Origin: Chthoniobacterales bacterium
GTDB lineage: Bacteria; Verrucomicrobiota; Verrucomicrobiia; Chthoniobacterales; UBA10450
Assembly: GCA_038230255.1 (NCBI GenBank)
Contig: JBBRNP010000002.1
Location: 306,134-370,133, forward strand
Length of the DNA: 64,000 bases
Reading direction: 5' to 3'
Under the pieces are notes generated by a model. It was not told the DNA's origin and did no database searches. It saw only the letters and a program-made list of their open reading frames with translations. A program made the position numbers and the translations under genes. This document shows positions 1 to 64,000 of this stretch, in pieces; the first letter of the stretch is position 1, and each line of letters opens with the position of its first letter.

Positions 1-134
1 TTACCCACTTCCGTTTTCGAATTGGCGATTTTTTTCTGTCGATCAGCGATCTGGGCCAAGGTGTCGGCGCGGATTTTTTGCAACGGCCCAAGAAAGAAAG
101 AGAAATAGACGTAGAGCAAGACAACAAAACCCAT
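1..134 (-). CDS. PilO-like type IV pilus assembly protein, N-terminal fragment running off the left edge
   Basis: Minus-strand ATG at 134 lies just downstream of pilN. It translates to MGFVVLLYVYFSFFLGPLQKIRADTLAQIADRQKKIANSKTEVG, one TM helix followed by a coiled-coil-like stretch. Its position after pilM-pilN fits pilO. Confidence 0.35.
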   Translation of the reverse strand, partial: MGFVVLLYVYFSFFLGPLQKIRADTLAQIADRQKKIANSKTEVG

Positions 135-174
135 CGCGCTGAGGGCCAGTTTCTTGATCTGGTCCTTGGAAAAT

Positions 175-843
175 TTAGGAAGATTCATCGTTTTTCGGCT
201 TTTTGCGGCCGGGCGCCGGACTGGCGGCGGGTTTTGGGGCGGCGTTCGGATTAAAAGAGATAGACAACATATAACGCGACATCGGGACATTGGTGCCGCC
301 GAGGTTGGCCACGGTTTCGACGTCTTCGAGTGTTTTAAATTCCGCTTTTACGTCGTGATAACTTTTGCCGAGTTGTTCGAGCAACATTTGGCGCAAATCT
401 TCCGCCGCGGATCTCGGTTCGCGCGCCGCAGCCACGCCGTCGATCATCACAGTGACGCCCTTGTCATCTTCCAACACAACTGCTTCGATGCTGGTCAATT
501 GCGCATTGGGTGGGACGCAGCGTGAAAGTTTTTCCAGGAAGGGTCCCCAAAAAAAGCGATTGTCGATGTAATTGTCGAGCACCCGAGTGGTGTTGATGAT
601 GTTTGTAAGATCGGTGGAGCGCTTCTGCGCTTGAGTCACCTTTGGCTCGAGCTTTTTCCACTCTGCTTCGACGCTGCTGAGCTTGGCTTTGATGTCGAGG
701 GTTTGATAGGCGTTCCACGCGTAATAGAGAAAGAGCAACGCACCGCAGCTCGCGAGGACAAGAATTCCGATCTTGAGCGGGTCGCGTTGCCGCTGCCGCT
801 GCTCCAGAATTTCCTCATGCAGGAGATTGAGGTGAAGTGCCAT
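175..843 (-). CDS. pilN: PilN-like type IV pilus assembly protein
   Basis: N-terminal LNLLHEE motif, then a single TM helix and a coiled coil. It directly follows pilM with a 9-nt gap. Confidence 0.65.
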   Translation of the reverse strand: MALHLNLLHEEILEQRQRQRDPLKIGILVLASCGALLFLYYAWNAYQTLDIKAKLSSVEAEWKKLEPKVTQAQKRSTDLTNIINTTRVLDNYIDNRFFWGPFLEKLSRCVPPNAQLTSIEAVVLEDDKGVTVMIDGVAAAREPRSAAEDLRQMLLEQLGKSYHDVKAEFKTLEDVETVANLGGTNVPMSRYMLSISFNPNAAPKPAASPAPGRKKPKNDESS

Positions 844-852
844 GGCTTCTCG

Positions 853-1932
853 TCAGGTTTTGAAATATTCGAAGGCCGCTCCGCAGGCGACGTTGAGTGA
901 AACGAATTCGTTAGGCAACGTCTGCCGTTTCGCCGCCGGCAGCGCGACCTCGCAGGTCTCGAGCGGGTCCCAAATTTCACATGGCAAGCTCAGTTCGTCG
1001 CTCAGCGCCTGCAAAACGGTTTCGGCCCGGGCCAACCCGCCGGAAACAAAAATTCGGTTAATACCTTCTTCGCGCTGGCCTTCGAAAAACCCAATCGAGT
1101 TGCGCACTTCCATTCCCAAGCGCGCGAGCGATCCGCGACAGATTTCGGTCATTCCTTCATCGCCCTGCTGAATCATCAGCCACGCCGCATCGGCATCGAG
1201 CGCGTCTTCGGCCGTGAGCGCTTGCATCAGCGCCTTGCCGCCGTAATCGATGCTACGAACAAGCACGAGCTCGCTTTTGCTCCCGATCAACACCGTGCTC
1301 TGCAGATGACCCATATCGAGAAGCAGAAAAGCCTCGTTCGTAAAAATTTCGGGATAGGCAAATTCGAAGGCGTTGAACGAACAAACTGGCGCGAGCTGAA
1401 GTATGTCGGCCGACAAGCGGATTTTGTTCGCCGCTCCAACAATTTGTTTCACCTGGCTGCGCAGCATTCCGCCGACCAGATATTTGGTCTGAGTGACAAC
1501 AGCGCTCTGCACCGCAGCTTTACTTCCAGCGGGCGATGGTTTTTCCGGCGTCGATTCCTCATTTGCCTGTCCTGCGACCGGCGCGACATCGAGAACGAAG
1601 TCCTTGCATTCCTGGTTCAAAACCGCCAGGCCGTTCAAGCGCAAAGCAGTTCGGAGCAGGTCAACCGGCGTATCCGGCTGCTCGATGATACGCAGGATCA
1701 TGCTCGGATCGGAGACTGCGAATGCGCACGCCTTGGCGCTGCCACCGAGCTCGCGAAGAAGCTGTTTGAGTTCGCGGGAAAGATCGTCGGCGGAGGCAAA
1801 TTCTTCCGGAACAGGCCGCGACGCGAAGCTTGTCAGGATAAAGCGCGAATCATTTTTTCGCCTGAGGGCAACGCCTTTGAGGACATGCTTGCCCAAATCT
1901 ATGCCGACCACAGAATCTGCACGTTTCGCCAT
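853..1932 (-). CDS. pilM: Type IV pilus assembly ATPase-fold protein PilM
   Basis: Actin/HSP70-like fold motifs (VVGIDLGKHVLKG..., LLLDMGHLQSTVLI, IFVSGGLA). 359 aa, upstream of pilN. Confidence 0.8.
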   Translation of the reverse strand: MAKRADSVVGIDLGKHVLKGVALRRKNDSRFILTSFASRPVPEEFASADDLSRELKQLLRELGGSAKACAFAVSDPSMILRIIEQPDTPVDLLRTALRLNGLAVLNQECKDFVLDVAPVAGQANEESTPEKPSPAGSKAAVQSAVVTQTKYLVGGMLRSQVKQIVGAANKIRLSADILQLAPVCSFNAFEFAYPEIFTNEAFLLLDMGHLQSTVLIGSKSELVLVRSIDYGGKALMQALTAEDALDADAAWLMIQQGDEGMTEICRGSLARLGMEVRNSIGFFEGQREEGINRIFVSGGLARAETVLQALSDELSLPCEIWDPLETCEVALPAAKRQTLPNEFVSLNVACGAAFEYFKT

Positions 1933-2033
1933 GATGCTGCAGGGCCATGTAGCGGGAAACGTGCCTCGCGCTGGCGGTTTTTGGGCGGCGAGCTGCGTAT
2001 CCCTTTTCGCAGGAGCTCGCTAAGCCTTCGCGC

Positions 2034-3446
2034 TCAAGCTGCTACCGCTGCTCGATAGCCGAAGAATTCGCGCTCTTTGATGATCCGCACAACTTCCGGC
2101 GGCACCATTTCCTCCCAACTTTCGTCGCCTGCTTTTAACTTGGCTAGCACAGCCGGCGGATAGATCCGCAGAAAATCTTTCTGGTAATCGGTGATCTCCT
2201 CGATGTGGCGATTGTCGATCAAGTATTGATAAAGCGATTGCAGATTCGGGGCGACTTCAACCTGCGTCGCAGTTTTAATGTTCCCGGTCTTCTCATCGAT
2301 CATCGGATAGACGTAAAGCTTCAGGCCGTGCTTGAACATCCGCCCGAGTGCTTCGAGAATTCCGCCTTCGAGATTGAGATAATATTTCTCGTCGAGAATT
2401 TCGATCAAACTCGGGACGCCCATAACCAGGCCGATCATTCGATTGGTGTAGCGCGAGAGATAACTGGCCAACCGATAATATTCGCCAAACTTCGAGATCA
2501 AGACCGTGCGACCGAGCGCGCCGAGGACGTCCACCCGTGCCAGGAAATCGGCGTGATTGAGTTGGCCTTCCGAAAGCAGATTCTCCAGCGTCATCTCCAT
2601 CAGCACGACCAGCTCTTTTTCTGAGCAACCGCTTTCCTTCAGAAACTGGCGGCGCGCGCCTTCCAACATGTCGTTGGTCGCATAAGTCACCGGCCGGAAA
2701 CTGCCGCGTTCAATCAGGATCGCTTTCTTGTGCAAAATTTCGGATGGCTGCACCATTTCACCGTCGGCCGTGAACATCACCGCATCGGTCAAACCCTGGC
2801 TTACCAGTTGAAGGCTCATCAACCGATTGTCGATGTTGGCGTATGCCGGCCCGGAAAACTTGATCAGGTCGACCTGAATTGTTTCGGGCGCGAGGTTTTC
2901 CTGCAGTGACGAGATCAATCGTTCCGGTTCGGAATGATAAAACGCGCCGTATAGCAGGTTCACCCCGACTACGCCGAGCGCCTCCTGCTGATCGACGTTC
3001 GATTCGTCGAGCATGCGCACGTGGATGATGATCTGGCTCGGTTCGGTTCGCGGTGCGGATTGAAAGCGCACCCCCAGCCAGCCGTGCGATTCGTTGTGCT
3101 CTTTGAAACTCCGGGCCGCGACCGTGTCAGCAAAAACAAAAAACGCTCGCTCAGCGCCAAGCTTCTTGTCCAGGCGCTCCAATAAAAGGTTGTACTCGTG
3201 GTCGAGCATCGTGTTCAAGCGCACTCGACTCACGTAACGATCGGCAGGTCCGTAGATCGCGTCGCTGAAGGTCATATCGTAGGCCGACATCGTCTTGGCG
3301 ATCGTGCCGGCCGCGCCGCCGACGTGAAAAAATCTCCGCGCCACTTCCTGGCCTGCGCCAATTTCGGCGAAGGTTCCGTACTTTTGTCGATCGAGATTGA
3401 TTTGGAACGCCTTTCGGTTCGTCCCGACGTCCATCTCTGCCTTCAT
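2034..3446 (-). CDS. Conserved protein of unknown function (470 aa)
   Basis: Long clean ORF with a non-repetitive, globular-looking sequence (FQINLDRQKYGTFAEIGAGQEVARRFF...). I do not recognise a family. Confidence 0.6.
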   Translation of the reverse strand: MKAEMDVGTNRKAFQINLDRQKYGTFAEIGAGQEVARRFFHVGGAAGTIAKTMSAYDMTFSDAIYGPADRYVSRVRLNTMLDHEYNLLLERLDKKLGAERAFFVFADTVAARSFKEHNESHGWLGVRFQSAPRTEPSQIIIHVRMLDESNVDQQEALGVVGVNLLYGAFYHSEPERLISSLQENLAPETIQVDLIKFSGPAYANIDNRLMSLQLVSQGLTDAVMFTADGEMVQPSEILHKKAILIERGSFRPVTYATNDMLEGARRQFLKESGCSEKELVVLMEMTLENLLSEGQLNHADFLARVDVLGALGRTVLISKFGEYYRLASYLSRYTNRMIGLVMGVPSLIEILDEKYYLNLEGGILEALGRMFKHGLKLYVYPMIDEKTGNIKTATQVEVAPNLQSLYQYLIDNRHIEEITDYQKDFLRIYPPAVLAKLKAGDESWEEMVPPEVVRIIKEREFFGYRAAVAA

Positions 3447-3491
3447 GCGATACTGTAGCGGCGGTCTACAGCCGCCGCAAAAAGGCGAGAA

Positions 3492-4235
3492 CTAAAGCTG
3501 CACTTGCTCGGCGCTATTCGTTGGCATCCAGCCGCGTAAATTATTCGGCAGCGCCACGTAAATCCAATCGCCGCGCTGGCTGACGATTTTGATTTCACTA
3601 CCGGCCGGCAGGGTCAAAACGCGATTGGCATTGTCAGCAGTTGCAAGTCGGGCTTCGACATTCTCTCCGGTTACAATCGCCAATCCACGGCCATTTTTGC
3701 CGTGACTGAGTTGATAAATCGCCAAAATGCCAATCGCGAAGATCGACAACGACAAGACCGACAATGCAATTGCAGCGCCACTGCGCCTTCTCCTAAAGAT
3801 AAATGCCGCGATCGAAAACAGACTGATCCAAAAAGCGATTGCGCCTGTGACGGCGTACTGATTTTCGTTGGCCAACGCCAATACCCGTTCCCATCTACCT
3901 GGAATCAATTCGAGTGCGCGCGCTTCGTCACGTGCGACTCGCAGATTCGCCTGGGCTTCGGGATGATGCGGCTCGAGCGCAAGCGCGCGCTCGTAATTGA
4001 GAACGGCATGGCCGAAATTATTTTTCCGGAAATAAGCATTACCCAAATTGTAAAAAACATTGGGAGTGTCCTCTCCGGAACGCACCAGCTCTTCATAGTC
4101 AGCAATTGCCGCTTTGAAATCGCCGGCGGCATATTCCTGATTGGCTTTGGCAAATTGTGCGGCGGGCTGCGCCATCAAAAATGGCGCGCTAAATAAACTG
4201 AGAGCAATGCAAGTGAGAGCTATTCGAGTTTTCAT
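3492..4235 (-). CDS. BatE-like TPR / TM / SH3 protein
   Basis: Signal peptide, TPR repeats (YFRKNNFGHAVLNYERALALEP), two TM helices and a C-terminal SH3b-like segment (GDWIYVALPNNLRGWMP). It is the last gene of the Bat operon and overlaps the batD stop by 4 nt. Confidence 0.7.
   Translation of the reverse strand: MKTRIALTCIALSLFSAPFLMAQPAAQFAKANQEYAAGDFKAAIADYEELVRSGEDTPNVFYNLGNAYFRKNNFGHAVLNYERALALEPHHPEAQANLRVARDEARALELIPGRWERVLALANENQYAVTGAIAFWISLFSIAAFIFRRRRSGAAIALSVLSLSIFAIGILAIYQLSHGKNGRGLAIVTGENVEARLATADNANRVLTLPAGSEIKIVSQRGDWIYVALPNNLRGWMPTNSAEQVQL
3739..3749 (-). repeat. Iterated word copy (GTTGTCGATCTT)
   Basis: Exact TTGTCGATCTT on the minus strand. Inside the batE-like gene, sense orientation, read as L-S-I-F. 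Confidence 0.9.
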
Positions 4236-6109
4236 GCGCGCAGACTTTCCAGCAATCTCAGGAGTTCTTCTCGTTCGTTGATCGAGATCTTACCGGCTCC
4301 GTTCCCACTTCCGCTGAACCGCAATTCGTCACTGCGCTCGAATAGTGTGCGGAGCTGTGCTTGCTCGTGTTCACCCAAATCAAAAGCTCGCGCTGCGGTA
4401 TCAGCGTCCACCGCGTTCGGGTTCATGTTTTTGGCGAGGGCCGTTTTTACGCGCACGACCTGCGACGCATTTGAAAAGTATTCCTGTGGCGATAACTCGC
4501 TTCGCCGCAACTTCCGCAGGAGCTTAGCAGATTCCTGCTGCAACTCTGCCATCCGCCGGGCGTCGCGATTGTCGATCTTCGCTTGCCGAATTGTCCAGCC
4601 GATGAATCCCAACAACAGAACGAACGGCGCTAATTGCGCGATCCAGAAAATCGGTCGCGCATAAATTGGGGTAAAGGATCGGACGCGCCCGAGATCCGTC
4701 ATCTGATACAAAATGTCCTGCGGCTTGGCTGTTGGCGCAGGCGTCACAGCCACCGTTGCTGTTGGGGTCGCAGCTGTTGCTCCGGCGGCTGGAGCTGTTG
4801 CAGCGCTTGCGGCCGGCGCGGCTCCGCCTTCGACCTGGATCGGGACCGGATTGCTCCGCAAGGTGACGTAATTCTCTTTCACTGGGTCGAAGTAGGCGAA
4901 AACCAGCGGCGGCACGGCCGGTTTCTTTTCGTTAGGCGCGATCACCATCTCGAAAGTTTTCTCGCCACTGATGCCGACGTCATCGTCCTGTTTAAATTTC
5001 GAGGAGGGCGGATACTTGTGCCAGCCCCGTTCGTCCTCGAGTACGGGCCCATTCATCCGATCAAAATTTCCTCGACCGGTGATCGTCGATGTCGCTGTGA
5101 TCGGATCGCCCACTTGCACAGTCTTCGGTTTTGCGTCCGCCGTCATGGTGAAATTGCCAATGGCGCCGGAAAAATTGGGCGGTGCATTCGGGGGAAGCGG
5201 CTTCACGTTGAGCGTGACCGGTTCGCTTCGAATCGGCAATTCGGTTCGCTCGCCCATGCTTCCAAACGGGTCGCTGAAGAACGGATCGGAGAACGGGTCA
5301 TCTAAATTAAACAGATCGAACGGCGATCGTGGACGCGTTGTTCGCGGGGCGCTCGGTCGTCGCGGCAGAACTACAGCGGCCTTGGCGGTGACCGGTCCGA
5401 CTTCAAATTTTCCAGGCCGCGCGGCCGCGATCGCGGTCTTGAACGTGTAAACTTGATAAGTTCTGCCGCCGATTGTTTCCAAGTTTTCGCGCGGTTGCTG
5501 CAGCTTTTGGGTGGTAAAACCCTGACCGGAAAGTTCGGGTCCCTCGTGGAGCCGGCCACGTGCGCGGCTATCGAATCCCAATCGAATTACGGCCGGTACC
5601 ATCTCGCCGACATAGGCATCCTTTTTTGCAACAACCAACTCCGCGAAAGCCAGCTTGCTCCCAACCGTGCTTTGTCCGCTTTGAGGCGCGCCGGCCGAGC
5701 TGCCGGACCTATTGGATCCCTGCGCTACATTCAACACCAGTTCGGGCGTGCGCAGCGAATCGTTTCCGACCCGGACCGTCTGAGGCGGAATTTTAAACTG
5801 CCCGGCCTTCAAGGGCAGAATTGTGTAATTGTAGGTTACGCTGCTGTTGACGTCGAAATTGTGCATCTCGAATTGCCGCGACGTTCCGGTCTGATGAATT
5901 TCCAGGCCGTCGACCGAGATCGTGTCAGGAGCATTCGCGCTATTTGCGCCGTTCACTTTGATCTCCAATTGCACCATCTGTCCGACCCCCGGCTGCGAGT
6001 CGCTTAACACGGCGGTAACGCTCGGAGCGGCCGCAAAACTGGATTGCATCGCCGCGACCGCGATTGGTGCCAAAAATAGAATTCGTCGGAACATCGACAT
6101 CTTCATCAA
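4232..6109 (-). CDS. BatD-like oxygen-tolerance protein
   Basis: Signal peptide, repeated beta-rich modules, a C-terminal TM helix and a helical tail. Its position between batB and batE fits batD. Confidence 0.7.
   Translation of the reverse strand: MMKMSMFRRILFLAPIAVAAMQSSFAAAPSVTAVLSDSQPGVGQMVQLEIKVNGANSANAPDTISVDGLEIHQTGTSRQFEMHNFDVNSSVTYNYTILPLKAGQFKIPPQTVRVGNDSLRTPELVLNVAQGSNRSGSSAGAPQSGQSTVGSKLAFAELVVAKKDAYVGEMVPAVIRLGFDSRARGRLHEGPELSGQGFTTQKLQQPRENLETIGGRTYQVYTFKTAIAAARPGKFEVGPVTAKAAVVLPRRPSAPRTTRPRSPFDLFNLDDPFSDPFFSDPFGSMGERTELPIRSEPVTLNVKPLPPNAPPNFSGAIGNFTMTADAKPKTVQVGDPITATSTITGRGNFDRMNGPVLEDERGWHKYPPSSKFKQDDDVGISGEKTFEMVIAPNEKKPAVPPLVFAYFDPVKENYVTLRSNPVPIQVEGGAAPAASAATAPAAGATAATPTATVAVTPAPTAKPQDILYQMTDLGRVRSFTPIYARPIFWIAQLAPFVLLLGFIGWTIRQAKIDNRDARRMAELQQESAKLLRKLRRSELSPQEYFSNASQVVRVKTALAKNMNPNAVDADTAARAFDLGEHEQAQLRTLFERSDELRFSGSGNGAGKISINEREELLRLLESLRA
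4568..4579 (+). repeat. Iterated word copy ATTGTCGATCTT
   Basis: Exact 12-mer. Inside batD, antisense; the coding strand reads K-I-D-N. Confidence 0.9.
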
Positions 6110-6134
6110 CTATCAACCATCAACCTGCTGAGGG

Positions 6135-8411
6135 TCACCAGTCATTATAGACACGGCGTCGGACCTTGCGTTCATCAAGTTGAACTCGTTGTTCTTCGTC
6201 CTTCATCGACTTCAAGAGAAGCTCGGCCTGTTTCTCACTCATCTGTCCCTCTTTTTCCGCCTCCGCTTCGGCTAGTTGGGCAGCATTCTGCGGATTCTGC
6301 GGCGGTTGGTCGCCATTGGCTCCTTTGATTTCGCCGGCCAATTTTTTTTGCGGTGAAGACGTCGGCGTTGCTGACGGGGTCGCGTTTTCTCCCTCGTCTT
6401 CGCCTTCACCGGGAGAGGGCGATGGCATTTGTTCGTCGCCTTGACCCGGACTTGGCGACTCTTCCGGCTCTTCCTGGTCCCGTCCCGATTGTCGATCTTG
6501 TTTGCCAGCGGACGGACTCGGCGTGGCCTGCGTATTTTTGTTTTCCCCTTTTCCGGGTGAAGATGCGGGCGAAGGCGAAGATTGGTTCCCTGGCTGTTGG
6601 TCTTTGCCTTTTCCCGGTGATGGGGACGGAGTTTCACCTGCCTGAGGTTGCTGATTCTTTTGCGGCTCGTTTTTTGCCTGAGCCTGACTCGATTTGTCCT
6701 GCGAATTTTGATTCTGGCTGTTCCCGGACCGGTTTTGCGATTGTGCCTGCTGATTCTGCTGCTGTTGTTGTTGCTGGTCTTGCTTTTGATCCTTGCCGGA
6801 GCTGCTCTGCGATTGAGATTGTTGTTGCTGTTGATCTTGGTTTTGCTCGCCGCCGTTTTGTTGCTGGTTCTTGTCTTTTTTGTTTTGCTGTTGCGGGGGC
6901 GGCGTGGGTTTTTGTTTCGGATGCTGTTTCAACCGCTCGATCTTCTTTTTGACCTCTTCCAGATTCGCTTTGGCTGCTTCATTTTTCGGATTCAGCTGCA
7001 AAGTCGATTCGTAATGCGACGCCGCGTCGGTCAGGTCTTTGAGCGTGGTCTCGGTCGTTTGGTCCATGTCGGCGCGGTCTTCGAGAGTCCGGCCGAGATT
7101 GAAGTGGCTGTTCTCCTGAAGTCTCTTGTCGGGTGAGAGCAAGGCGTTACTGAACGATTGGAGCGCCTTGGTGTAATCGCCCATTTTGAAAGCGGCGGCG
7201 CCGGCATCGAATTCGATTTTCTCTGTTTGCGATGAATCCGGATGCGATTGCAGATCTTCCTGAAAGCTTTTGTAGGCGTCGTTGTATTTTCCTTCGCGAT
7301 AAAGGTTCAACCCGGTCGCAGTTGCAAACGCAGGCCTTGCGAAAATCAGAAGTAGCGCCGTAGCCGGGACTGCGATCTTTGACCATTGTGGCACCCGAGC
7401 GCGATCGCGGACTCGTTTGCGTTCGCCGATCAAGATCGACATCGTCAGCGCAAGCATGGCTGCGCCCAGCGCCCACTCATAGCGTTCAATCGGCCGCCGC
7501 CCCAACCGCGCATCGATTTCGGCAGCTTTCATGTTAGCCAATCCTTGCGAGTAAAGTTGGGACATCGTGCGCGGCCCGTCGTCGAGGTGAAGATAAAATC
7601 CGCCAGTAGCTTGAGCGATCTCGCGCAGCCGTTTTTCGTCGAGCTTCGATTTTACAACTTGTCCGGCGGAATCTTTTACGAACGCTGTTCCGCCGTCATC
7701 GCTGTTAAGCGGAATGAGCGAGCCTTGCGGTGTGCCGACTCCAATCGTGAAAATTCGCACGCCGGCATCGGCTGCGGTTTTCGCCATTTTCGCGGCGTCG
7801 CCACTCAACTCTTCGCCGTCCGTGAAAATGATCAGCGCGCGATTCCCCGCGGCACTTTTTCCAAAGGTGTTCAGAGCGAGGGTAATCGCTTCTGAGATAT
7901 TTGTCCCGCCTTCGGGAATCGTCTTCGTATCCAGATCGTTAATCGATTCGACCGCTGCTTCGTAATCAATCGTCAACGGCGCCTGCAAAAATGCGCGTCC
8001 CGCAAAGGCGATCAACCCAACGCGATCGCCTTGGAGCTGGTTAACGAGATCTTGGGCCGCGAGTTTGACGCGTTCGAGCCGATTCGGCTGCACATCGTTT
8101 GAAAGCATGCTGCGCGAAGTGTCCACCGCGAAAAGGAGGTCGAGTCCTTTGCGTTTAACGTCTTCATAAATGTAGCCCCATTGCGGGCGAGCAAGACTGA
8201 CGATCGCGAACGCAAGTCCGAGCATTAGCAACGCAAATCGGAAAACCCGCCTCCCGCGATTTACAGTCGCGGCGAGTTGCGGAAGCAATCGCGTCGAAAC
8301 GAATTCGCGAAGTCTCGCAATTCCTCGCTGTTCCGCGCGCGCAAACAACAATGCGAGGACTGGAATTACAACCAGTGCCCAAAACCAGATTGGTGCGCCA
8401 AAGCTGATCAT
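6135..8411 (-). CDS. BatB/BatC-type VWA plus TPR protein with a long Q/S/P-rich tail
   Basis: VWA MIDAS motif (LLFAVDTSRSM), TM helices, TPR repeats, then about 240 aa of low complexity. I chose the start at ATG 8411 (MISFGAPIWFW...), which forms an ATGA overlap with the batA stop. The ORF track extends to 8483. Confidence 0.8.
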   Translation of the reverse strand: MISFGAPIWFWALVVIPVLALLFARAEQRGIARLREFVSTRLLPQLAATVNRGRRVFRFALLMLGLAFAIVSLARPQWGYIYEDVKRKGLDLLFAVDTSRSMLSNDVQPNRLERVKLAAQDLVNQLQGDRVGLIAFAGRAFLQAPLTIDYEAAVESINDLDTKTIPEGGTNISEAITLALNTFGKSAAGNRALIIFTDGEELSGDAAKMAKTAADAGVRIFTIGVGTPQGSLIPLNSDDGGTAFVKDSAGQVVKSKLDEKRLREIAQATGGFYLHLDDGPRTMSQLYSQGLANMKAAEIDARLGRRPIERYEWALGAAMLALTMSILIGERKRVRDRARVPQWSKIAVPATALLLIFARPAFATATGLNLYREGKYNDAYKSFQEDLQSHPDSSQTEKIEFDAGAAAFKMGDYTKALQSFSNALLSPDKRLQENSHFNLGRTLEDRADMDQTTETTLKDLTDAASHYESTLQLNPKNEAAKANLEEVKKKIERLKQHPKQKPTPPPQQQNKKDKNQQQNGGEQNQDQQQQQSQSQSSSGKDQKQDQQQQQQQNQQAQSQNRSGNSQNQNSQDKSSQAQAKNEPQKNQQPQAGETPSPSPGKGKDQQPGNQSSPSPASSPGKGENKNTQATPSPSAGKQDRQSGRDQEEPEESPSPGQGDEQMPSPSPGEGEDEGENATPSATPTSSPQKKLAGEIKGANGDQPPQNPQNAAQLAEAEAEKEGQMSEKQAELLLKSMKDEEQRVQLDERKVRRRVYNDW
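6488..6499 (+). repeat. Iterated word copy ATTGTCGATCTT
   Basis: Exact 12-mer. Inside the batB tail, antisense; the coding strand reads Q-D-R-Q. Confidence 0.9.
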
Positions 8412-9460
8412 GGCAATTTCTTCCAAATGGTTTGGGACAACAGGAGCTGCGCCACCAGCAGACCGCAGCCGCTCATGATGCAAAGCGGAAACAGGTCGCG
8501 GTATTCCTGATATTTCTTCACGGCCACGGTCGATTTTTCCAACCTGTCGATGTCGCTGTAAATCTGCTCGAGCGATTTGGTGTCAGTTGCCCGGAAGAAT
8601 TGGCCATCGGCGATTTGCGCGACTTGTCTCAAGCCGGTTTCGTTAAATTCGACGCGTTGATCTTGATAAACCAGATTGCCAAGCATGTCGGTCATCGGCC
8701 CGCGTTGAGTAAAAATCGGCGCGGGCGCGATTCCGGTAATGCCTGCGCCGATCGCGTAGAAGTGGACCTTCAATGCTTTCACCGCCTCGGCGGCGGTGTT
8801 TGGTGAAATTTTCCCGGCGTTATTCTCGCCATCAGTCAGCAGAACGATCACTCGACTCTTTGACTTCTTGTCGTTCAGCCGATTTGCCGCCGACGCCATC
8901 GCCGATCCGATCGCGGTCCCGTCTTCCACGAGACCGATGCGAACACGTTCGAGATTTTGCAGAAGCCAGTCGTGATCCAACGTCATCGGACTAACGACAT
9001 AAGGCCGCCCGGCGAAAGCGATGATACCGATGCGATCGTTGGGGCGGCCTTCGATGAACTTGCGCGTGACCTCGCGAATTGCGTCCAGCCGGGTGGCACG
9101 GTCTCCGCCAATCGTGAAATCTTTGGTCAGCATCGACCCCGAGACATCGAGCACGAGCATGATGTCGATCCCGCTCGCTTCGACCTGCGTCAGGCTCTTG
9201 CCAAGTTGCGGCCGCGCGAGCGCGATGATGAAGATTGCTAGTGTCACAAAAATCATCGCCCGCAGAAGTCTTCCAACACGCGCGGCGCTTTGTTTGCCGA
9301 TTGCGCGAAGGGTTGATGTCGATGAAAACGTCAGCGCCGCTGCCGGTCCGCGTTTGCCCCGCAAGTAAGCGAGAAGCGGAATTGCCAGGAGAAGTAAAAG
9401 CAACCACGGACGCGCGAAGGTCAGCGCGGTATTTTCCGGCCACCAATCAAGCAAGCGCAA
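8408..9460 (-). CDS. BatA-type VWA domain membrane protein
   Basis: N-terminal TM helices, VWA MIDAS motif (MLVLDVSGSM) and a C-terminal TM helix. Confidence 0.8.
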   Translation of the reverse strand: MRLLDWWPENTALTFARPWLLLLLLAIPLLAYLRGKRGPAAALTFSSTSTLRAIGKQSAARVGRLLRAMIFVTLAIFIIALARPQLGKSLTQVEASGIDIMLVLDVSGSMLTKDFTIGGDRATRLDAIREVTRKFIEGRPNDRIGIIAFAGRPYVVSPMTLDHDWLLQNLERVRIGLVEDGTAIGSAMASAANRLNDKKSKSRVIVLLTDGENNAGKISPNTAAEAVKALKVHFYAIGAGITGIAPAPIFTQRGPMTDMLGNLVYQDQRVEFNETGLRQVAQIADGQFFRATDTKSLEQIYSDIDRLEKSTVAVKKYQEYRDLFPLCIMSGCGLLVAQLLLSQTIWKKLP

Positions 9461-9953
9461 GTTGCTCTCCTTTCACAAAACGCGTGGCCTCTTCGAGCAG
9501 GAGCCGGCTGTCCGCCGGCGTCGCTTCGTAGCGGGCAAACTTAATCAAGTCGCACCGATTCAAGAAATCTTCGAGCAGCGATTTTTCGTTTTCGGAAAAC
9601 GGTGACGACTTCGCGAGTGCGGTGAGAAATTCTACCGATGTCTGCCGCGTCACCGGTAGCGCGTACTGATTGGTGACGTAGCGGCGCAGAATGTCGGAGA
9701 CCCGAATACTAAATAGATAGGGATTCGTTGTTTCGGTTTCGCCTGCGATCAGGTCGAGCTCTTCGAGCGCAATCTCTCGCGGCAATTTCGGCGGTTGGTA
9801 GGACTCACGCTTTCGCTTGAAGAACCAAACGATCAAACCGACAAGGCACAATCCAACAAAACTGCCCAGAAAAATGGCCCAGGTCGGAACGAATGAGTAA
9901 TCAACCGGTGGTGCAATTTCATGAAACTGTTGTTGAGCGAGAAAGATCGGCAT
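9447..9953 (-). CDS. DUF4381-like small membrane protein of the Bat/MoxR operon
   Basis: Single TM helix, 168 aa, in the conserved position between the DUF58 gene and batA. Confidence 0.6.
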   Translation of the reverse strand: MPIFLAQQQFHEIAPPVDYSFVPTWAIFLGSFVGLCLVGLIVWFFKRKRESYQPPKLPREIALEELDLIAGETETTNPYLFSIRVSDILRRYVTNQYALPVTRQTSVEFLTALAKSSPFSENEKSLLEDFLNRCDLIKFARYEATPADSRLLLEEATRFVKGEQLALA

Positions 9954-9959
9954 CGTGGG

Positions 9960-10859
9960 TCATCGGGTGGCGACGCGGCGTTCGCGTTGCTTAAAAAACG
10001 AACGCAGCGCCGGCAAATAGTCTTTGCTCGTGCGCAACGTGATCGCGTCAATGTTGTTTCGGCGAAGCGTGCGCGTGAGCTGATTTGCTTTTTCATCCGC
10101 CAAATCGCTGAATCGCGCACGCGTGCCCCGATCAGCGGTGTTGAGTTCAATCTGTTCGCCAGTCTCAGCGTCTTCGAGGGTAATGATTCCGACATTTGGC
10201 AGCACCTGCTCGCGCTCGTCCTGGATGTGAAGCGCAATCAGATCATGCCGGCGACCGCTAACTGCGAGCGGGTGCGAGAAATCGGGCGCTTGAAAATCGG
10301 AAATGAAAAACACAACGGCCCGCCGCGTTACGATCTTGTTTAGGTAATCGAGCGCCAGGGCAACATCAGTCCCGCGACCGACGGGCTCGAAAAACAAAAC
10401 CTCGCGGATAAGTCGAAGCGTGTGCGAGCGGCCTTTCTTCGGCGGAATAAAAAGCTCCACTCGATCGGTAAAAAGGATCAGCCCGACCTTGTCGTTATTC
10501 CGGATCGCGCTGAAGGCGAGGAGACACGCTACTTCCGCCGCCAGTTCACGTTTCGATTGCATCGTGCTTCCAAAATTTCCCGACGCGCTAACATCGACAA
10601 TCAACATCACCGTCAGTTCGCGTTCTTCGGTGAATTTCTTTACGAAAGCGGTTCCGAGTCGCGCGGTCACGTTCCAATCGATCGCGCGAATTTCGTCGCC
10701 CGGTTGGTATTCGCGCACGTCTTCAAAGTTCATCCCGCGACCTTTGAAGACGCTGTGGTAATCGCCGGCGAAAACCGTCTCGACCAGGCCCTTGGTTTTA
10801 ATTTCGAGCGTGCGGATCTTCTTGAGAATCTCCGCAGTTCTTTCCTGCAAACCGTTCAT
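9960..10859 (-). CDS. DUF58 family protein (MoxR partner)
   Basis: Characteristic GDYHSVFKGRGMNFEDVREYQPGDEIRAIDWNVTAR motif. Immediately downstream of moxR. Confidence 0.85.
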   Translation of the reverse strand: MNGLQERTAEILKKIRTLEIKTKGLVETVFAGDYHSVFKGRGMNFEDVREYQPGDEIRAIDWNVTARLGTAFVKKFTEERELTVMLIVDVSASGNFGSTMQSKRELAAEVACLLAFSAIRNNDKVGLILFTDRVELFIPPKKGRSHTLRLIREVLFFEPVGRGTDVALALDYLNKIVTRRAVVFFISDFQAPDFSHPLAVSGRRHDLIALHIQDEREQVLPNVGIITLEDAETGEQIELNTADRGTRARFSDLADEKANQLTRTLRRNNIDAITLRTSKDYLPALRSFFKQRERRVATR

Positions 10860-10867
10860 TGGGGGCT

Positions 10868-11854
10868 TCAGGGAACCGGAAGGCCGGCAAAAATCCTTTC
10901 GATGATCGTTTCGCTCGTGACGGCTTCAGCTTCGGCCTCGTAACTGACAATGATGCGGTGCCGCAAGACGTCCGCTCCGATGCTCTTCACATCTTGCGGA
11001 GTGACGTAACCACGCCCGTTCAAGAACGCGTGGGCGCGCGCGCCGAGCGCGAGATAAATCGTGGCCCGCGGCGATGCGCCGTAACGAATCAATCCTTCGA
11101 GATGCAAATTGTAGGAAGCCGGCTCACGCGTGGCCCAGACAACATCGACAATGTAATCTTTAACGCGGTCGTCGATGTAGATTTGGTTCACCACGTCGCG
11201 CGCGGCGATGACTTGTTTCGGGTCGACGACTGCATTGACGCGCAAATCGGGCGTCGATGTCGCCATTAAATCCAGAATCGTGCGCTCCTCGGATTTTGCC
11301 GGGTAACCGATATTCAATTTGAACATGAATCGATCGAGCTGCGCCTCAGGCAATTGATAGGTTCCTTCCTGCTCGATCGGATTTTGCGTAGCCAAAACGA
11401 GGAATGGATCGGAGAGGGGGTAGGTTTGTTCGCCGATTGTGACCTGGCGTTCCTGCATCGCCTCAAGCAGCGCGCTCTGCACTTTCGCCGGCGCACGGTT
11501 GATTTCGTCGGCCAGAATTAGATTCGAAAAAATTGGGCCGAGTTTGGTCGTGAATTCGCCGGTGCGTGGGTTGTAAATCAATGTGCCGATCAAATCCGCC
11601 GGCAAAAGATCGGGCGTGAATTGTAATCGTTGGAAACCGGTCTGGATCGCCGCCGCCATCGTCTTGACGGTGAGCGTCTTGGCCAAACCCGGCACGCCCT
11701 CGAGCAAAATGTGGCCGTTGGCGAGCAGGCCGAGCAGCAAGCGGTCGACCAGATATTTTTGGCCGACAACGACATGCGACACCTGCTCGCGCAAGAGCGG
11801 GATCCAGAGGCCCAGCTCCTGCACGTCACGGGTGATTTCCTGCGTCGATTTCAT
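10868..11854 (-). CDS. moxR: MoxR-family AAA+ ATPase
   Basis: Walker A-like LLEGVPGLAKT, Walker B LADEINRA and a conserved MoxR C-terminus. I chose the start at the internal M (MKSTQEI...). The ORF extends to 11914. Confidence 0.9.
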   Translation of the reverse strand: MKSTQEITRDVQELGLWIPLLREQVSHVVVGQKYLVDRLLLGLLANGHILLEGVPGLAKTLTVKTMAAAIQTGFQRLQFTPDLLPADLIGTLIYNPRTGEFTTKLGPIFSNLILADEINRAPAKVQSALLEAMQERQVTIGEQTYPLSDPFLVLATQNPIEQEGTYQLPEAQLDRFMFKLNIGYPAKSEERTILDLMATSTPDLRVNAVVDPKQVIAARDVVNQIYIDDRVKDYIVDVVWATREPASYNLHLEGLIRYGASPRATIYLALGARAHAFLNGRGYVTPQDVKSIGADVLRHRIIVSYEAEAEAVTSETIIERIFAGLPVP

Positions 11855-11931
11855 GTGAACATTTTGAGACAAGTCTGAGGTCAACAATGTTCGATTAAAC
11901 TGCGTCCTCGGCAAGCCGCCGAAGGTGGCAA

Positions 11932-13344
11932 TTATTTGCGGCGCGTCTCCGTCCGCGGGCGCAGCGTCAAAATAATCGGCAGGCCCGTATAAGGTTCGGC
12001 ATCGCGGATGCGCGCTTCGAGGTAGCGCGAGTAGGATTGCGAGAGCAATCCCGGATCGTTGACAAACAACACGATCTCCGGCCCTTGAAGGCGCCGATCT
12101 TTCGTTCCCGCCGCTTGCGCGGCATAAAACAACTTCAATCGTCGGCCTTTGACCATGGGCGGTGGATTTGCGGCGAGTGCCGCGCGCATTAACCGATTCA
12201 AAACGCCAGTTCCAATGCGCTTGGCCGATGCGCGCTCAATTTTGCCAATCATTTCGAAAAGCCGCTCGACGTTCTCGCCTGTCCGCGCGGATGCAATTAG
12301 CACCGGTGTGTAGTTGAGAAAGAAAATTCTTTCGCGCGCGTCGTCGGCGAGTTCGCGGATCGTCTGCCGTTCGCCGCGTTTTGGTTTAACCAGGTCCCAT
12401 TTGTTCAGAACAACCAACGCCGCTTTGCGCGCCTCTTGAATCAATCCGGCGATTCGCTTGTCCTGCGCGGTCACGCCGCTGGTAAGATCGACAATCAAAA
12501 TGCAGAGATCGGCCCGACGAATACTTCGCTCAGCTCGCATGACACTGAAGACCTCGACTGAGCTGGAGTGTTTGCCGCGCCTCCGCATTCCAGCCGTGTC
12601 GATGAACAAGAACCGGCGGCCTTCGCGCTCTAAAGAAATGTCGACTGAATCACGCGTTGTTCCCGGCAATTCGCTCACGATCGCGCGCTCGCTCTGTACG
12701 ATCGCATTGATCAGCGAAGATTTGCCGACGTTCGGCCGCCCGATGATGGCGATCTTGTTGTAGCCCAGAGCCTCCATCTCGGTTTTGTCTGCATCCGCGT
12801 CTGCGCTGTCGCGGTCATCGATCGCTGATACAGCGTCTGGGAGCAGTTGATCGATTTCGCCTAACAAATCCGAAATGCCGCGATTATGCTCGGCGCTGAT
12901 CGAAACGATTTTATCAAAGCCTAGCGAATCGAATTCCGCCGCTAGCGAATCGTGCTTGTCGTGATCGATCTTGTTGACCACGAGAACGATCGGCTTTCGC
13001 GATCTTCGTAGCGTGCGTGCGACATCTTGGTCGATGGGCGATAGCCCATGTTTTCCATCGACCATAAACAAGAGAAGATCGCTTGCGCGTAGCGCGTCGT
13101 CCGCTGTCCGCCGAACTTGGGCGACGAGATCCTTTTCGCCGGCGCCAAAAATACCGCCCGTGTCCCAAAGCGTGAACGGGTGTTCTCCGCGGTTGCAGAT
13201 TGCCGAAATCCGGTCGCGGGTGATGCCGGGCTGATCGTGAACAATCGCGATCTTGCGACGAAGGAGTCGATTGAAGAGAGCTGACTTGCCGACATTCGGA
13301 CGTCCGATGATTGCGACGCTCGGCAGTTTTGCCTTTTCGTTCAT
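11932..13344 (-). CDS. der: Ribosome-associated GTPase Der/EngA (double GTPase domain)
   Basis: Two G domains (GRPNVGKSALFN, and GRPNVGKSSLIN with DTAGMRR) plus a KH-like C-terminus. Confidence 0.95.
   Translation of the reverse strand: MNEKAKLPSVAIIGRPNVGKSALFNRLLRRKIAIVHDQPGITRDRISAICNRGEHPFTLWDTGGIFGAGEKDLVAQVRRTADDALRASDLLLFMVDGKHGLSPIDQDVARTLRRSRKPIVLVVNKIDHDKHDSLAAEFDSLGFDKIVSISAEHNRGISDLLGEIDQLLPDAVSAIDDRDSADADADKTEMEALGYNKIAIIGRPNVGKSSLINAIVQSERAIVSELPGTTRDSVDISLEREGRRFLFIDTAGMRRRGKHSSSVEVFSVMRAERSIRRADLCILIVDLTSGVTAQDKRIAGLIQEARKAALVVLNKWDLVKPKRGERQTIRELADDARERIFFLNYTPVLIASARTGENVERLFEMIGKIERASAKRIGTGVLNRLMRAALAANPPPMVKGRRLKLFYAAQAAGTKDRRLQGPEIVLFVNDPGLLSQSYSRYLEARIRDAEPYTGLPIILTLRPRTETRRK
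12484..12495 (-). repeat. Iterated word copy ATTGTCGATCTT
   Basis: Exact 12-mer on the minus strand. Inside der, sense, read as I-V-D-L. Confidence 0.9.
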
Positions 13345-13359
13345 CGCGCCGCTTGAGAA

Positions 13360-13968
13360 TTAATCCCGCGCCGCGTGCGCTTGCCCCTCAGCTTGCAACT
13401 GACGCACGCCTTCCATCATGTAGATGATGCCGGAAATAAGCGTAAAAGCGCCGGCGACGCTGACGACAAAGATGAGAGGAAGGAAATGAAGCTGCAACAT
13501 TACCCAGGCGATCGCGCACATCTGGCAGACGGTTGCTACTTTTCCAGTCCAACTTGGTTTGATGCGCATTCTATTGCCGATGAAATAATGCAGGATCGCA
13601 GCGCCGACCAGAATGACGGCGTCGCGAGTGATGACGAGGACCGGGAACCATGCCGGAAACCTGCCGTACTCCGGATCGACTTCGCTCCAATTGCTGATGC
13701 TCAAAGTGATGACGCCACTCAGTAACAGCCCCTTGTCCGCGATCGGATCAAGAATTGCGCCCAGTTCGCTCCGCTGTTTGTAGCGGCGCGCGATGTAGCC
13801 ATCAAGGCCGTCGCTGACGGCCGCGATCAAAAAAATGGCGATGGCAGTGAAGCGTTGCCATTCCAGCGCCGCGCCGCGTTGAATGCTTTGGCCATAATAA
13901 ATCGCCATCGTGACGAACGCCGGGATCAGCAGGATGCGCGCGATGGTGATTTTATTGGCAGTCGTCAT
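13360..13968 (-). CDS. pgsA: CDP-alcohol phosphatidyltransferase (PgsA-like)
   Basis: DG-x2-AR-x8-G-x3-D-x3-D motif (DGLDGYIARRYKQRSELGAILDPIADK) and multiple TM helices. Confidence 0.85.
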   Translation of the reverse strand: MTTANKITIARILLIPAFVTMAIYYGQSIQRGAALEWQRFTAIAIFLIAAVSDGLDGYIARRYKQRSELGAILDPIADKGLLLSGVITLSISNWSEVDPEYGRFPAWFPVLVITRDAVILVGAAILHYFIGNRMRIKPSWTGKVATVCQMCAIAWVMLQLHFLPLIFVVSVAGAFTLISGIIYMMEGVRQLQAEGQAHAARD

Positions 13969-13985
13969 CGGGTTTCAAAATAAAT

Positions 13986-14045
13986 TGTAGGGCGTTTCTG
14001 CGAAACGCCAATGCTTAGATCGGCGTCTGCCACAGAAGCCCTATA
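13986..14045. repeat. REP-like imperfect hairpin (TGTAGGGC...GCCCTATA)
   Basis: Inverted arms TGTAGGGCGTTTCTGCGAAACGCC and GGCGTCTGCCACAGAAGCCCTATA, in the gap between the pfpI stop and the pgsA start. Confidence 0.5.
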
Positions 14046-14065
14046 AATATTTCTGTAACGCGGCG

Positions 14066-14653
14066 TTACGTCTCCAGTGGCGCAGTCGCGACTGCTTTTT
14101 GGGCCTCATGTTTCCCTTCGCAGAATTCCTCGATCATTTTTCGATTAAACGCCGGGATGTCGTCCGGTTTGCGGCTCGTCACCAGCCCGTTATCGACCAC
14201 GACTTCTTCGTTTACCCAGTGGCCTCCGGCGTTTTTGACGTCGGTCTTAATTGCCGGCCACGAGGTCAGCGTTCTTCCCCGCACCACGCCCGCGTCGATC
14301 AAGACCCATGGCCCATGACAAATCGCCGCCACGGGTTTGCCCGCTTCAAAGAAATGACGGGTGAATTCGACCGCGTCTTCGTTGGAGCGCAGCGCGTCCG
14401 GGTTCATCAAGCCACCGGGAATCATCAGCGCGTCGAAATCGTCCGGGCGCGCGTCAGCGAGGGTAAGATCGACATCGAACTTGTCGCCCTTGTCCGCGTG
14501 ATTCATGCCCTGGATCTGGCCGGATTTCAGCGAAACGATCTTCGTTTCCGCGCCGGCGTCATCGAGCGCCTGTCTTGGTTTTGTCATTTCGACTTGTTCA
14601 AAACCATCCGTCACCAGAATGGCCACCTTCTTTCCTTCCAATTTCCGAGCCAT
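14066..14653 (-). CDS. DJ-1/PfpI family type 1 glutamine amidotransferase-like protein
   Basis: Nucleophile elbow AAICHGPWVL. Length and overall sequence are typical of PfpI/YhbO. Confidence 0.9.
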   Translation of the reverse strand: MARKLEGKKVAILVTDGFEQVEMTKPRQALDDAGAETKIVSLKSGQIQGMNHADKGDKFDVDLTLADARPDDFDALMIPGGLMNPDALRSNEDAVEFTRHFFEAGKPVAAICHGPWVLIDAGVVRGRTLTSWPAIKTDVKNAGGHWVNEEVVVDNGLVTSRKPDDIPAFNRKMIEEFCEGKHEAQKAVATAPLET

Positions 14654-14827
14654 AAATCCTCCCTTTGAGTTGCGTTGTGATTGTTAACGAGGACACCGCC
14701 GAGGTGCCTCTCTATATAGTACAACGCAGACAGCGGCACTCGATGGACGTATTGGCTTATTCTGGCCGCAATCGCGATGGACGCTTGCCGAGCCGTAGCC
14801 TTGGCGAAGGCTGGTGCCGAATTGGGT

Positions 14828-14867
14828 GGAAAAACATCGGAGCGGCACATGAACCAGTGCCGCTCCG
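14828..14867 (-). terminator. Candidate intrinsic terminator on the minus strand
   Basis: Perfect 11-bp stem CGGAGCGGCAC / GTGCCGCTCCG (14838..14867) with an 8-nt loop. Read on the minus strand it is followed by ATGTTTTTCC. Confidence 0.45.
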
Positions 14868-15053
14868 AAGGGGAAAACAGCCGCGTGTGATCCCTTGCTC
14901 CAAAGGTAAATACGGCGTTCCCGAATCAAAGTTCGCGTTTTTTTACGAAATTATCGGAGGGAAGCGCTTCTCAGTCGGTCTTCCTTACTGCCAGCCCGGC
15001 TCGGACTTGGCGTAAGCGGTTCCCATGGCTACACTTCTCTGCTGTTAAAAGCG

Positions 15054-15139
15054 GCCGATGTGGCGAAATGGCAGACGCAACGGACTTAAAATCCGTTGGG
15101 CTTAATAGGCCCGTGTGGGTTCGAGTCCCGCCATCGGCA
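15054..15139 (+). tRNA. tRNA-Leu (anticodon TAA), type II with long variable arm
   Basis: Hand-folded. Acceptor GCCGATG/CATCGGC, anticodon stem ACGGA/TCCGT, loop CTTAAAA, long variable arm, T-loop TTCGAGT, discriminator A. Confidence 0.9.
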
Positions 15140-15147
15140 ATCACAAA

Positions 15148-15218
15148 CTAGACAGGATTAACAAGATTAACCGGATTCGGATTTCTTTAATCGTTTCAAT
15201 CCTGTAAATCCTGTCTAG
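15148..15218. repeat. REP-like hairpin built from 9-nt sub-repeats (GACAGGATT family), copy 1
   Basis: CTAGACAGGATT...AATCCTGTCTAG is a perfect 12-bp outer stem. The arms are NNNNGGATT x3 and its complement. Lies between tRNA-Leu and the next gene. Confidence 0.75.
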
Positions 15219-15222
15219 AACA

Positions 15223-15786
15223 ATGGAACGCCCACTTTTCATTCCAGTGATCCTCGGCACCGCGCGACAAGGCCGGGAAAGCGAAGACGCCGCTAAGCTT
15301 GTTTTTGAGCAAACAAAAAAGCGCGCCGGCGTGGAAACGGAATTGATCGATGTCCGCACGTTGCCGATGAAGCTCGATGATGCCGGCGAGCAGATGAAAG
15401 ACCCGAAATTTTCGGCAACGATCGAGCGCTGCGACGGTCTCATCATCGTCACGCCCGAGTACAATCACAGTTTTCCCGGACTGCTAAAGCACGCGCTCGA
15501 CATGAATTTGAAGGAATACATCCACAAAGCGGTCGGGATTTGCGGCGTCTCGGCCGGCGTTTTCGGCGGCGCCCGCGTGATCGAGACGTTACTTCCCATA
15601 ATGCGCGAGCTCGGGCTGGTCACGATCTTCGAAGACGTTAACTTCGGCCGGATCGGCACGCTTTTCGACGAGCGCGGCAAGTTGCTCGACGAAAACTTCG
15701 TCCGCCGCGTCGACAGGTTCCTGAACGAACTGATCTGGATGTCGCGCGTCCTCCGCCACGGTCGCCAAAACATCGCCCCGGTCTGA
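15223..15786 (+). CDS. NAD(P)H-dependent FMN reductase family oxidoreductase
   Basis: The N-terminal LGTARQGRESE motif and TPEYNHSFPGLLK are typical of the FMN_red family. Confidence 0.8.
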   Translation: MERPLFIPVILGTARQGRESEDAAKLVFEQTKKRAGVETELIDVRTLPMKLDDAGEQMKDPKFSATIERCDGLIIVTPEYNHSFPGLLKHALDMNLKEYIHKAVGICGVSAGVFGGARVIETLLPIMRELGLVTIFEDVNFGRIGTLFDERGKLLDENFVRRVDRFLNELIWMSRVLRHGRQNIAPV

Positions 15787-15938
15787 TTCTGGCGGTTAAA
15801 GGTCATTACCCCTCGCTACGCAGGGCCGGGACACGTATTTACAGCGGTCGTTCCCTCGATAGATTTTCGGGCGCGGCCGTGTTTTGAACGCGCAGGCAGC
15901 GTCCGCGGTCACAGCATCGCCGCTACATAGGCAAATCA

Positions 15939-17537
15939 ATGGAGCAAAATCCACCGCCACCAACGTTTCCTTCACCGGAAGAGCTGAAGACAAAGATCAC
16001 CGAGTTTATGAAACAGAACTTCGGAGATCGCGTTTCGGTCGCGGCTTTTCCTGCGCCCGAGCCGGCCGAAGCCGAGCCGGAGGAGAAGCCGGAGAAGATC
16101 GACAGTCAGGAGTTCGAGTTCAATTTTTTGCCGCGCGATATCAAGGCGCACCTCGACCGTTTCGTGATCAAGCAGGATGAGGCGAAGAAGGTGCTCGCGA
16201 TCGCAGTGTGCGATCATTACAACCACGCCAAATATCTACGCCAGCTCGGGAAGGAAAATCCGGAGCGGGCCGAGCAAACCGAATACGCGAAACAGAATGT
16301 GATTCTGGTCGGGCCGACCGGTGTCGGAAAAACTTATCTGATCAAGCACATTGCCGACTTGATCAAGGTGCCGTTCGTAAAAGCCGACGCGACCAAGTTC
16401 AGCGAGACCGGTTACGTGGGCGGGGACGTGGAAGATTTGGTGCGCGAGCTGGTGCACAAGGCTAACGGCGACATCAACCTTGCGCAGTTCGGCATCATTT
16501 ACATCGACGAGGTCGACAAGATAGCGTCCGCCGGAAATTTAATCGGTCGCGACGTCAGTGGCCGCGGCGTGCAAACGACGTTGTTGAAATTGATGGAAGA
16601 AACGGAAGTGCCGGTGCGGAGCATGAACGATCTTCAGGCGCAATTGCAGGCGGCGTTTGAGTTTCAACGAAAGGGCAAAGCCAAGCGCGAGACCATCAAC
16701 ACGCGCCACATTCTTTTCGTGGTCAGCGGAGCGTTTGAAAAATTGAAGGAGCAAGTGGCCCGACGCGTGCGTCAGGGACAGATCGGTTTCCGGGCCGATA
16801 TGGTCGAGGTGATGGACAACGAACTGTTTCAATACGTGACCACGAAAGATTTTGTCGAGTACGGTTTCGAACCGGAATTCATTGGGCGGCTGCCGGTGCG
16901 CGTGGTCTGCCTCGATCTCGATGCCGACGATCTTTTCAAGATCATGAAATTTTCGGAAGGCAGCTTGCTTCGCCAATACGAGCGCGCGTTTCGCGCTTAC
17001 GGGATCGACATCAGTTTCGAGGACGAAGCGCTGCGCTTGATCGCCGAGGCCGCGGCCGGCGAGAGGACCGGCGCACGGGGATTGCTTACTGTGTTCGAAA
17101 AGTTGTTCCGCGATTACAAATATTACCTGGCCGGCTCGGGTTTGAGTCAGCTTCGAGTCACGGCCGAGCTGGTGCGCGAACCGAAGCGCGTCCTTGATCG
17201 CCTCATGGCCGAGGGTGAAAAACAGGAGGCAAAGATGTTAGAGGGCGCGGCTCGACAGTTCGCGGAGACGTTCGGCAAGGAACACGGCATTGAAATTGTT
17301 TTTGACGACTCGGCCTTACGGCGTTTGGTGGAACGCGCCCAAGCCGAACGGATGAACATGAACGATCTCTGCGCCCATTTGTTCAAGGATTTCCACTTTG
17401 GACTGAGCCTGGTGAAAAAGAACACCGGCCGGACAAAATTTGTCCTCGGAGCAGAGGCGGTGGATACGCCGGACAGTTGTTTGAGCGAGCTGGTGGTGCA
17501 GTCGCATTACCCGGCGGCCGCGAACGCGAAAGCTTGA
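15939..17537 (+). CDS. ClpX-family AAA+ unfoldase paralog lacking the N-terminal zinc-binding domain
   Basis: Walker A GPTGVGKT, pore loop GYVG, Walker B IIYIDEVDK, IGF tripeptide (QIGFRAD), EPEFIGRLPV and sensor GARGL. There are no Cys residues in the N-terminal ~80 aa. It carries about 150 aa of extra C-terminal sequence. Confidence 0.85.
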   Translation: MEQNPPPPTFPSPEELKTKITEFMKQNFGDRVSVAAFPAPEPAEAEPEEKPEKIDSQEFEFNFLPRDIKAHLDRFVIKQDEAKKVLAIAVCDHYNHAKYLRQLGKENPERAEQTEYAKQNVILVGPTGVGKTYLIKHIADLIKVPFVKADATKFSETGYVGGDVEDLVRELVHKANGDINLAQFGIIYIDEVDKIASAGNLIGRDVSGRGVQTTLLKLMEETEVPVRSMNDLQAQLQAAFEFQRKGKAKRETINTRHILFVVSGAFEKLKEQVARRVRQGQIGFRADMVEVMDNELFQYVTTKDFVEYGFEPEFIGRLPVRVVCLDLDADDLFKIMKFSEGSLLRQYERAFRAYGIDISFEDEALRLIAEAAAGERTGARGLLTVFEKLFRDYKYYLAGSGLSQLRVTAELVREPKRVLDRLMAEGEKQEAKMLEGAARQFAETFGKEHGIEIVFDDSALRRLVERAQAERMNMNDLCAHLFKDFHFGLSLVKKNTGRTKFVLGAEAVDTPDSCLSELVVQSHYPAAANAKA

Positions 17538-17547
17538 TCTTGTTGTC

Positions 17548-18795
17548 ATGAAACGCCCGCTCCTCGCCACTTTGATTATTGGGATCTTCGTCGTGGTCGG
17601 CGTCGCAGCAATGCACCTCAGTCCGCAGGTGCTGCAGTTCGAATCGCGGGCCGCGGAATATATTTCTCCCTACAGCGCCGCGACCCACGTCGTGCCGAAG
17701 CAATGGCAATACGTATTCATGTCGATCGTATCTTTCGGGGTAGCGGCGTTGACCGTCACCAGCTTGCGACGGCGCCGGATTGCATTGCTCGCGCTCGGAT
17801 TATTGATCGAGCTCGCGGCCGTTTCCTGGATTTGCTCGCTTTACAAAGTGTTCTTTCAACCGCTGCCGTCGATGTTCGCGGTCGCGCTCGCTTTCATCGT
17901 TGCCGACCGCTACACCGCCATCGCCCAGCGTGGTCGGTCCGTCACCGCGCGCGCATTTTTCGGCGATCGCTTGTCGAAAGAACAAGTGCAGCGCGTAATC
18001 GCAGGGGACATTCCGTTTGATCCGGAGGCGAAGGCTTACGAAACCACGGTGGTGGTTTGCGACGTGGCCAACAAATACGATCTCGCGGAAGATTGTGAGC
18101 CGCCAGTGTTCGGCAAAATCACCGAGGAATTCATTCGCCGCGCGACCGACGCTTTTATGCAAGCGGGGGCCTACATCCAAACCGCGGATGCGGAGGGCGT
18201 CGTCGCGCTCTTTGGTTTTCCGGAAACGGACGCGCATCATGGCGACAAAGCCGTGCGCGTTGCGCTGGACGTAGTCGAGCAATTTCAAAAGGCGCGTATC
18301 ACTAACGGTGAAGCGAAGTGCGATGTGCATCTCGGGGTGAGCTCGGGAACGATGATTGTTGCGCCGCTTCAGGACGGCGAGCGGCCGGGATTGATCACCA
18401 GCGGCGAACCGGTTGAATTAGCGCGGCGTTTTTGCGTCGCAAATCGTTTCTATGGTTCGCGAGTTTTGATCGGACCGCGCACGTTTGAGCTGGCGAGCCG
18501 ATATATCGTTGCACGCCCGATCGATTTTCTCAGCGGTGTAAATTCGCGGGAGCGCCACGAAATTTACGAACCGCTCTGGCCGGCGGCGGAAGCGAAACCG
18601 GAACAGTTGGCCCGGCGCGACTGTTTCTGGAACGGCGTCGTGTTTTATCGCGAGAAACGCTGGGCCGAGGCGTATTCAGAATTTCAAAAGGCGCGCGGAC
18701 CTAACGAGGAAGAAGACGCGCCCCTGCAATTGTATCTCCGCCGCCTCGAGCCGCTCGCGCTGAATCTGGCCGAAGTGCCGATGAGGCCGGCGTAA
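17548..18795 (+). CDS. Membrane-anchored class III adenylate/guanylate cyclase domain protein
   Basis: About 4 N-terminal TM helices, then a cyclase homology domain (TTVVVCDVANKYDL..., GVVALFGFPE..., GVSSGTMIV) and a C-terminal helical region. It starts 10 nt after the ClpX-like stop. Confidence 0.75.
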   Translation: MKRPLLATLIIGIFVVVGVAAMHLSPQVLQFESRAAEYISPYSAATHVVPKQWQYVFMSIVSFGVAALTVTSLRRRRIALLALGLLIELAAVSWICSLYKVFFQPLPSMFAVALAFIVADRYTAIAQRGRSVTARAFFGDRLSKEQVQRVIAGDIPFDPEAKAYETTVVVCDVANKYDLAEDCEPPVFGKITEEFIRRATDAFMQAGAYIQTADAEGVVALFGFPETDAHHGDKAVRVALDVVEQFQKARITNGEAKCDVHLGVSSGTMIVAPLQDGERPGLITSGEPVELARRFCVANRFYGSRVLIGPRTFELASRYIVARPIDFLSGVNSRERHEIYEPLWPAAEAKPEQLARRDCFWNGVVFYREKRWAEAYSEFQKARGPNEEEDAPLQLYLRRLEPLALNLAEVPMRPA

Positions 18796-18826
18796 GCAGG
18801 AAGCGGGTCCGAACCGGGCTGGCAGT

Positions 18827-19432
18827 ATGCGAAAGACGGAATATCCGCCCGCGTTGCGGGATTTAGTGGCGCAACTTCGGCAAATGCCCGGAGTCGGTCC
18901 GCGGTCGGCCGAACGGATCGCGCTCTGGATGGTGCAGACACGCGGCGATCAGCCGGAGCAAATCGCGCGCGCCATCTCCGACACGCGACGCGGAATTCAT
19001 CCGTGCCAACTTTGCGGCTACTTCACGACCAACGAACTGTGCGACATTTGCTCGGATTCGTCGCGCGCGATTGAGTTGCTCTGCGTGGTGGAACAACCAA
19101 CCGATATTTTGCCGCTCGAAAAAACCGGAGCTTTTCGCGGACGCTATCATTCGTTAGGCGGGCGCATTTCGCCTTTGGATCACATCGGTCCGGAAGATTT
19201 GCGTATCAAGGAGCTGTTTGATCGCATCGAAAAAGAAAAATTCACCGAAATCATTTTCGCGCTGGCTTCTGATGTCGAAGGCGAGGCGACCACGAATTAC
19301 CTGGTCGATCTTTTGAAAGGCAAACCGGTCGCGCTCACTCGCATTGCGCGCGGTTTATCTGCCGGCGCGAGTTTGGAATCGGCCGACGAATTGACGCTGC
19401 AGCAAGCGCTCTCCGGGCGCACAAAATTGTAG
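18827..19432 (+). CDS. recR: Recombination protein RecR
   Basis: HhH motif (LPGVGPRSAERIA), C4 zinc finger (CQLCGYFTTNELCDIC) and a Toprim domain. Confidence 0.95.
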   Translation: MRKTEYPPALRDLVAQLRQMPGVGPRSAERIALWMVQTRGDQPEQIARAISDTRRGIHPCQLCGYFTTNELCDICSDSSRAIELLCVVEQPTDILPLEKTGAFRGRYHSLGGRISPLDHIGPEDLRIKELFDRIEKEKFTEIIFALASDVEGEATTNYLVDLLKGKPVALTRIARGLSAGASLESADELTLQQALSGRTKL

Positions 19433-19480
19433 CTGCCGGTCCGAGCCGGACTGGCATTGTCTCTGGGCGCCAGAACGAAT

Positions 19481-19504
19481 GATGCCGCTGAGGACAGCGG
19501 CATC
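19481..19504. terminator. Hairpin between convergent recR and mscS
   Basis: GATGCCGCTG-AGGA-CAGCGGCATC is a perfect 10-bp stem. A T-run (GTGTTTTTGTG) lies about 15 nt downstream on the + strand. Confidence 0.4.
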
Positions 19505-19531
19505 TACAACGCCAGTGTTTTTGTGTTGCGT

Positions 19532-20587
19532 TTAGCGCGCGTCGCCCTTCGGAAACATGACCTTTTCTGGCGCAGCGTTGAGGGCGGCGAGTAGTTTTGG
19601 GATCAATCGGCTTTTAACGGGTCCCGCCTCGCGGGGCGCCACCAAATAGCGCACGATCGCATCGATCCAAGTCATTTCGTCGACCCGAAAGATGACGCGC
19701 GGATGTGCGCGCACTTCGAGTTCGTCGACCGGGGTGCGAGCCAACAAATCGCGGTAAACCGAAACGCGTTCCATCATTTCCTTCCCGATTTCTTCGGTGA
19801 CGATCCGCTGCATCGTCTCGGCCACGAATTTCAAATCGCTCTGATATGCGACCTGAAATCGAATTTCATTCCAGATGTAGGGGAAGAGCGGCCAGGAATA
19901 GTTCCAGATAATCTCATCGAGCACTTTTTCGTTGGGGAATCGGATAACGCGGCCGCTCGGGTGATCGCCCGAAATGTACTGACCGCCAAATTCCCAGAGG
20001 GTGGTGTCGAGATATCCGACGTCGATGACGTCTCCGGTGGCATCCCCGATTTTAATTCGATCGCCGACCCGGAAAGGTCGCCGCACCAAAATGTAAATCC
20101 AGGCGATGAAACTTTTCATCGGTGTCTGCACAGCTAGACCGACAATGATCGAGCCGATGCCGAGCGCGGTGAGGGCGCCGTACCAATTCACGAACACGAC
20201 CGAGACGACGATGACCGCGATCAACAGTCCTGCCACCAGAAGAAGAATCCGTCGAAGCGTGTAGCGTGTGACCGTGTCCTCAATCCGCCCGATCGCGTAA
20301 ACCCGGACCGCCTTCGCGGTCGCGAGCACGATAACAACGAGCGCGAAACCGCGGAGAAAGCGTCGGCCCAGATCCACCTCCGATTGAATGAGCGGAAGTA
20401 GTTTGGTGCCGATGACGTAGTAGAGGACGGCGCAACCGAGCAGCAGCAGAGCGTGAGTAAAGAACCAGAACTTGTCGGTCGTTGCGACTTTGACTTTCTT
20501 GGCCGGTATTTTATCTCCGGTGCGCTCGAGTTCCTCACGGACCTCCGGCTTCTTGGCAATTTCCTCGGCGGTTTCGGTCTCAGGCAT
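19532..20587 (-). CDS. Mechanosensitive ion channel (MscS family)
   Basis: TM helices followed by an MscS beta domain (FRVGDRIKIGDATGDVIDVGYLDTTLWE). I chose the start at ATG 20587 (MPETETAEE...). The upstream ORF extension looks non-coding and overlaps the next gene. Confidence 0.85.
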   Translation of the reverse strand: MPETETAEEIAKKPEVREELERTGDKIPAKKVKVATTDKFWFFTHALLLLGCAVLYYVIGTKLLPLIQSEVDLGRRFLRGFALVVIVLATAKAVRVYAIGRIEDTVTRYTLRRILLLVAGLLIAVIVVSVVFVNWYGALTALGIGSIIVGLAVQTPMKSFIAWIYILVRRPFRVGDRIKIGDATGDVIDVGYLDTTLWEFGGQYISGDHPSGRVIRFPNEKVLDEIIWNYSWPLFPYIWNEIRFQVAYQSDLKFVAETMQRIVTEEIGKEMMERVSVYRDLLARTPVDELEVRAHPRVIFRVDEMTWIDAIVRYLVAPREAGPVKSRLIPKLLAALNAAPEKVMFPKGDAR

Positions 20588-20628
20588 CAATATTGAATCG
20601 CATGCGGTTACCAAAATGAGCGCAAGCA

Positions 20629-20640
20629 ATTGTCGATCTT
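20629..20640 (+). repeat. Iterated word copy ATTGTCGATCTT (intergenic)
   Basis: Exact 12-mer between the mscS start (20587) and the debranching-enzyme stop (20691). Confidence 0.9.
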
Positions 20641-20690
20641 GCGGTTGCGCAGCCTCACTTCCGCGGCCGCCACGGCCGCCACTACACTCG

Positions 20691-22754
20691 TTAGGCTGTC
20701 TTGGACCAGGCGCGCAAAACCTCCGCCACACTCCATGCTTGTGCGATGCAGCCGCCAGCAAAGTGCGGCTCGCTCGCGTCAAAAACTTCACTGATCGTGC
20801 CGATGCCATTGTCGCTGAGATGGACCGGGAAGGTCTCAAGAAATTTGCGACCGGCGGCTCGATCGAGAGGATGAACTTTCAGCCAAGAATCGATGAACGG
20901 CCCAATAAGCCAGGCCCAAACCGTGCCCTGATGATATGCGCCGTCGCGCGAACGCAAATCGCCGGAATAAATCGGTTTGTAATCGGGACTGTCCGGCGAA
21001 AGCGTCCGCAGACCTACCGGCGTGACCAGTTTTTGTTCCACGATTTCAACAACGGATTTCCAGTGTTTTGCATCCAGCACCGGGTGATCGAGGGAAATAG
21101 CGAAGAGTTGGTTTGGCCGGCAAGAAGGATCGCAATCGGAACCACCGTCAACATCGACAACGTCGTAGAGATAACCGCCCTCTGAATACCAGAATAGATT
21201 ATTAAACGAAACGCGTGCGCGTTCGGCGTGTTGTTCGTAGGTTTGCGCGGAAGCGTCGTCACCATTTTCGCGTAACCAATTCGCGAGGACGCATAGCGCG
21301 TTGTACCAAAGCGCGTTGATTTCCACCGCCTTGCCCCGGCGCGGTGTCACCACCCAGTCCCCCATCTTGGCGTCCATCCAGGTAAGTTGATAACCTTCCT
21401 CGCCTTGGACGAGGAGACCGTCGTTTGGATCAACATGAATGTTGAACCGCGTCCCGCGCAAATGATGTTCGACGATGTCGATCAACGTCGGGAGAAGGAG
21501 CTGCAATGTTGTGCGATCGGCCGTTTTCTCGAAATACCGGTTCAGGGCATGAAAGAACCAAAGCGTTGCGTCGGCGGTGTTGTATCTGCCTTCCTTTGCG
21601 CCATCGGGAAACATGTTCGGAATCAGACCGTCTCGAACGTAATGCGCGAACGTGCGCAGAATGTAACCGGCCTCGAGCAATCTCCCCGTGATCAAGGTCA
21701 GGCCTTCGAGGCTAATCATCGTGTCGCGTCCCCAGTCGGTGAACCAGTGATAGCCGGCAATAACGGTGCGGACTTCGTCGCCGGCGGCATGCGCGCGGGC
21801 GGCTTCTTCGAACCGGCCCGCTGGCGTGATGACAAATTGGTCGGTGGCAAAAACCAGCTCCGCCGGAAAACTTTGACGCACCTTTGGGATCGCGCCGTAA
21901 AGCAAGCGGGCGCGGCGCTCGCGCTCGGCCGCGAGAACATCTTCGGGGCCCAGAACGTCGACGATATCCCACGGCTCGGTTGAGCCAACTAACGTCGCCG
22001 TGCTTTGCTCAGTCAGATCAACACGAAAGAAGCCCGGACTCCAAAGTTCGCCTTCGAAAGAATAACCACGCTGCTGCTCAATCCGATAAACGACTTGAGG
22101 AATTTTCGCTGGAGCGATGGTGAACGCAGCTTCCTTGCCGTGCAGCTGCATGCGAAGCGGCGGTAGCTTTCGGCGCGCTGCTGCGATTTCGTAACGACCA
22201 TCAACAGTCGTGAGTTTGTAAGGCGCGGCCAGGTCCGAATCGACCGGCGCTTCATGATGCCGAAAATGAAACGCAGGACGCAACTCGAGTCGCGGTGGCT
22301 TTCCTTTCGAGATCACTTGGTAGCTGACATGAACCGTGTTCTGTAGATGAGGCAGCAACACACGTTTCTCGACCACGACATCGCGAACATGATAAGTCCA
22401 AACCGGAAGCCCATCTTCGAGACGGAACTCAGTTAAAAAGTCAGCGCCTTTCAAATCGAGCTGTCCGCCGGCGCGCTCTTCCGCGCCGAGCGAAACGACG
22501 TCATCCTCACTGAAGCGGAGAAATTCAGATACGTGATTCCACATCACGATCCGCCCGAGCGGAGCCGGCAGCGCCGCGATAAGCAATCCATGATAGCGAC
22601 GCGTCACTGCGCCGGAAACGGTACCGGACGCATATCCGCCGAGTCCGTTGGAAACGAGCCATTCGCGAGTTAGCAAAAGCTCACGGGACATTTGCTTTCC
22701 GTCCCATGGCATCGAGCGGATGACGGACCCGATTGTTTCAAATTGCTTGTTCAT
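20691..22754 (-). CDS. Glycogen debranching enzyme (amylo-alpha-1,6-glucosidase, GDE_N plus GDE_C type)
   Basis: 687 aa. N-terminal REWLVSNGLGGYASGT and C-terminal (alpha/alpha)6 motifs (GYHWFTDWGRDTMISL, AQAWS) are typical of bacterial/archaeal GDE. Confidence 0.85.
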   Translation of the reverse strand: MNKQFETIGSVIRSMPWDGKQMSRELLLTREWLVSNGLGGYASGTVSGAVTRRYHGLLIAALPAPLGRIVMWNHVSEFLRFSEDDVVSLGAEERAGGQLDLKGADFLTEFRLEDGLPVWTYHVRDVVVEKRVLLPHLQNTVHVSYQVISKGKPPRLELRPAFHFRHHEAPVDSDLAAPYKLTTVDGRYEIAAARRKLPPLRMQLHGKEAAFTIAPAKIPQVVYRIEQQRGYSFEGELWSPGFFRVDLTEQSTATLVGSTEPWDIVDVLGPEDVLAAERERRARLLYGAIPKVRQSFPAELVFATDQFVITPAGRFEEAARAHAAGDEVRTVIAGYHWFTDWGRDTMISLEGLTLITGRLLEAGYILRTFAHYVRDGLIPNMFPDGAKEGRYNTADATLWFFHALNRYFEKTADRTTLQLLLPTLIDIVEHHLRGTRFNIHVDPNDGLLVQGEEGYQLTWMDAKMGDWVVTPRRGKAVEINALWYNALCVLANWLRENGDDASAQTYEQHAERARVSFNNLFWYSEGGYLYDVVDVDGGSDCDPSCRPNQLFAISLDHPVLDAKHWKSVVEIVEQKLVTPVGLRTLSPDSPDYKPIYSGDLRSRDGAYHQGTVWAWLIGPFIDSWLKVHPLDRAAGRKFLETFPVHLSDNGIGTISEVFDASEPHFAGGCIAQAWSVAEVLRAWSKTA

Positions 22755-22781
22755 GGTGCTCGCGGTCGAGCGAAAATTTGA

Positions 22782-24713
22782 TCATCCGAACTTCCTTCGC
22801 GCCGGCTGCTTCCGCGGCTCTTTCTCGGGCACCAAACGCAACGCCACGGTCGCTTCCGCCGGTATGGTCCATTTGTCTTGCGTTGCCACGGTCGCGGTTC
22901 CGGATCCGCCGTAGCGCGCCGATTCGCTCGACCAAACAGTTTCCCATTCCAAACCCAGTGGTGGTGCGAGCAATGGCTCGGGAATCGGGTTCAGTTCGCG
23001 GTTTTCGCCGAAGTTGACCACCAGAAGTCGATCGTCCCGGTTGTCTTCGCTGAAGTAACGCAGGAGGAAACTGGCCGGACCGAGGACCGCCCCGTCCACG
23101 CCATTTGTTTTTTGTTCGCGAAAACGCGAGTCTTCGCGCCGCAGCCGCAAAAGGTCGCCATGAAGATCGTAAAGCTCCTGGTTTTTTTGGCGCTCGCTAA
23201 AATCAAGCTTGCAGTTAACAAACGATGCCGGGTCGGAAGGTACCGGTAAACGCTCCTGCACTTCCTTCGTGGCCAGGGAAGGGAACTGCGACAGAAATGC
23301 GAAGCGCCCTTTGCGAATTCCCTCGCGCATCTGACCATCGCCCACGTCGGTGAAAAAGATAAATGGAGTGGAGGCGCCGAATTCCTGGCCTTGAAAAAGC
23401 AGCGGTGTCCAGGGACCGAGCAGGAGCAGCCCAGTCATGGCGCGATAACGACCGGGTGAGCTTTGAAATCGCAGGCGCTCGCCCGCCACGGTATTTGAAA
23501 CTTGATCGTGGTTCTCAATGAAGGCGACAAACGCGTGAGGGGGAAAACCGAAAGCCGGTGTGCCGCGCGGTGCTTCCTGCCAGAAATAGGGTTGTCCTTG
23601 AAACAAATAACCGTACTTGGCTGCGGAAATAAATTCCTGCGGCGTGCCGAGAAAATCGCTGTAGTAGGCTTCGCGTTTCCCGGTCAGCGCGACGACAGCG
23701 CTGTGATGGAAATCATCGTTCCAAACCGCGTCGAGATCGTCGCCGTTTTCGCTGCGGGGACGGATGAGCTTGGTCACCTGCCGCTCATTCTCGGCGATCA
23801 AAATAATATCCCGCGGTTGGGCGGCCTTACGGGCGGCCCGACCAACTGCGCCGATGATGTATTCGTCCGATTTATCATGGATCGCATCGGTAGCGTCGAA
23901 GCGGAAGCCGTCGAAGCGGAATTCGTCAATCCAGTAACGGCCATTGGTGATGTAAAATTCGCGGACCGGCCTTGAGTTTGGCCCATCGAAATTAATTGAA
24001 TCGCCCCAGTCGGTTTCCTGCTCGCGGATGAGGTAATCGTCCGAATAAATCGCAAGATAATTTCCGTCCGGGCCGAAATGATTGTAGACGACGTCGAGAA
24101 TAACAGCCAGGCCGAACGAGTGCGCGCGATCCACGAAGGCGCGCAAATCATCCGGCGTTCCGTAGAGATGAAATGGCGCGAAAAGATTAACTCCATCGTA
24201 GCCCCAGCCGAAATTTCCCGGGAAATCGGCGATCGGCATCATCTCAACGACGGTGACGCCGATCCTGGCCAGCTCCTCGAGTTGTTCGGACGCGGCCTGC
24301 CACGTTCCTTCTTTGGTGAAGGTGCCAACGTGCATTTCGTAAATGATTTGGCCCTTCATTGTCACGCCGCGCCATTTTGAATCCGTCCATTTGAACTGTG
24401 TTGGATCGACAACGCATGAGGATCCGTGCGGGCCGTGCGGTTGAAATCGCGAGGCGGGATCGGGATAAAAATGCTCGGCCTTGTCTACGCGAAAACGGTA
24501 GAGCGCTCCGGCCCCAACATCCGCACTCCCGCAAAAATAACCGCCCTCTTCGCGCTCCAGGGGATGAAACGTCCGCTTCGCGTCTTTCTTAGCGCTTTCT
24601 TCCAGAACAAGATCGACATCCTGGGCTTTCGGAGCCCAAATGCGAAAATGCGTCCGGTTTGGGCCGATTAATTCGGCCCCGATCGGATATCGGCGAGAAG
24701 TCGGGCGCTTCAT
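22782..24713 (-). CDS. treZ: Malto-oligosyltrehalose trehalohydrolase (GH13)
   Basis: N-terminal FRIWAPKAQDVDLV, then GH13 regions VILDVVYNHFGPDGNY, GFRFDA, IAEN and NHDQ. Confidence 0.85.
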   Translation of the reverse strand: MKRPTSRRYPIGAELIGPNRTHFRIWAPKAQDVDLVLEESAKKDAKRTFHPLEREEGGYFCGSADVGAGALYRFRVDKAEHFYPDPASRFQPHGPHGSSCVVDPTQFKWTDSKWRGVTMKGQIIYEMHVGTFTKEGTWQAASEQLEELARIGVTVVEMMPIADFPGNFGWGYDGVNLFAPFHLYGTPDDLRAFVDRAHSFGLAVILDVVYNHFGPDGNYLAIYSDDYLIREQETDWGDSINFDGPNSRPVREFYITNGRYWIDEFRFDGFRFDATDAIHDKSDEYIIGAVGRAARKAAQPRDIILIAENERQVTKLIRPRSENGDDLDAVWNDDFHHSAVVALTGKREAYYSDFLGTPQEFISAAKYGYLFQGQPYFWQEAPRGTPAFGFPPHAFVAFIENHDQVSNTVAGERLRFQSSPGRYRAMTGLLLLGPWTPLLFQGQEFGASTPFIFFTDVGDGQMREGIRKGRFAFLSQFPSLATKEVQERLPVPSDPASFVNCKLDFSERQKNQELYDLHGDLLRLRREDSRFREQKTNGVDGAVLGPASFLLRYFSEDNRDDRLLVVNFGENRELNPIPEPLLAPPLGLEWETVWSSESARYGGSGTATVATQDKWTIPAEATVALRLVPEKEPRKQPARRKFG

Positions 24714-24789
24714 GCGGCAACCCTACACAAAATGCGCCGATGCGCAGTGAGAGCTTGATCAATATTTGTGAGCCGATCACATCGGCGCA

Positions 24790-25215
24790 CTAATGAGCTG
24801 CGCCCTGATTTGTGTCCGGAGTGACCGTCACCACCTTCTCAGGAACAATTTCTAATCGCACCCGGCTGAAACCTTCCTCAATCATGCCGAGTTTCTCGGC
24901 GGCTTCCCGGCAGATGTCGATCTTGGCCCGTTTGTTGGTGATGCCACGGTCGGTGATTCGGACAATGACGCTTTTTCCATTCGAAAGCCGAGTCACGCGA
25001 ACCAGCGTGCCGAGCGGGAGCCGGTTATGCGCGGCAGTCAATTCCGCGAGTTTGGCACGGCGGCGCGCGAGCGAATTGGGCGGAACGTTGTACCAAACTG
25101 CATAAACCACTTCCGGAATTGGGGGTTTTGTTTTCGGAGAGCTGGGCTCGGTCACTGGCGCATTAGCCGCGAACATCTCCAGGTAACAGGGCAAAATAAA
25201 CGCTGCCAATAGCAT
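24790..25215 (-). CDS. RlpA-like double-psi beta-barrel lipoprotein
   Basis: DPBB core (TAAHNRLPLGTLVRVTRLSNGKSVIVRITDRG...IDICREAAEKLG). I chose the start at the internal M preceding the signal-like segment. The ORF extends to 25317. Confidence 0.7.
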   Translation of the reverse strand: MLLAAFILPCYLEMFAANAPVTEPSSPKTKPPIPEVVYAVWYNVPPNSLARRRAKLAELTAAHNRLPLGTLVRVTRLSNGKSVIVRITDRGITNKRAKIDICREAAEKLGMIEEGFSRVRLEIVPEKVVTVTPDTNQGAAH

Positions 25216-25262
25216 CAGGCGCCGGGCTATTTTGATTGTTACTGCGATAGTAAGCGGCGCTT

Positions 25263-27495
25263 TCACATTGAAAATTGAAGTTGCGCGGTAGTGTGATATT
25301 CGGCTTCCGCGGACCACTCGCTGCTTTCGGTTAAGACTTCGCGGATTCGTTGGAGCAGGCTCTGCGGACTAAACGGTTTTTGGAGTAATTGCACATTTTC
25401 CGTGAGCACGCCGTGCTCGCCGATGTCGTCAACAGAATAACCGGAAACATAAAGCACTTTGATCTCGGGCCGTGAAAGTGAAAGCCGGCTGGCCAATTCG
25501 GGTCCATTCATTTGCGGCATGACAACGTCGGTCACGAGCAGATCGATGATTTTCTGGTAATCATCAGCCATCGCGACTGCGGCCGGTCCGTCTTCGGCGC
25601 AGAGAACGACGTAACCGTTTTCCTCGAGAACATCGCAAACCAGCTGGCGAACGATCTCGTCGTCTTCTACCACCAGCACCGTTTCGGAGTTAGTGCCGAT
25701 AGGCGGCTCAATCGCAATGGTCTTAACCTGATCGACCGGACGACGCTCATGCGGAAGATAAATCCGAAACGTTGTTCCGCGTCCGAGTTCGGTGTCGACT
25801 AAAATGGCACCGCCGGTTTGCTTAACGATACCGTAGACAGTTGCCAGTCCCAGCCCGGTCCCTTTGCCGGGGCCCTTGGTCGTAAAAAACGGCTCGAAGA
25901 TTCGCGCTTTTGTTTCGTCGTCCATTCCGGTGCCGGTGTCCTCGACCGTGAGCACAACATAATCACCGGCGCGGAGCGACCTGGAGATCCGTCTCGCATT
26001 TTTCCCGTCCAAACGTTCGCGACTTGTGCGGATTGTGAGTACGCCGCCGTTGGGCATCGCGTCGCGCCCGTTCACACCCAAATTGAGGATGACCTGCTCA
26101 AGCTGCGAAGGATCGGCCCGGACGCGGCCGTCGGCGGCATCGGGCTCGGTGCGAACTTCGAAATGTTCGCCGATCACGCGGTGCAGCAAAGCCTGCACAT
26201 CGATGACCAGCGTGTTCAGGTCGATCACTTTGGGCTGAAGCAACTGCTTGCGACTGAACGCGAGCAACTGGCGGGTCAAACATGCTGCCTGTTCGCCGGC
26301 TTTGCGAATGAGCGCGCTATTTTGTTGGATTCAATGGATCGTGCTGCGAGCGTTTGATGTTCAACTCGGCGTAACCAATGATGGCGGTGAGAAGATTGTT
26401 AAAATCGTGCGCCACCCCGCCGGCCAATCTTCCGACCGCCTCCATTTTTTGCGAATGTCGAAGCTCGTCTTCCTTGATTCGCAGCGCTTCTTCGGTCGCG
26501 CGCCGCTCGTCTATCTCACGGATCAAATTATCGCGTTGGGCAAAGAAACTGCGGACCGTTCGGGCCAGTTCGCCGAACTCGGAATTGTCCTGGCACAATG
26601 TTTCGATCGGCTTGGGATCATTTCGTTTCAGACTTTCCATGATCGTTTTGAGAGGGCGACGGACCCAGCGAACCAACGAGCTGGAAATCAGGAGCAGAAG
26701 CAGCAACGCAAAAATGACAATCGACAGCATCAACGCTTCACTTTCGCGTTCCAGTTCCTGGACCACCTGCGACGTATTTCGGATGATCAGGCGGGCCACA
26801 GGCGTTCCGTCCCAGTTTTCCAAAACGCGCTCGAACGAAACGGAATCGGGCTGATCGCGACGTGAACTTTGCGCTAGCTTCTCAGTCAATGGAGCGACGC
26901 TGATTTCGTTGCCGGTAAAGATCGACATCTCCGACAAGGTCGGTTGGTTCCACAAGCGGCCGGCAAAGAGATAACCGCGTGCCCTACTCTTCCGTTGAAA
27001 ATCTTTGGAAGGATGAACTGTGCCGCCACGGAGTTCCATCAGTCCCTGCGGGAGTTGAACAAAAAAATGCCGCAAGGGTTCGGCCGCGAAAATGCGAGGA
27101 ATTTGCTCGCTCGCAATCGGAAGCGCCGCAGGACTCGGCGTGTTCAGGTTACTGTGATAATAGAACAGGGTCCCGTCGGGACGATAAATCCAAATCGCGT
27201 TTGCGTGATATGCGCCGAGGGCGGCATCGTTCAAATTTTCATTACACCATTGATAATCGCCGTTCGAAAGCGCCTGGACGATGCGATCCAAACAGGTCGA
27301 GTCCTCGACCAGAGTTTGGAGCGGCTCGCCATTTCGCTCCAAAAATTCGTCGAATGAGTGGTTACGTTCGGCAAAGCGTTGCTGCGCGATCCGCTGGAAC
27401 TTGAATCGGTCGTAGGTGCGAAAAGCAAGTGCGCCGGCGACGAAGGCCGTAATGACCAACGCCAGTAGCAGCGTAATCTTTGTCTGTACCCTCAT
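25263..27495 (-). pseudogene. Hybrid sensor histidine kinase (TM sensor, HisKA, HATPase_c, REC) interrupted by a 1-nt frameshift near 26317..26324
   Basis: ORF 26317..27495 ends just after the H-box ([19 protein letters not shown]...DPLNPTK*). ORF 25263..26279 continues with LTRQLLAFSRKQ, the HATPase N/G boxes and a receiver domain. The 37-nt gap is not a multiple of 3, and the alternative frame reads [14 protein letters not shown] across it. Confidence 0.75.
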
Positions 27496-27581
27496 AGGTA
27501 GGTTCCCAATCCCTTCAGCTGAACCCCTGGGCCGACCTCAGGTTTCGCAATTTGTTAGGCCCGGGGGAGCCGCTCTACCTA

Positions 27582-28382
27582 TTAGTCGTGCAAACGCTGC
27601 TCGTTAATCGTTATAATTTTAAGATTCTCTTGGTTGAGACGGATTACCCACAAATTACGTGTTTTTCCATTGGCCGCATGTTTGCCATTCGCCACGCTGA
27701 ACGTGATCGTGAATTCCACCTGGGTTTCGTTTCCTTTGTCAGACGGCACGAATTTTACCGGTTCGATCAAAGTATATTTCCGCTTTGGCCAGCGTTTGAT
27801 GTAGTTGCGCGTGTCCTTCGTCACAAATTCGCGGCTGGCCTGGCCGTGGTCGAAATACTGCACCGGAAATGCATAATAGCTGACTTGAAGATCGACATCG
27901 TCGCTTTCGGCGTCGCGCAAATAATCGCGGACAAACTTCGTTATCTGTTCCGCGTGTTCCTGCTCCGGTTTGGTCAGGAATTCAGCTGGTGGAGCAACCG
28001 GACTTGATACCGGGGCCGCGTCGTCTTCGGTAGCGGATCGCAATTTTGCCTCGTCCGGTTCGGCCAGGTCGCGGGCGATGTCGCTTTTCAGGACTGGCAG
28101 ATCGGGCAACGGCTGCGGAGTGTTCTTGTTCGATGCTGCAATTTGGATTTTGAGCGAGCTGGCGGTCTCTTGATCCAATTCACCAGTGGGATTGAATCCT
28201 TTTCGGGCTTGAAATCGCTTCAGCCCGTCAGCCAATTCCGGGTTGGTCTGGCCATTGATGTCCCCGAAGTAAAGATTGCGCTTACGTAACTCTTCCTGCG
28301 CCCGCCGCGTGGGCTCGTCGGCGCGAGCGGATTGAGCGATGAGCGATAAGAACAAAACCAATAATAACGAATAAGAACGCAT
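27582..28382 (-). CDS. Secreted protein with a peptidoglycan-binding-like (PG_binding_1) domain and an unknown C-terminal domain
   Basis: Signal peptide MRSYSLLLVLFLSLIAQSARA, then LRKRNLYFGDINGQTNPELADGLKRFQARKGFNPTGELDQET. The start at 28382 lies 1 nt after the upstream stop. Confidence 0.6.
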   Translation of the reverse strand: MRSYSLLLVLFLSLIAQSARADEPTRRAQEELRKRNLYFGDINGQTNPELADGLKRFQARKGFNPTGELDQETASSLKIQIAASNKNTPQPLPDLPVLKSDIARDLAEPDEAKLRSATEDDAAPVSSPVAPPAEFLTKPEQEHAEQITKFVRDYLRDAESDDVDLQVSYYAFPVQYFDHGQASREFVTKDTRNYIKRWPKRKYTLIEPVKFVPSDKGNETQVEFTITFSVANGKHAANGKTRNLWVIRLNQENLKIITINEQRLHD

Positions 28383-28383
28383 G

Positions 28384-30786
28384 CTACAGCTCCGTCGCAG
28401 CCCAGAATTTTCGAAATGCGGTCGGCCAGGTGCGATCGATGACGCTTTCGCGAGCGAAGTTTCCCATCCGCTTTCGCCGATCGGGATCTGCAACCAACTC
28501 TCGAATGGCGCGGGTGAGATCTTCGACATCGTGCGATTTCGTGATTAAACCGTTGCGGTCGTTCTCGACGAGTTCTTTTGGTCCACCGGAATCGGAAACG
28601 ATGACGGGAAGGCCTGAAGCCTGCGCTTCGATGATCACGTTGCCGAACGTGTCGGTTGTGCTCGGAAAAACGAAAATGTCTGCCGACGCATAAGCGGCCG
28701 CCAGTTTCTCGCCGGTCAGGTATCCGGTGAACAAAGCTTCCGGCAGCGATTCGGAAAACTCCCGCGAATACGGTCCGTGGCCGACAACACAAAGTTGGAT
28801 CGACAATCCCTCATCGCGGAGGCGGCGATAAGCTTCCCCCAGAAGATCGAGATCTTTCTCCCGAGAAACGCGCCCCACATAGAGCAACCGGATTTGTCCG
28901 TTTTTGGCGCCGAACTTTTCGAAGAACTTTGAATCGCGCCGAGTGGGATGGAAGAGCTGTGTGTCCAGCCCGCGCGGGAAAATTTTCAATTTTGCGGGAT
29001 CAATCCCGCGCTTAACCCAACTATCCCGATATTCCTCCGAGTTTACGAAGACGGTATCAAGCTGGTCGTAAAACCAGTGCATGTAACGCCAGGTCACGCT
29101 TTCGAGAAAACTGTCTTCGGTCAGGATGCGGACGTATTGCGGAAAATCGGTATGATAAATGCCGCTCGTCTGCAGGTTGAGCATCTTGGCTGCGAGCAAT
29201 GCCGTCAGACCGATCGGTCCCGGCGTGCTGATAATGACTTCGGTGAACCGTTCGCGCTGGATGTAATCGAGCATTTGCAAAATCGGCGGAAAACTTAGCT
29301 TTTGCAGCTCGTACTCGGGCAACTCAAACTCGCCAATCGGTTTGAAGTTTTTGATCGGGATATCGTCAACCGTCAGATCGTTTCGCGACGTGATGACGAT
29401 CAACTCTTTCCCGGCAGTCGCGCCGGCGCCGGTCATTTTGCGAATGGTCGTGGCCACGCCGTTCACATCTTCAAGCGTATCGGTGAACCAGGCGCGCTTG
29501 TTGTTTTGCAAAGCGTCCGGAATTTTTCCGGTCAACTCCCGGAAAATTCTTTGCAACCATTTGCGCGAAGGCGCCTGGCTGTGAAAGCCGTAAATGTAGG
29601 GCGCAAGAATGATCAGGATCGGCGCCATCGCCGTCAGCGCCTGCATGCTTTCGAGCATGTTTCCGGTGCTGATTTGCTGAACGAACTTTTGGAAAAAGCG
29701 AAAGGCCAGCTGCTCGGCGACCATGTTCGCCATCATGAACGTGCGCCGCTCCGCTTCCGGGACCGCGTTCAATTGCTCGGCGAGTTTCGATTTCACTTCA
29801 GGCCGCGCGAAATAACCGGAGAGTTCTTTCCAGAGCGACATGTTCGCGGGCTTGGCGAGTTCGAAGATTTTTCCGGACAAGACACCTTGGGCGATGAAGG
29901 TCGCTTTTTCCGCGAGCGTAAACTCAGTCGGATCGCGGCCCTCCATGAACCGGGAAAACATTTGCTCAATCAGTGCCGCACTCGGTCCGAGTTTCTCGTG
30001 GAAATGATCCTGAACAAACAAGGCGACGGTATTGTAAAACCCGTGCGACAAGGCGAGAGGCGTGCCTCCTTCTCCGCGAGCTTCGCAATCGCCTGTGCGG
30101 ACGTGAGCGAGGAATTTTTGGGCCGAATCAGCGGCCGGCGTTTCGGTAAAAGCCGAGGCAATGAACTTTCCGCCGTGGTCGTCCGAGCCGCCGACCATAA
30201 TCTTTTTCCAAGCCTCGCGATGGGTCGGCTCGAGATTGTGTCGCTCGGTGAACTTCTCGATCTTCTCCGGCGTAAGCGACGCAAAGAGTTCCGGCACGAG
30301 TTCGCTCAGAAGCGCGTCCCGCAAACCGTTGACGCCTTCGAAATGTTTGAAGAGTAAAATAAGCCGCTCAAGATGTGAGGACTCGAGTTTGCCGTTGATG
30401 CTGTAGAGCGGATGCGCGACCGCATGCGCGATTTTCCCGCTCTGCAAGTATCGCTGGAGCGAGAAAATGTTGTCCCGGATGATGACGATGTCGTCGTGCT
30501 GCTTTTCAGTGATGCCCCAGACCAAAAGGTGAATCTTGCAGGGATCTTGCGGGAAATAAGTCGTGACCTGCTCGCTGATGAACGTGTTGGGCAAATCGCG
30601 AATCTTCAGACAGCCGTCGATCGTGTCGTGGTCGGTGATGGTGACGAAGTCCATTCCGCGTTCGAGCAGTTGTCGGTGCAGCTCCCGTGGATCGGAATAG
30701 GAGTCGGGAAAATCAAACCGGCGGAAAAGCCACTCTTCCGAGCGGTCGCTAAAACGGGAGTGAATGTGGAGATCACACTTGCTCAT
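28384..30786 (-). CDS. PHP-domain phosphoesterase fused to a family 4 glycosyltransferase (800 aa)
   Basis: N-terminal PHP motifs (CDLHIHSRFSDRS, FVTITDHDT). C-terminal GT4/GT-B motifs (LLYVGRVSREKDL, FVFPSTTDTFGNVIIEAQASGLPVIVSDSGGPKE). Confidence 0.8.
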   Translation of the reverse strand: MSKCDLHIHSRFSDRSEEWLFRRFDFPDSYSDPRELHRQLLERGMDFVTITDHDTIDGCLKIRDLPNTFISEQVTTYFPQDPCKIHLLVWGITEKQHDDIVIIRDNIFSLQRYLQSGKIAHAVAHPLYSINGKLESSHLERLILLFKHFEGVNGLRDALLSELVPELFASLTPEKIEKFTERHNLEPTHREAWKKIMVGGSDDHGGKFIASAFTETPAADSAQKFLAHVRTGDCEARGEGGTPLALSHGFYNTVALFVQDHFHEKLGPSAALIEQMFSRFMEGRDPTEFTLAEKATFIAQGVLSGKIFELAKPANMSLWKELSGYFARPEVKSKLAEQLNAVPEAERRTFMMANMVAEQLAFRFFQKFVQQISTGNMLESMQALTAMAPILIILAPYIYGFHSQAPSRKWLQRIFRELTGKIPDALQNNKRAWFTDTLEDVNGVATTIRKMTGAGATAGKELIVITSRNDLTVDDIPIKNFKPIGEFELPEYELQKLSFPPILQMLDYIQRERFTEVIISTPGPIGLTALLAAKMLNLQTSGIYHTDFPQYVRILTEDSFLESVTWRYMHWFYDQLDTVFVNSEEYRDSWVKRGIDPAKLKIFPRGLDTQLFHPTRRDSKFFEKFGAKNGQIRLLYVGRVSREKDLDLLGEAYRRLRDEGLSIQLCVVGHGPYSREFSESLPEALFTGYLTGEKLAAAYASADIFVFPSTTDTFGNVIIEAQASGLPVIVSDSGGPKELVENDRNGLITKSHDVEDLTRAIRELVADPDRRKRMGNFARESVIDRTWPTAFRKFWAATEL

Positions 30787-30792
30787 ATATAA

Positions 30793-31602
30793 TTAGAGCC
30801 CGCGCTTGAGTCGTTGCTCGGCGATCCACTCCTGATAAGTCGTTGGCGTCCTTCGGCCGTCCATTTCCCCGATAAGATCGACAATCTGGCGCCAAATGGT
30901 CGGATGGGAAAAATCCGGCGGATGAATACTGAGCCGCAGGAGTGGTTTGCTCTCCAGGGCTCGGTTCAGGGCGGCGTTCCAAGCCAAACTGACTATACGT
31001 CGCCAACTGTTGCGAACGCTGTAAACCAGCGACCGTGCCGGAAATGTTTCGCCTGAGCGCAAATCATGCACTGTTCGAAGGCGAGTGGTGTATTCCATTT
31101 CCGCATCGCGGGCTGCGCGTTCTCCTTCACTGCTCAGCAACCATGCCGGCGCGACAAAACCGCGCGGTTTCAACCCCGCTGCCAGATATTCGTCGCGGGC
31201 GGTGTTAATTCGCCGAAACGCTTCGTCGTATCCGAGATCGTAAAATTCGCCTTCGCCTTGGGTGTAGACTCGGGTCACGAATTTTTCGAGAAAGCTTTCG
31301 CGCCCCTGAGTCGGCCGCTCGTGAAAAAATCCGTGAATGACGATTTCGTTTCCGGCCGCTTCCAAGTTGCGCAGCCAGGAAACAAATTGTCGATCTTTCA
31401 TCGACGCGCCCTGGTGATAATAATCGGGCACGACCAGAAGCGAGCAATGCCTAATTCCTTTTGCTGTCAGCTCGGAAATAATTTTCTCCACGATCGGTTG
31501 CGTGGCGGGCGCGACGTCGTGAATAGAAACGACCAGAAAATCCTTCGTCGCACTCGCCGCGGCGACAACGGGCAGAAACTGCGTGGCCACAGCCGATGTC
31601 AT
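30793..31602 (-). CDS. DUF2334 / polysaccharide deacetylase-like protein
   Basis: SIHDVAPATQ...LLVVPDYYH...IVIHGFFHE resembles the DUF2334 pattern. It lies 6 nt upstream of the PHP-GT4 gene. Confidence 0.65.
   Translation of the reverse strand: MTSAVATQFLPVVAAASATKDFLVVSIHDVAPATQPIVEKIISELTAKGIRHCSLLVVPDYYHQGASMKDRQFVSWLRNLEAAGNEIVIHGFFHERPTQGRESFLEKFVTRVYTQGEGEFYDLGYDEAFRRINTARDEYLAAGLKPRGFVAPAWLLSSEGERAARDAEMEYTTRLRTVHDLRSGETFPARSLVYSVRNSWRRIVSLAWNAALNRALESKPLLRLSIHPPDFSHPTIWRQIVDLIGEMDGRRTPTTYQEWIAEQRLKRGL
30874..30885 (-). repeat. Iterated word copy ATTGTCGATCTT
   Basis: Exact 12-mer on the minus strand. Inside the DUF2334 gene, sense, read as I-V-D-L. Confidence 0.9.
31386..31397 (+). 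repeat. Iterated word copy ATTGTCGATCTT
   Basis: Exact 12-mer. Inside the DUF2334 gene, antisense; the coding strand reads K-D-R-Q. Confidence 0.9.
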
Positions 31603-31645
31603 TTCCCCAAATTTTCGACCCCGCTACCCGTGCGAACAAGTGAAA

Positions 31646-32095
31646 TTACCTGCCGGCCATCTTCACGATAATAGTAAAGTCTTTGGCAGCCAGCGACATG
31701 ACCGAAAGGCGCGATAGTCGAACGAGCGCAATGTTCTTGAGCGCTGGTTTCGCTTTGATTTCGCTTAATGTGACCGGCTTGGGTAGCGGCTTGAGCGGGA
31801 CAAGATCAACTGCGCTCCAATCGCCCTCTTTCGCGGTTGTGTCGCGGTAAGCGGTGCGCGAGACTTTCGCAATCCCAACTACAGCTTTCGTTTGCTCTTG
31901 CGCGGAAGCGCTACTGCCTGTCCGGCCCGGACCGCCGCTATGATAGAACAAAACCTCGTCGCCCTTGGCCATTCGGCGAAGGTTATTTCGGGCGGCGAAA
32001 TTCCGAACCCCGGTCCAGCTTGTGCTGCCATCAGCAACAAAATCTGACCACGAGTAATCAGATGGTTCCTGTTTCACGAGCCAGAAATTTTTCAT
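31646..32095 (-). CDS. EVE (PUA-like) domain protein
   Basis: MKNFWLVKQEPSDYSWSDF...WTGVRNFAARNNLRRMAKGDEVLFYHS is the classic EVE/DUF55 N-terminus. Confidence 0.85.
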   Translation of the reverse strand: MKNFWLVKQEPSDYSWSDFVADGSTSWTGVRNFAARNNLRRMAKGDEVLFYHSGGPGRTGSSASAQEQTKAVVGIAKVSRTAYRDTTAKEGDWSAVDLVPLKPLPKPVTLSEIKAKPALKNIALVRLSRLSVMSLAAKDFTIIVKMAGR

Positions 32096-32120
32096 CGCTT
32101 CAACTTAACGCAGTTCGACA

Positions 32121-32132
32121 ATTGTCGATCTT
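32121..32132 (+). repeat. Iterated word copy ATTGTCGATCTT (intergenic)
   Basis: Exact 12-mer in the 56-nt gap between the divergent EVE gene and tmk. Confidence 0.9.
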
Positions 32133-32151
32133 TGTTTGAAGATTCGGGCTC

Positions 32152-32799
32152 ATGGCGCATCTGCCTTTTATCACATTTGAAGGCTCGGAGGGTTGTGGAA
32201 AATCGACCCAGGTGCAAATGCTCGCTACCCGCTTCGAGACGCTGGGAGTTCAATTTCTTGTTACGCGTGAACCGGGCGGCACGCCTATTGGCGAATCAAT
32301 CCGCGAACTGTTGCAATTCGCGCCGCAAAGCGCGGGGATGACTCCGGAAACTGAACTGCTTCTTTTTGAAGCGAGCCGCAGCCAGCTCGTTCGCGAAGTG
32401 ATCAAGCCGGCGCTGGACGCTGGTAAATGCGTGATCGCGGACCGCTTTTTCGATTCGACGACGGTTTATCAAGGGGTCGCGCGCCAGCTGGATCGAAAGA
32501 TCGTGCGTCAACTGAACGCCTTCGCTGTCGGCGATTGTGTTCCCGACATTACATTCCTGCTCGATGTCGATCTTGAAACGGCGCGAGCGCGAATGAAAGG
32601 GCCGCGACGGCCAGACCGAATGGAACAACAATCAAACGAGTTTTATGAGCAGGTTCGAGATGGTTATCTGGAGCTTGCCAAATGGCAACGTGATCGAGTG
32701 GTGGTGATCAAGGGTTGGCAGTCGCCCTACGATATCGAGAAGGAGATTTGGGAAACGCTTTGCTGGCGTTTTCCAAATCTGGTCAAGCCCCCGGATTAA
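32152..32799 (+). CDS. tmk: Thymidylate kinase
   Basis: P-loop FEGSEGCGKSTQ, followed by the DRF motif and lid region. Confidence 0.95.
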   Translation: MAHLPFITFEGSEGCGKSTQVQMLATRFETLGVQFLVTREPGGTPIGESIRELLQFAPQSAGMTPETELLLFEASRSQLVREVIKPALDAGKCVIADRFFDSTTVYQGVARQLDRKIVRQLNAFAVGDCVPDITFLLDVDLETARARMKGPRRPDRMEQQSNEFYEQVRDGYLELAKWQRDRVVVIKGWQSPYDIEKEIWETLCWRFPNLVKPPD

Positions 32800-32800
32800 C

Positions 32801-33772
32801 ATGGCTTTCACGCGCAAAGCAGCGATTGGACTTTTGCGGCGGGCGCACGATCAAAATCGTTTAGGCCACGCCTATTTGATTTCAGGACCGGCCGGGAGCG
32901 GGAAAAGGGAGGTGGCCGCGGAATTGGCGAGCACGGTCAACGGAACAGACGCCGGCGACGTTTTTTCCTCAAAGGCCCGCGAGATTTTTCTGGCCGAACC
33001 GGAATCGAAATCGAGAAGGATTTTGATCGAGCAAATTCGCGAGCTGGAACACGGACTCCAAATGCGCGCTGCGGAAGGCCGCCGGAAAGTGGCGATCATT
33101 TCCGAGGCGGACCGGTTGCAACCGCAGGCGGCGAACGCGTTTCTCAAAACGCTGGAGGAGCCGCCAGCGAATTCGCTTTTGCTTTTATTGAGTGCGCTGC
33201 CCGAAGCGTTGCCCGACACGATTGTGTCGCGTTGCATTTCTATTCCGCTGGCAGCGAGTGGCGAAGAAGTTGAAATGCCGGAGCGCGCTGAACTGGTGGA
33301 ATTGCTTCGCGACACCGCGCGCGAGAAGAGTTGGAGCGTTCAGCAGGCCTATCGTATCGGGCAGGGCCTGCAGTCGTTGCTCGGAAAAGTTCGAGAAGAA
33401 ATCAAAGCGCAAACGGCCGAGGCGTTAAAAAAAGAGGAAACGCGTTATCGGAACTCGACCGACGGCGCCTGGCTGGACGATCGCGAAGATTATTACAAGG
33501 CGCTGACCGAGAGTCTCTACATCCAGCGTCGCGCAATGCTAGTGGAAGTGTTGCTGGAGTTTTGGTCGGACGTTTTGCGCGCGTGCAGTAAAGTTGCCCG
33601 TCGCGATTTGTCGTCGGCAAAAAAAGAAACGGCCGCTCTGGCGGAACGCTTCACCGCGCCGGAAGTGCTGCGCCGAATTCAACGCTTGGAGGAATTGCGG
33701 GACAATCTCGGACGCAATATTCAGGAAGCGCTTGCATTCGAAGTTGCATTTCTTGAGGTTTTCGGCTCCTGA
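32801..33772 (+). CDS. holB: DNA polymerase III delta-prime subunit
   Basis: HAYLISGPAGSGK, then NAFLKTLEEPP and SRC motifs. Immediately follows tmk, as in many genomes. Confidence 0.85.
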   Translation: MAFTRKAAIGLLRRAHDQNRLGHAYLISGPAGSGKREVAAELASTVNGTDAGDVFSSKAREIFLAEPESKSRRILIEQIRELEHGLQMRAAEGRRKVAIISEADRLQPQAANAFLKTLEEPPANSLLLLLSALPEALPDTIVSRCISIPLAASGEEVEMPERAELVELLRDTAREKSWSVQQAYRIGQGLQSLLGKVREEIKAQTAEALKKEETRYRNSTDGAWLDDREDYYKALTESLYIQRRAMLVEVLLEFWSDVLRACSKVARRDLSSAKKETAALAERFTAPEVLRRIQRLEELRDNLGRNIQEALAFEVAFLEVFGS

Positions 33773-33800
33773 ACTGTGTAACACTCGGATCAAGACAAGA

Positions 33801-34544
33801 ATGAGATTTGAAAATCAGGCGGCGATCGTCACGGGCGCGGGGCGGGGGATCGGACATGCGATCGCGGTCCGTCTCGCGAGTGAAGGCGCGCGGGTGGCGT
33901 GCGTCAGTCGCAGCGAACAAAACGCCAAGCGCACGGCGGATGAGCTAAATATTTTGTGCGCGGATTCGGCGAAGCATTACGCAGTCGACGTCGCCGATCA
34001 CGCCGCGGTGCAAAAGGTAGGGGCGCAAATTCTCGAGGACTTTACCAAGATCGACATCTTGGTTAACAACGCCGGCGTCACGCGCGATGGGCTTGCGATG
34101 CGCATGTCGGTCGAAGATTGGGACACGGTCATCAACACGAATTTGCGCGGCGCGTTCAATTTCACGCAGTCGATCCTCCGCGCCATGATCAAGCAGCGTA
34201 GCGGTCGCATCATTAATATAACCTCTGTGATCGGTTTGATCGGCAATGCCGGCCAGGCCAATTACGCCGCCAGCAAAGCCGGACTGATTGGTTTTACAAA
34301 ATCGCTCGCGCGCGAGCTAGCCAGCCGGAACATCACCGTCAACGCGATCGCGCCCGGATTCATCACCACCGACATGACGGCAGGTTTGTCGGAGGAGATT
34401 AAGAAAACGATCCAATCGCAAATTCCACTCGGGAAAACGGGCGCGCCCGAAGATGTCGCCAGCACCGCGGCGTTTCTTGCTTCCACGGAGGCGAGCTATA
34501 TCACCGGACAGGTGATCTGCGTGGACGGCGGAATGGTGATGTGA
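33801..34544 (+). CDS. fabG: 3-oxoacyl-ACP reductase FabG (SDR)
   Basis: TGAGRGIG, NNAG and YAASKAG motifs. Start at ATG 33801 (MRFENQAAIVTGA). The ORF-track upstream extension overlaps holB. Confidence 0.9.
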   Translation: MRFENQAAIVTGAGRGIGHAIAVRLASEGARVACVSRSEQNAKRTADELNILCADSAKHYAVDVADHAAVQKVGAQILEDFTKIDILVNNAGVTRDGLAMRMSVEDWDTVINTNLRGAFNFTQSILRAMIKQRSGRIINITSVIGLIGNAGQANYAASKAGLIGFTKSLARELASRNITVNAIAPGFITTDMTAGLSEEIKKTIQSQIPLGKTGAPEDVASTAAFLASTEASYITGQVICVDGGMVM

Positions 34545-34547
34545 TTT

Positions 34548-34655
34548 GTCATCCCGAGCGCAAGCGAGGGATCTCCCAATCGAAGCGCAGAACACACAAG
34601 TTAATTAGTGTGATCAATCACCCTGTGAGAGATCCTTCACTCCGTTCAGGATGAC
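34548..34655. repeat. REP-like long imperfect inverted repeat (GTCATCC-GAGCG...GGATCTC family)
   Basis: Left arm GTCATCCCGAGCGCAAGCGAGGGATCTC. The right arm reverse-complements to GTCATCCTGAACGGAGTGAAGGATCTC. Lies between convergent fabG and the sulfotransferase gene. Confidence 0.7.
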
Positions 34656-34683
34656 ACGGCTGGGCCCGCGGGAGTTGAACGAG

Positions 34684-35952
34684 TCACGCCGCAGCTGCCG
34701 CGCGTTCTTCGTCTTCGTTCGAGGTCGCAGTCGAAAAGCCGAATCGTTCGCAGTACTCGGCAAATCCGTTCATTCCATCCAGTTTGAAATGCGTCGGATC
34801 ATAACGGTGAACGCCGTTCGCCTGAGAGCTTTGCTCCGCGAGCGTCACGCCCATCTGTTTTTCGATTTCCGCCGAGAACGGCCAGCCAAAGTGCTGGTAA
34901 ACGCGCCGGGCGGCGGCAATCGGATCACGTCGCACCTCGTCGTAACGGAGATCGCAAACGCGCTGGGCTGGCAGCTGATCTCGCGCTTGCATGAAAGTCT
35001 TTAGCGCTTGCGCCCAATAAGTCAGCGCATCGCGGCCGATCTGGACCGGATCAACAGTGTCGCTGAAAACGCGCCGCAAAATTGTAACGAGACTTGAAAC
35101 CGAAGCGACCGCTTCAATCGGGTCCCGATGAATCTGGACGAATCGTGCGTCGGGATAGATCGACAACAACGCCGGCGCGGCGAACATGTGGGCCGGCGCT
35201 TTCAAGACCCATCGCTCCGCCGATTGCCGGAACTGGAGATGTTGCAGCGAGCGGCGATGAAATTCGTAAGCTGGCCGCAAATCCTGGTTAAAAAACCACG
35301 CGCGATACGATGGCACGTTATACATCGTGTCGAACTGGTCGCTCAGGAAGGTCGGGCTCATCAGCGAAACGCATTCCTGCGGCAACTCTGCGCCGGTCGC
35401 ATGCACGCTTTCGAAAGTCGGAGCCAGCCAGCGCAACATGGCGAGATTTCGCGTCGCTTGGCGAATCCGTTCCTGGCGATTTTCCGCGTTCGGCGGTGAG
35501 GGCGACATTACCTCCCACGTTAGCGGCGCGCGGTTCGCCGGATCAGCGGCCAGAAGCATGTGCAGCAGTGTGGTTCCGCTCCGGGGCAAGCCGACGATGA
35601 ATAACGGTTCGCGGATCTTTTGTTGCGCGATCTCGGGATAAAGCTGGCGGTCGCGCGCGAGCAGGAGCCGGTTGGACAAAATCCGCACCACGTCGCTTCC
35701 CAGCGCCATTTTTCCGATCACGTTGAGCCGGGCTTCGCGATGGCATGATTCCAACAGGTGAGAAAGCGGCTCGAAAAAGTCGCCTTCGCCAAAATCATCG
35801 AGCCGGCAACGTCGCTTTGCTGTCTCGATTAATTTCCGAGCGGACGGAGATGTCGATCTCACGCCGATTTTTTCGAGCGCCGCGCCGCATTTATTCAAGA
35901 CCCGGATCAAAAGCGGAGCGCGAGTTTGCTCGACAGTCGTGGGCGCGCGCAT
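34684..35952 (-). CDS. Sulfotransferase family protein
   Basis: 5'-PSB-like P-loop ([17 protein letters not shown]). 422 aa. Confidence 0.75.
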
Positions 35953-36030
35953 ACATCGACAATTGTGGCAGGCGCGCCCGAAGGCAAGCCCGCATCTTGC
36001 GCAGCGGACGCAACCGTCCGATCATTTGTT

Positions 36031-36507
36031 ATGGCGACTGAGAAAGCGACGTTCGGGGCCGGTTGTTTTTGGGGCGTAGAGGAGACTTTCCGTAAACTAA
36101 GTGGCGTAACATCGACCGCCGTCGGATATGCGGGCGGCAACAAGGACAATCCGACCTACGAAGACGTTTGCAGCGACGAGACCGGCCACGCCGAGGTCGT
36201 TCAATTGGAATTCGATCCTTCGCAAGTCAGTTACGACCAGATCCTTGACGTTTTCTGGTCCAACCACAATCCGACCACGTTAAATCGGCAGGGCCCGGAT
36301 GTCGGCGCGCAATACCGTTCGGTAATTTTCTATCATTCGCCCGAACAGAAAGCCGCAGCCGAGAAGTCGAAGCAAAAAATTGCCGAGAGCGGCAAGTTCA
36401 ATCGACCGGTTGTGACCCAAATCGAGCCGGCGCCGAAGTTCTGGCGCGCGGAGGAATATCACCAGCGCTATCTAGAAAAGCGCGGCCAGTCGCACTGCGC
36501 GATCTAA
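36031..36507 (+). CDS. msrA: Peptide methionine-S-sulfoxide reductase MsrA
   Basis: [10 protein letters not shown] active site. Start at ATG 36031 (MATEKATF). Confidence 0.95.
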
Positions 36508-36511
36508 GCGC

Positions 36512-37204
36512 ATGGCCGGCGACGTTATTCGAACGAAAAACTTCGTAGCGGACGCGGCCAGCTTCATTGTCGATCTTGCCCATAAAGCGCTGGCGGAGCG
36601 GCATGAGTTCCGGATCGCGCTCTCAGGCGGAAATACGCCGCGGCCGGTTTATTCGGAAATCGCTCGGATCGGTCGTGACCTTCCGTGGGAACGCATTCTC
36701 ATCACGTTCGGGGACGAGCGCTGCGTTCCGCCGGACGATCCGCAGAGTAATTTTCGGATGGCGCGCGAAACGTTGTTCATTCCCGCCAGCGTGCCCGAAA
36801 AATCAATCATGCGCATGCGGGGCGAGATCGATCCGCAAATCGCCGCCCAGCAATATCAGGACGATGTCGATCTTCTGGCCACGCAACGCGGCGAACAGAT
36901 TTACCGGCACGATTTAATTTTGCTCGGATTGGGCGACGACGGTCACACTGCTTCACTGTTTCCGGATAGCGCGGCGTTAAATGAAGCGACCCGGCGTGTA
37001 GTCGCGAATTTTGTCGCAAAGCTAAACGCCTGGCGTCTGACTTTTACGTTTCCACTCATCAATCACGCGCGAAATGTTTGTTTTCTGGTGAACGCGACCA
37101 AGCAGGCCAAGTTGATTGACCGTGTAATCAGCGGCGATTCGCAGTTTCCGGCAACGCGGGTCAATCCAACTGCTGGGAAACTGACCTGGATGCTCGGCGA
37201 GTGA
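36512..37204 (+). CDS. pgl: 6-phosphogluconolactonase
   Basis: ALSGGNTP, FGDERCVP and LLGLGDDGHTASLFP motifs. Confidence 0.85.
   Translation: MAGDVIRTKNFVADAASFIVDLAHKALAERHEFRIALSGGNTPRPVYSEIARIGRDLPWERILITFGDERCVPPDDPQSNFRMARETLFIPASVPEKSIMRMRGEIDPQIAAQQYQDDVDLLATQRGEQIYRHDLILLGLGDDGHTASLFPDSAALNEATRRVVANFVAKLNAWRLTFTFPLINHARNVCFLVNATKQAKLIDRVISGDSQFPATRVNPTAGKLTWMLGE
36566..36577 (+). repeat. Iterated word copy ATTGTCGATCTT
   Basis: Exact 12-mer. Inside pgl, sense, read as I-V-D-L. Confidence 0.9.
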
Positions 37205-37233
37205 CGCCTCAACTTCTCAACAACTCAACTTCG

Positions 37234-37638
37234 TTAGTACTGCTCGCCTTCGTCCGGCGTCGGCGTCACGCGGTCGTCGATCGCCCAAACATGTAGCATC
37301 ACCGCTCCCCAATACGGAATGAGCATCAGGATTCCCCATCCAGCCGACGCCACCGCTGCCAAAATTGCGAAAGCGATGGCGGTAGGAGTAATGAGAAACA
37401 AAATGAGCGCGCCCATCACGCGATGACCTTTGTAGATATGGCCGAGTCCCGGAATGATGCTGAGCAATATCGCCATTGCATCGCTTGCTTTTGGCTCCGC
37501 CGGTTTGGTTGCTTCGCGCGTCCAATCACAACTGGGGCACGCCTGCGCGTTCATCGGAAGCGTGGTCCCGCAAAAAGGACAGCGCATTGTGTCCCAGCTG
37601 ATCGGTTCGGGCTGCGTCGGGGCGTCAGTATATTCCAT
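37234..37638 (-). CDS. Zinc-ribbon membrane protein
   Basis: CPFCG...CPSC ribbon followed by 2-3 TM helices (IPGLGHIYKGH). I chose the start at the internal M (MEYTDAPT). Confidence 0.5.
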   Translation of the reverse strand: MEYTDAPTQPEPISWDTMRCPFCGTTLPMNAQACPSCDWTREATKPAEPKASDAMAILLSIIPGLGHIYKGHRVMGALILFLITPTAIAFAILAAVASAGWGILMLIPYWGAVMLHVWAIDDRVTPTPDEGEQY

Positions 37639-37737
37639 ACCCAGATTGAATCGTCCTTGAACGTCACAAGAGCGGCCGAATTCGTCAAGCATTCCTTGTC
37701 ATTCTCGAGTCTGTCTTAGAATGTGTGGCCTCCGCCA

Positions 37738-38526
37738 ATGCCGACGCTTTCTGACATCGTTGAGTACACCGACAAATATCTTCGCATTCGAGAAATTGAA
37801 GATTGGCCGAATGCCCTTAACGGTCTGCAAATCGAAAACTCCGGCAACGTCACCAAAATTGGCGCCGCGGTGGATGTTTCCACGCGCGTTCTGACCAAAG
37901 CCGCTAACCAACATGTCGATCTTCTGGTCGTGCATCATGGATTGTTCTGGCCGGGATTGCAGAGCGTGACCGGCCCGTTGCGTCGGCAGTTAAAAATCGC
38001 ATTTGAAAACAACATCGCGCTCTACAGCGCGCATCTGCCGCTCGATGTTCACCCCGATGTAGGCAATAACGCGCAGCTTGCGTCGGCGCTTGGATTCAAA
38101 TCTACGAAACCGTTCCTGGAAGAGAAAGGGGAGCTAGTTGGGTTGCGAATAAAACAAGCGTTGCCGCGAGCAGAATTGATCCGCAAGCTCAGAAGAGTTT
38201 TGCGCGGACCGATCAAGTCCTTCAATTTCGGACCAAAAGAAACATCCAGGATTGGGATCGTCACCGGCGGCGCTGGCTCGGAAATTTATCGGATTGCGCA
38301 AGAAAAGACCCGCCTCCGCAAAATCGGCTACGGCGGGCAGGTCGACACGTTCGTCACTGGCGAAGCGCCGCACTGGGCGGGGGTGGCGGCGGAGGAACTT
38401 GGAATGAATCTTCTGCTTGGCGGCCATTACGCGACCGAGACGTTCGGCGTCAAAGCGCTCGCGGCGCATCTCTCGAAACGGTTCAAGTTGCCGTGGGAGT
38501 TTTTGGATTTCCCAACCGGCCTGTGA
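37738..38526 (+). CDS. Nif3-like dinuclear metal centre protein
   Basis: DLLVVHHGLFW, LYSAHLPLD and GGHYATE motifs. Confidence 0.85.
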   Translation: MPTLSDIVEYTDKYLRIREIEDWPNALNGLQIENSGNVTKIGAAVDVSTRVLTKAANQHVDLLVVHHGLFWPGLQSVTGPLRRQLKIAFENNIALYSAHLPLDVHPDVGNNAQLASALGFKSTKPFLEEKGELVGLRIKQALPRAELIRKLRRVLRGPIKSFNFGPKETSRIGIVTGGAGSEIYRIAQEKTRLRKIGYGGQVDTFVTGEAPHWAGVAAEELGMNLLLGGHYATETFGVKALAAHLSKRFKLPWEFLDFPTGL

Positions 38527-38532
38527 CCGCGA

Positions 38533-39663
38533 CTAAGATTTCTTTTTCGCGACTCTTAACGTGCCTCCGCCAAGCTGCTGTGTGCGCGTCGCCGCTTTGT
38601 CCGCATCGCCGGGGCGACCGGTAAGGCGATATTCATCGACCAAATGTTGCCACGGTCGCGGCGCGTTGGGCATTAACTGCGTCGCTTTTTCAAACGCACT
38701 GATCGCTTCCCGGTGATTCCCTTTTTTCTGATAAGCGAGTCCCAGATGTTCCCAGACCGCTCCATAACTGGGATTCAAACTCGCGCCTTTACGCAAATAA
38801 CTGATTCCGCTGTCGACCTGCCCGGTCGCTTGCAGGCAAAATCCTAATTGAGATTGGACGAGATAATCTTGCGGCAACTTTTGAGCTGCGCGACGCAATG
38901 GCGGGATCGCTTCCGAGATGCGATTCAGATTGATGTAGCTGAATCCGATCGCGGCAAACATGTCGCCGCTATCGGGAGCGAGTTCGGCAGCGTGCTCCAG
39001 TGCAGTGAGGGTTTGTTGTGGATGACGTGAAACGCTTTCCGCGCGCGCCAACTGCAACCAGGTATATACCCAACTGGGTTCTACTGCGGTGCCGCGCTTT
39101 GCCAGTTCGACACTCTGTTGCAGATGACCAAGACGGATTTCGCACATGCTGGCCAGCAACCAACCGACAGCCCAAGTGGGTTCCAGTCTTCCGCTTTGCT
39201 CCAGCGGAGCGACTGCCGCAGCGTAATGGTTCTGAAGCATTTCGCTCAAGCCAAGGACGAGATGAACGATGCCATGGTTTGATTCAGCCGCGATGGAATT
39301 GCGAAATGCTGCGCTTGCTTCCGTTAGTTGGTTCGTATCAAACGCGAACGCGCCGCGAAGAAATTGTGCATACGCACTCTTGGGATTTTTCTGGACAAGC
39401 TCCCGTGCCATTTGCAGCGCGTGGGTGTAATCACCAGCATCGCTAGCCGCAAGAATTCGTTTGGTCAGGGGATCATTCAACGCCGCGTCATTTTGCTTGA
39501 TTGCCTGCTCGACCCGGGGCCTCACCAACTTTTCCGGCGTCGGCAGTTTGCTCAGCAGTCGATCGATCGAAGGATCCTGGGCCTGAACTTCAAGGCTCAG
39601 GATTAAAACGGCAAAGAGTCCAATGACCCAGCCAGTGAGAAGGTAGGGGGATCGCGATTTCAT
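38533..39663 (-). CDS. TPR repeat protein, secreted or membrane-anchored
   Basis: N-terminal TM/signal segment and multiple TPR units. The start could instead be TTG at 39690. Confidence 0.7.
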   Translation of the reverse strand: MKSRSPYLLTGWVIGLFAVLILSLEVQAQDPSIDRLLSKLPTPEKLVRPRVEQAIKQNDAALNDPLTKRILAASDAGDYTHALQMARELVQKNPKSAYAQFLRGAFAFDTNQLTEASAAFRNSIAAESNHGIVHLVLGLSEMLQNHYAAAVAPLEQSGRLEPTWAVGWLLASMCEIRLGHLQQSVELAKRGTAVEPSWVYTWLQLARAESVSRHPQQTLTALEHAAELAPDSGDMFAAIGFSYINLNRISEAIPPLRRAAQKLPQDYLVQSQLGFCLQATGQVDSGISYLRKGASLNPSYGAVWEHLGLAYQKKGNHREAISAFEKATQLMPNAPRPWQHLVDEYRLTGRPGDADKAATRTQQLGGGTLRVAKKKS

Positions 39664-39757
39664 CTTCAAAAAATAGAACAATCGAAGCAAGAAAGGCTAC
39701 GCCGAAGTTCACTCCCCCGAACCTTGCCGATCATCAGCCCACCTGCTAGAGAGTGAC

Positions 39758-40618
39758 ATGTCCTCCAGAAACGTGATTAGAATCGCTGTCTTCATCATTG
39801 GTCTATATTCGTCATCGGCTCCGGCTTTGGCCGCCAGTTGCGTGTGGAAAGTCACCGCCAGTGACGGGCATTCTCTTTACCTCGGAGGCTCGTTTCACGC
39901 CCTTCGGCCGAGCGATTATCCTCTTCCACGCGAATACAACCGCGCGTTCGACGCATCGTCACGACTCGCTTTCGAAGACGACCCCAAAGCGGCTGACGCC
40001 GCTTTCAAGGCATTAATGAAAGCGGGCGAGTACCCGAAAGGCGATAGTTTGAAGAATCACGTGGATCCTCGCACTTACGCTTATCTTCGCCGGTTCTTCT
40101 CAGTCGTTAATGTGCCGGAAGAAAAGTTTTCGCGATATCGTCCCTGGCTTCTTGATATCATCCTGAGTGCACCGCCGCCTGAGTACTACAAATTGGGCGT
40201 CGAAAGATTTTTACAGAACCGAGCTCAATCAACGTCGAAGCCGATCGCAGGGCTCGAATCAACGCGCGAGCACAACGGCGTCTTTACCGGTCTTACTGAT
40301 AGACAGGCGGAAGCGTTGCTATTGACGCTTTTTATCAATGCCGGCCGGGAAGAGAGCAAGACGGTCAACATGTTCGCAGCGTGGCGCCGCGGCGATTCGG
40401 AATTGCTTGCGCGCAAAACGCGCGAATCGTTCGGCGATTTTCCATACATGGCCGAACGATTGCTCGACGCGCGGAATCGCAATTGGATTCCAAAAATCGA
40501 AAATTACCTTCAGAGCGGCCAAACTTACTTTGTTGTCGTGGGCGCGGCGCACATGGGCGGATCGAATGGCCTCGTCTCCTTGCTGAAGCAGCGTGGATAC
40601 AAAGTGGAGCAACTTTGA
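39758..40618 (+). CDS. TraB/GumN family protein
   Basis: Signal peptide, LYLGGSFHAL motif and C-terminal YFVVVGAAHMGG. Confidence 0.75.
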   Translation: MSSRNVIRIAVFIIGLYSSSAPALAASCVWKVTASDGHSLYLGGSFHALRPSDYPLPREYNRAFDASSRLAFEDDPKAADAAFKALMKAGEYPKGDSLKNHVDPRTYAYLRRFFSVVNVPEEKFSRYRPWLLDIILSAPPPEYYKLGVERFLQNRAQSTSKPIAGLESTREHNGVFTGLTDRQAEALLLTLFINAGREESKTVNMFAAWRRGDSELLARKTRESFGDFPYMAERLLDARNRNWIPKIENYLQSGQTYFVVVGAAHMGGSNGLVSLLKQRGYKVEQL

Positions 40619-40701
40619 TACGGCAAGTGTGGTCGGCCTGCTAAAAGGCGATTCGAAGTTTTTCCTTTCGTAAATTCTCAGACGTTGTTCTTTGTTCGCC
40701 G

Positions 40702-42324
40702 ATGGCTGAGCCTCAGCGAGTAAGTACCCGCGCGACCGGTATCGTCGGTATCGCGATTCTGTGCAGCCGTGTGCTCGGCCTGATTCGCGAAGTCGTTTTT
40801 GCCGCGCTTTTCGGAGCGGGAAGGAATCTGGACGCGTTTTTAATGGCGTTCCGGGTGCCAAACATGTTGCGCGATCTTTTCGCGGAGGGCGCGCTTTCGA
40901 CCGCTTTCATCACGACGTTCTCAAAAAAGATCGCGACCGAAGGCGACGCCTCGGCCTGGCGACTGGCAAGCAAAGTGGCGACGCTGACGGTGGTTTTCAT
41001 GAGCGCGGTTACGTTGCTCGGAATCTTGTTTGCGCCGCAACTGATTCAACTGATGACGTGGGGAAGCTGGTCGCCAGAAAAAACCGCCATCACCATTTTG
41101 CTCACGCGCATCATGTGGCCCTTCATTCTGTTGGTGTCGTTGGCCGCGCTCGTCATGGGAATGCTGAACGCCAAGCATGTTTTCGGTATGCCGGCAATGG
41201 CTTCCAGTTTCTTCAACCTTGGTTCAATCGTCGGCGGTGTTGCGCTTTGTTATTGGTTCGACCCACAAATCGATTGGCGCCATCCGCATTTTGGTGAACG
41301 CGGCCTGATCGGTTTGGCGATCGGAACTTTGATCGGCGGACTCTTGCAACTGATCGTTCAATTCCCCCCGCTTCGGCGCGTTGGATTCAAATTCCGCCCC
41401 GACTTCAACTGGCGCGATCCGGGCGTGCGAATCATTCTTGCGTTGATGGGGCCGGCCACGATCGCGGCCAGCGCTGTGCAAATCAACGTGCTGGTCAACA
41501 GTGGATTCGCGGCGCGCCTCGGTGACGGACCGGTCAGTTGGCTCAACATCGCCTTTCGCTTGATGCAATTGCCGCTCGGCATTTTCGGTGTGGCCGTCGC
41601 AACGGTTACGCTTCCTCTCATTTCGCGCAGCGCCGCGGTCGGCAATACCGCCGGCTTCCGCTCTGCCTTGGCTCATTCCATTCGACTTGTTTTACTGCTC
41701 ACGATTCCGGCGGCGATTGGTTTGATTATCCTGGCCGAGCCAATCATCCGTTTGATTTACGAACATGGCCGCTTCACACCCGCCGCAACCGAGCAAACTG
41801 CGGTGGCGCTTCGCTTTTATGCCATTGGCCTAGCCGGATATTCTGCCGACAAAGTTCTCGCGCCGGCGTTTTACGCGCTCGACCGGCGCTACATCCCGAT
41901 GTTCGTGACGATGACTTCAATTGCCATTAATTTTTGTCTCAACTGGTTTTTCACTTTCTATCTCAACTGGGGGCACCGCGGGCTCGCTTTTTCTACGAGC
42001 ATGGTCGCGATCACGAATTTTCTTTTACTCTATTCGATGATGCGCCATTACACCGGCCGGCTCGAGACCGGTACGATGCTGCTCACGGTCGGGAAACTAT
42101 TAATCGCGGGCGCGGTGCTCGCCGGGATTTGCTGGCTGGCCTGGAGGTCCTTTTTCGCAACGCACGCACACGTTTCTGTCTGGCAGAATGCGATTGCGAT
42201 CGTGATTACTATCGTGGTCGGCGCGGCGGCGTTCTTTAGCGCGGCCTACTTGCTGCGTGTCGCCGAAGTACAAGACGTTGTCGATCTCGTCCGGCGGAAG
42301 TTCGCGTCGGCGAAGTTATCCTAA
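40702..42324 (+). CDS. murJ: Lipid II flippase MurJ (MviN)
   Basis: About 14 TM helices. The N-terminal SRVLGLIREVVFAALFGAG...DAF motif is typical of MurJ. Confidence 0.9.
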   Translation: MAEPQRVSTRATGIVGIAILCSRVLGLIREVVFAALFGAGRNLDAFLMAFRVPNMLRDLFAEGALSTAFITTFSKKIATEGDASAWRLASKVATLTVVFMSAVTLLGILFAPQLIQLMTWGSWSPEKTAITILLTRIMWPFILLVSLAALVMGMLNAKHVFGMPAMASSFFNLGSIVGGVALCYWFDPQIDWRHPHFGERGLIGLAIGTLIGGLLQLIVQFPPLRRVGFKFRPDFNWRDPGVRIILALMGPATIAASAVQINVLVNSGFAARLGDGPVSWLNIAFRLMQLPLGIFGVAVATVTLPLISRSAAVGNTAGFRSALAHSIRLVLLLTIPAAIGLIILAEPIIRLIYEHGRFTPAATEQTAVALRFYAIGLAGYSADKVLAPAFYALDRRYIPMFVTMTSIAINFCLNWFFTFYLNWGHRGLAFSTSMVAITNFLLLYSMMRHYTGRLETGTMLLTVGKLLIAGAVLAGICWLAWRSFFATHAHVSVWQNAIAIVITIVVGAAAFFSAAYLLRVAEVQDVVDLVRRKFASAKLS

Positions 42325-43437
42325 CGCTTGATTTAGATCCTCAATCAAGTCGTCGGCATGCTCCAGGCCGATCGATAATCGAATTAAACCTTCCGGCGAT
42401 GTCGTGCCTGGACCTTCGATCGACGCGCGATGTTCGATTAAGCTTTCGACGCCGCCCAGGCTGGTCGCACGAGTAAAAATCTTCGTGTTGGTCGTTACTT
42501 TCATTGCCGGTTCGCGGCCACCTTTCACTTCCAACGAAAGCATCCCGCCGAACATCGACATCTGTTTCTGCGCGATTTTGTGGCCCGGATGCGACGGTAA
42601 GCCGGGGTAATGGACGCGCTCGACGTTGCGGTGACCGGCGAGAAATTCTGCCACCTTGGCCGCGTTTCCCGAATGCGCGCGCATTCGCCACGGCAGGGTG
42701 CGCATTCCGCGGAGGATCAACCAGCAGTCGAAGGGCGAAGGGACCGCGCCGCCCTCATATTGAATGTTCCGAATGCTCTGAAAAAGATCGCTATCGCTTT
42801 TCGCGACCACGATTCCGCCGAGAACGTCGCAATGGCCGCCAAAGTATTTCGTCGTGGAGTGAAGAATGAAATCGGCGCCGAGATCGAAAGGCCGCTGAAG
42901 AATGGGCGCCCAGGTATTGTCGCAAACACAAAGGGCGCCGGCCTCGTGCACAATTTTTGAAATCTCGGCAAGATCGACAATTTTGAGCAACGGATTGGAG
43001 GGCGTTTCCATCCAGGCGATCTTGGTTTTTGGCCGGAGCGCTTTCTTGACCGCGGCCAGGTCGCTCATGTCGACGAAATCGGCTTCAAGTCCCCAGCGCA
43101 GGAAAATTTCACGAAGCAATCGAGACGTGCCGTAGTAGGCGTCGACGTGGGCAAGGACATGATCGCCGGGCGCGAGTGCTTGAAAGATTGCTCCAGTGGC
43201 GCCGGTTCCGGAGGCGAACGCGGCTGCAGCTGCAGCCAGGCCGCCTTCGAGCGCGCTGACTCCTTCTTCGAGCGCCTGTCGATTCGGATTGTTGTTGCGG
43301 GTGTACATGAATCCGCGCGAGTAGGTGCCTTCCAAATCGCGCTCGAAAGTTGTGGAAAGATGAATGGGCGCTGAGACTGCGCCGGTGGCGGGGTCAATCC
43401 GATGGGCGGCATGCACGGCGAGGGTTTCAATTTTCAT
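42316..43437 (-). CDS. Cys/Met metabolism PLP-dependent enzyme (cystathionine gamma-synthase / lyase family)
   Basis: STTKYFGGH lysine motif and overall MetB/MetC-like sequence. I chose the start at MKIETLAVHA. Its 3' end overlaps the convergent murJ by 9 nt. Confidence 0.85.
   Translation of the reverse strand: MKIETLAVHAAHRIDPATGAVSAPIHLSTTFERDLEGTYSRGFMYTRNNNPNRQALEEGVSALEGGLAAAAAAFASGTGATGAIFQALAPGDHVLAHVDAYYGTSRLLREIFLRWGLEADFVDMSDLAAVKKALRPKTKIAWMETPSNPLLKIVDLAEISKIVHEAGALCVCDNTWAPILQRPFDLGADFILHSTTKYFGGHCDVLGGIVVAKSDSDLFQSIRNIQYEGGAVPSPFDCWLILRGMRTLPWRMRAHSGNAAKVAEFLAGHRNVERVHYPGLPSHPGHKIAQKQMSMFGGMLSLEVKGGREPAMKVTTNTKIFTRATSLGGVESLIEHRASIEGPGTTSPEGLIRLSIGLEHADDLIEDLNQALG
42970..42981 (-). 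repeat. Iterated word copy ATTGTCGATCTT
   Basis: Exact 12-mer on the minus strand. Inside the metB-like gene, sense, read as I-V-D-L. Confidence 0.9.
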
Positions 43438-43468
43438 TGTCGCCCGAGACGTTACGAATGCGCTAACG

Positions 43469-43480
43469 ATTGTCGATCTT
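43469..43480 (+). repeat. Iterated word copy ATTGTCGATCTT (5' region)
   Basis: Exact 12-mer in the divergent region between the metB-like gene (start 43437) and gdhA (43563). Confidence 0.9.
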
Positions 43481-43562
43481 GCGCCGCTTTGCATTTGACG
43501 CGACAATTTTCCAGAGCAAATAGCATCTGCACTTTTCCGGCGGATACACCGCCTCTCGGTTC

Positions 43563-44825
43563 ATGACGATTTACGACGACGAAGTTTTTAAAATGGCCTG
43601 CGACCAGTTCCAGGTCATTGCCGATTATCTCAGCATCGATAAGAACGATCGCGAACGGTTGATGTATCCGAAGCGCGCGATCGCCGTCACGTTACCAGTG
43701 CACATGGACGATGGCAGCACGCGAACATTTCAGGGTTACCGTGTCCAACATCACCTCACACTTGGACCTACCAAGGGAGGGACACGCTTCGCCCCGTCAT
43801 TGTCGATGGGCGAAACAGCCGCGCTCGCGATGTGGATGAGCTGGAAATGCGCGTTGGCGAATTTGCCTTACGGCGGCGCCAAAGGCGGCATCGCTTGCGA
43901 TCCATCCAAGTTGTCGCGCGGCGAACTCGAGGCCGTCTCGCGTCGTTACATGCAGGAAATGATTCCGTTCGTCGGCCCGCACACCGATGTGATGGGCCCT
44001 GACATGGGCACCAACGAACAGGTGATGGCCTGGTTCATGGACACGTATTCGGTTTATCACGGATATTCCGTGAACGAGATCGTCACCGGCAAACCGGTTT
44101 CGATTGGCGGCACCGAAGGCCGTCGGGAATCAACCGGTCGCGGCGTCGTCTATTTAATCGAGCGCGCGCTCGATATGTTGAAGATCGACGCGGAGAAATG
44201 CACCGCCATCGTCCAGGGCTTCGGAAACGTCGGCGCAGTCGCCGCACTTTCGCTTGCCTACAAGAGCGGCGTCAAAGTTATCGGAATTAGCGATGCTTAC
44301 GCCGCGATTTACAATCCCAAAGGAATCGACATGCAGGCGGCGGAACAACATGTTTTGAAAAAAGGAAATCTGCGCGCGTTTCACGAAGCCGATCATGTGG
44401 ACCCAAAGGATCTGCTCACCATGCCCTGCGATATCCTCGTTCCGGCAGCAGTTGATCGAGTGATTAACGGAGAGAACGCCGACAAAATAAAATGTCGGAT
44501 CCTGGCCGAAGGCGCGAACGGCCCGACCTCGCCTGAAGCCGATCTAATTTTGGAAAAACGCTGGGACGAAATTTTTGTCATCCCCGATATCCTGTGCAAC
44601 GCCGGCGGGGTCATCGTTTCCTATTTTGAATGGGTCCAGGGTCTGCAGGCATTCATGTGGTCCGAAACCGAAGTGACCGATAAGCTTTTCCGGATTCTGG
44701 AACATTCGTTTACCCAAGTGATCAAACGCGCCAAAGCACACAAGATTTCTCACCGAACGGCTGCAATGGCGATCGGTGTCGAACGGGTGATGAAGGCGAA
44801 AAAAATGCGCGGCCTCTTCCCATGA
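43563..44825 (+). CDS. gdhA: Glutamate dehydrogenase (Glu/Leu/Phe/Val dehydrogenase family)
   Basis: GPTKGGTRF active-site region and GFGNVG Rossmann motif. 420 aa. Confidence 0.95.
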   Translation: MTIYDDEVFKMACDQFQVIADYLSIDKNDRERLMYPKRAIAVTLPVHMDDGSTRTFQGYRVQHHLTLGPTKGGTRFAPSLSMGETAALAMWMSWKCALANLPYGGAKGGIACDPSKLSRGELEAVSRRYMQEMIPFVGPHTDVMGPDMGTNEQVMAWFMDTYSVYHGYSVNEIVTGKPVSIGGTEGRRESTGRGVVYLIERALDMLKIDAEKCTAIVQGFGNVGAVAALSLAYKSGVKVIGISDAYAAIYNPKGIDMQAAEQHVLKKGNLRAFHEADHVDPKDLLTMPCDILVPAAVDRVINGENADKIKCRILAEGANGPTSPEADLILEKRWDEIFVIPDILCNAGGVIVSYFEWVQGLQAFMWSETEVTDKLFRILEHSFTQVIKRAKAHKISHRTAAMAIGVERVMKAKKMRGLFP

Positions 44826-44881
44826 GGCGTGATTATCTGGCGGATTGACGCCGCACAAAATTCTGCGCTGAATTGATTTCC

Positions 44882-45793
44882 ATGGCTGCGGCATCTCTGC
44901 GGGCTCTTCTCAACCGCTCGATTGATTATGCGGGGATGTTTCCGCCGTGCAGTCTGGAGCTCGGACCGTCGCTCAAGAACCAGGCGGAGTATGTACGCAC
45001 AAATGATTCCTGGATGCTGTCGACGTTTGTCTTGCCAGTCGCGAAATTTGCCGACGCGGCAGAGTCGATTTCGCAATTCGACAAGCACCATCCATTGCGC
45101 GTTTACGCTTTGGGCGCGAAGACCGAAAATGCCAAAGATTTTTTCAACGAGCTGAAGAATGCGGTCGAAGTAATCCGTTCGTTTCAAAAACAGCATCTCG
45201 ATCGTGTCTCCGTCGTTCAGCTCGAAATGCTTGCTCCGGCGGATGTCGATCTTGCAAAACTGAACGAGGTGGTCGGTTTGATTGGTGATTTGAAGCTGCA
45301 AACATTCTGGGAAACCCCGGCCGAATCGGCGGAGCAAACGATCGCTATGCTCGCGCGAGCGAAACAACCGGCATTTGGTTACAAACTGCGAACGGGCGGG
45401 GTGACGGTGGATGCCTTTCCCAACTCGGTGCAGATCACGCGGGCCATCCTTGCATCAACCAAACACCATGTTCCAATCAAGTTCACCGCGGGATTGCATC
45501 ATCCTGTTCGGAAATTTCGCGATGAAGTGAAAACCGAGATGCACGGATTTTTGAATGTGCTCGGGGCCGGTGTTCTTTCGGCTGAGCATCATTGGGACGA
45601 AGCTCAAACCATTGAGATGCTCGAGGACCAACGCGCTGATTCATTCGAATTTCACGATACCGTCTTTGCCTGGCGCGATTGGGAAATCACTCTCGACCGG
45701 ATTAAAGCGCGCCGAAAATTCGTGACTTCGTTCGGGAGCTGCAGTTTCGACGAGCCGCGCGAGGATTTGCGCGCATCGGATCTTCTTTCTTGA
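44882..45793 (+). CDS. Conserved hypothetical protein, translationally coupled to fumarylacetoacetase
   Basis: Clean ORF of about 303 aa (YKLRTGG..., FTAGLHHPVR). Its stop overlaps the FAH start (ATGA). I recognise no family. Confidence 0.6.
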   Translation: MAAASLRALLNRSIDYAGMFPPCSLELGPSLKNQAEYVRTNDSWMLSTFVLPVAKFADAAESISQFDKHHPLRVYALGAKTENAKDFFNELKNAVEVIRSFQKQHLDRVSVVQLEMLAPADVDLAKLNEVVGLIGDLKLQTFWETPAESAEQTIAMLARAKQPAFGYKLRTGGVTVDAFPNSVQITRAILASTKHHVPIKFTAGLHHPVRKFRDEVKTEMHGFLNVLGAGVLSAEHHWDEAQTIEMLEDQRADSFEFHDTVFAWRDWEITLDRIKARRKFVTSFGSCSFDEPREDLRASDLLS

Positions 45794-47046
45794 TGGCGCT
45801 CAAATCCTTCATCGACGTTCCAGGCGATTCGCATTTTCCGCTGGAGAATCTTCCGTTCGGCGTTTTCAAACCACGCGACGGCGCAGCGCGGGTCGGCGTC
45901 GCGCTCGGTGAGTACGTCGTCGATCTTTCCGTCCTGGAAGAAGCGGGACAATTCCGCGATCTACAAAGCCGAGAATTATTTTCACAGGATTCTTTGAATG
46001 GATTTCTCGCACTCGGTCGTCCGGCGTGGCGCAAAGTGCGCGAGATTCTGCAAAGAGTCCTTTCGACGGAGACGCCGACGTTGCGTGACGACAAGAAATT
46101 GCGCGAGCGCGTGTTCCATCGGCAGGCCGATGTTGTGATGCAGTTACCGGTCAAAATCGGCAACTACACTGATTTTTATTCTTCCTATCACCACGCGCAC
46201 AATGTCGGCACGATGTTGCGCGGGCCGGAGAATGCGCTGATGCCCAATTGGAAATGGTTGCCGGTGGCGTATCACGGCCGTGCCAGTTCAATAGTTGTGA
46301 GTGGAGCAGAGGTGCGGCGGCCACAAGGGCAAATCAAGCCACCCGATACAGCGACGCCGATCTTTGGCGCGACCAAAAGTTTGGATTACGAATTGGAGAT
46401 GGCGTTTTTGATTGGCCCGGGTAATTCGTTAGGCCAACCGGTACCGATCGATCGTGCGCCCGATCACATTTTCGGTTTGGTTCTGATGAACGACTGGAGT
46501 GCACGCGACATCCAGGCCTGGGAATATCAACCGCTCGGCCCGTTTCTGGCCAAAAACTTTTGCACCAGCATTTCGCCCTGGGTCGTAACGTTGGAAGCGT
46601 TGGAGCCATTTCGGAAGCCGTTGCCGCCGCAAAATCCCGAACCACTGTCTTACCTTCGCGCGAAGAGCGATTTCACGTTCGACATTCAACTCGAAGCGAA
46701 GTTGCAGACGTCGAAGATGAAATCGCCCCACACGATTACGCGGACGAATTTCCAAAATCTTTATTGGAGCATTTCGCAGCAACTCGCGCATCACGCCGTT
46801 GGCGGGTGCAATCTTCAACCCGGCGACTTGCTCGCGAGCGGAACGATTAGTGGCTCGGACGAACAATCTCGCGGATGCATGCTCGAGTTGACCTGGCGCG
46901 GCGCGAATCCGTTGAAATTGCCGAACGATGAGTCCCGCAAATGGCTCGAGGACGGGGACACCCTCGCGATTACGGGTTGGTGTCAGGGTGATGATTATCG
47001 CGTCGGCTTCGGTGAAGTGAGCGGACGAGTGCTTCCGGCGAGCTGA
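45790..47046 (+). CDS. Fumarylacetoacetase (FAH)
   Basis: N-terminal FPLENLPFGVF and a C-terminal FAH fold (MNDWSARDIQAWEYQPLGPF, GDLLASGTISG). 418 aa. Confidence 0.9.
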   Translation: MMALKSFIDVPGDSHFPLENLPFGVFKPRDGAARVGVALGEYVVDLSVLEEAGQFRDLQSRELFSQDSLNGFLALGRPAWRKVREILQRVLSTETPTLRDDKKLRERVFHRQADVVMQLPVKIGNYTDFYSSYHHAHNVGTMLRGPENALMPNWKWLPVAYHGRASSIVVSGAEVRRPQGQIKPPDTATPIFGATKSLDYELEMAFLIGPGNSLGQPVPIDRAPDHIFGLVLMNDWSARDIQAWEYQPLGPFLAKNFCTSISPWVVTLEALEPFRKPLPPQNPEPLSYLRAKSDFTFDIQLEAKLQTSKMKSPHTITRTNFQNLYWSISQQLAHHAVGGCNLQPGDLLASGTISGSDEQSRGCMLELTWRGANPLKLPNDESRKWLEDGDTLAITGWCQGDDYRVGFGEVSGRVLPAS

Positions 47047-47630
47047 TGTCGATCTTAGCGCGTCGACTCGCCGTTATTGTTTCATGGATCGGGCATCCGT
47101 TGGTCTTTGTCACCATCAGCGTGGGGATTGTTCTCGCGACCCAGCTCGCCTCACGCAGAGCGATGGAGTTGATCGGCGCTCTCTTTCTCGCCGTGATCGC
47201 GCCGACGGGCGTTTTGCTTTTCCTTGGCGTCCGTTCCGGTCGATGGGGCGATGCCGACGTTTCCGTCCACGAAGAGCGAAAACATTTTTATCCCATCGCA
47301 ATTCCGCTCTCCGCTCTCGGCACAATCGTAATGTGGCTGGCGAATGCGCCGCGTTACATTCTTCGCGGTGGCGTGATCACGCTCCTATTGCTGGTCGCTG
47401 CCGCGGTCACAAATCATTGGTCCAAAATTTCACTCCACACTTTGTTTGCGACTTACTGCACAATGATCCTTTTTCGGGTGAATCTGTTTTGTGGTTCGGC
47501 GGCGTTGATTCTGGCAGGACTCGTTTTCTGGTCGCGACTATTTCTTTCGCGACACACGATTTCTGAAAACATCAGCGGCGTCGCGCTCGGTGCCGTTGGC
47601 GGAATTGCCACGGCCTGGATGTCGATCTAA
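47046..47630 (+). CDS. PAP2-like integral membrane protein
   Basis: Six TM helices, with degenerate PAP2 motifs (KISLHT, SRLFLSRHTISE). The start ATG overlaps the FAH stop (TGATG). Confidence 0.5.
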   Translation: MSILARRLAVIVSWIGHPLVFVTISVGIVLATQLASRRAMELIGALFLAVIAPTGVLLFLGVRSGRWGDADVSVHEERKHFYPIAIPLSALGTIVMWLANAPRYILRGGVITLLLLVAAAVTNHWSKISLHTLFATYCTMILFRVNLFCGSAALILAGLVFWSRLFLSRHTISENISGVALGAVGGIATAWMSI

Positions 47631-47639
47631 CGATTTGTA

Positions 47640-48110
47640 ATGCAGCCGTACGCGCCGAGAGCATTTCGTTTTATTGAACTGCTAAAGGTCGGTCCAAACC
47701 GGACTGGCACGACGTGGCGGATGAAGCTTTACGGCATTGCCTGCAATGGAGAACTGCCACGCGCGTCGTTGTTGGGCGTTGCGCGCAGAATTGCTGCGGA
47801 GCAATTGGCGAAAGAAAAAGTAAACAACTACGGAGTCGGATTCATCGGCGTTCATGATGGCCGCGACGCGGCATTTGTGTTTGTCGATTTTTGGGGAAAT
47901 GAGAACGAGCTGTTTCACCGCGTGTTTCTTTCCCGCGGCAGCAACCCGGAGAAATTGGCGCCCGCGGAACCGGCAGATTCGTCGGTGTGCGTTTGGGACC
48001 TGCATTTGCAATCCTTCGAGCGCGCGGCTTGGATCAAGCACGTCCTGCGCAAACCTGATGCCCCCGATTTCGACAGCTATCTGGCCGAACATTTGTGCGA
48101 GGATGCCTGA
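47640..48110 (+). CDS. Hypothetical protein (156 aa)
   Basis: Clean ORF 9 nt after the previous gene. I recognise no family. Confidence 0.5.
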   Translation: MQPYAPRAFRFIELLKVGPNRTGTTWRMKLYGIACNGELPRASLLGVARRIAAEQLAKEKVNNYGVGFIGVHDGRDAAFVFVDFWGNENELFHRVFLSRGSNPEKLAPAEPADSSVCVWDLHLQSFERAAWIKHVLRKPDAPDFDSYLAEHLCEDA

Positions 48111-48145
48111 GTTCTGGCCCAATGAGTGCTGGAAAGGGCAAGACC

Positions 48146-48514
48146 ATGAGCGCCCGAATCCTCCACGTGGACGATGATCCCGATATTCGACTATTGATCT
48201 CGGCGTCACTGCACGAGTTTGGCTATGTCGTAGCGACGGCTGGAACGAACGCGGAAGCGTTGGAATTAGCCAGACAGTTGAAATTCGACCTCTGCATTTT
48301 GGACGTGAAGCTTCCGGATGGCAGCGGCATCGAATTGTGCCAACAGATCCAGAAACTGCAGCCGGGCGTGCCGTCGCTTTATTATTCTGCTTATGCCAGC
48401 GACGAGGAACAGGAAGCCGCGCTCTCAGTCTGTGGCGACGCTTATCTCAAGAAGCCGGTCTCGGCTGCTAAATTGGAAGAAACGATCGCGGAATTGCTGA
48501 ACGCAAAAGTCTGA
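48146..48514 (+). CDS. Stand-alone response regulator receiver domain protein
   Basis: ILHVDDDPDIR...ILDVKLPDGSG...LKKP receiver motifs. The start could instead be ATG 48122. Confidence 0.8.
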   Translation: MSARILHVDDDPDIRLLISASLHEFGYVVATAGTNAEALELARQLKFDLCILDVKLPDGSGIELCQQIQKLQPGVPSLYYSAYASDEEQEAALSVCGDAYLKKPVSAAKLEETIAELLNAKV

Positions 48515-48531
48515 CGCGGCGGGCAACGGCT

Positions 48532-49299
48532 CTATTGCAGCCGATAAAACGCGGGAATGAAGTAAAACTTCACGTGCGTTGCGGAATCAACAGGCCTTCC
48601 ATTACGATAGGCCGGTAAGCAAAGCCACTGCTGAGCTATCTTAACCGCCTCTTCGCCATAGGCCTTTTTGTCCGCAGGGTCCACTCGTTCGAGCCGGACA
48701 TCTTTGATCTTACCTGCAGCGTCAACGTTGAGTAACAGGTCTGCGATACCGGGCTTGTCATCGGTCATCCAGGATCCAAACGGATCTTTCAGTTTTGCGT
48801 AATCGTAGTTTTTGCCCGGTAACCAAATTGGCTGAGGAGCGATGAAGTCGCTTTCTTTCTGTAACTCTGGGAGCTCCTGGTTTGCGAAAATTCGCAGATG
48901 TGGTTTGCCGTCCGTGACGCTAAACGCGAGCGTTCCATAGAACCAGGCCCAAGCGTGTTGACGATTGTAAACCGCCGGGATGAAACGCGCTTCCGAGAGT
49001 CTTTGGCGCAGTTCGTCGCGTAACGGTTCGGTCTCCTTGGTCATCCCCCAGACTTTAGAATAGGAAGGAAATCCATTTGGATCGACGCGTGCCATGAAGA
49101 ACAACGCGCCATGCTTCACACCGCGCCCCATCACATGTTTCGTGTTGATCAAATTCACCAGCGAGCGCGGACCGGAACCGACCAAAGCGGGGTGCATGCT
49201 GGAAGAATCTTGCGCGCAAAGTGAGCTGCTGCTTCCTGCTGCAATCGCAATAAGCGCCACCAACGTTTTCGCGAATTGAGGGGTAGTATTCATAAGCAA
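48532..49299 (-). CDS. Secreted hypothetical protein, possibly with TonB-C-like modules
   Basis: Signal peptide. The C-terminal segment (AVKIAQQWLCLPAYRNGRPVDSATHVKFYFIP) resembles the TonB C-terminal fold. Weak call. Confidence 0.4.
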   Translation of the reverse strand: MLMNTTPQFAKTLVALIAIAAGSSSSLCAQDSSSMHPALVGSGPRSLVNLINTKHVMGRGVKHGALFFMARVDPNGFPSYSKVWGMTKETEPLRDELRQRLSEARFIPAVYNRQHAWAWFYGTLAFSVTDGKPHLRIFANQELPELQKESDFIAPQPIWLPGKNYDYAKLKDPFGSWMTDDKPGIADLLLNVDAAGKIKDVRLERVDPADKKAYGEEAVKIAQQWLCLPAYRNGRPVDSATHVKFYFIPAFYRLQ

Positions 49300-49418
49300 C
49301 GGGGGTTTTTAATGAGAATCGAAAAATCGCATTTATCGGTCGTTTCTGCGACCAAAAAAAGCGCCTCGAATGTCGAGTTGGTCACGAGGGACTTGCTGTG
49401 TTTTACTTCCGACGTCGA

Positions 49419-49491
<73 letters not shown>

Positions 49492-49730
49492 GCCTTCGCT
49501 CGGAGCGCAGCGCAGAGCGAAGGCTGTCACGCCGGAGTCAGCGAAGGCGGACCCGTCTAGTTACATCTGGGCTTTGAGGCGCTCCGAGACTACGGCTTGG
49601 CAGGCCAGCAATGCTTCGCTTTGGAGCGGAGCGGAAATGCGAAGGCTGCCACGCCGTAGCCTGCGAAGGCGGGCCGTGTTTTGAACTTTCCTCGCAACGC
49701 TCCAAAGGCTACGGCTTGGCAGGCCAGCCA
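49492..49730 (+). repeat. Imperfect tandem duplication (~120 bp x 2) between tRNA-Met and the GIY-YIG gene
   Basis: Perfect 20-mer CTACGGCTTGGCAGGCCAGC at 49590..49609 and 49709..49728. GCGAAGGCTG(T/C)CACGCC at 49517 and 49639. A hairpin AGCCTTCGCTC/GAGCGAAGGCT starts at 49491. Confidence 0.7.
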
Positions 49731-49979
49731 ATGGATAAGTTCTTCTACGTTTACATTCTCGTTAGCGAATCGAACGAAAAGTTTCACTACACTGGTATCA
49801 CGCAAAATCTTCAACAGCGTCTCCGTGAACACAATAGAGGAAAATGCCCCAACAGTTCACCACATCGACCGCGGCAAATCGAAACTGCAATCGCCTTCAA
49901 ATCTGAGGACAAGGCGCGAGCATTTGAGAAATATTTGAAAAATGGATCGGGTCGTGAGTTCGCTCGCCGCCATTTCTGA
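49731..49979 (+). CDS. Small GIY-YIG nuclease superfamily protein
   Basis: FYVYILVSESNEKFHYTGITQNLQQRLREHN is the GIY-YIG signature. I chose the start at ATG 49731. The ORF-track extension to 49611 reads through the repeat. Confidence 0.8.
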   Translation: MDKFFYVYILVSESNEKFHYTGITQNLQQRLREHNRGKCPNSSPHRPRQIETAIAFKSEDKARAFEKYLKNGSGREFARRHF

Positions 49980-49993
49980 TTTTTCGCATTGAA

Positions 49994-51544
49994 ATGGTTC
50001 GGCGCATCTTTCTCATAATCGAACTCGCGATCTTAAGCGCGCTCGTTCTTGCAACACGCTGCACGAATTACCCGGACGTCTTTGTCGGTGGAAATATTTA
50101 TTTCACCGACGCCGATTGCTATGCGCGGATGACACGAGTTCGAATGTGCGCCGAACAGCCTGGGCTGATCGTTCGTCATCACGACTTCGAGAATTCTCCG
50201 CAAGGCACAACACCGCACACCACTGCTCCGCTCGACTATCTCATCGTCTCATTGTCGATCCTGCTGAAGCCATTCACCGCGCAACCAATTGATTTGGCCG
50301 GCGCCGTTGTCTCACCATTCCTCGGGTTGCTCGGGGGCTGGTTCCTTTGGTGGTGGTCGCGGCGAATGAAACTTCATTATCGCTGGGTCATGCTCCTGCT
50401 TTACGCACTCAGTCCTATTCTGGTTCACGGAACGAAATTAGGACGACCCGATCATCAATCGTTGCTCATCTTGCTCGTCATGATTGGCGTCTGCGCCGAA
50501 TGGGCATTTCGGAAGGAACAATCGCTGAATTGGAGCGTTGTATGGGGAGTAGCCTGGAGCTTGGCGCTTTGGGTCTCGTTTTACGAGCCGCTAGTCTTGT
50601 TTGCGATCGTTCTCCTTTTTGGCCTAACCAAAGATCGACATCTTCTTTTTGCTTCGCATCGGCGAATCGGCTGGATCATTTTTGGAGCGATCGTCGCGAT
50701 TTTCTTGCTCGTGGAACGGCGTCTTCCGACATTCCCGATTTTTCAATCGAGCGCGTTGTTCGCAAATTGGTCGCGGACGATTGGCGAACTCGCGCACGTC
50801 TCGCCCTGGAATCGAATTTGGTTCGCCTGGGCGAGCTACATGATTGCCGTCGCGCCGATTTTGATTTGGTATGCGCTTCGCAAGCGGGTACCGCCGCCAG
50901 GTTTTGTTCTGGCTCTTCTGCTTGCGACATTTTTGCTGACAATTTGGCAGGCGCGCTGGAGTTACTTTTTTGTCGTGATCTTTGCGATCGCGCTACCTGA
51001 CCTGCTGTCGCCGTTCAAATCGCGCGGCGCGGTCTGGACCGCGTTTGTGTTGTCGATGTTACCGATGCTTCGATTCTGGGACGCGCAAATTTGGCCTAAC
51101 GAGGCCGACCTGGCCGGCCGAATCGAGCACCGAAATGAAGCAATCCAACTCCGCGAACTGGCGATGACCATTCGCTCCGCCGAGACGCATCCATTCCTTG
51201 CGCCCTGGTGGTTGTCGCCGTCGATTGCTTACTGGTCAGCTCAACCCGGCATTGCCGGCAGCTCGCATGAAGCACTGGACGGGATTGCCGCCAGTGCCCG
51301 ATTCTTTCTGGCAAACGATCTCCAAAGCGGGCGTGAAATCCTTCGTAATCGACATGGGGACTGGGTCTTAGCGCTTGGCTGGGAGCGAGTCGGTCAAAAC
51401 TCCGCCGATTTCCTGGGCACGAGCGTTCCCGATCACGCACTCGGGCGTATTCTGGACCGGACGCCCGGGCAGGCGCCGTCATATTTGGTTCTTTCCGGCC
51501 AGAACCAAGCCGCAAAATTGTTCCGTTTTGCGGATAAGTTGTAA
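49994..51544 (+). CDS. Polytopic GT-C-type membrane protein with STT3/AglB-like motifs
   Basis: About 11-13 TM helices. The first loop has FTDADCYARMTRV (compare the DxD..Y..R loop of STT3/AglB). Later comes PWWLSPSIAYW, roughly where STT3 has WWDYG. Family assignment is tentative. Confidence 0.5.
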   Translation: MVRRIFLIIELAILSALVLATRCTNYPDVFVGGNIYFTDADCYARMTRVRMCAEQPGLIVRHHDFENSPQGTTPHTTAPLDYLIVSLSILLKPFTAQPIDLAGAVVSPFLGLLGGWFLWWWSRRMKLHYRWVMLLLYALSPILVHGTKLGRPDHQSLLILLVMIGVCAEWAFRKEQSLNWSVVWGVAWSLALWVSFYEPLVLFAIVLLFGLTKDRHLLFASHRRIGWIIFGAIVAIFLLVERRLPTFPIFQSSALFANWSRTIGELAHVSPWNRIWFAWASYMIAVAPILIWYALRKRVPPPGFVLALLLATFLLTIWQARWSYFFVVIFAIALPDLLSPFKSRGAVWTAFVLSMLPMLRFWDAQIWPNEADLAGRIEHRNEAIQLRELAMTIRSAETHPFLAPWWLSPSIAYWSAQPGIAGSSHEALDGIAASARFFLANDLQSGREILRNRHGDWVLALGWERVGQNSADFLGTSVPDHALGRILDRTPGQAPSYLVLSGQNQAAKLFRFADKL

Positions 51545-51572
51545 AAAATCTGGCTTTTACCCTTCGAACCCG

Positions 51573-51601
51573 TTGACAATGTGAATAACCATTACAATAA
51601 T
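51573..51601 (+). promoter_or_regulatory. Candidate sigma-70-type promoter upstream of the bactofilin genes
   Basis: TTGACA (51573..51578), a 17-nt spacer, then AATAAT (51596..51601). Confidence 0.3.
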
Positions 51602-51606
51602 AACGC

Positions 51607-52155
51607 GTGTTGAAGAAATTCATCCCGCAGAAGACGATCTCGTCGATCGGAGAAGGATCGCTGAGCTCGGGCGGTGAAGATTCCAACCGATCCGCCTACG
51701 GCGACCAACCAAAATCCTCAACAAACGAGTACAAAAAGTTTATGGCTGAACATTCCGGCAAAGACGTCCTTTCCAGCGACGTCGAAATCAAAGGCACGAT
51801 CAAGTTCCAAAAGGAGCTTTTGATCGATGGAAAAGTCGAGGGCGATATTAATTCCGATGGAGCGTTGACGGTCGGCGAAAACGCAGACATCCGCGCGGAA
51901 ATAAAAACAAAATCGATCACGATTTACGGCAAGGTGCAGGGGAACATTACCGTGAGCGAGCGTTGCGAATTGAAATCGAAATGCACGTTGCAGGGAGATT
52001 TGAAGGCAGCACGCCTGATTATCGAGGAGGGCGCGACCTTTATCGGAAAGTCGGAAGTTTCCAGCGGGATGAGTGTCAAAGCGGCATCATCCGGCAGCCG
52101 GCCAGAAGTTGTTCGCCACGAAGATTCAGCCAAGCCTGCCTTCGCGGCTCGTTAA
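51607..52155 (+). CDS. Bactofilin
   Basis: Bactofilin beta-helix repeats (VEIKGTIKFQKELLIDGKVEGDINSDGALTVGENADIRAEIKTKSITIYGKVQGNI...). The start is uncertain: GTG 51607 or ATG 51742. Confidence 0.8.
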   Translation: MLKKFIPQKTISSIGEGSLSSGGEDSNRSAYGDQPKSSTNEYKKFMAEHSGKDVLSSDVEIKGTIKFQKELLIDGKVEGDINSDGALTVGENADIRAEIKTKSITIYGKVQGNITVSERCELKSKCTLQGDLKAARLIIEEGATFIGKSEVSSGMSVKAASSGSRPEVVRHEDSAKPAFAAR

Positions 52156-52179
52156 GTTTGACCTTCGCCTACTGAAATA

Positions 52180-53016
52180 GTGACCAAGTCGTCGCCTGCT
52201 AAGGCCAGTGTGGAATGTCCGCACTGTGGCTTTAAGCAAATGGAATATGTGGCGGCGAAGACGACTATTTGCCGGCAGTGCGGTCGTTCCTTTTCTCCCT
52301 CGGCGCCCAAGCCGGGCCTGAAACTTAAAGACGAGTCCGCTGCGCCGGAGGAATTGCCACTTCATCGAAAGCTCGAGGGGATCTGGAGCCGGCAACGCAA
52401 CCGCCTCATTTCCTGTTTCGAATGCAAACGCAAACACGAGGTCAGCGATCAGGCGACATCGACCAATTGTCCCGGCTGCAGCGCGCACATCGATCTCCGC
52501 GATTACAAGATTACCACCAGCTTTAGCCGAACGATTCGGACTCGCGGTGACGTCCATCTCTTGAGCAAGGGCGATCTGAGCAGCACGAGCGTGATTTGTA
52601 ATTCGGCGATTATTGAAGGGAAACTCCGCGGCAATCTCGAGTGCGAGGATGCGATGACGATTAACCTGGTCGGAAAAATTCCCGGCCGCATTGGCGCTCA
52701 ACACATGACGGTCGAACGAAAATCCGACATCCAATGTTTTCGGCGCGTGCGGGTGACGAACATCGACATCAAGGGACGGATGTCGGGTGAAATCATTGCC
52801 ACCGGCTCGGTCACAATTCACAAAACCGGCACGCTGGACGGGAACGTGACCGCGAAATCAATCGCGATCGAGAAAGGCGGAATGTTTACGGGGCAATTGG
52901 CGATCGGTCAGGCCAACCTTACTCAAGGCGAGTTGCTACCGGAGGCGAAGGCAGCCGAAAAGAAGGCCGAGTCAGAGGTGCCCCTGGGCGCAACTCAGCC
53001 CTTGCACGCCACCTAG
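52180..53016 (+). CDS. Bactofilin with two N-terminal zinc-ribbon motifs
   Basis: CPHCG..17..CRQCG and CFECK..15..CPGCS, followed by a bactofilin domain (IIEGKLRGNLECEDAMTINLVGKIPGRI...VTIHKTGTLDGNVTAKSIAIEKGGMFTGQL). Confidence 0.75.
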   Translation: MTKSSPAKASVECPHCGFKQMEYVAAKTTICRQCGRSFSPSAPKPGLKLKDESAAPEELPLHRKLEGIWSRQRNRLISCFECKRKHEVSDQATSTNCPGCSAHIDLRDYKITTSFSRTIRTRGDVHLLSKGDLSSTSVICNSAIIEGKLRGNLECEDAMTINLVGKIPGRIGAQHMTVERKSDIQCFRRVRVTNIDIKGRMSGEIIATGSVTIHKTGTLDGNVTAKSIAIEKGGMFTGQLAIGQANLTQGELLPEAKAAEKKAESEVPLGATQPLHAT

Positions 53017-53027
53017 GGTTTTCCTCC

Positions 53028-53447
53028 ATGCGCAGACTGCATCCGCGCAGTCCGTACGAAAAACTCGGCGGCTACGTTCATCTCCCGCGTTTGATCGACA
53101 AGGCCAAGCTGCATCGCAAAGGATTGCTCGACGGTTACAACTACAAGACCGTCGGCTTCGACAAACATCTGCTCAGCTTTCTCAAGATCGACGGCGAAGC
53201 CTTCGAAGAGGCGGTTCATCGTTTGGAGAACGATGATGCGATTTTGAATTGGGTCGAAAAGAGCTGCGTAAAGCATTCGAGCGACGAGGTCGAGCACTGG
53301 AATCAAGCGATGATTTCACGGCATCCCGATACCGCGGCCAAAAAGGCGCGTTTCAGTCATTTTCTAAAACAATCGGGCGGAGCAGGGCGCAAAGACATCC
53401 GCACTTATTTCGACCTGATTGAGTTCGACGAGGGGCGTCTGAAATAG
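53028..53447 (+). CDS. DUF5069-like protein
   Basis: SPYEKLGGYVHLPRLIDKAKL motif. 139 aa, 11 nt after the second bactofilin. Confidence 0.5.
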   Translation: MRRLHPRSPYEKLGGYVHLPRLIDKAKLHRKGLLDGYNYKTVGFDKHLLSFLKIDGEAFEEAVHRLENDDAILNWVEKSCVKHSSDEVEHWNQAMISRHPDTAAKKARFSHFLKQSGGAGRKDIRTYFDLIEFDEGRLK

Positions 53448-53509
53448 GTAGGGCGGTTCACCCGAGCCGGACTGGCGTTCCGGGCGGTTGAGGTCAGTCG
53501 CCCCTACCT
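53446..53509. repeat. REP-like hairpin (AGGTAGGG...CCCTACCT) containing the CCGAGCCGGACTGGC word
   Basis: 8-bp outer stem. It overlaps the stop of the DUF5069-like gene and encodes the last residues (AGRGD*) of the convergent nucleotidyltransferase. Confidence 0.55.
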
Positions 53510-54264
53510 GCGAATATCTTATCCGCGTTCTCGAGCGTTTCTTTGCTGCCGATGTCGAGCCAGCGCCCTTTGATCTCGAAAGTGTTGACCGGTTTGCGGG
53601 TGTAAAGCCATTGCAAGAAAAGCCCCGGTTGGTCAGGGTTGTTTCCGGTCGCAAGATAAGTCGCGAATAACGGCAGCACTTCGCGCGAGTAATAGTAGAG
53701 CGCCACCGCGGCCAGCGTGCTCTTCGGTTTCTCGGGCTTCTCTTCGAAGTTGGTAATCACGCCTTTCGTGTCCACAGTCACAGTCCCGTATTTTTTCATT
53801 GCTTCGAGATTTCCAACATCGTGAACCGCAACCGTGGCCTGCGAACTTTTGCTCGCGTTCACAAAATCGCTCAGCGGTTGCTGAAAGAGATTATCCCCCG
53901 CGATCACGAGCAAATCGTCGTTGGTCAACTTCTCGCGCGTCAAAACCAGATTGATGTCGCCGATCGCGCCCAACTTATCGTCGTCACTCTTTGATCCATC
54001 ATTGATGATTTTGATGTCCGAGCCGGACCGGCCTTTAGCAGAGGCGCGTCGATCCTGGTAAACGTTGGCCCAGTTCTGAAAGTCGCCCGCGAACTTGTCA
54101 TTCGTCACGATGTAGACGGTCTTAAGCGTGGGAACTGAAGCGAGGTTATCGAAAAGCCACTCAATAATCGGTTTCCCGCCGACCTCTAACAACGGCTTCG
54201 CTTTGTTTAGCGTCAGCGGATAAAGCCGCGTCGCATATCCAGCGGCAAGAATGAGCGCGTTCAT
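53494..54264 (-). CDS. Sugar-phosphate nucleotidyltransferase
   Basis: MNALILAAGYATRLYPLT..KAKPLL is the N-terminal NTP_transferase signature. Confidence 0.8.
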   Translation of the reverse strand: MNALILAAGYATRLYPLTLNKAKPLLEVGGKPIIEWLFDNLASVPTLKTVYIVTNDKFAGDFQNWANVYQDRRASAKGRSGSDIKIINDGSKSDDDKLGAIGDINLVLTREKLTNDDLLVIAGDNLFQQPLSDFVNASKSSQATVAVHDVGNLEAMKKYGTVTVDTKGVITNFEEKPEKPKSTLAAVALYYYSREVLPLFATYLATGNNPDQPGLFLQWLYTRKPVNTFEIKGRWLDIGSKETLENADKIFAGRGD

Positions 54265-54321
54265 CCGAATTGCCGGACGATAAGCATTCGGCCCGAGTGC
54301 GCCAGCGCATTCCAGCGCGAA

Positions 54322-57072
54322 TTATGTTACAGCTCCGCCCGAAATAGAAGCACGCAGACGTCGCTGGATCGCGGCGATCCGGTGTGAGTCGGTAATCTTG
54401 GTCCGACTCTCGCGGTCGGTGACGTAAAATGTATCGATCGCGGCGCCTTTCTGGGTGCTGATACGCGAGAGAACGATATTTGTTCCTTCCTGCCCCAGCC
54501 CGGTCAACAAATCGTAAAGGAGGCCAACCCGATCTGGCGCCTCAATCTGGACCAAGGTGTAGGCGGGATGCGCCTTGTTATCGATTGCGATCCCGGCCGG
54601 GAATTCCAGTTCCTGCAGTCGTCCAGGTTTAATCTTGTGACGCGCTTGCTCGAGCAAGGGCGCAAACTCAAAAGTCTCCACTTCGAGCGCAGTCCGCAGC
54701 GTGTTTTCGACCAGATCGCGGTCGCGCGCCTCGGTGACGGCACGTCCTTTCGCATCGGACACGCGAAAAATGGCAAGAACCGTATGGTCGCCACGCGGGA
54801 AAATATCGGCGCTTAAAATATTGAGCGGCACAACCGAAAACGATCCGGCGATTTTCGCGAGGAAGTGATGCCGGTCCCAGGTGCAAAAACAGACGATGCT
54901 GTGTCCCAATTCGGGAAAAGCTTCCCAGCTTACCGCGGGTGCAAGCGGGCGCTCCTCTTCGATCGATCCGTTCTCGAAAAACGATCGAAACAGTTGTAGA
55001 TCGTGCACGATGTCGGGGACTTTCGATGCGCGAAAATAATTGTCCGGCATGAATTCGAAGTGCGCTTCGATTTCTTCCGCGAAATCGGGCGGCAGCTCAG
55101 TCGCCACCGCCGCTTCCAGGGACTCGCGCTCAATCTTGGTTTGTTCGTGATAAGATTTTTGGTCGGCGAGATATTGCGAGGTGGCGTGAAAGAGTTGCCA
55201 AACAAGCGACTCCTTCCAATCCGACCAGCCTTGTCCGCTCGTCCCCTGGCCGTCGGCCAGTGTCAGTAACATCAGCGCGTGCAGATGTTTTTGGCTCCGG
55301 ACAACGTTCGCAAACTCCGCGATCGTGGCCGGATCATCGAGGTTTCGTTGTTGCGCGGTGTTGGAGAGGGTGACGTGGTGATCGACCAGAAGAATAAGCG
55401 ATTTCCGTTGCTCCGGCGAAAGCTGGAGGCGCTTGGACACGCTTTGCGCGAAAAGAGCGCTCGCCTCTGAATGCGGACGGGCACCGACTGCCCGGCCGGT
55501 GTCATGCAAAAGTAAAGCAAGGTAAAGAACAAAAGGATCTTCGAGATTTTCGAAAAGATGACGATAAGCGATCAACTTCGAATCGTTTGTTCGAATCAAC
55601 GCGTCGAGCTTGTCGATGCAAAGAAGGGTGTGCTCGTCCGCGGTGTAACGGTGAAAGAATTCATGCTGCACCAAACAGGTTAGCTGGCCAAACTCCGGAA
55701 TATAACGGCCGAGATAATCCACCCGGTGCATGAGACGGAGTGTGCGTCCCACCTCGCCTTTCTTAGACAACATGTCTTTGAACATTTCGCGCGGCGCTTT
55801 GGCATACCGATAAGTGCGGGTCACCTGTCCGAGCGCGCGGCTGATCAAGTCCTCCATCTCGGGGCTAAGATCGACATTCTTTTCCTGCGCGCATTCAAAC
55901 GCTCGCATCATCTCCAACGGCTCCTTCTTGAAAATGTCCCGCTGATCGGTATGAAGCTGGTCCTGGCGAATCGAGAACGATCCCAGTTTTGTTTCGATGC
56001 CGCGCCGGAGCGGTAAAAACGCGAAGAGCGCGCGGGTCCCGCTGGTCGTATAACCGCTGGCAAATTGCTCGGTGATGCGTTCGGTCACACGAAAAATATT
56101 TCGGGTGTGTTTGTAATAATCGCGCATCAGCGCCTCGCTCGCTCGCTGGCCATTCTTTTCCCGGTACTGCAAGCGGCGCGCGATTTCTTCCTGCAGATTG
56201 AGGTGAAGGACGTCAGCCGCGCGCTTGGAGAAATAATGCAAATCGGTGCGGAGCCGCAGAAGGAAATCGTATGCTATTTCGATTCGGCGCTGGTCCGATT
56301 CGCTCAACCAATCCCGGCCGACCAGATGCGTTGTGGTCAGGGCACCTTCTTTGAAATACGACATCCAAAGTAAATTCTGATAATCACGCAGACCGCCGCA
56401 GCCGTTCTTAAGATTTGGCTCCTGCATGTAAACGCTGTCGCCAAACTTGCGGTGACGCGCTTCCTGATCGCGCATCCGCAGCTCGGCATATTCGCGCTCG
56501 GAGCCAGCCACGCATTTTGCGCGAAATTGATCACGAAATTCCTCGGCGAGCTCGCGATCTCCGGTCAGGAAACGCGATTCGAGCATCGCCGTTTTAGTCA
56601 GCATGTCGCGATTCGCCTGCGCCAGCGCCTCTTTCATCGAGCGCGTCGAATGCCCTACTTTGAAACCGATGTCCCAAAGTAAATATAGAATCTGCTCGGC
56701 CATCCCTTTCACATATGGAGAGACTTTGCCGGCGCCGTGTAAAAGCATCACGTCGACATCGCTAAACGGATTGAGTTCGCCCCGGCCGTATCCGCCCAAC
56801 GCGATCAACGCCAAAGAAGTCTTCGGCTGGCCGACGGCGGTGGTGGCCGCGGTAAAAACGTGACGCAAAATTACGTCCACCAGTTCACCGCGCCGCGCGC
56901 AGATTTCGCGACCGCCACCGCCGGCCTGATGTTTCAAACGAAGCCGATGCTCCTCGAGTTTGAGAAATTTTTTATAGGTCGAAAGGACTTCGGTTGGCCG
57001 CTGCTGACCGGCGACGGCAAGCTGGTCTTCAGCATGCGCCAGGACTTTCTCGAGATGTCGCGAGGTCGCCAT
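54322..57072 (-). CDS. glnD: [Protein-PII] uridylyltransferase / uridylyl-removing enzyme GlnD
   Basis: NTase motif GGYGRGELNPFSDVDVMLLH, HD domain (LLLHDTGRA) and two C-terminal ACT domains. 916 aa. Confidence 0.9.
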   Translation of the reverse strand: MATSRHLEKVLAHAEDQLAVAGQQRPTEVLSTYKKFLKLEEHRLRLKHQAGGGGREICARRGELVDVILRHVFTAATTAVGQPKTSLALIALGGYGRGELNPFSDVDVMLLHGAGKVSPYVKGMAEQILYLLWDIGFKVGHSTRSMKEALAQANRDMLTKTAMLESRFLTGDRELAEEFRDQFRAKCVAGSEREYAELRMRDQEARHRKFGDSVYMQEPNLKNGCGGLRDYQNLLWMSYFKEGALTTTHLVGRDWLSESDQRRIEIAYDFLLRLRTDLHYFSKRAADVLHLNLQEEIARRLQYREKNGQRASEALMRDYYKHTRNIFRVTERITEQFASGYTTSGTRALFAFLPLRRGIETKLGSFSIRQDQLHTDQRDIFKKEPLEMMRAFECAQEKNVDLSPEMEDLISRALGQVTRTYRYAKAPREMFKDMLSKKGEVGRTLRLMHRVDYLGRYIPEFGQLTCLVQHEFFHRYTADEHTLLCIDKLDALIRTNDSKLIAYRHLFENLEDPFVLYLALLLHDTGRAVGARPHSEASALFAQSVSKRLQLSPEQRKSLILLVDHHVTLSNTAQQRNLDDPATIAEFANVVRSQKHLHALMLLTLADGQGTSGQGWSDWKESLVWQLFHATSQYLADQKSYHEQTKIERESLEAAVATELPPDFAEEIEAHFEFMPDNYFRASKVPDIVHDLQLFRSFFENGSIEEERPLAPAVSWEAFPELGHSIVCFCTWDRHHFLAKIAGSFSVVPLNILSADIFPRGDHTVLAIFRVSDAKGRAVTEARDRDLVENTLRTALEVETFEFAPLLEQARHKIKPGRLQELEFPAGIAIDNKAHPAYTLVQIEAPDRVGLLYDLLTGLGQEGTNIVLSRISTQKGAAIDTFYVTDRESRTKITDSHRIAAIQRRLRASISGGAVT

Positions 57073-57115
57073 TACTTCCGCAATTCTAACGCGGCCCGGT
57101 GAGTGCCGCCAATTT

Positions 57116-57171
57116 CTGTAGCCGCTTCGCTCTGCGAAGCGCGCACGTCGCCCACAGGGCGACGGCTACAG
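57116..57171. repeat. REP-like compound hairpin (CTGTAGCCG...CGGCTACAG)
   Basis: 9-bp outer stem with two inner hairpins (CTTCGC-TCTG-CGAAG, GTCGCCC-ACAG-GGCGAC). It contains the stop codon of the ntrC-family gene. Confidence 0.65.
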
Positions 57172-58554
57172 CTCGATCGCGTAGCGCTTGAGTTTGTTGT
57201 AGAGCGTCGGCCGTTGAATGCCGAGCAGTTCGGCCGCTTTCTTCTTGTTTCCGTGGCACTGCGCCAACGCCTGCAGGATCGTTACCCGCTCCATGTCGTC
57301 GAGACTTTGCACGCCTTGCGGGACAACGCTGCGCTCAATTTGTTGCAATGCCGCCGGCAACTGCAATTCGCCCGGCAATTCTTTCACGCTGACGACGTTT
57401 TGCCGCGCCAGCACGACCGCATATTCCATCGCGTTCTGCAATTCGCGCACGTTTCCCGGCCACGCATAATCGAGCAACTTTTGGAATGCTTCCGGCGAAA
57501 TCTCGGGTTCGGATTTTCCGAGCTGCTGCGCAAACTGTTTTATAAAAAATGTGACCAGCGGCGGAATGTCCTGCTTTCGTTCGCGCAACGGCGGAACTTC
57601 GATCTGAAAGGTGTTGAGCCGATAATATAAGTCCGAACGCAACCGGTTGTCGGCCAGTGCCTGCGCGGTTGGCCGGTTGGTCGCCGCGATTACGCGAAAA
57701 TTCGCCTTCATCGTTCGGGTGCTCCCGAGCGGCCGAAATTCCCTCTCCTGCAGCACCCGCAAGAAACGCGTCTGCAAATCCGCCGGCATGTCCGAGATCT
57801 CATCCAAAAACAGAGTGCTCCCGTCCGCCGCTGCAATCATTCCCGGAAAATCATTCGTCGCTCCGGTGAACGCGCCTTTGACATAACCAAATAACTCTCC
57901 CTCAATCATCGTTTGCGGAAACGCCGCGCAATTGAGTTTCACCATCGGCCGTTCCGAGCGCCGACTGCGATGATGAATCAAATTCGCGATCACTTCCTTG
58001 CCGACGCCGCTCTCGCCGGTGATCAACACATTGGCTTCCGACGGCGCCATCGCATTGATCAACTCCTCGATTTCCTGCATCGACTTGCTTTTGAATACAG
58101 GCGTCAATCGCGTCTCCGCGATTTCCAAGCGTTTCTCGAGTTCTACCGTTTTCTCGCGAAGCTGTTTCGTTTCGCGAAGGAGCGATTGTTTCTCCAGCGC
58201 TTTTTCGACCAGGCTAAGCAATTCCTCCGGCGCGTACGGTTTGCTGATGAAATGAAACGCGCCACGCTTGATCGATTCGATCGCGTTATTGAGCGTGTCG
58301 TGCGCGGTCAGGATGATGACCTGGGTCTCTGGCCGCTCGGTCTTAATCTGGTCAAGCATCTGCAATCCTTCCGCGTCCGGCAGTTGCAGATCGAGCAGGA
58401 CGAGAGACGCCGCCTTCTTTTTCAACGCCTTTAATCCAGCCGCGGCTGTCGACGCAGTCTCGGTTTCGAATCCGTGGCGATTAAGCAGCGCTTCGAGCGT
58501 GAGCAGAATCGGCCTCTCGTCATCGATAATCAGAATACGCCGCGTCTCTTTCAT
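57166..58554 (-). CDS. Sigma-54-dependent response regulator (NtrC family)
   Basis: Receiver domain, AAA+ sigma-54 interaction domain (GESGVGKE, GAFTGA) and a C-terminal HTH. Confidence 0.9.
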   Translation of the reverse strand: MKETRRILIIDDERPILLTLEALLNRHGFETETASTAAAGLKALKKKAASLVLLDLQLPDAEGLQMLDQIKTERPETQVIILTAHDTLNNAIESIKRGAFHFISKPYAPEELLSLVEKALEKQSLLRETKQLREKTVELEKRLEIAETRLTPVFKSKSMQEIEELINAMAPSEANVLITGESGVGKEVIANLIHHRSRRSERPMVKLNCAAFPQTMIEGELFGYVKGAFTGATNDFPGMIAAADGSTLFLDEISDMPADLQTRFLRVLQEREFRPLGSTRTMKANFRVIAATNRPTAQALADNRLRSDLYYRLNTFQIEVPPLRERKQDIPPLVTFFIKQFAQQLGKSEPEISPEAFQKLLDYAWPGNVRELQNAMEYAVVLARQNVVSVKELPGELQLPAALQQIERSVVPQGVQSLDDMERVTILQALAQCHGNKKKAAELLGIQRPTLYNKLKRYAIEL

Positions 58555-58565
58555 CTAGTTCGAGA

Positions 58566-59276
58566 TCATCTTTCCGCCGGGAAAGATGGCAGCGTAAAAG
58601 TCGTGACGAGGGTCGATGTTTTTTGATCGTACTCAGCTCGGAAATCGCCACCATGCGCTTCCGCAATCGAACGCACGCGATTCAGACCGAGCCCATAGTG
58701 GCCCTGGCTCACGTTTCGCAACGGTTCGCGACCCCAATTGTCGGTTGATAATTCGAAGCGCGCTTTCGGTTCCTCCAACTCGAAGACCAAACGATTATTG
58801 TCGATCTTAATCTTCGCCGCGATCGATTTAATATTGCGCTCGTGATAAAACGCGTTGCTGAAAATTTCGAGGAAAGCTTGTTGAACCAACTGCGGATCGA
58901 CTTGCAGCACCTCATCTTTCAATTGCACGTCCCAGGTCACCTTGGCTGCGTTATCCGGGAATTCCTTCGCCAGCTTTTGTTTCAAGTCCTCGACGAAATC
59001 CGCCGCCGGGTAGGGAATCAGATTGGGATTGGTCTGGCTGAGGCCGGAGGTCAAGCGCTGCAGACTGATTCCGATTTGCGAAATCATTTCGCGCAATCGC
59101 TGAACCTCTTTCTTCATTTCCGCGTCTTCGGCCAACTCCGCCAGGAAAGCAGATTGCAGCTCCACCGCGTTCAAGTTGTTTCGAATGTCGTGGCTCAGTT
59201 GCCGGACAAATTTGACCATGTCGGGCCATGGCACGCCGGGCGAGTGGTTTTCTGGTTGCTCAGAGGATTTCGACAT
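58566..59276 (-). CDS. Short cytoplasmic histidine kinase (NtrB-like, no sensor domain)
   Basis: H-box LSHDIRNNLN and a C-terminal ATPase G-box (GLGLNRVRSIAEAHGG). 236 aa. Confidence 0.7.
   Translation of the reverse strand: MSKSSEQPENHSPGVPWPDMVKFVRQLSHDIRNNLNAVELQSAFLAELAEDAEMKKEVQRLREMISQIGISLQRLTSGLSQTNPNLIPYPAADFVEDLKQKLAKEFPDNAAKVTWDVQLKDEVLQVDPQLVQQAFLEIFSNAFYHERNIKSIAAKIKIDNNRLVFELEEPKARFELSTDNWGREPLRNVSQGHYGLGLNRVRSIAEAHGGDFRAEYDQKTSTLVTTFTLPSFPAER
58797..58808 (+). repeat. Iterated word copy ATTGTCGATCTT
   Basis: Exact 12-mer. Inside the short histidine kinase gene, antisense; the coding strand reads K-I-D-N. Confidence 0.9.
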
Positions 59277-59300
59277 ATTCAGCGCGGCATCGGGTAGTTG

Positions 59301-60878
59301 CTATTCCTTGAGGGAAAATTGGTCGTCCGACGGTCCTTCACTTTTCGCAATCTGCACATGCGAATCGTTGCTCGCAAGATGTTGCAACACGTGAAAAACG
59401 TCTTCCGGGTCGGCGTCGATCGCCCGCGCAATTTCCTCGGAAGTCTTACCGGTTCCCGGCGAAAGTTTTTTGCGAACGTCATCTTGCAACTGAAGCAATC
59501 GTGTGGCCGCTTTCTTTCCGGCTTCCACACCCGGTTGATGATAGGCGTTGATGTTGACCAGCGAACCGTAGAAGCCGACCGCGCGTTCGTAGAGCGCGAT
59601 CAAAGCACCGATGTTAAATGCATTCGCGTCGGCAATGCTGACCGTGATCGATTCGCGCTCCTTTTCGTAAAGCGCCGTCCGCGTTCCGCGCAGAAATCCG
59701 TGCAGATAATCTCCGCTGGTAACGCCGCTCTCCACTTCGAAAGCCGCACGATTACGATCCTTCGCAACTTCAATGAACGTCAGGAAGAAATTTAAAACGC
59801 CGTCGCGCAATTGCTGCACGTAGGCGTGTTGATCGGTCGATCCCTTGTTCCCGTAAACGGCGATGCCTTGATTCACAATTTTACCGTCGAGATCCTTCTC
59901 TTTGCCTAACGATTCCATCACCAGCTGCTGAAGATAACGGCTGAAGAGCAGCAGCCGGTCTTTATACGGCAGCACCACCATGTCTTTTTCGCCGCGACCG
60001 TTGCCGGCGTAAAACCACATCAAAGCGAGCAGCATCGCGGCGTTTTGCCGAAAATCGTTGGCTCGCGTTCGTTCGTCCATCGCCGCCGCGCCGGCCAGGA
60101 AATTGTCGATGTCGAAACCTTCCAATGCCATCGGCACGAGTCCGACCGCGCTCATCACCGACGTGCGCCCACCAACCCAATCCCACATTGGAAAGCGCGC
60201 AATCCAACCACTTTTCTCCGCGTGCTTGTCCAGATCGCTGCCGACGCCGGTAATGGCGACCGCGTGTTTGGCAAAATCCAGGCCGGCGGCTTTGAATCGA
60301 GCTTCCGCTTCCAACATTCCGTTGCGCGTTTCTTTCGTTCCGCCCGACTTCGAAATCACGACGACGATCGTGCGTGCGAGTTTGTTGTCGATCTTGTCGA
60401 GGACGCGATCGAATCCGTCCGGGTCGGTGTTATCGAAAAAGTAAATGTCGAATGGATCCTTCGCGGTCCCGAGCGCTTCGGCGATGAATTGGGGCCCGAG
60501 CGCCGAACCACCAATCCCAATCGAGAGGACGTGTTGAAAGTTTTCGCCCGAACCGCCTTTGATTCTCCCTTTGTGGACATCAGCCGCGAATTCCTTTATC
60601 CGCGCGTACGTCTTCTCGATCTCGGCGCGTAACTCCGCATTTGGCGCGAGCGCGGGTTTGCGCAGCCAATAATGGCCAACCATTCGTTTTTCATCCGGGT
60701 TCCCAATGCCGCCTGCTTCCAGGTCGCGCATCGCGGCAAACGCCTTCTCGATCTTGGATCCCATTTTGTCGAAGAAGTCGTCTGGAAACTTCATCCGGCT
60801 GATGTCGATCGAAAAACCGAGATCGTCGTAGCGCAATAAATATTGCTGGAAGCGCTGCCAAAGCGACGAAGAAGCCAT
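59301..60878 (-). CDS. pgi: Glucose-6-phosphate isomerase
   Basis: [21 protein letters not shown] and [12 protein letters not shown] motifs. Confidence 0.95.
60385..60395 (+). repeat. Iterated word copy (GTTGTCGATCTT)
   Basis: Exact TTGTCGATCTT. Inside pgi, antisense; the coding strand reads K-I-D-N. Confidence 0.9.
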
Positions 60879-60884
60879 AAAATC

Positions 60885-60979
60885 AGTGACGAGTGGCGAG
60901 TGACAGGTGACGAGTTTTCACTGTGCAGCGCGATCTATAATCTCGTCTACTTGTCACACGTCACATGTCACTTGTCACT
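60885..60979. repeat. REP-like hairpin built from 7-nt sub-repeats (GTGAC / GTCAC arrays)
   Basis: Left arm AGTGACG AGTGGCG AGTGACA GGTGACG. Right arm GTCACAC GTCACAT GTCACTT GTCACTC. The arms are about 23/30 complementary. The right arm encodes the last codons and the stop of the S9 peptidase. Confidence 0.7.
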
Positions 60980-63291
60980 CCCAATGGCGGCTTCGTTGTG
61001 CCGCTTTCCTTCTTGATTGGTACTTCATCCTTGGGGGCGACATCATATTCCGGTTTCGGGGTGCCGAGCAGCCAGTGGTCGAACCAGCCGACAATATTTT
61101 GCAAACGCTCGACCCGATGCCACGGCTTGCCCGAGCGTGAGAGTTCGTGCGATTCGTCAGGAAACCGCACCATCACCGTCGGGATTTTCCGAAACTTGAG
61201 CGCCCGGAACATTTCCTCGCCACCGGCACTGGGCGGTGTGCGATAATCGGCTTCTCCCAAAATGAACATCATCGGTGTCTTCACATCTTTGATGTAAGTG
61301 ATCGGCGAACGCGCTTTGAAGTCCTCTTCCTGATCGAAGGGTGGTCCTTTGAACCAAGCCGGCTGGAACAGGGTGAAGTCCGCCGTGTACCACCAATGCA
61401 CCCAGCTCGCGATGTCGCGCTGCGAAACCGCGGCCGCGAAGCGAGTCGTATGTCCGACGACCCAGTTCGTAAGTAATCCGCCGCCGCTGCCGCCGGTAAC
61501 GCCGAGCTTTTTCTCATCGATATAGCCGCGCTTGATCACTTCATCCACGCCCGCCATCAAATCTTTGAAATCGTCGCCCGGATAATGGTACTGGATCACG
61601 TTCCCGAACTCCTGGCCGTAGGTAGTGCTGCCGCGCGGATTGGGAAAGAGCACCACATAACCCTTCGCCGCCATCCATTGAAATTCGTGCTCGAAAATGT
61701 AGCCGTAGGCCGCGTGTGGTCCGCCATGAATGTTGAGAATGAGCGGATATTTTTTTGCGGCGTTGAAGTCGGGCGGCTTTTGCATCCAGGCTTGAATCGT
61801 TTTACCGTCGAAACTTTTGTAGGAAATTTCTTCCGGCTCGGTCAGATTGAGTTTGGAGAAAAGTTCCTTGTTAACATCGGTCAACTGTCGTGGCTGCGCG
61901 TTCGGTGACTGTCGATCTAACACAAACAAATCCCCGACCCGCGTTCCGGTGGAGACCGCGTAAATAATCTTTGAGCCGTCGTTAGACGCGCGAAACCGGG
62001 AGACTGCCTGATTGCCGTTGACCAGATCGCTGACGGTGCCGCTTGTCGCATCGAACGATGCCAAAATTGATTTGCCTTCTTTGCCATAGCTTTCCACCAA
62101 ACTGCGGCCATCCGGTGTCCAGATCGGAATGCTTCGACCGCCGGCGCGGGGCGGGGCATTGTCGCCGAACGGTCCATCGCCGATGTCGAAATCGAATTTC
62201 TCAGTCAAATTTCGCGGCTTGGCGTTCGGTGTAAGATCGACAATCCACAGGTCTGGTTGCGTATAGGAGTTCACCGGCTGCGTGACCGAGGTGACGAACG
62301 CAAACTGTTTTCCGTCTGGACTCAGCGAGAGCGGGCCGACGTCCATGTCGATCGTAGTGATCTTGGTTGCGTTGCCGCCATTCGCGCTGATCGAATAAAG
62401 TTCGCTCTTTGCCTGTTCGTAATATGGTTCGTCGATGTGAAGCGAAACAAAGTAGATCTGCGCGCCGTCCTTCGACCAAACAACGTTGCCTTCATCAAAA
62501 CGCCCGGACGTCAGTTGCTTCGGCTGCACTTTTTCATCCGCGTTGCGTGGCGCCTGGACCGCCCAGATGTGCGCCGGATGCTTGGGATCGGTGTAGCCTT
62601 CGTTGTCTTCCCGGTAGACCGCGCGCGTGATCACGCGCACATCGCTCTCGTGCTCTGATTCAGCTTCCGCTTTCTTGACGGCTTGCTCAGCCGCAGTTTT
62701 CGACGCTGCGTCTTTTTCACCTGGAGTTTTCGACGCTGCGGGCGAAACGCCTGGTGAAATCTCGCTGACTGCTTTCTTCAATTCGTCTTCTTTCTTCTTT
62801 TTCTTTTCCTGTTTGGCGATGTCTTCCGCATTTGTTTCGCTCGTAAACGCAATTGTCTTTCCGTCGGGTGACCAAACTGGATTGCTCGCGCCTTTTGGTA
62901 AATCGGTAAAGGAAAATGAATCCCCTCCGGTCATCGGTAAGATCGACAATTGCGGCGGCTCGGGTTTGCCGTCTTTCTCGGTCGCCCGAACGAACACCAA
63001 ATATTTTCCATCCGGCGACCAGCGCGGCATGGAATCGTGATCGCCCTTCGTAAGCTGATGCGGTTCTTCGCCCCCAGCGGTCGGCACCGACCAGATGGAA
63101 GTGTTATAGCCCTCTTTTTTCTCGTTCACCGTCACGCGCACAAACGCGACGCGCGACCCGTCCGGAGAAATCTGCGGATCGCCGATCCAGACAAAATCCC
63201 AAAGATCTTTTTCCGTGATGTTTCGTTTTTGCGCGAAAAGATTCCCACCGACCGCAAGGACGACAAAGAGGAAAGTAATCAATCTATTCAT
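60961..63291 (-). CDS. S9 family serine peptidase (beta-propeller plus alpha/beta hydrolase)
   Basis: Signal peptide, WD-like propeller blades (SPDG repeats) and catalytic GGSGGG. There is an internal K/E/A-rich insert. Confidence 0.9.
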   Translation of the reverse strand: MNRLITFLFVVLAVGGNLFAQKRNITEKDLWDFVWIGDPQISPDGSRVAFVRVTVNEKKEGYNTSIWSVPTAGGEEPHQLTKGDHDSMPRWSPDGKYLVFVRATEKDGKPEPPQLSILPMTGGDSFSFTDLPKGASNPVWSPDGKTIAFTSETNAEDIAKQEKKKKKEDELKKAVSEISPGVSPAASKTPGEKDAASKTAAEQAVKKAEAESEHESDVRVITRAVYREDNEGYTDPKHPAHIWAVQAPRNADEKVQPKQLTSGRFDEGNVVWSKDGAQIYFVSLHIDEPYYEQAKSELYSISANGGNATKITTIDMDVGPLSLSPDGKQFAFVTSVTQPVNSYTQPDLWIVDLTPNAKPRNLTEKFDFDIGDGPFGDNAPPRAGGRSIPIWTPDGRSLVESYGKEGKSILASFDATSGTVSDLVNGNQAVSRFRASNDGSKIIYAVSTGTRVGDLFVLDRQSPNAQPRQLTDVNKELFSKLNLTEPEEISYKSFDGKTIQAWMQKPPDFNAAKKYPLILNIHGGPHAAYGYIFEHEFQWMAAKGYVVLFPNPRGSTTYGQEFGNVIQYHYPGDDFKDLMAGVDEVIKRGYIDEKKLGVTGGSGGGLLTNWVVGHTTRFAAAVSQRDIASWVHWWYTADFTLFQPAWFKGPPFDQEEDFKARSPITYIKDVKTPMMFILGEADYRTPPSAGGEEMFRALKFRKIPTVMVRFPDESHELSRSGKPWHRVERLQNIVGWFDHWLLGTPKPEYDVAPKDEVPIKKESGTTKPPLGVTSDM
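62233..62244 (-). repeat. Iterated word copy ATTGTCGATCTT
   Basis: Exact 12-mer on the minus strand. Inside the S9 peptidase gene, sense, read as I-V-D-L. Confidence 0.9.
62939..62950 (-). repeat. Iterated word copy ATTGTCGATCTT
   Basis: Exact 12-mer on the minus strand. Inside the S9 peptidase gene, sense but in another frame, read as L-S-I-L. Confidence 0.9.
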
Positions 63292-63309
63292 AGACGCAGA
63301 TTTCTTTTA

Positions 63310-63367
63310 GACAGGATCAACAAGATTTTTTGGATTTCAGAATCACTTTAATCCTGTAAATCCTGTC
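63310..63367. repeat. REP-like hairpin of the GACAGGAT 9-nt sub-repeat family, copy 2
   Basis: GACAGGATCAACAAGATT...TAATCCTGTAAATCCTGTC. Same family as 15148..15218. Lies between the icd stop and the peptidase start. Confidence 0.7.
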
Positions 63368-63373
63368 GATTTC

Positions 63374-64000
63374 TTACATGTGCTCAATCACGTTATCGCC
63401 AAACTGCGAGCATTTGATCTCGGTCGCGCCGTCCATCAATCGCGCGAAATCGTAAGTCACGCGTTTGCTCGCGATCGCCCCTTTCAATCCCTTTAGAATC
63501 AGGTCGGCGGCTTCGCTCCAGCCCATGTACCGGAACATCATTTCGCCGGACAGAATCACCGAACCCGGATTCACTTTGTCCTGGTTCGCGTATTTCGGGG
63601 CGGTCCCGTGGGTCGCTTCGAAAACCGCGTGACCGGTGATGTAATTAATATTCCCGCCGGGCGCGATTCCGATCCCGCCCACTTGCGCGGCCAGCGCGTC
63701 GCTCAAATAATCGCCGTTCAAATTCAAGGTCGCGATCACATCGAAATCTTCCGGCCGCGTTAGCACTTGCTGCAACGTGATATCGGCGATCGCGTCTTTG
63801 ATTACAATGCCGCCGCCCGGTTTGCCCATCGGAATTTTGCACCACGGGCCGCCGTCGATTTCTTCCGCGCCAAAATAACTTTTCGCAATGTCGTAGCCCC
63901 AGTCCCGAAACGCGCCTTCGGTGAACTTCATGATGTTGCCCTTGTGCACGAGCGTCACGCTCTTGCGCTGGTTCAGGATCGCGTAACTGATCGCGCTGTG
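63374..64000 (-). CDS. icd: Isocitrate dehydrogenase (NADP), C-terminal part; the gene continues past the right edge
   Basis: [23 protein letters not shown] and downstream motifs match prokaryotic Icd. The frame stays open to base 64000. Confidence 0.95.

Follow-up and report, generated by a model that had tools for sequence, protein, structure and literature searches.

A hyper-abundant word in a Chthoniobacterales genome

The DNA analysed here is a 64-kb stretch (hereafter the window) from an uncultured soil Chthoniobacterales bacterium (Verrucomicrobiota). As shown in Table 1, it was found that a short asymmetric word recurs on both strands of the window, in genes such as der, tmk and pgi. 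The word is 10-12 bases long, has the 12-position consensus RWT-GTCGATCTT, and occurs about once per 2 kb in this bacterium and its close relatives; outside these 12 positions, the flanks carry no information. Its 10-mer core TGTCGATCTT, here called W1, contains both GATC and TCGA and has 30 exact copies in the window (about 0.47 per kb); at the 5′ end, 13 copies have the linked form ATT and 12 the linked form GAT. The 12-mer AAGATCGACAAT (= ATTGTCGATCTT) occurs 13 times, and AAGATCGACAT (= ATGTCGATCTT) 14 times. All counts and coordinates of the first-pass annotation were reproduced, including the 15 copies of the 11-mer TTGTCGATCTT (mean 0.09 and maximum 1 in dinucleotide shuffles), the 35 copies of the 9-mer TGTCGATCT (0.50 expected in the window), and six copies of a sister form, ATTGTCGATGT (559, 2826 and 60102 on the plus strand; 10591, 11142 and 35953 on the minus strand).

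Does the excess hold up against stricter nulls? Under an order-3 Markov model, 0.40 copies of W1 would be expected against the 30 observed, an excess of about 75-fold. When synonymous codons were shuffled within each gene with the proteins kept, 1000 runs gave 2.04±1.34 copies in coding sequence and never more than 8, while 29 were observed. Thus, the excess withstands both the codon-aware and the Markov null. All 30 single-mismatch variants of W1 sum to 28 copies, and the only variant itself clearly enriched is the sister variant TGTCGATGTT (C8 to G; 8 copies), in which the GATC is lost. A second, weaker, and unrelated word, TCGTTAGGC (W2), is enriched in the same genome. For a genome of about 3-5 Mb, the density of W1 would correspond to roughly 1,400-2,300 copies, the same order as the 1,471 USS and 1,892 DUS copies per genome (PMC2817400).

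Table 1. Positions of W1, its 9-mer cores, and its sister variant in the window
Feature	Position	Strand	Gene or region	Reading
W1, 5′ GTT	3739..3748	-	TPR/SH3	sense, SLSIF
W1, ATT form	4570..4579	+	BatD	antisense, KIDN
W1, ATT form	6490..6499	+	BatA/VWA/TPR	antisense, QDRQ
W1, GAT form	7432..7441	-	same VWA/TPR gene as 6490..6499	sense, MSIL
W1, ATT form	12484..12493	-	der (GTPase)	sense, IVDL
W1, GAT form	14465..14474	-	DJ-1/PfpI	sense, DVDL
W1, 5′ ACT	16095..16104	-	AAA+ (Clp-type)	antisense, KIDS
W1, ATT form	20631..20640	+	MscS-like, 5′ end	antisense, or intergenic by start codon
W1, GAT form	24609..24618	-	alpha-amylase family	sense, DVDL
W1, GAT form	24915..24924	+	DPBB_1	antisense, KIDI
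W1, GAT form	26918..26927	-	CHASE4 sensor	sense, MSIF
W1, GAT form	27888..27897	-	PG_binding	sense, DVDL
W1, ATT form	30874..30883	-	DUF2334	sense, IVDL
W1, ATT form	31388..31397	+	DUF2334	antisense, KDRQ
W1, ATT form	32123..32132	+	intergenic, upstream of tmk	
W1, GAT form	32565..32574	+	thymidylate kinase	sense, DVDL
W1, GAT form	34047..34056	-	short-chain dehydrogenase	antisense, KIDI
W1, ATT form	36568..36577	+	6-phosphogluconolactonase	sense, IVDL
W1, GAT form	36865..36874	+	6-phosphogluconolactonase	sense, DVDL
W1, 5′ CAT	37914..37923	+	NIF3/DUF34	sense, HVDL
W1, ATT form	42970..42979	-	Cys/Met PLP enzyme	sense, IVDL
W1, ATT form	43471..43480	+	Cys/Met PLP enzyme, extreme 5′ end	antisense, or upstream
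W1, GAT form	45244..45253	+	unknown gene 44873-45793	sense, DVDL
W1, GAT form	47047..47056	+	start of gene 47046-47630	sense, MSIL
W1, GAT form	50631..50640	-	unknown gene 49994-51544	antisense, KDRH
W1, 5′ AAT	55867..55876	-	GlnD	sense, NVDL
W1, ATT form	58799..58808	+	HATPase_c	antisense, KIDN
W1, 5′ GTT	60386..60395	+	pgi	antisense, KIDN
W1, ATT form	62233..62242	-	S9 peptidase	sense, IVDL
W1, ATT form	62939..62948	-	S9 peptidase	sense, LSIL
9-mer core TGTCGATCT, last T of W1 replaced (TGTCGATCTA)	35157..35165	-		
9-mer core (TGTCGATCTC)	35851..35859	+		
9-mer core (TGTCGATCTC)	42279..42287	+		
9-mer core (TGTCGATCTA)	47620..47628	+	overlaps W2-like TCGTTAG on opposite strand	
9-mer core (TGTCGATCTA)	61910..61918	+		
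Sister variant TGTCGATGTT	2828..2837	+		
Sister variant	6090..6099	-		
Sister variant	10590..10599	-		
Sister variant	11141..11150	-		
Sister variant	21150..21159	-		
Sister variant	42551..42560	-		
Sister variant	51051..51060	+		
Sister variant	52759..52768	-		

Placement and effect on the encoded proteins

W1 lies 15 times on the plus strand and 15 times on the minus strand, often alternating, with a sense to antisense ratio of 18:11, and no consistent strand skew is seen in related bacteria; the mixed orientation reported for longer forms of the word, with no Chi- or KOPS-type polarity, holds for the 10-mer. The flanks are unrelated, so the copies are not parts of a longer repeat. Four of the six frames host W1 (sense xVDL 13, sense xSI(L/F) 5, antisense KID 6, antisense DRQ/H 4, antisense RST 1, and one intergenic copy), in agreement with the first reading of the sequence, and the two avoided frames would require Cys/CGA/TCT or AGA. 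Three copies had been called intergenic; in my gene list this is true of one of the 30, while the status of those at 20631 and 43471, where the 5′ end of the gene is uncertain, depends on the start codon chosen. In a window that is 8.2% non-coding, no excess outside genes was found, either for exact copies (1/30) or for copies with up to one mismatch (2/58), and the same was true of the copies pooled over relatives (8/112, 8.1 expected). The positions are uniform along genes, coding and non-coding densities are equal, and the spacing is somewhat evener than random (CV 0.73 vs 0.96; 5.8% of randomisations were as even). Inverted-repeat terminators made of W1 were looked for and none was formed, nor was there enrichment at terminators.

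W1 reshapes the proteome. V-D-L tripeptides are spelled GTCGATCTT in 15 of 20 cases, where codon usage predicts about 3%, although CTT is a minor Leu codon (16% of Leu codons); likewise, 7 of 8 KID tripeptides are spelled AAGATCGAC. VDL, KID, and DRQ are 2.3-2.9-fold commoner than amino-acid frequencies predict. The same effect is known for USS and DUS, which roughly double their encoded tripeptides (PMC2817400).

Conservation and lineage spread

Is W1 common in related bacteria? In one subclade its density is 0.3-0.8 per kb, as seen at two loci independent of each other (der and pgi), and it was found in many independent MAGs and metagenomes. W1 is monophyletic on the Der tree and eroded in nested sublineages, and the pattern is reproduced with pgi. 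The der site (12484..12493, minus strand) is the oldest, being common to the whole word-bearing clade, which has no cultured member. In the Udaeobacter group, a half-word and one-off 3′ ends (CTC, TTT, CTG) persist; in lineage L017, the sister word is the preferred one. Outgroups of equal GC content lack W1. Together with a viral control, these results bear out the expectation that the word is enriched and conserved in relatives but missing where composition is alike and kinship is not. The distribution thus indicates that W1 is restricted to one clade, with erosion in sublineages.

In word-bearing relatives, 31 of 46 aligned W1 sites are perfectly conserved, whereas random 10-mers from these genes are so conserved in 6-31% of cases. 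At third codon positions within W1, identity is 0.82-1.00 in these relatives (background 0.50-0.73) and 0.35-0.41 at the corresponding positions of word-less relatives (background 0.45-0.50). At orthologous positions, the word-less relatives have the same peptide written with other codons or a different peptide (e.g., KAGD or RASN for KIDN), and no insertions or deletions are involved. These alignments show that W1 arises by point substitutions and is kept up as a DNA sequence, and it is kept up even though codon preference runs the other way. The earlier claim that selection targets the DNA word and not a peptide is supported, in the sense of selection or drive, by the synonymous shuffle, by third-position conservation, and by codon and tripeptide usage.

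Comparison with known words

In its behaviour, W1 comes closest to the uptake tags for self-DNA known from Neisseria and Haemophilus. The USS of Pasteurellaceae (H. influenzae AAGTGCGGT and the Apl-type variant) is likewise a 9-12 bp asymmetric word in both orientations, of a density of the same order, with many in-gene copies in a few tolerated frames; its copies come from point mutation, and it is lineage-specific with variant types (PMC2817400, PMC1939737). Its uptake bias is proven experimentally (PMC3458573, PMC7811141). The USS differs from W1 in phylum and sequence, in its AT-rich flanking segments, and in being 2-3-fold enriched in non-coding DNA (35% outside ORFs). The DUS of Neisseriaceae (AT-GCCGTCTGAA and its dialects), whose receptor is the ComP minor pilin (PMC3868556), resembles W1 in its 10-12-mer core with a weaker 5′ extension, in dialects one base apart between lineages (PMC3630211), and in core-genome conservation and a copy number of the same order (PMC3630211, PMC2397512). 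In contrast to W1, DUS is found outside ORFs in about two thirds of cases, often as inverted-pair terminators. In known uptake-word systems, 35-65% of the copies are outside ORFs and about half are in terminators; this hallmark of DUS and USS is absent from W1.

The cyanobacterial HIP1 (GCGATCGC) is also hyper-abundant (15-300-fold), contains GATC, and is enriched and conserved inside and outside genes in several frames, being maintained and not merely replenished (PMC5861425). HIP1 is, however, a palindromic octamer recognised by orphan methyltransferases, whereas W1 is asymmetric, 10-12 bp long, and accompanied by an enriched variant with no GATC; the reported periodicity of HIP1 (10-90 kb) compares with a window of only 64 kb. 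The parallel with HIP1 drawn in the first-pass annotation thus stands for behaviour and not for the words themselves, as neither GCGATCGC (12 vs 9.8 expected) nor CGATCG (84 vs 94.5) is enriched in the window under the order-3 Markov model.

What maintains W1?

I tentatively favour the view that W1 is a transformation- or uptake-enhancing self-DNA tag of a Chthoniobacterales subclade, spread by molecular drive. A component of the uptake or transformation machinery would bind double-stranded DNA carrying W1 in either orientation, and fragments with W1 would more often enter cells and recombine into chromosomes of the same species. As a result, mutations that give rise to W1 or improve a near-match would spread and those that destroy it would be lost, possibly with added selection for self-preference, and protein-coding constraint would then filter the frames able to host the word. 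The well-studied non-polar words of this class all have a proven (DUS and USS) or now suspected (HIP1; bioRxiv 10.1101/2024.09.10.611283; 10.64898/2026.06.24.733823) tie to transformation, which counts for the uptake reading. Biased uptake or recombination as the force, the receptor, and the competence of these bacteria are all inferred. Of the pilMNO genes annotated at the left edge, pilM has a solid Pfam match and is the only securely identified competence-related gene in the window, while the putative pilN is weak (E = 0.034); no secretin, ComEA, ComEC, DprA, or minor pilin was seen within the window. In the searchable literature, neither natural transformation in Verrucomicrobiota nor an earlier description of W1 was found; uptake-type self-DNA tags have not previously been reported in this phylum. 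The presence of W2 is not predicted by an uptake model with a single receptor.

The main alternative, though less likely, is that W1 is an intracellular signal like HIP1, that is, a set of dispersed sites that an abundant cytoplasmic protein binds or modifies (for instance, one that organises the nucleoid or chromosome, a factor linked to a methyltransferase or to repair, or a cofactor of recombination), for which ordinary selection would keep roughly even coverage of the chromosome. The equal coding and non-coding density, the uniform gene positions, the fairly even spacing, the GATC and TCGA inside W1, and the conservation of sites in several frames, as for HIP1 (PMC5861425), all fit, and W2 would be less of a surprise if there are several DNA-binding factors. 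The conservation of W1 fits drive and ordinary selection for an intracellular function alike. Against this alternative, the variant that destroys GATC is enriched and even dominant in one lineage, and HIP1 itself is not enriched here. No nucleoid- or chromosome-organising protein is known to use an asymmetric site of 10-12 bp that recurs about every 2 kb with no orientation bias. Since HIP1 is now suspected in transformation, this alternative may collapse into the uptake reading.

It is improbable that W1 is a functionless by-product of sequence-specific repair or gene-conversion bias, in which, for example, a very-short-patch-like mismatch endonuclease or nickase corrects near-matches toward W1, the word being present where the enzyme exists and decaying where it is lost. 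The origin of sites from near-matches by point substitution, the clade restriction with clean erosion after apparent loss, and the equal coding and non-coding density would agree with such a bias. However, the repair biases known so far have contexts of 4-5 bp and produce a few-fold excess at most, as opposed to about 75-fold for a 10-mer, and the bias would need to prevail over codon preference and to alter amino acids.

Still less probable, and close to refuted, is the reading of W1 as a polar signal on the chromosome, of the kind of Chi (RecBCD/AddAB) or KOPS/AIMS (FtsK). Like W1, such octamers are short, asymmetric, and over-represented; they are read by a DNA-processing machine, and recR and DNA-replication genes lie within the window; however, they are strongly co-oriented with replication and modestly enriched, while W1 is longer, far more enriched, and non-polar in the window and in relatives. 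Finally, there is next to no chance that the excess is an artefact, whether due to motifs in proteins, to the usage of codons or codon pairs, or to what is left of a dispersed mobile repeat: most copies do lie in genes with xVDL as the commonest reading, but this explanation is refuted by the synonymous-shuffle null (2.0 vs 29), the unrelated flanks, and third positions conserved only in word-bearing lineages, as well as being at odds with the use of four frames on both strands, the minor Leu codon, and the presence of W1 in many independent MAGs and metagenomes.

Abundance and Shape of the W1 Word

In an unbiased k-mer census, the most repeated 10-mer of the window is TGTCGATCTT (hereafter W1; AAGATCGACA on the other strand), with 30 copies against 0.40 expected under an order-3 Markov model. 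The first-pass annotation had read the repeated word as an uptake-sequence or HIP-like signal, and all of its counts and coordinates were reproduced. TTGTCGATCTT occurs 15 times in the window (0.09 from dinucleotide shuffles), TGTCGATCT 35 times (0.50 expected), and the sister form ATTGTCGATGT six times at the same positions; ATTGTCGATCTT and ATGTCGATCTT have 13 and 14 copies, respectively. When 39 GTCGATCT sites were aligned, information was found only within 12 positions, R-W-T-G-T-C-G-A-T-C-T-T, the 5′ end taking two linked forms, (R)ATT (n = 13) and GAT (n = 12). Beyond these positions the flanks look random. Thus, the copies are not fragments of a longer repeat, as had been claimed from the sequence, and mobile repeats are essentially excluded as their source. 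The 30 single-substitution variants of the 10-mer sum to 28 copies in the window, and the sole clearly enriched one is TGTCGATGTT (C8 to G; 8 copies versus 0.34 expected).

Synonymous codons were shuffled within each of 52 genes, with the protein sequence and the per-gene codon usage held fixed. This left 2.04±1.34 copies of W1 (at most 8 in 1000 shuffles), against 29 in the real coding sequence. The excess therefore survives a codon-aware null model, a check that the first-pass annotation had proposed.

Reading Frames and Placement

W1 occupies four of the six frames (S1, S2, A0, and A1; see the table), while S0 and A2 are avoided or rarely used. The rarely used frames need TGT-CGA-TCT or AGA-TCG-ACA, which means rare codons or rare residues. 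Outside W1, CTT makes up 16% of the Leu codons. GTC-GAT-CTT writes 15 of the 20 VDL tripeptides, where about 3% would be expected; likewise, AAGATCGAC writes seven of the eight KID and GATCGACAA four of the seven DRQ. The VDL, KID, and DRQ tripeptides are themselves 2.3-2.9-fold above the prediction from amino-acid frequencies. The pressure is therefore on the DNA, and it has altered codon choice as well as protein sequence.

Readings of W1 in the window, and window positions of W2 and of selected genes
Feature	Window position	Count or size
W1, sense xVDL		13/30
W1, sense xSI(L/F)		5/30
W1, antisense KID		6/30
W1, antisense DRQ/H		4/30
W1, antisense RST		1/30
W1, intergenic		1/30
W2 form TCGTTAGG	908, 4929, 18701, 19151, 20688, 46426, 51096, 59906	
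pilM and three small ORFs	1-3446	222, 189, 165 aa (small ORFs)
Genes without a Pfam match	47046-47630, 47640-48110, 49994-51544	
Weak TonB_C protein	48532-49299	

The copies are distributed across the whole 64 kb and uniformly along genes, and their spacing is a little more regular than random (CV 0.73 versus 0.96; 5.8% of randomisations were as even). They show 15 plus and 15 minus orientations, which alternate along the window, and a sense-to-antisense ratio of 18:11. A polar signal of the Chi or KOPS type, which would have to point in one direction, is essentially excluded by these orientations, in agreement with the first-pass annotation. The intergenic share matches the non-coding fraction: with up to one mismatch allowed, two of 58 copies are intergenic in the window, which is 8.2% non-coding, and when copies are pooled over the relatives, eight of 112 are intergenic (8.1 expected). 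Thus, an intergenic excess of the kind known for the uptake sequences of Neisseriaceae (DUS) and Pasteurellaceae (USS) was absent from the window and the relatives. Neither inverted pairs nor a terminator arrangement was found in the window, where copies on opposite strands are always at least about 110 nt apart.

Origin and Conservation of the Copies

At orthologous positions, the word-bearing relatives keep the same word. At some of these sites, the word-less relatives encode an unchanged peptide with different codons (IVDL written as ATCGTGGACCTA or GTGATCGACCTG) and elsewhere another peptide (KAGD, RASN, or HLNN versus KIDN). No insertion or deletion was found at the aligned orthologous sites. 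The differences are substitutions only; point substitutions, including non-synonymous ones, have thus created the copies.

In the word-bearing relatives, 31 of 46 aligned W1 sites are perfectly conserved, versus 6-31% for random 10-mers of the same genes, and identity at third codon positions is 0.82-1.00 within W1 against a background of 0.50-0.73. In four der loci of relatives (L009, L011, L013, and L031), the third-position identity at W1 sites is 0.35-0.41, against a background of 0.45-0.50. The comparisons lack phylogenetic independence, but their contrast is large and they include an internal negative control. As judged from these alignments, such conservation is confined to the word itself and to word-bearing lineages. 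The synonymous shuffling and the third positions, which are kept in the word-bearing lineages only, bear out the earlier claim that a DNA word rather than a peptide is under pressure; a peptide or codon artefact as the cause of W1 is essentially excluded. W1 is enriched and conserved in coding DNA, in several frames, and in non-coding DNA.

Distribution among Relatives

By its Der homologues, the window belongs to uncultured Chthoniobacterales (Verrucomicrobiota), beside Candidatus Udaeobacter metagenome-assembled genomes (MAGs). The W1 clade has no cultured member, and the Der homologue matches are MAGs only. The der neighbourhoods compared among the relatives span at most about 21 kb each, and several come from shorter contigs. 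W1 occurs at 0.33-0.70 per kb in the loci L002-L008, L010, L012, L016, L018, L023, L038, and L053. Few or no copies occur in L009, L011, L013, and L050, or in the Udaeobacter group (L014, L015, L019-L022, L024, and L031). W1 is absent from the der loci of all more distant Chthoniobacterales, Chthoniobacter, Methylacidiphilales, and Firmicutes, many of which have the same GC content of 54-56%. Enrichment in related genomes, for which the first pass had proposed a test, and absence from outgroups of equal GC content are thus both observed, and W1 is lineage-specific.

In a neighbour-joining tree of Der, the W1-bearing taxa form one clade in which W1-poor lineages are nested. This pattern indicates that W1 was gained long ago and then lost in sublineages. 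In one set of the Udaeobacter group (L014, L015, L019-L022, L031, and L047), the full W1 is nearly gone and the half-word ATTGTCGAT is about 7-fold enriched (22 versus 3.0 expected). Its 3′ ends are CTC, TTT, and CTG, each one substitution from CTT, and these half-words look like eroded relics of a lost word. In the der locus L017 (CAWJXB010000006.1), the sister word ATTGTCGATGTT (n = 6) outnumbers W1 (n = 3) in a sample of only 21 kb, and this majority may tentatively be regarded as a dialect of W1.

The pgi neighbourhoods from soil metagenomes served as a second, independent locus. Contigs with a Pgi identity of at least 76% mostly have 0.12-0.83 W1 per kb, and some have none; the pgi locus L210 has 16 copies in 19 kb. 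At 72% Pgi identity or less, one copy was found in several hundred kilobases. The pgi loci thus give the same picture as the der loci. As a viral control, 120 IMG/VR loci (974 kb), which were picked for one 15-mer copy each and are not specific to phages of the W1 clade, yielded five further W1 10-mers, which is background.

Gene Content of the Window

In gene content, the window is a stretch of ordinary chromosome, with pilM, a BatA-D/MoxR cluster, der, recR, glycogen enzymes, tmk, holB, pgl, murJ, gdh, glnD, an NtrC-type regulator, pgi, and an S9 peptidase. Its annotated genes include no methyltransferase, restriction enzyme, or mobile element, and pilM is its only competence gene. The pil genes that had been assigned to the left edge of the window stand in part: pilM is solid, and the pilN assignment is weak (E = 0.034). 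The three small ORFs that follow pilM, both here and in the pil-cluster contig L202, have no confident Pfam matches. An exact-protein look-up extended this cluster to pilM and the three small ORFs only, with no adjacent secretin; no secretin, ComEA, ComEC, or DprA was found in the 64 kb or in L202. Upstream of pilM, this locus encodes a 470-aa protein of unknown family. The segment 47046-51544, which holds several genes without a Pfam match, contains W1 and its variants and is therefore not obviously foreign.

Comparison with Known Words and Possible Function

It is established that a sequence-specific, orientation-independent force makes and keeps a 10-12 bp word across the chromosome of one clade, and that this force is gone in some descendant lineages. 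W1 resembles USS and DUS in many respects: its density is of the same order, and it is strand-symmetric, made by point mutation, conserved at orthologous sites, and frame-filtered, with the encoded tripeptides roughly doubled and with dialect-like variants. These features of USS and DUS have been described (PMC2817400, PMC3630211, PMC2397512, PMC1939737). By extrapolation from the density, its genome copy number would also be comparable. The clearest mismatch is that 35-65% of USS and DUS copies lie outside ORFs and about half of all copies lie in terminators, whereas W1 has no intergenic or terminator excess.

Given these shared behaviours, I commit to the reading that W1 is a self-tag that enhances transformation or uptake and has spread through molecular drive, although I would put this reading slightly below an even chance. 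It entails an uptake bias, a receptor, and competence in the W1-bearing bacteria, all of which I infer. With somewhat more doubt, W1, and perhaps an older second word (W2, see below), may be a genuine uptake or transformation specificity sequence of abundant uncultured soil Verrucomicrobiota, relatives of Candidatus Udaeobacter.

The main rival, which I consider rather unlikely, is an intracellular function like that of cyanobacterial HIP1. HIP1 is a palindromic octamer (GCGATCGC or a variant) read by orphan DNA methyltransferases; W1 differs from it in being asymmetric and not a palindromic octamer. W1 is like HIP1 in that it is present inside and outside genes without an intergenic excess, HIP1 being enriched and conserved in both (PMC5861425). 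[quoted passage not shown] That W1 is a function-less by-product of a repair or conversion bias seems improbable. Even without an uptake role, a 10-12 bp word that reshapes the codon and tripeptide usage of a clade demands an explanation.

Selected, hyper-abundant, lineage-specific DNA words are a known kind. The sequence of W1 and its phylum appear to be new, and its distribution is unlike that of DUS and USS; a full-text literature search found no description of W1, no report of uptake sequences from Verrucomicrobia, and no work on the competence of Udaeobacter. Sequence-specific self-DNA tags are not known to be firmly established outside two proteobacterial families, with cyanobacterial HIP1 as a possible third case. 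If the self-tag reading is true, W1 would belong to the first such system outside Proteobacteria, the HIP1 hypothesis aside. Verrucomicrobiota would gain an unrelated self-DNA word that bears every evolutionary mark of such tags, namely DNA-level maintenance, proteome reshaping, dialects, and decay after loss. It would also imply frequent, self-preferring natural transformation in a dominant soil clade, whose phylogeny would show how specificity was gained, changed dialect, and was lost. W1 would give a testable handle on gene exchange in a very abundant and hardly tractable soil lineage. Since related lineages with the word, with an eroded word, and without it can be compared, they offer a natural experiment through which the reader protein of W1 could be sought. 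In practice, W1 may serve to mark the lineage in binning and to detect foreign DNA in MAGs of the clade.

The Second Word W2 and Other Repeated Words

Once W1 is masked, the only outlier in the window is W2, TCGTTAGGC (reverse complement GCCTAACGA), with 7 copies versus 0.18 expected. Its copies in the window have unrelated flanks and lie within genes on both strands. The phylogenetic range of W2 is wider than that of W1. It is strongest in the der loci L009, L011, L013, and L050 (TCGTTAGG, 21 versus 1.1 expected), and its variant TCGTTAGC prevails in the more distant loci L032-L036, L046, L051, L052, and L054 (29 versus 2.9 expected). It was absent from the Chthoniobacter and Methylacidiphilales loci. 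Those four der loci hinted that W2 replaces W1 where W1 has been lost; the pgi loci do not, having about 0.15-0.18 W2 per kb with or without W1 (summed by hand). The coexistence of two words complicates a single-receptor model, and W2 may be the mark of an older specificity.

A HIP1-type palindrome enrichment in the window, hinted at by raw counts of CGATCGCG-like 8-mers, was rejected because GCGATCGC (12 versus 9.8 expected) and CGATCG (84 versus 94.5 expected) are at their order-3 Markov expectation. Relative to synonymous shuffles, GATC (477 versus 360±13) and TCGATC (138 versus 68±7) are in excess in the window coding sequence, and the W1 copies do not account for all of it. The word-less relatives have TCGATC at a similar frequency, and there is no sign of GATC avoidance in the window.

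Other words are repeated in loci of the relatives. The 9-mer ACGGAATTA occurs 18 times in 21 kb of L057 (OY969777.1, a Methylacidiphilales-like MAG), together with related 9-10-mers. Locally repeated 10-mers are CACCGACACC in L030 (9 copies), AAGAGGAAGA in L040 (11 copies), and AAAAAGGCTC and CGTCGTTCTA in L048; the repeats of these three loci may be tandem or coding repeats. The 10-mers GTTATAGACA and CATGTCTATA(A) are present at roughly one copy per locus in 5-7 loci of the L014-L031 and L025-L030 groups, which would fit a single conserved orthologous element.
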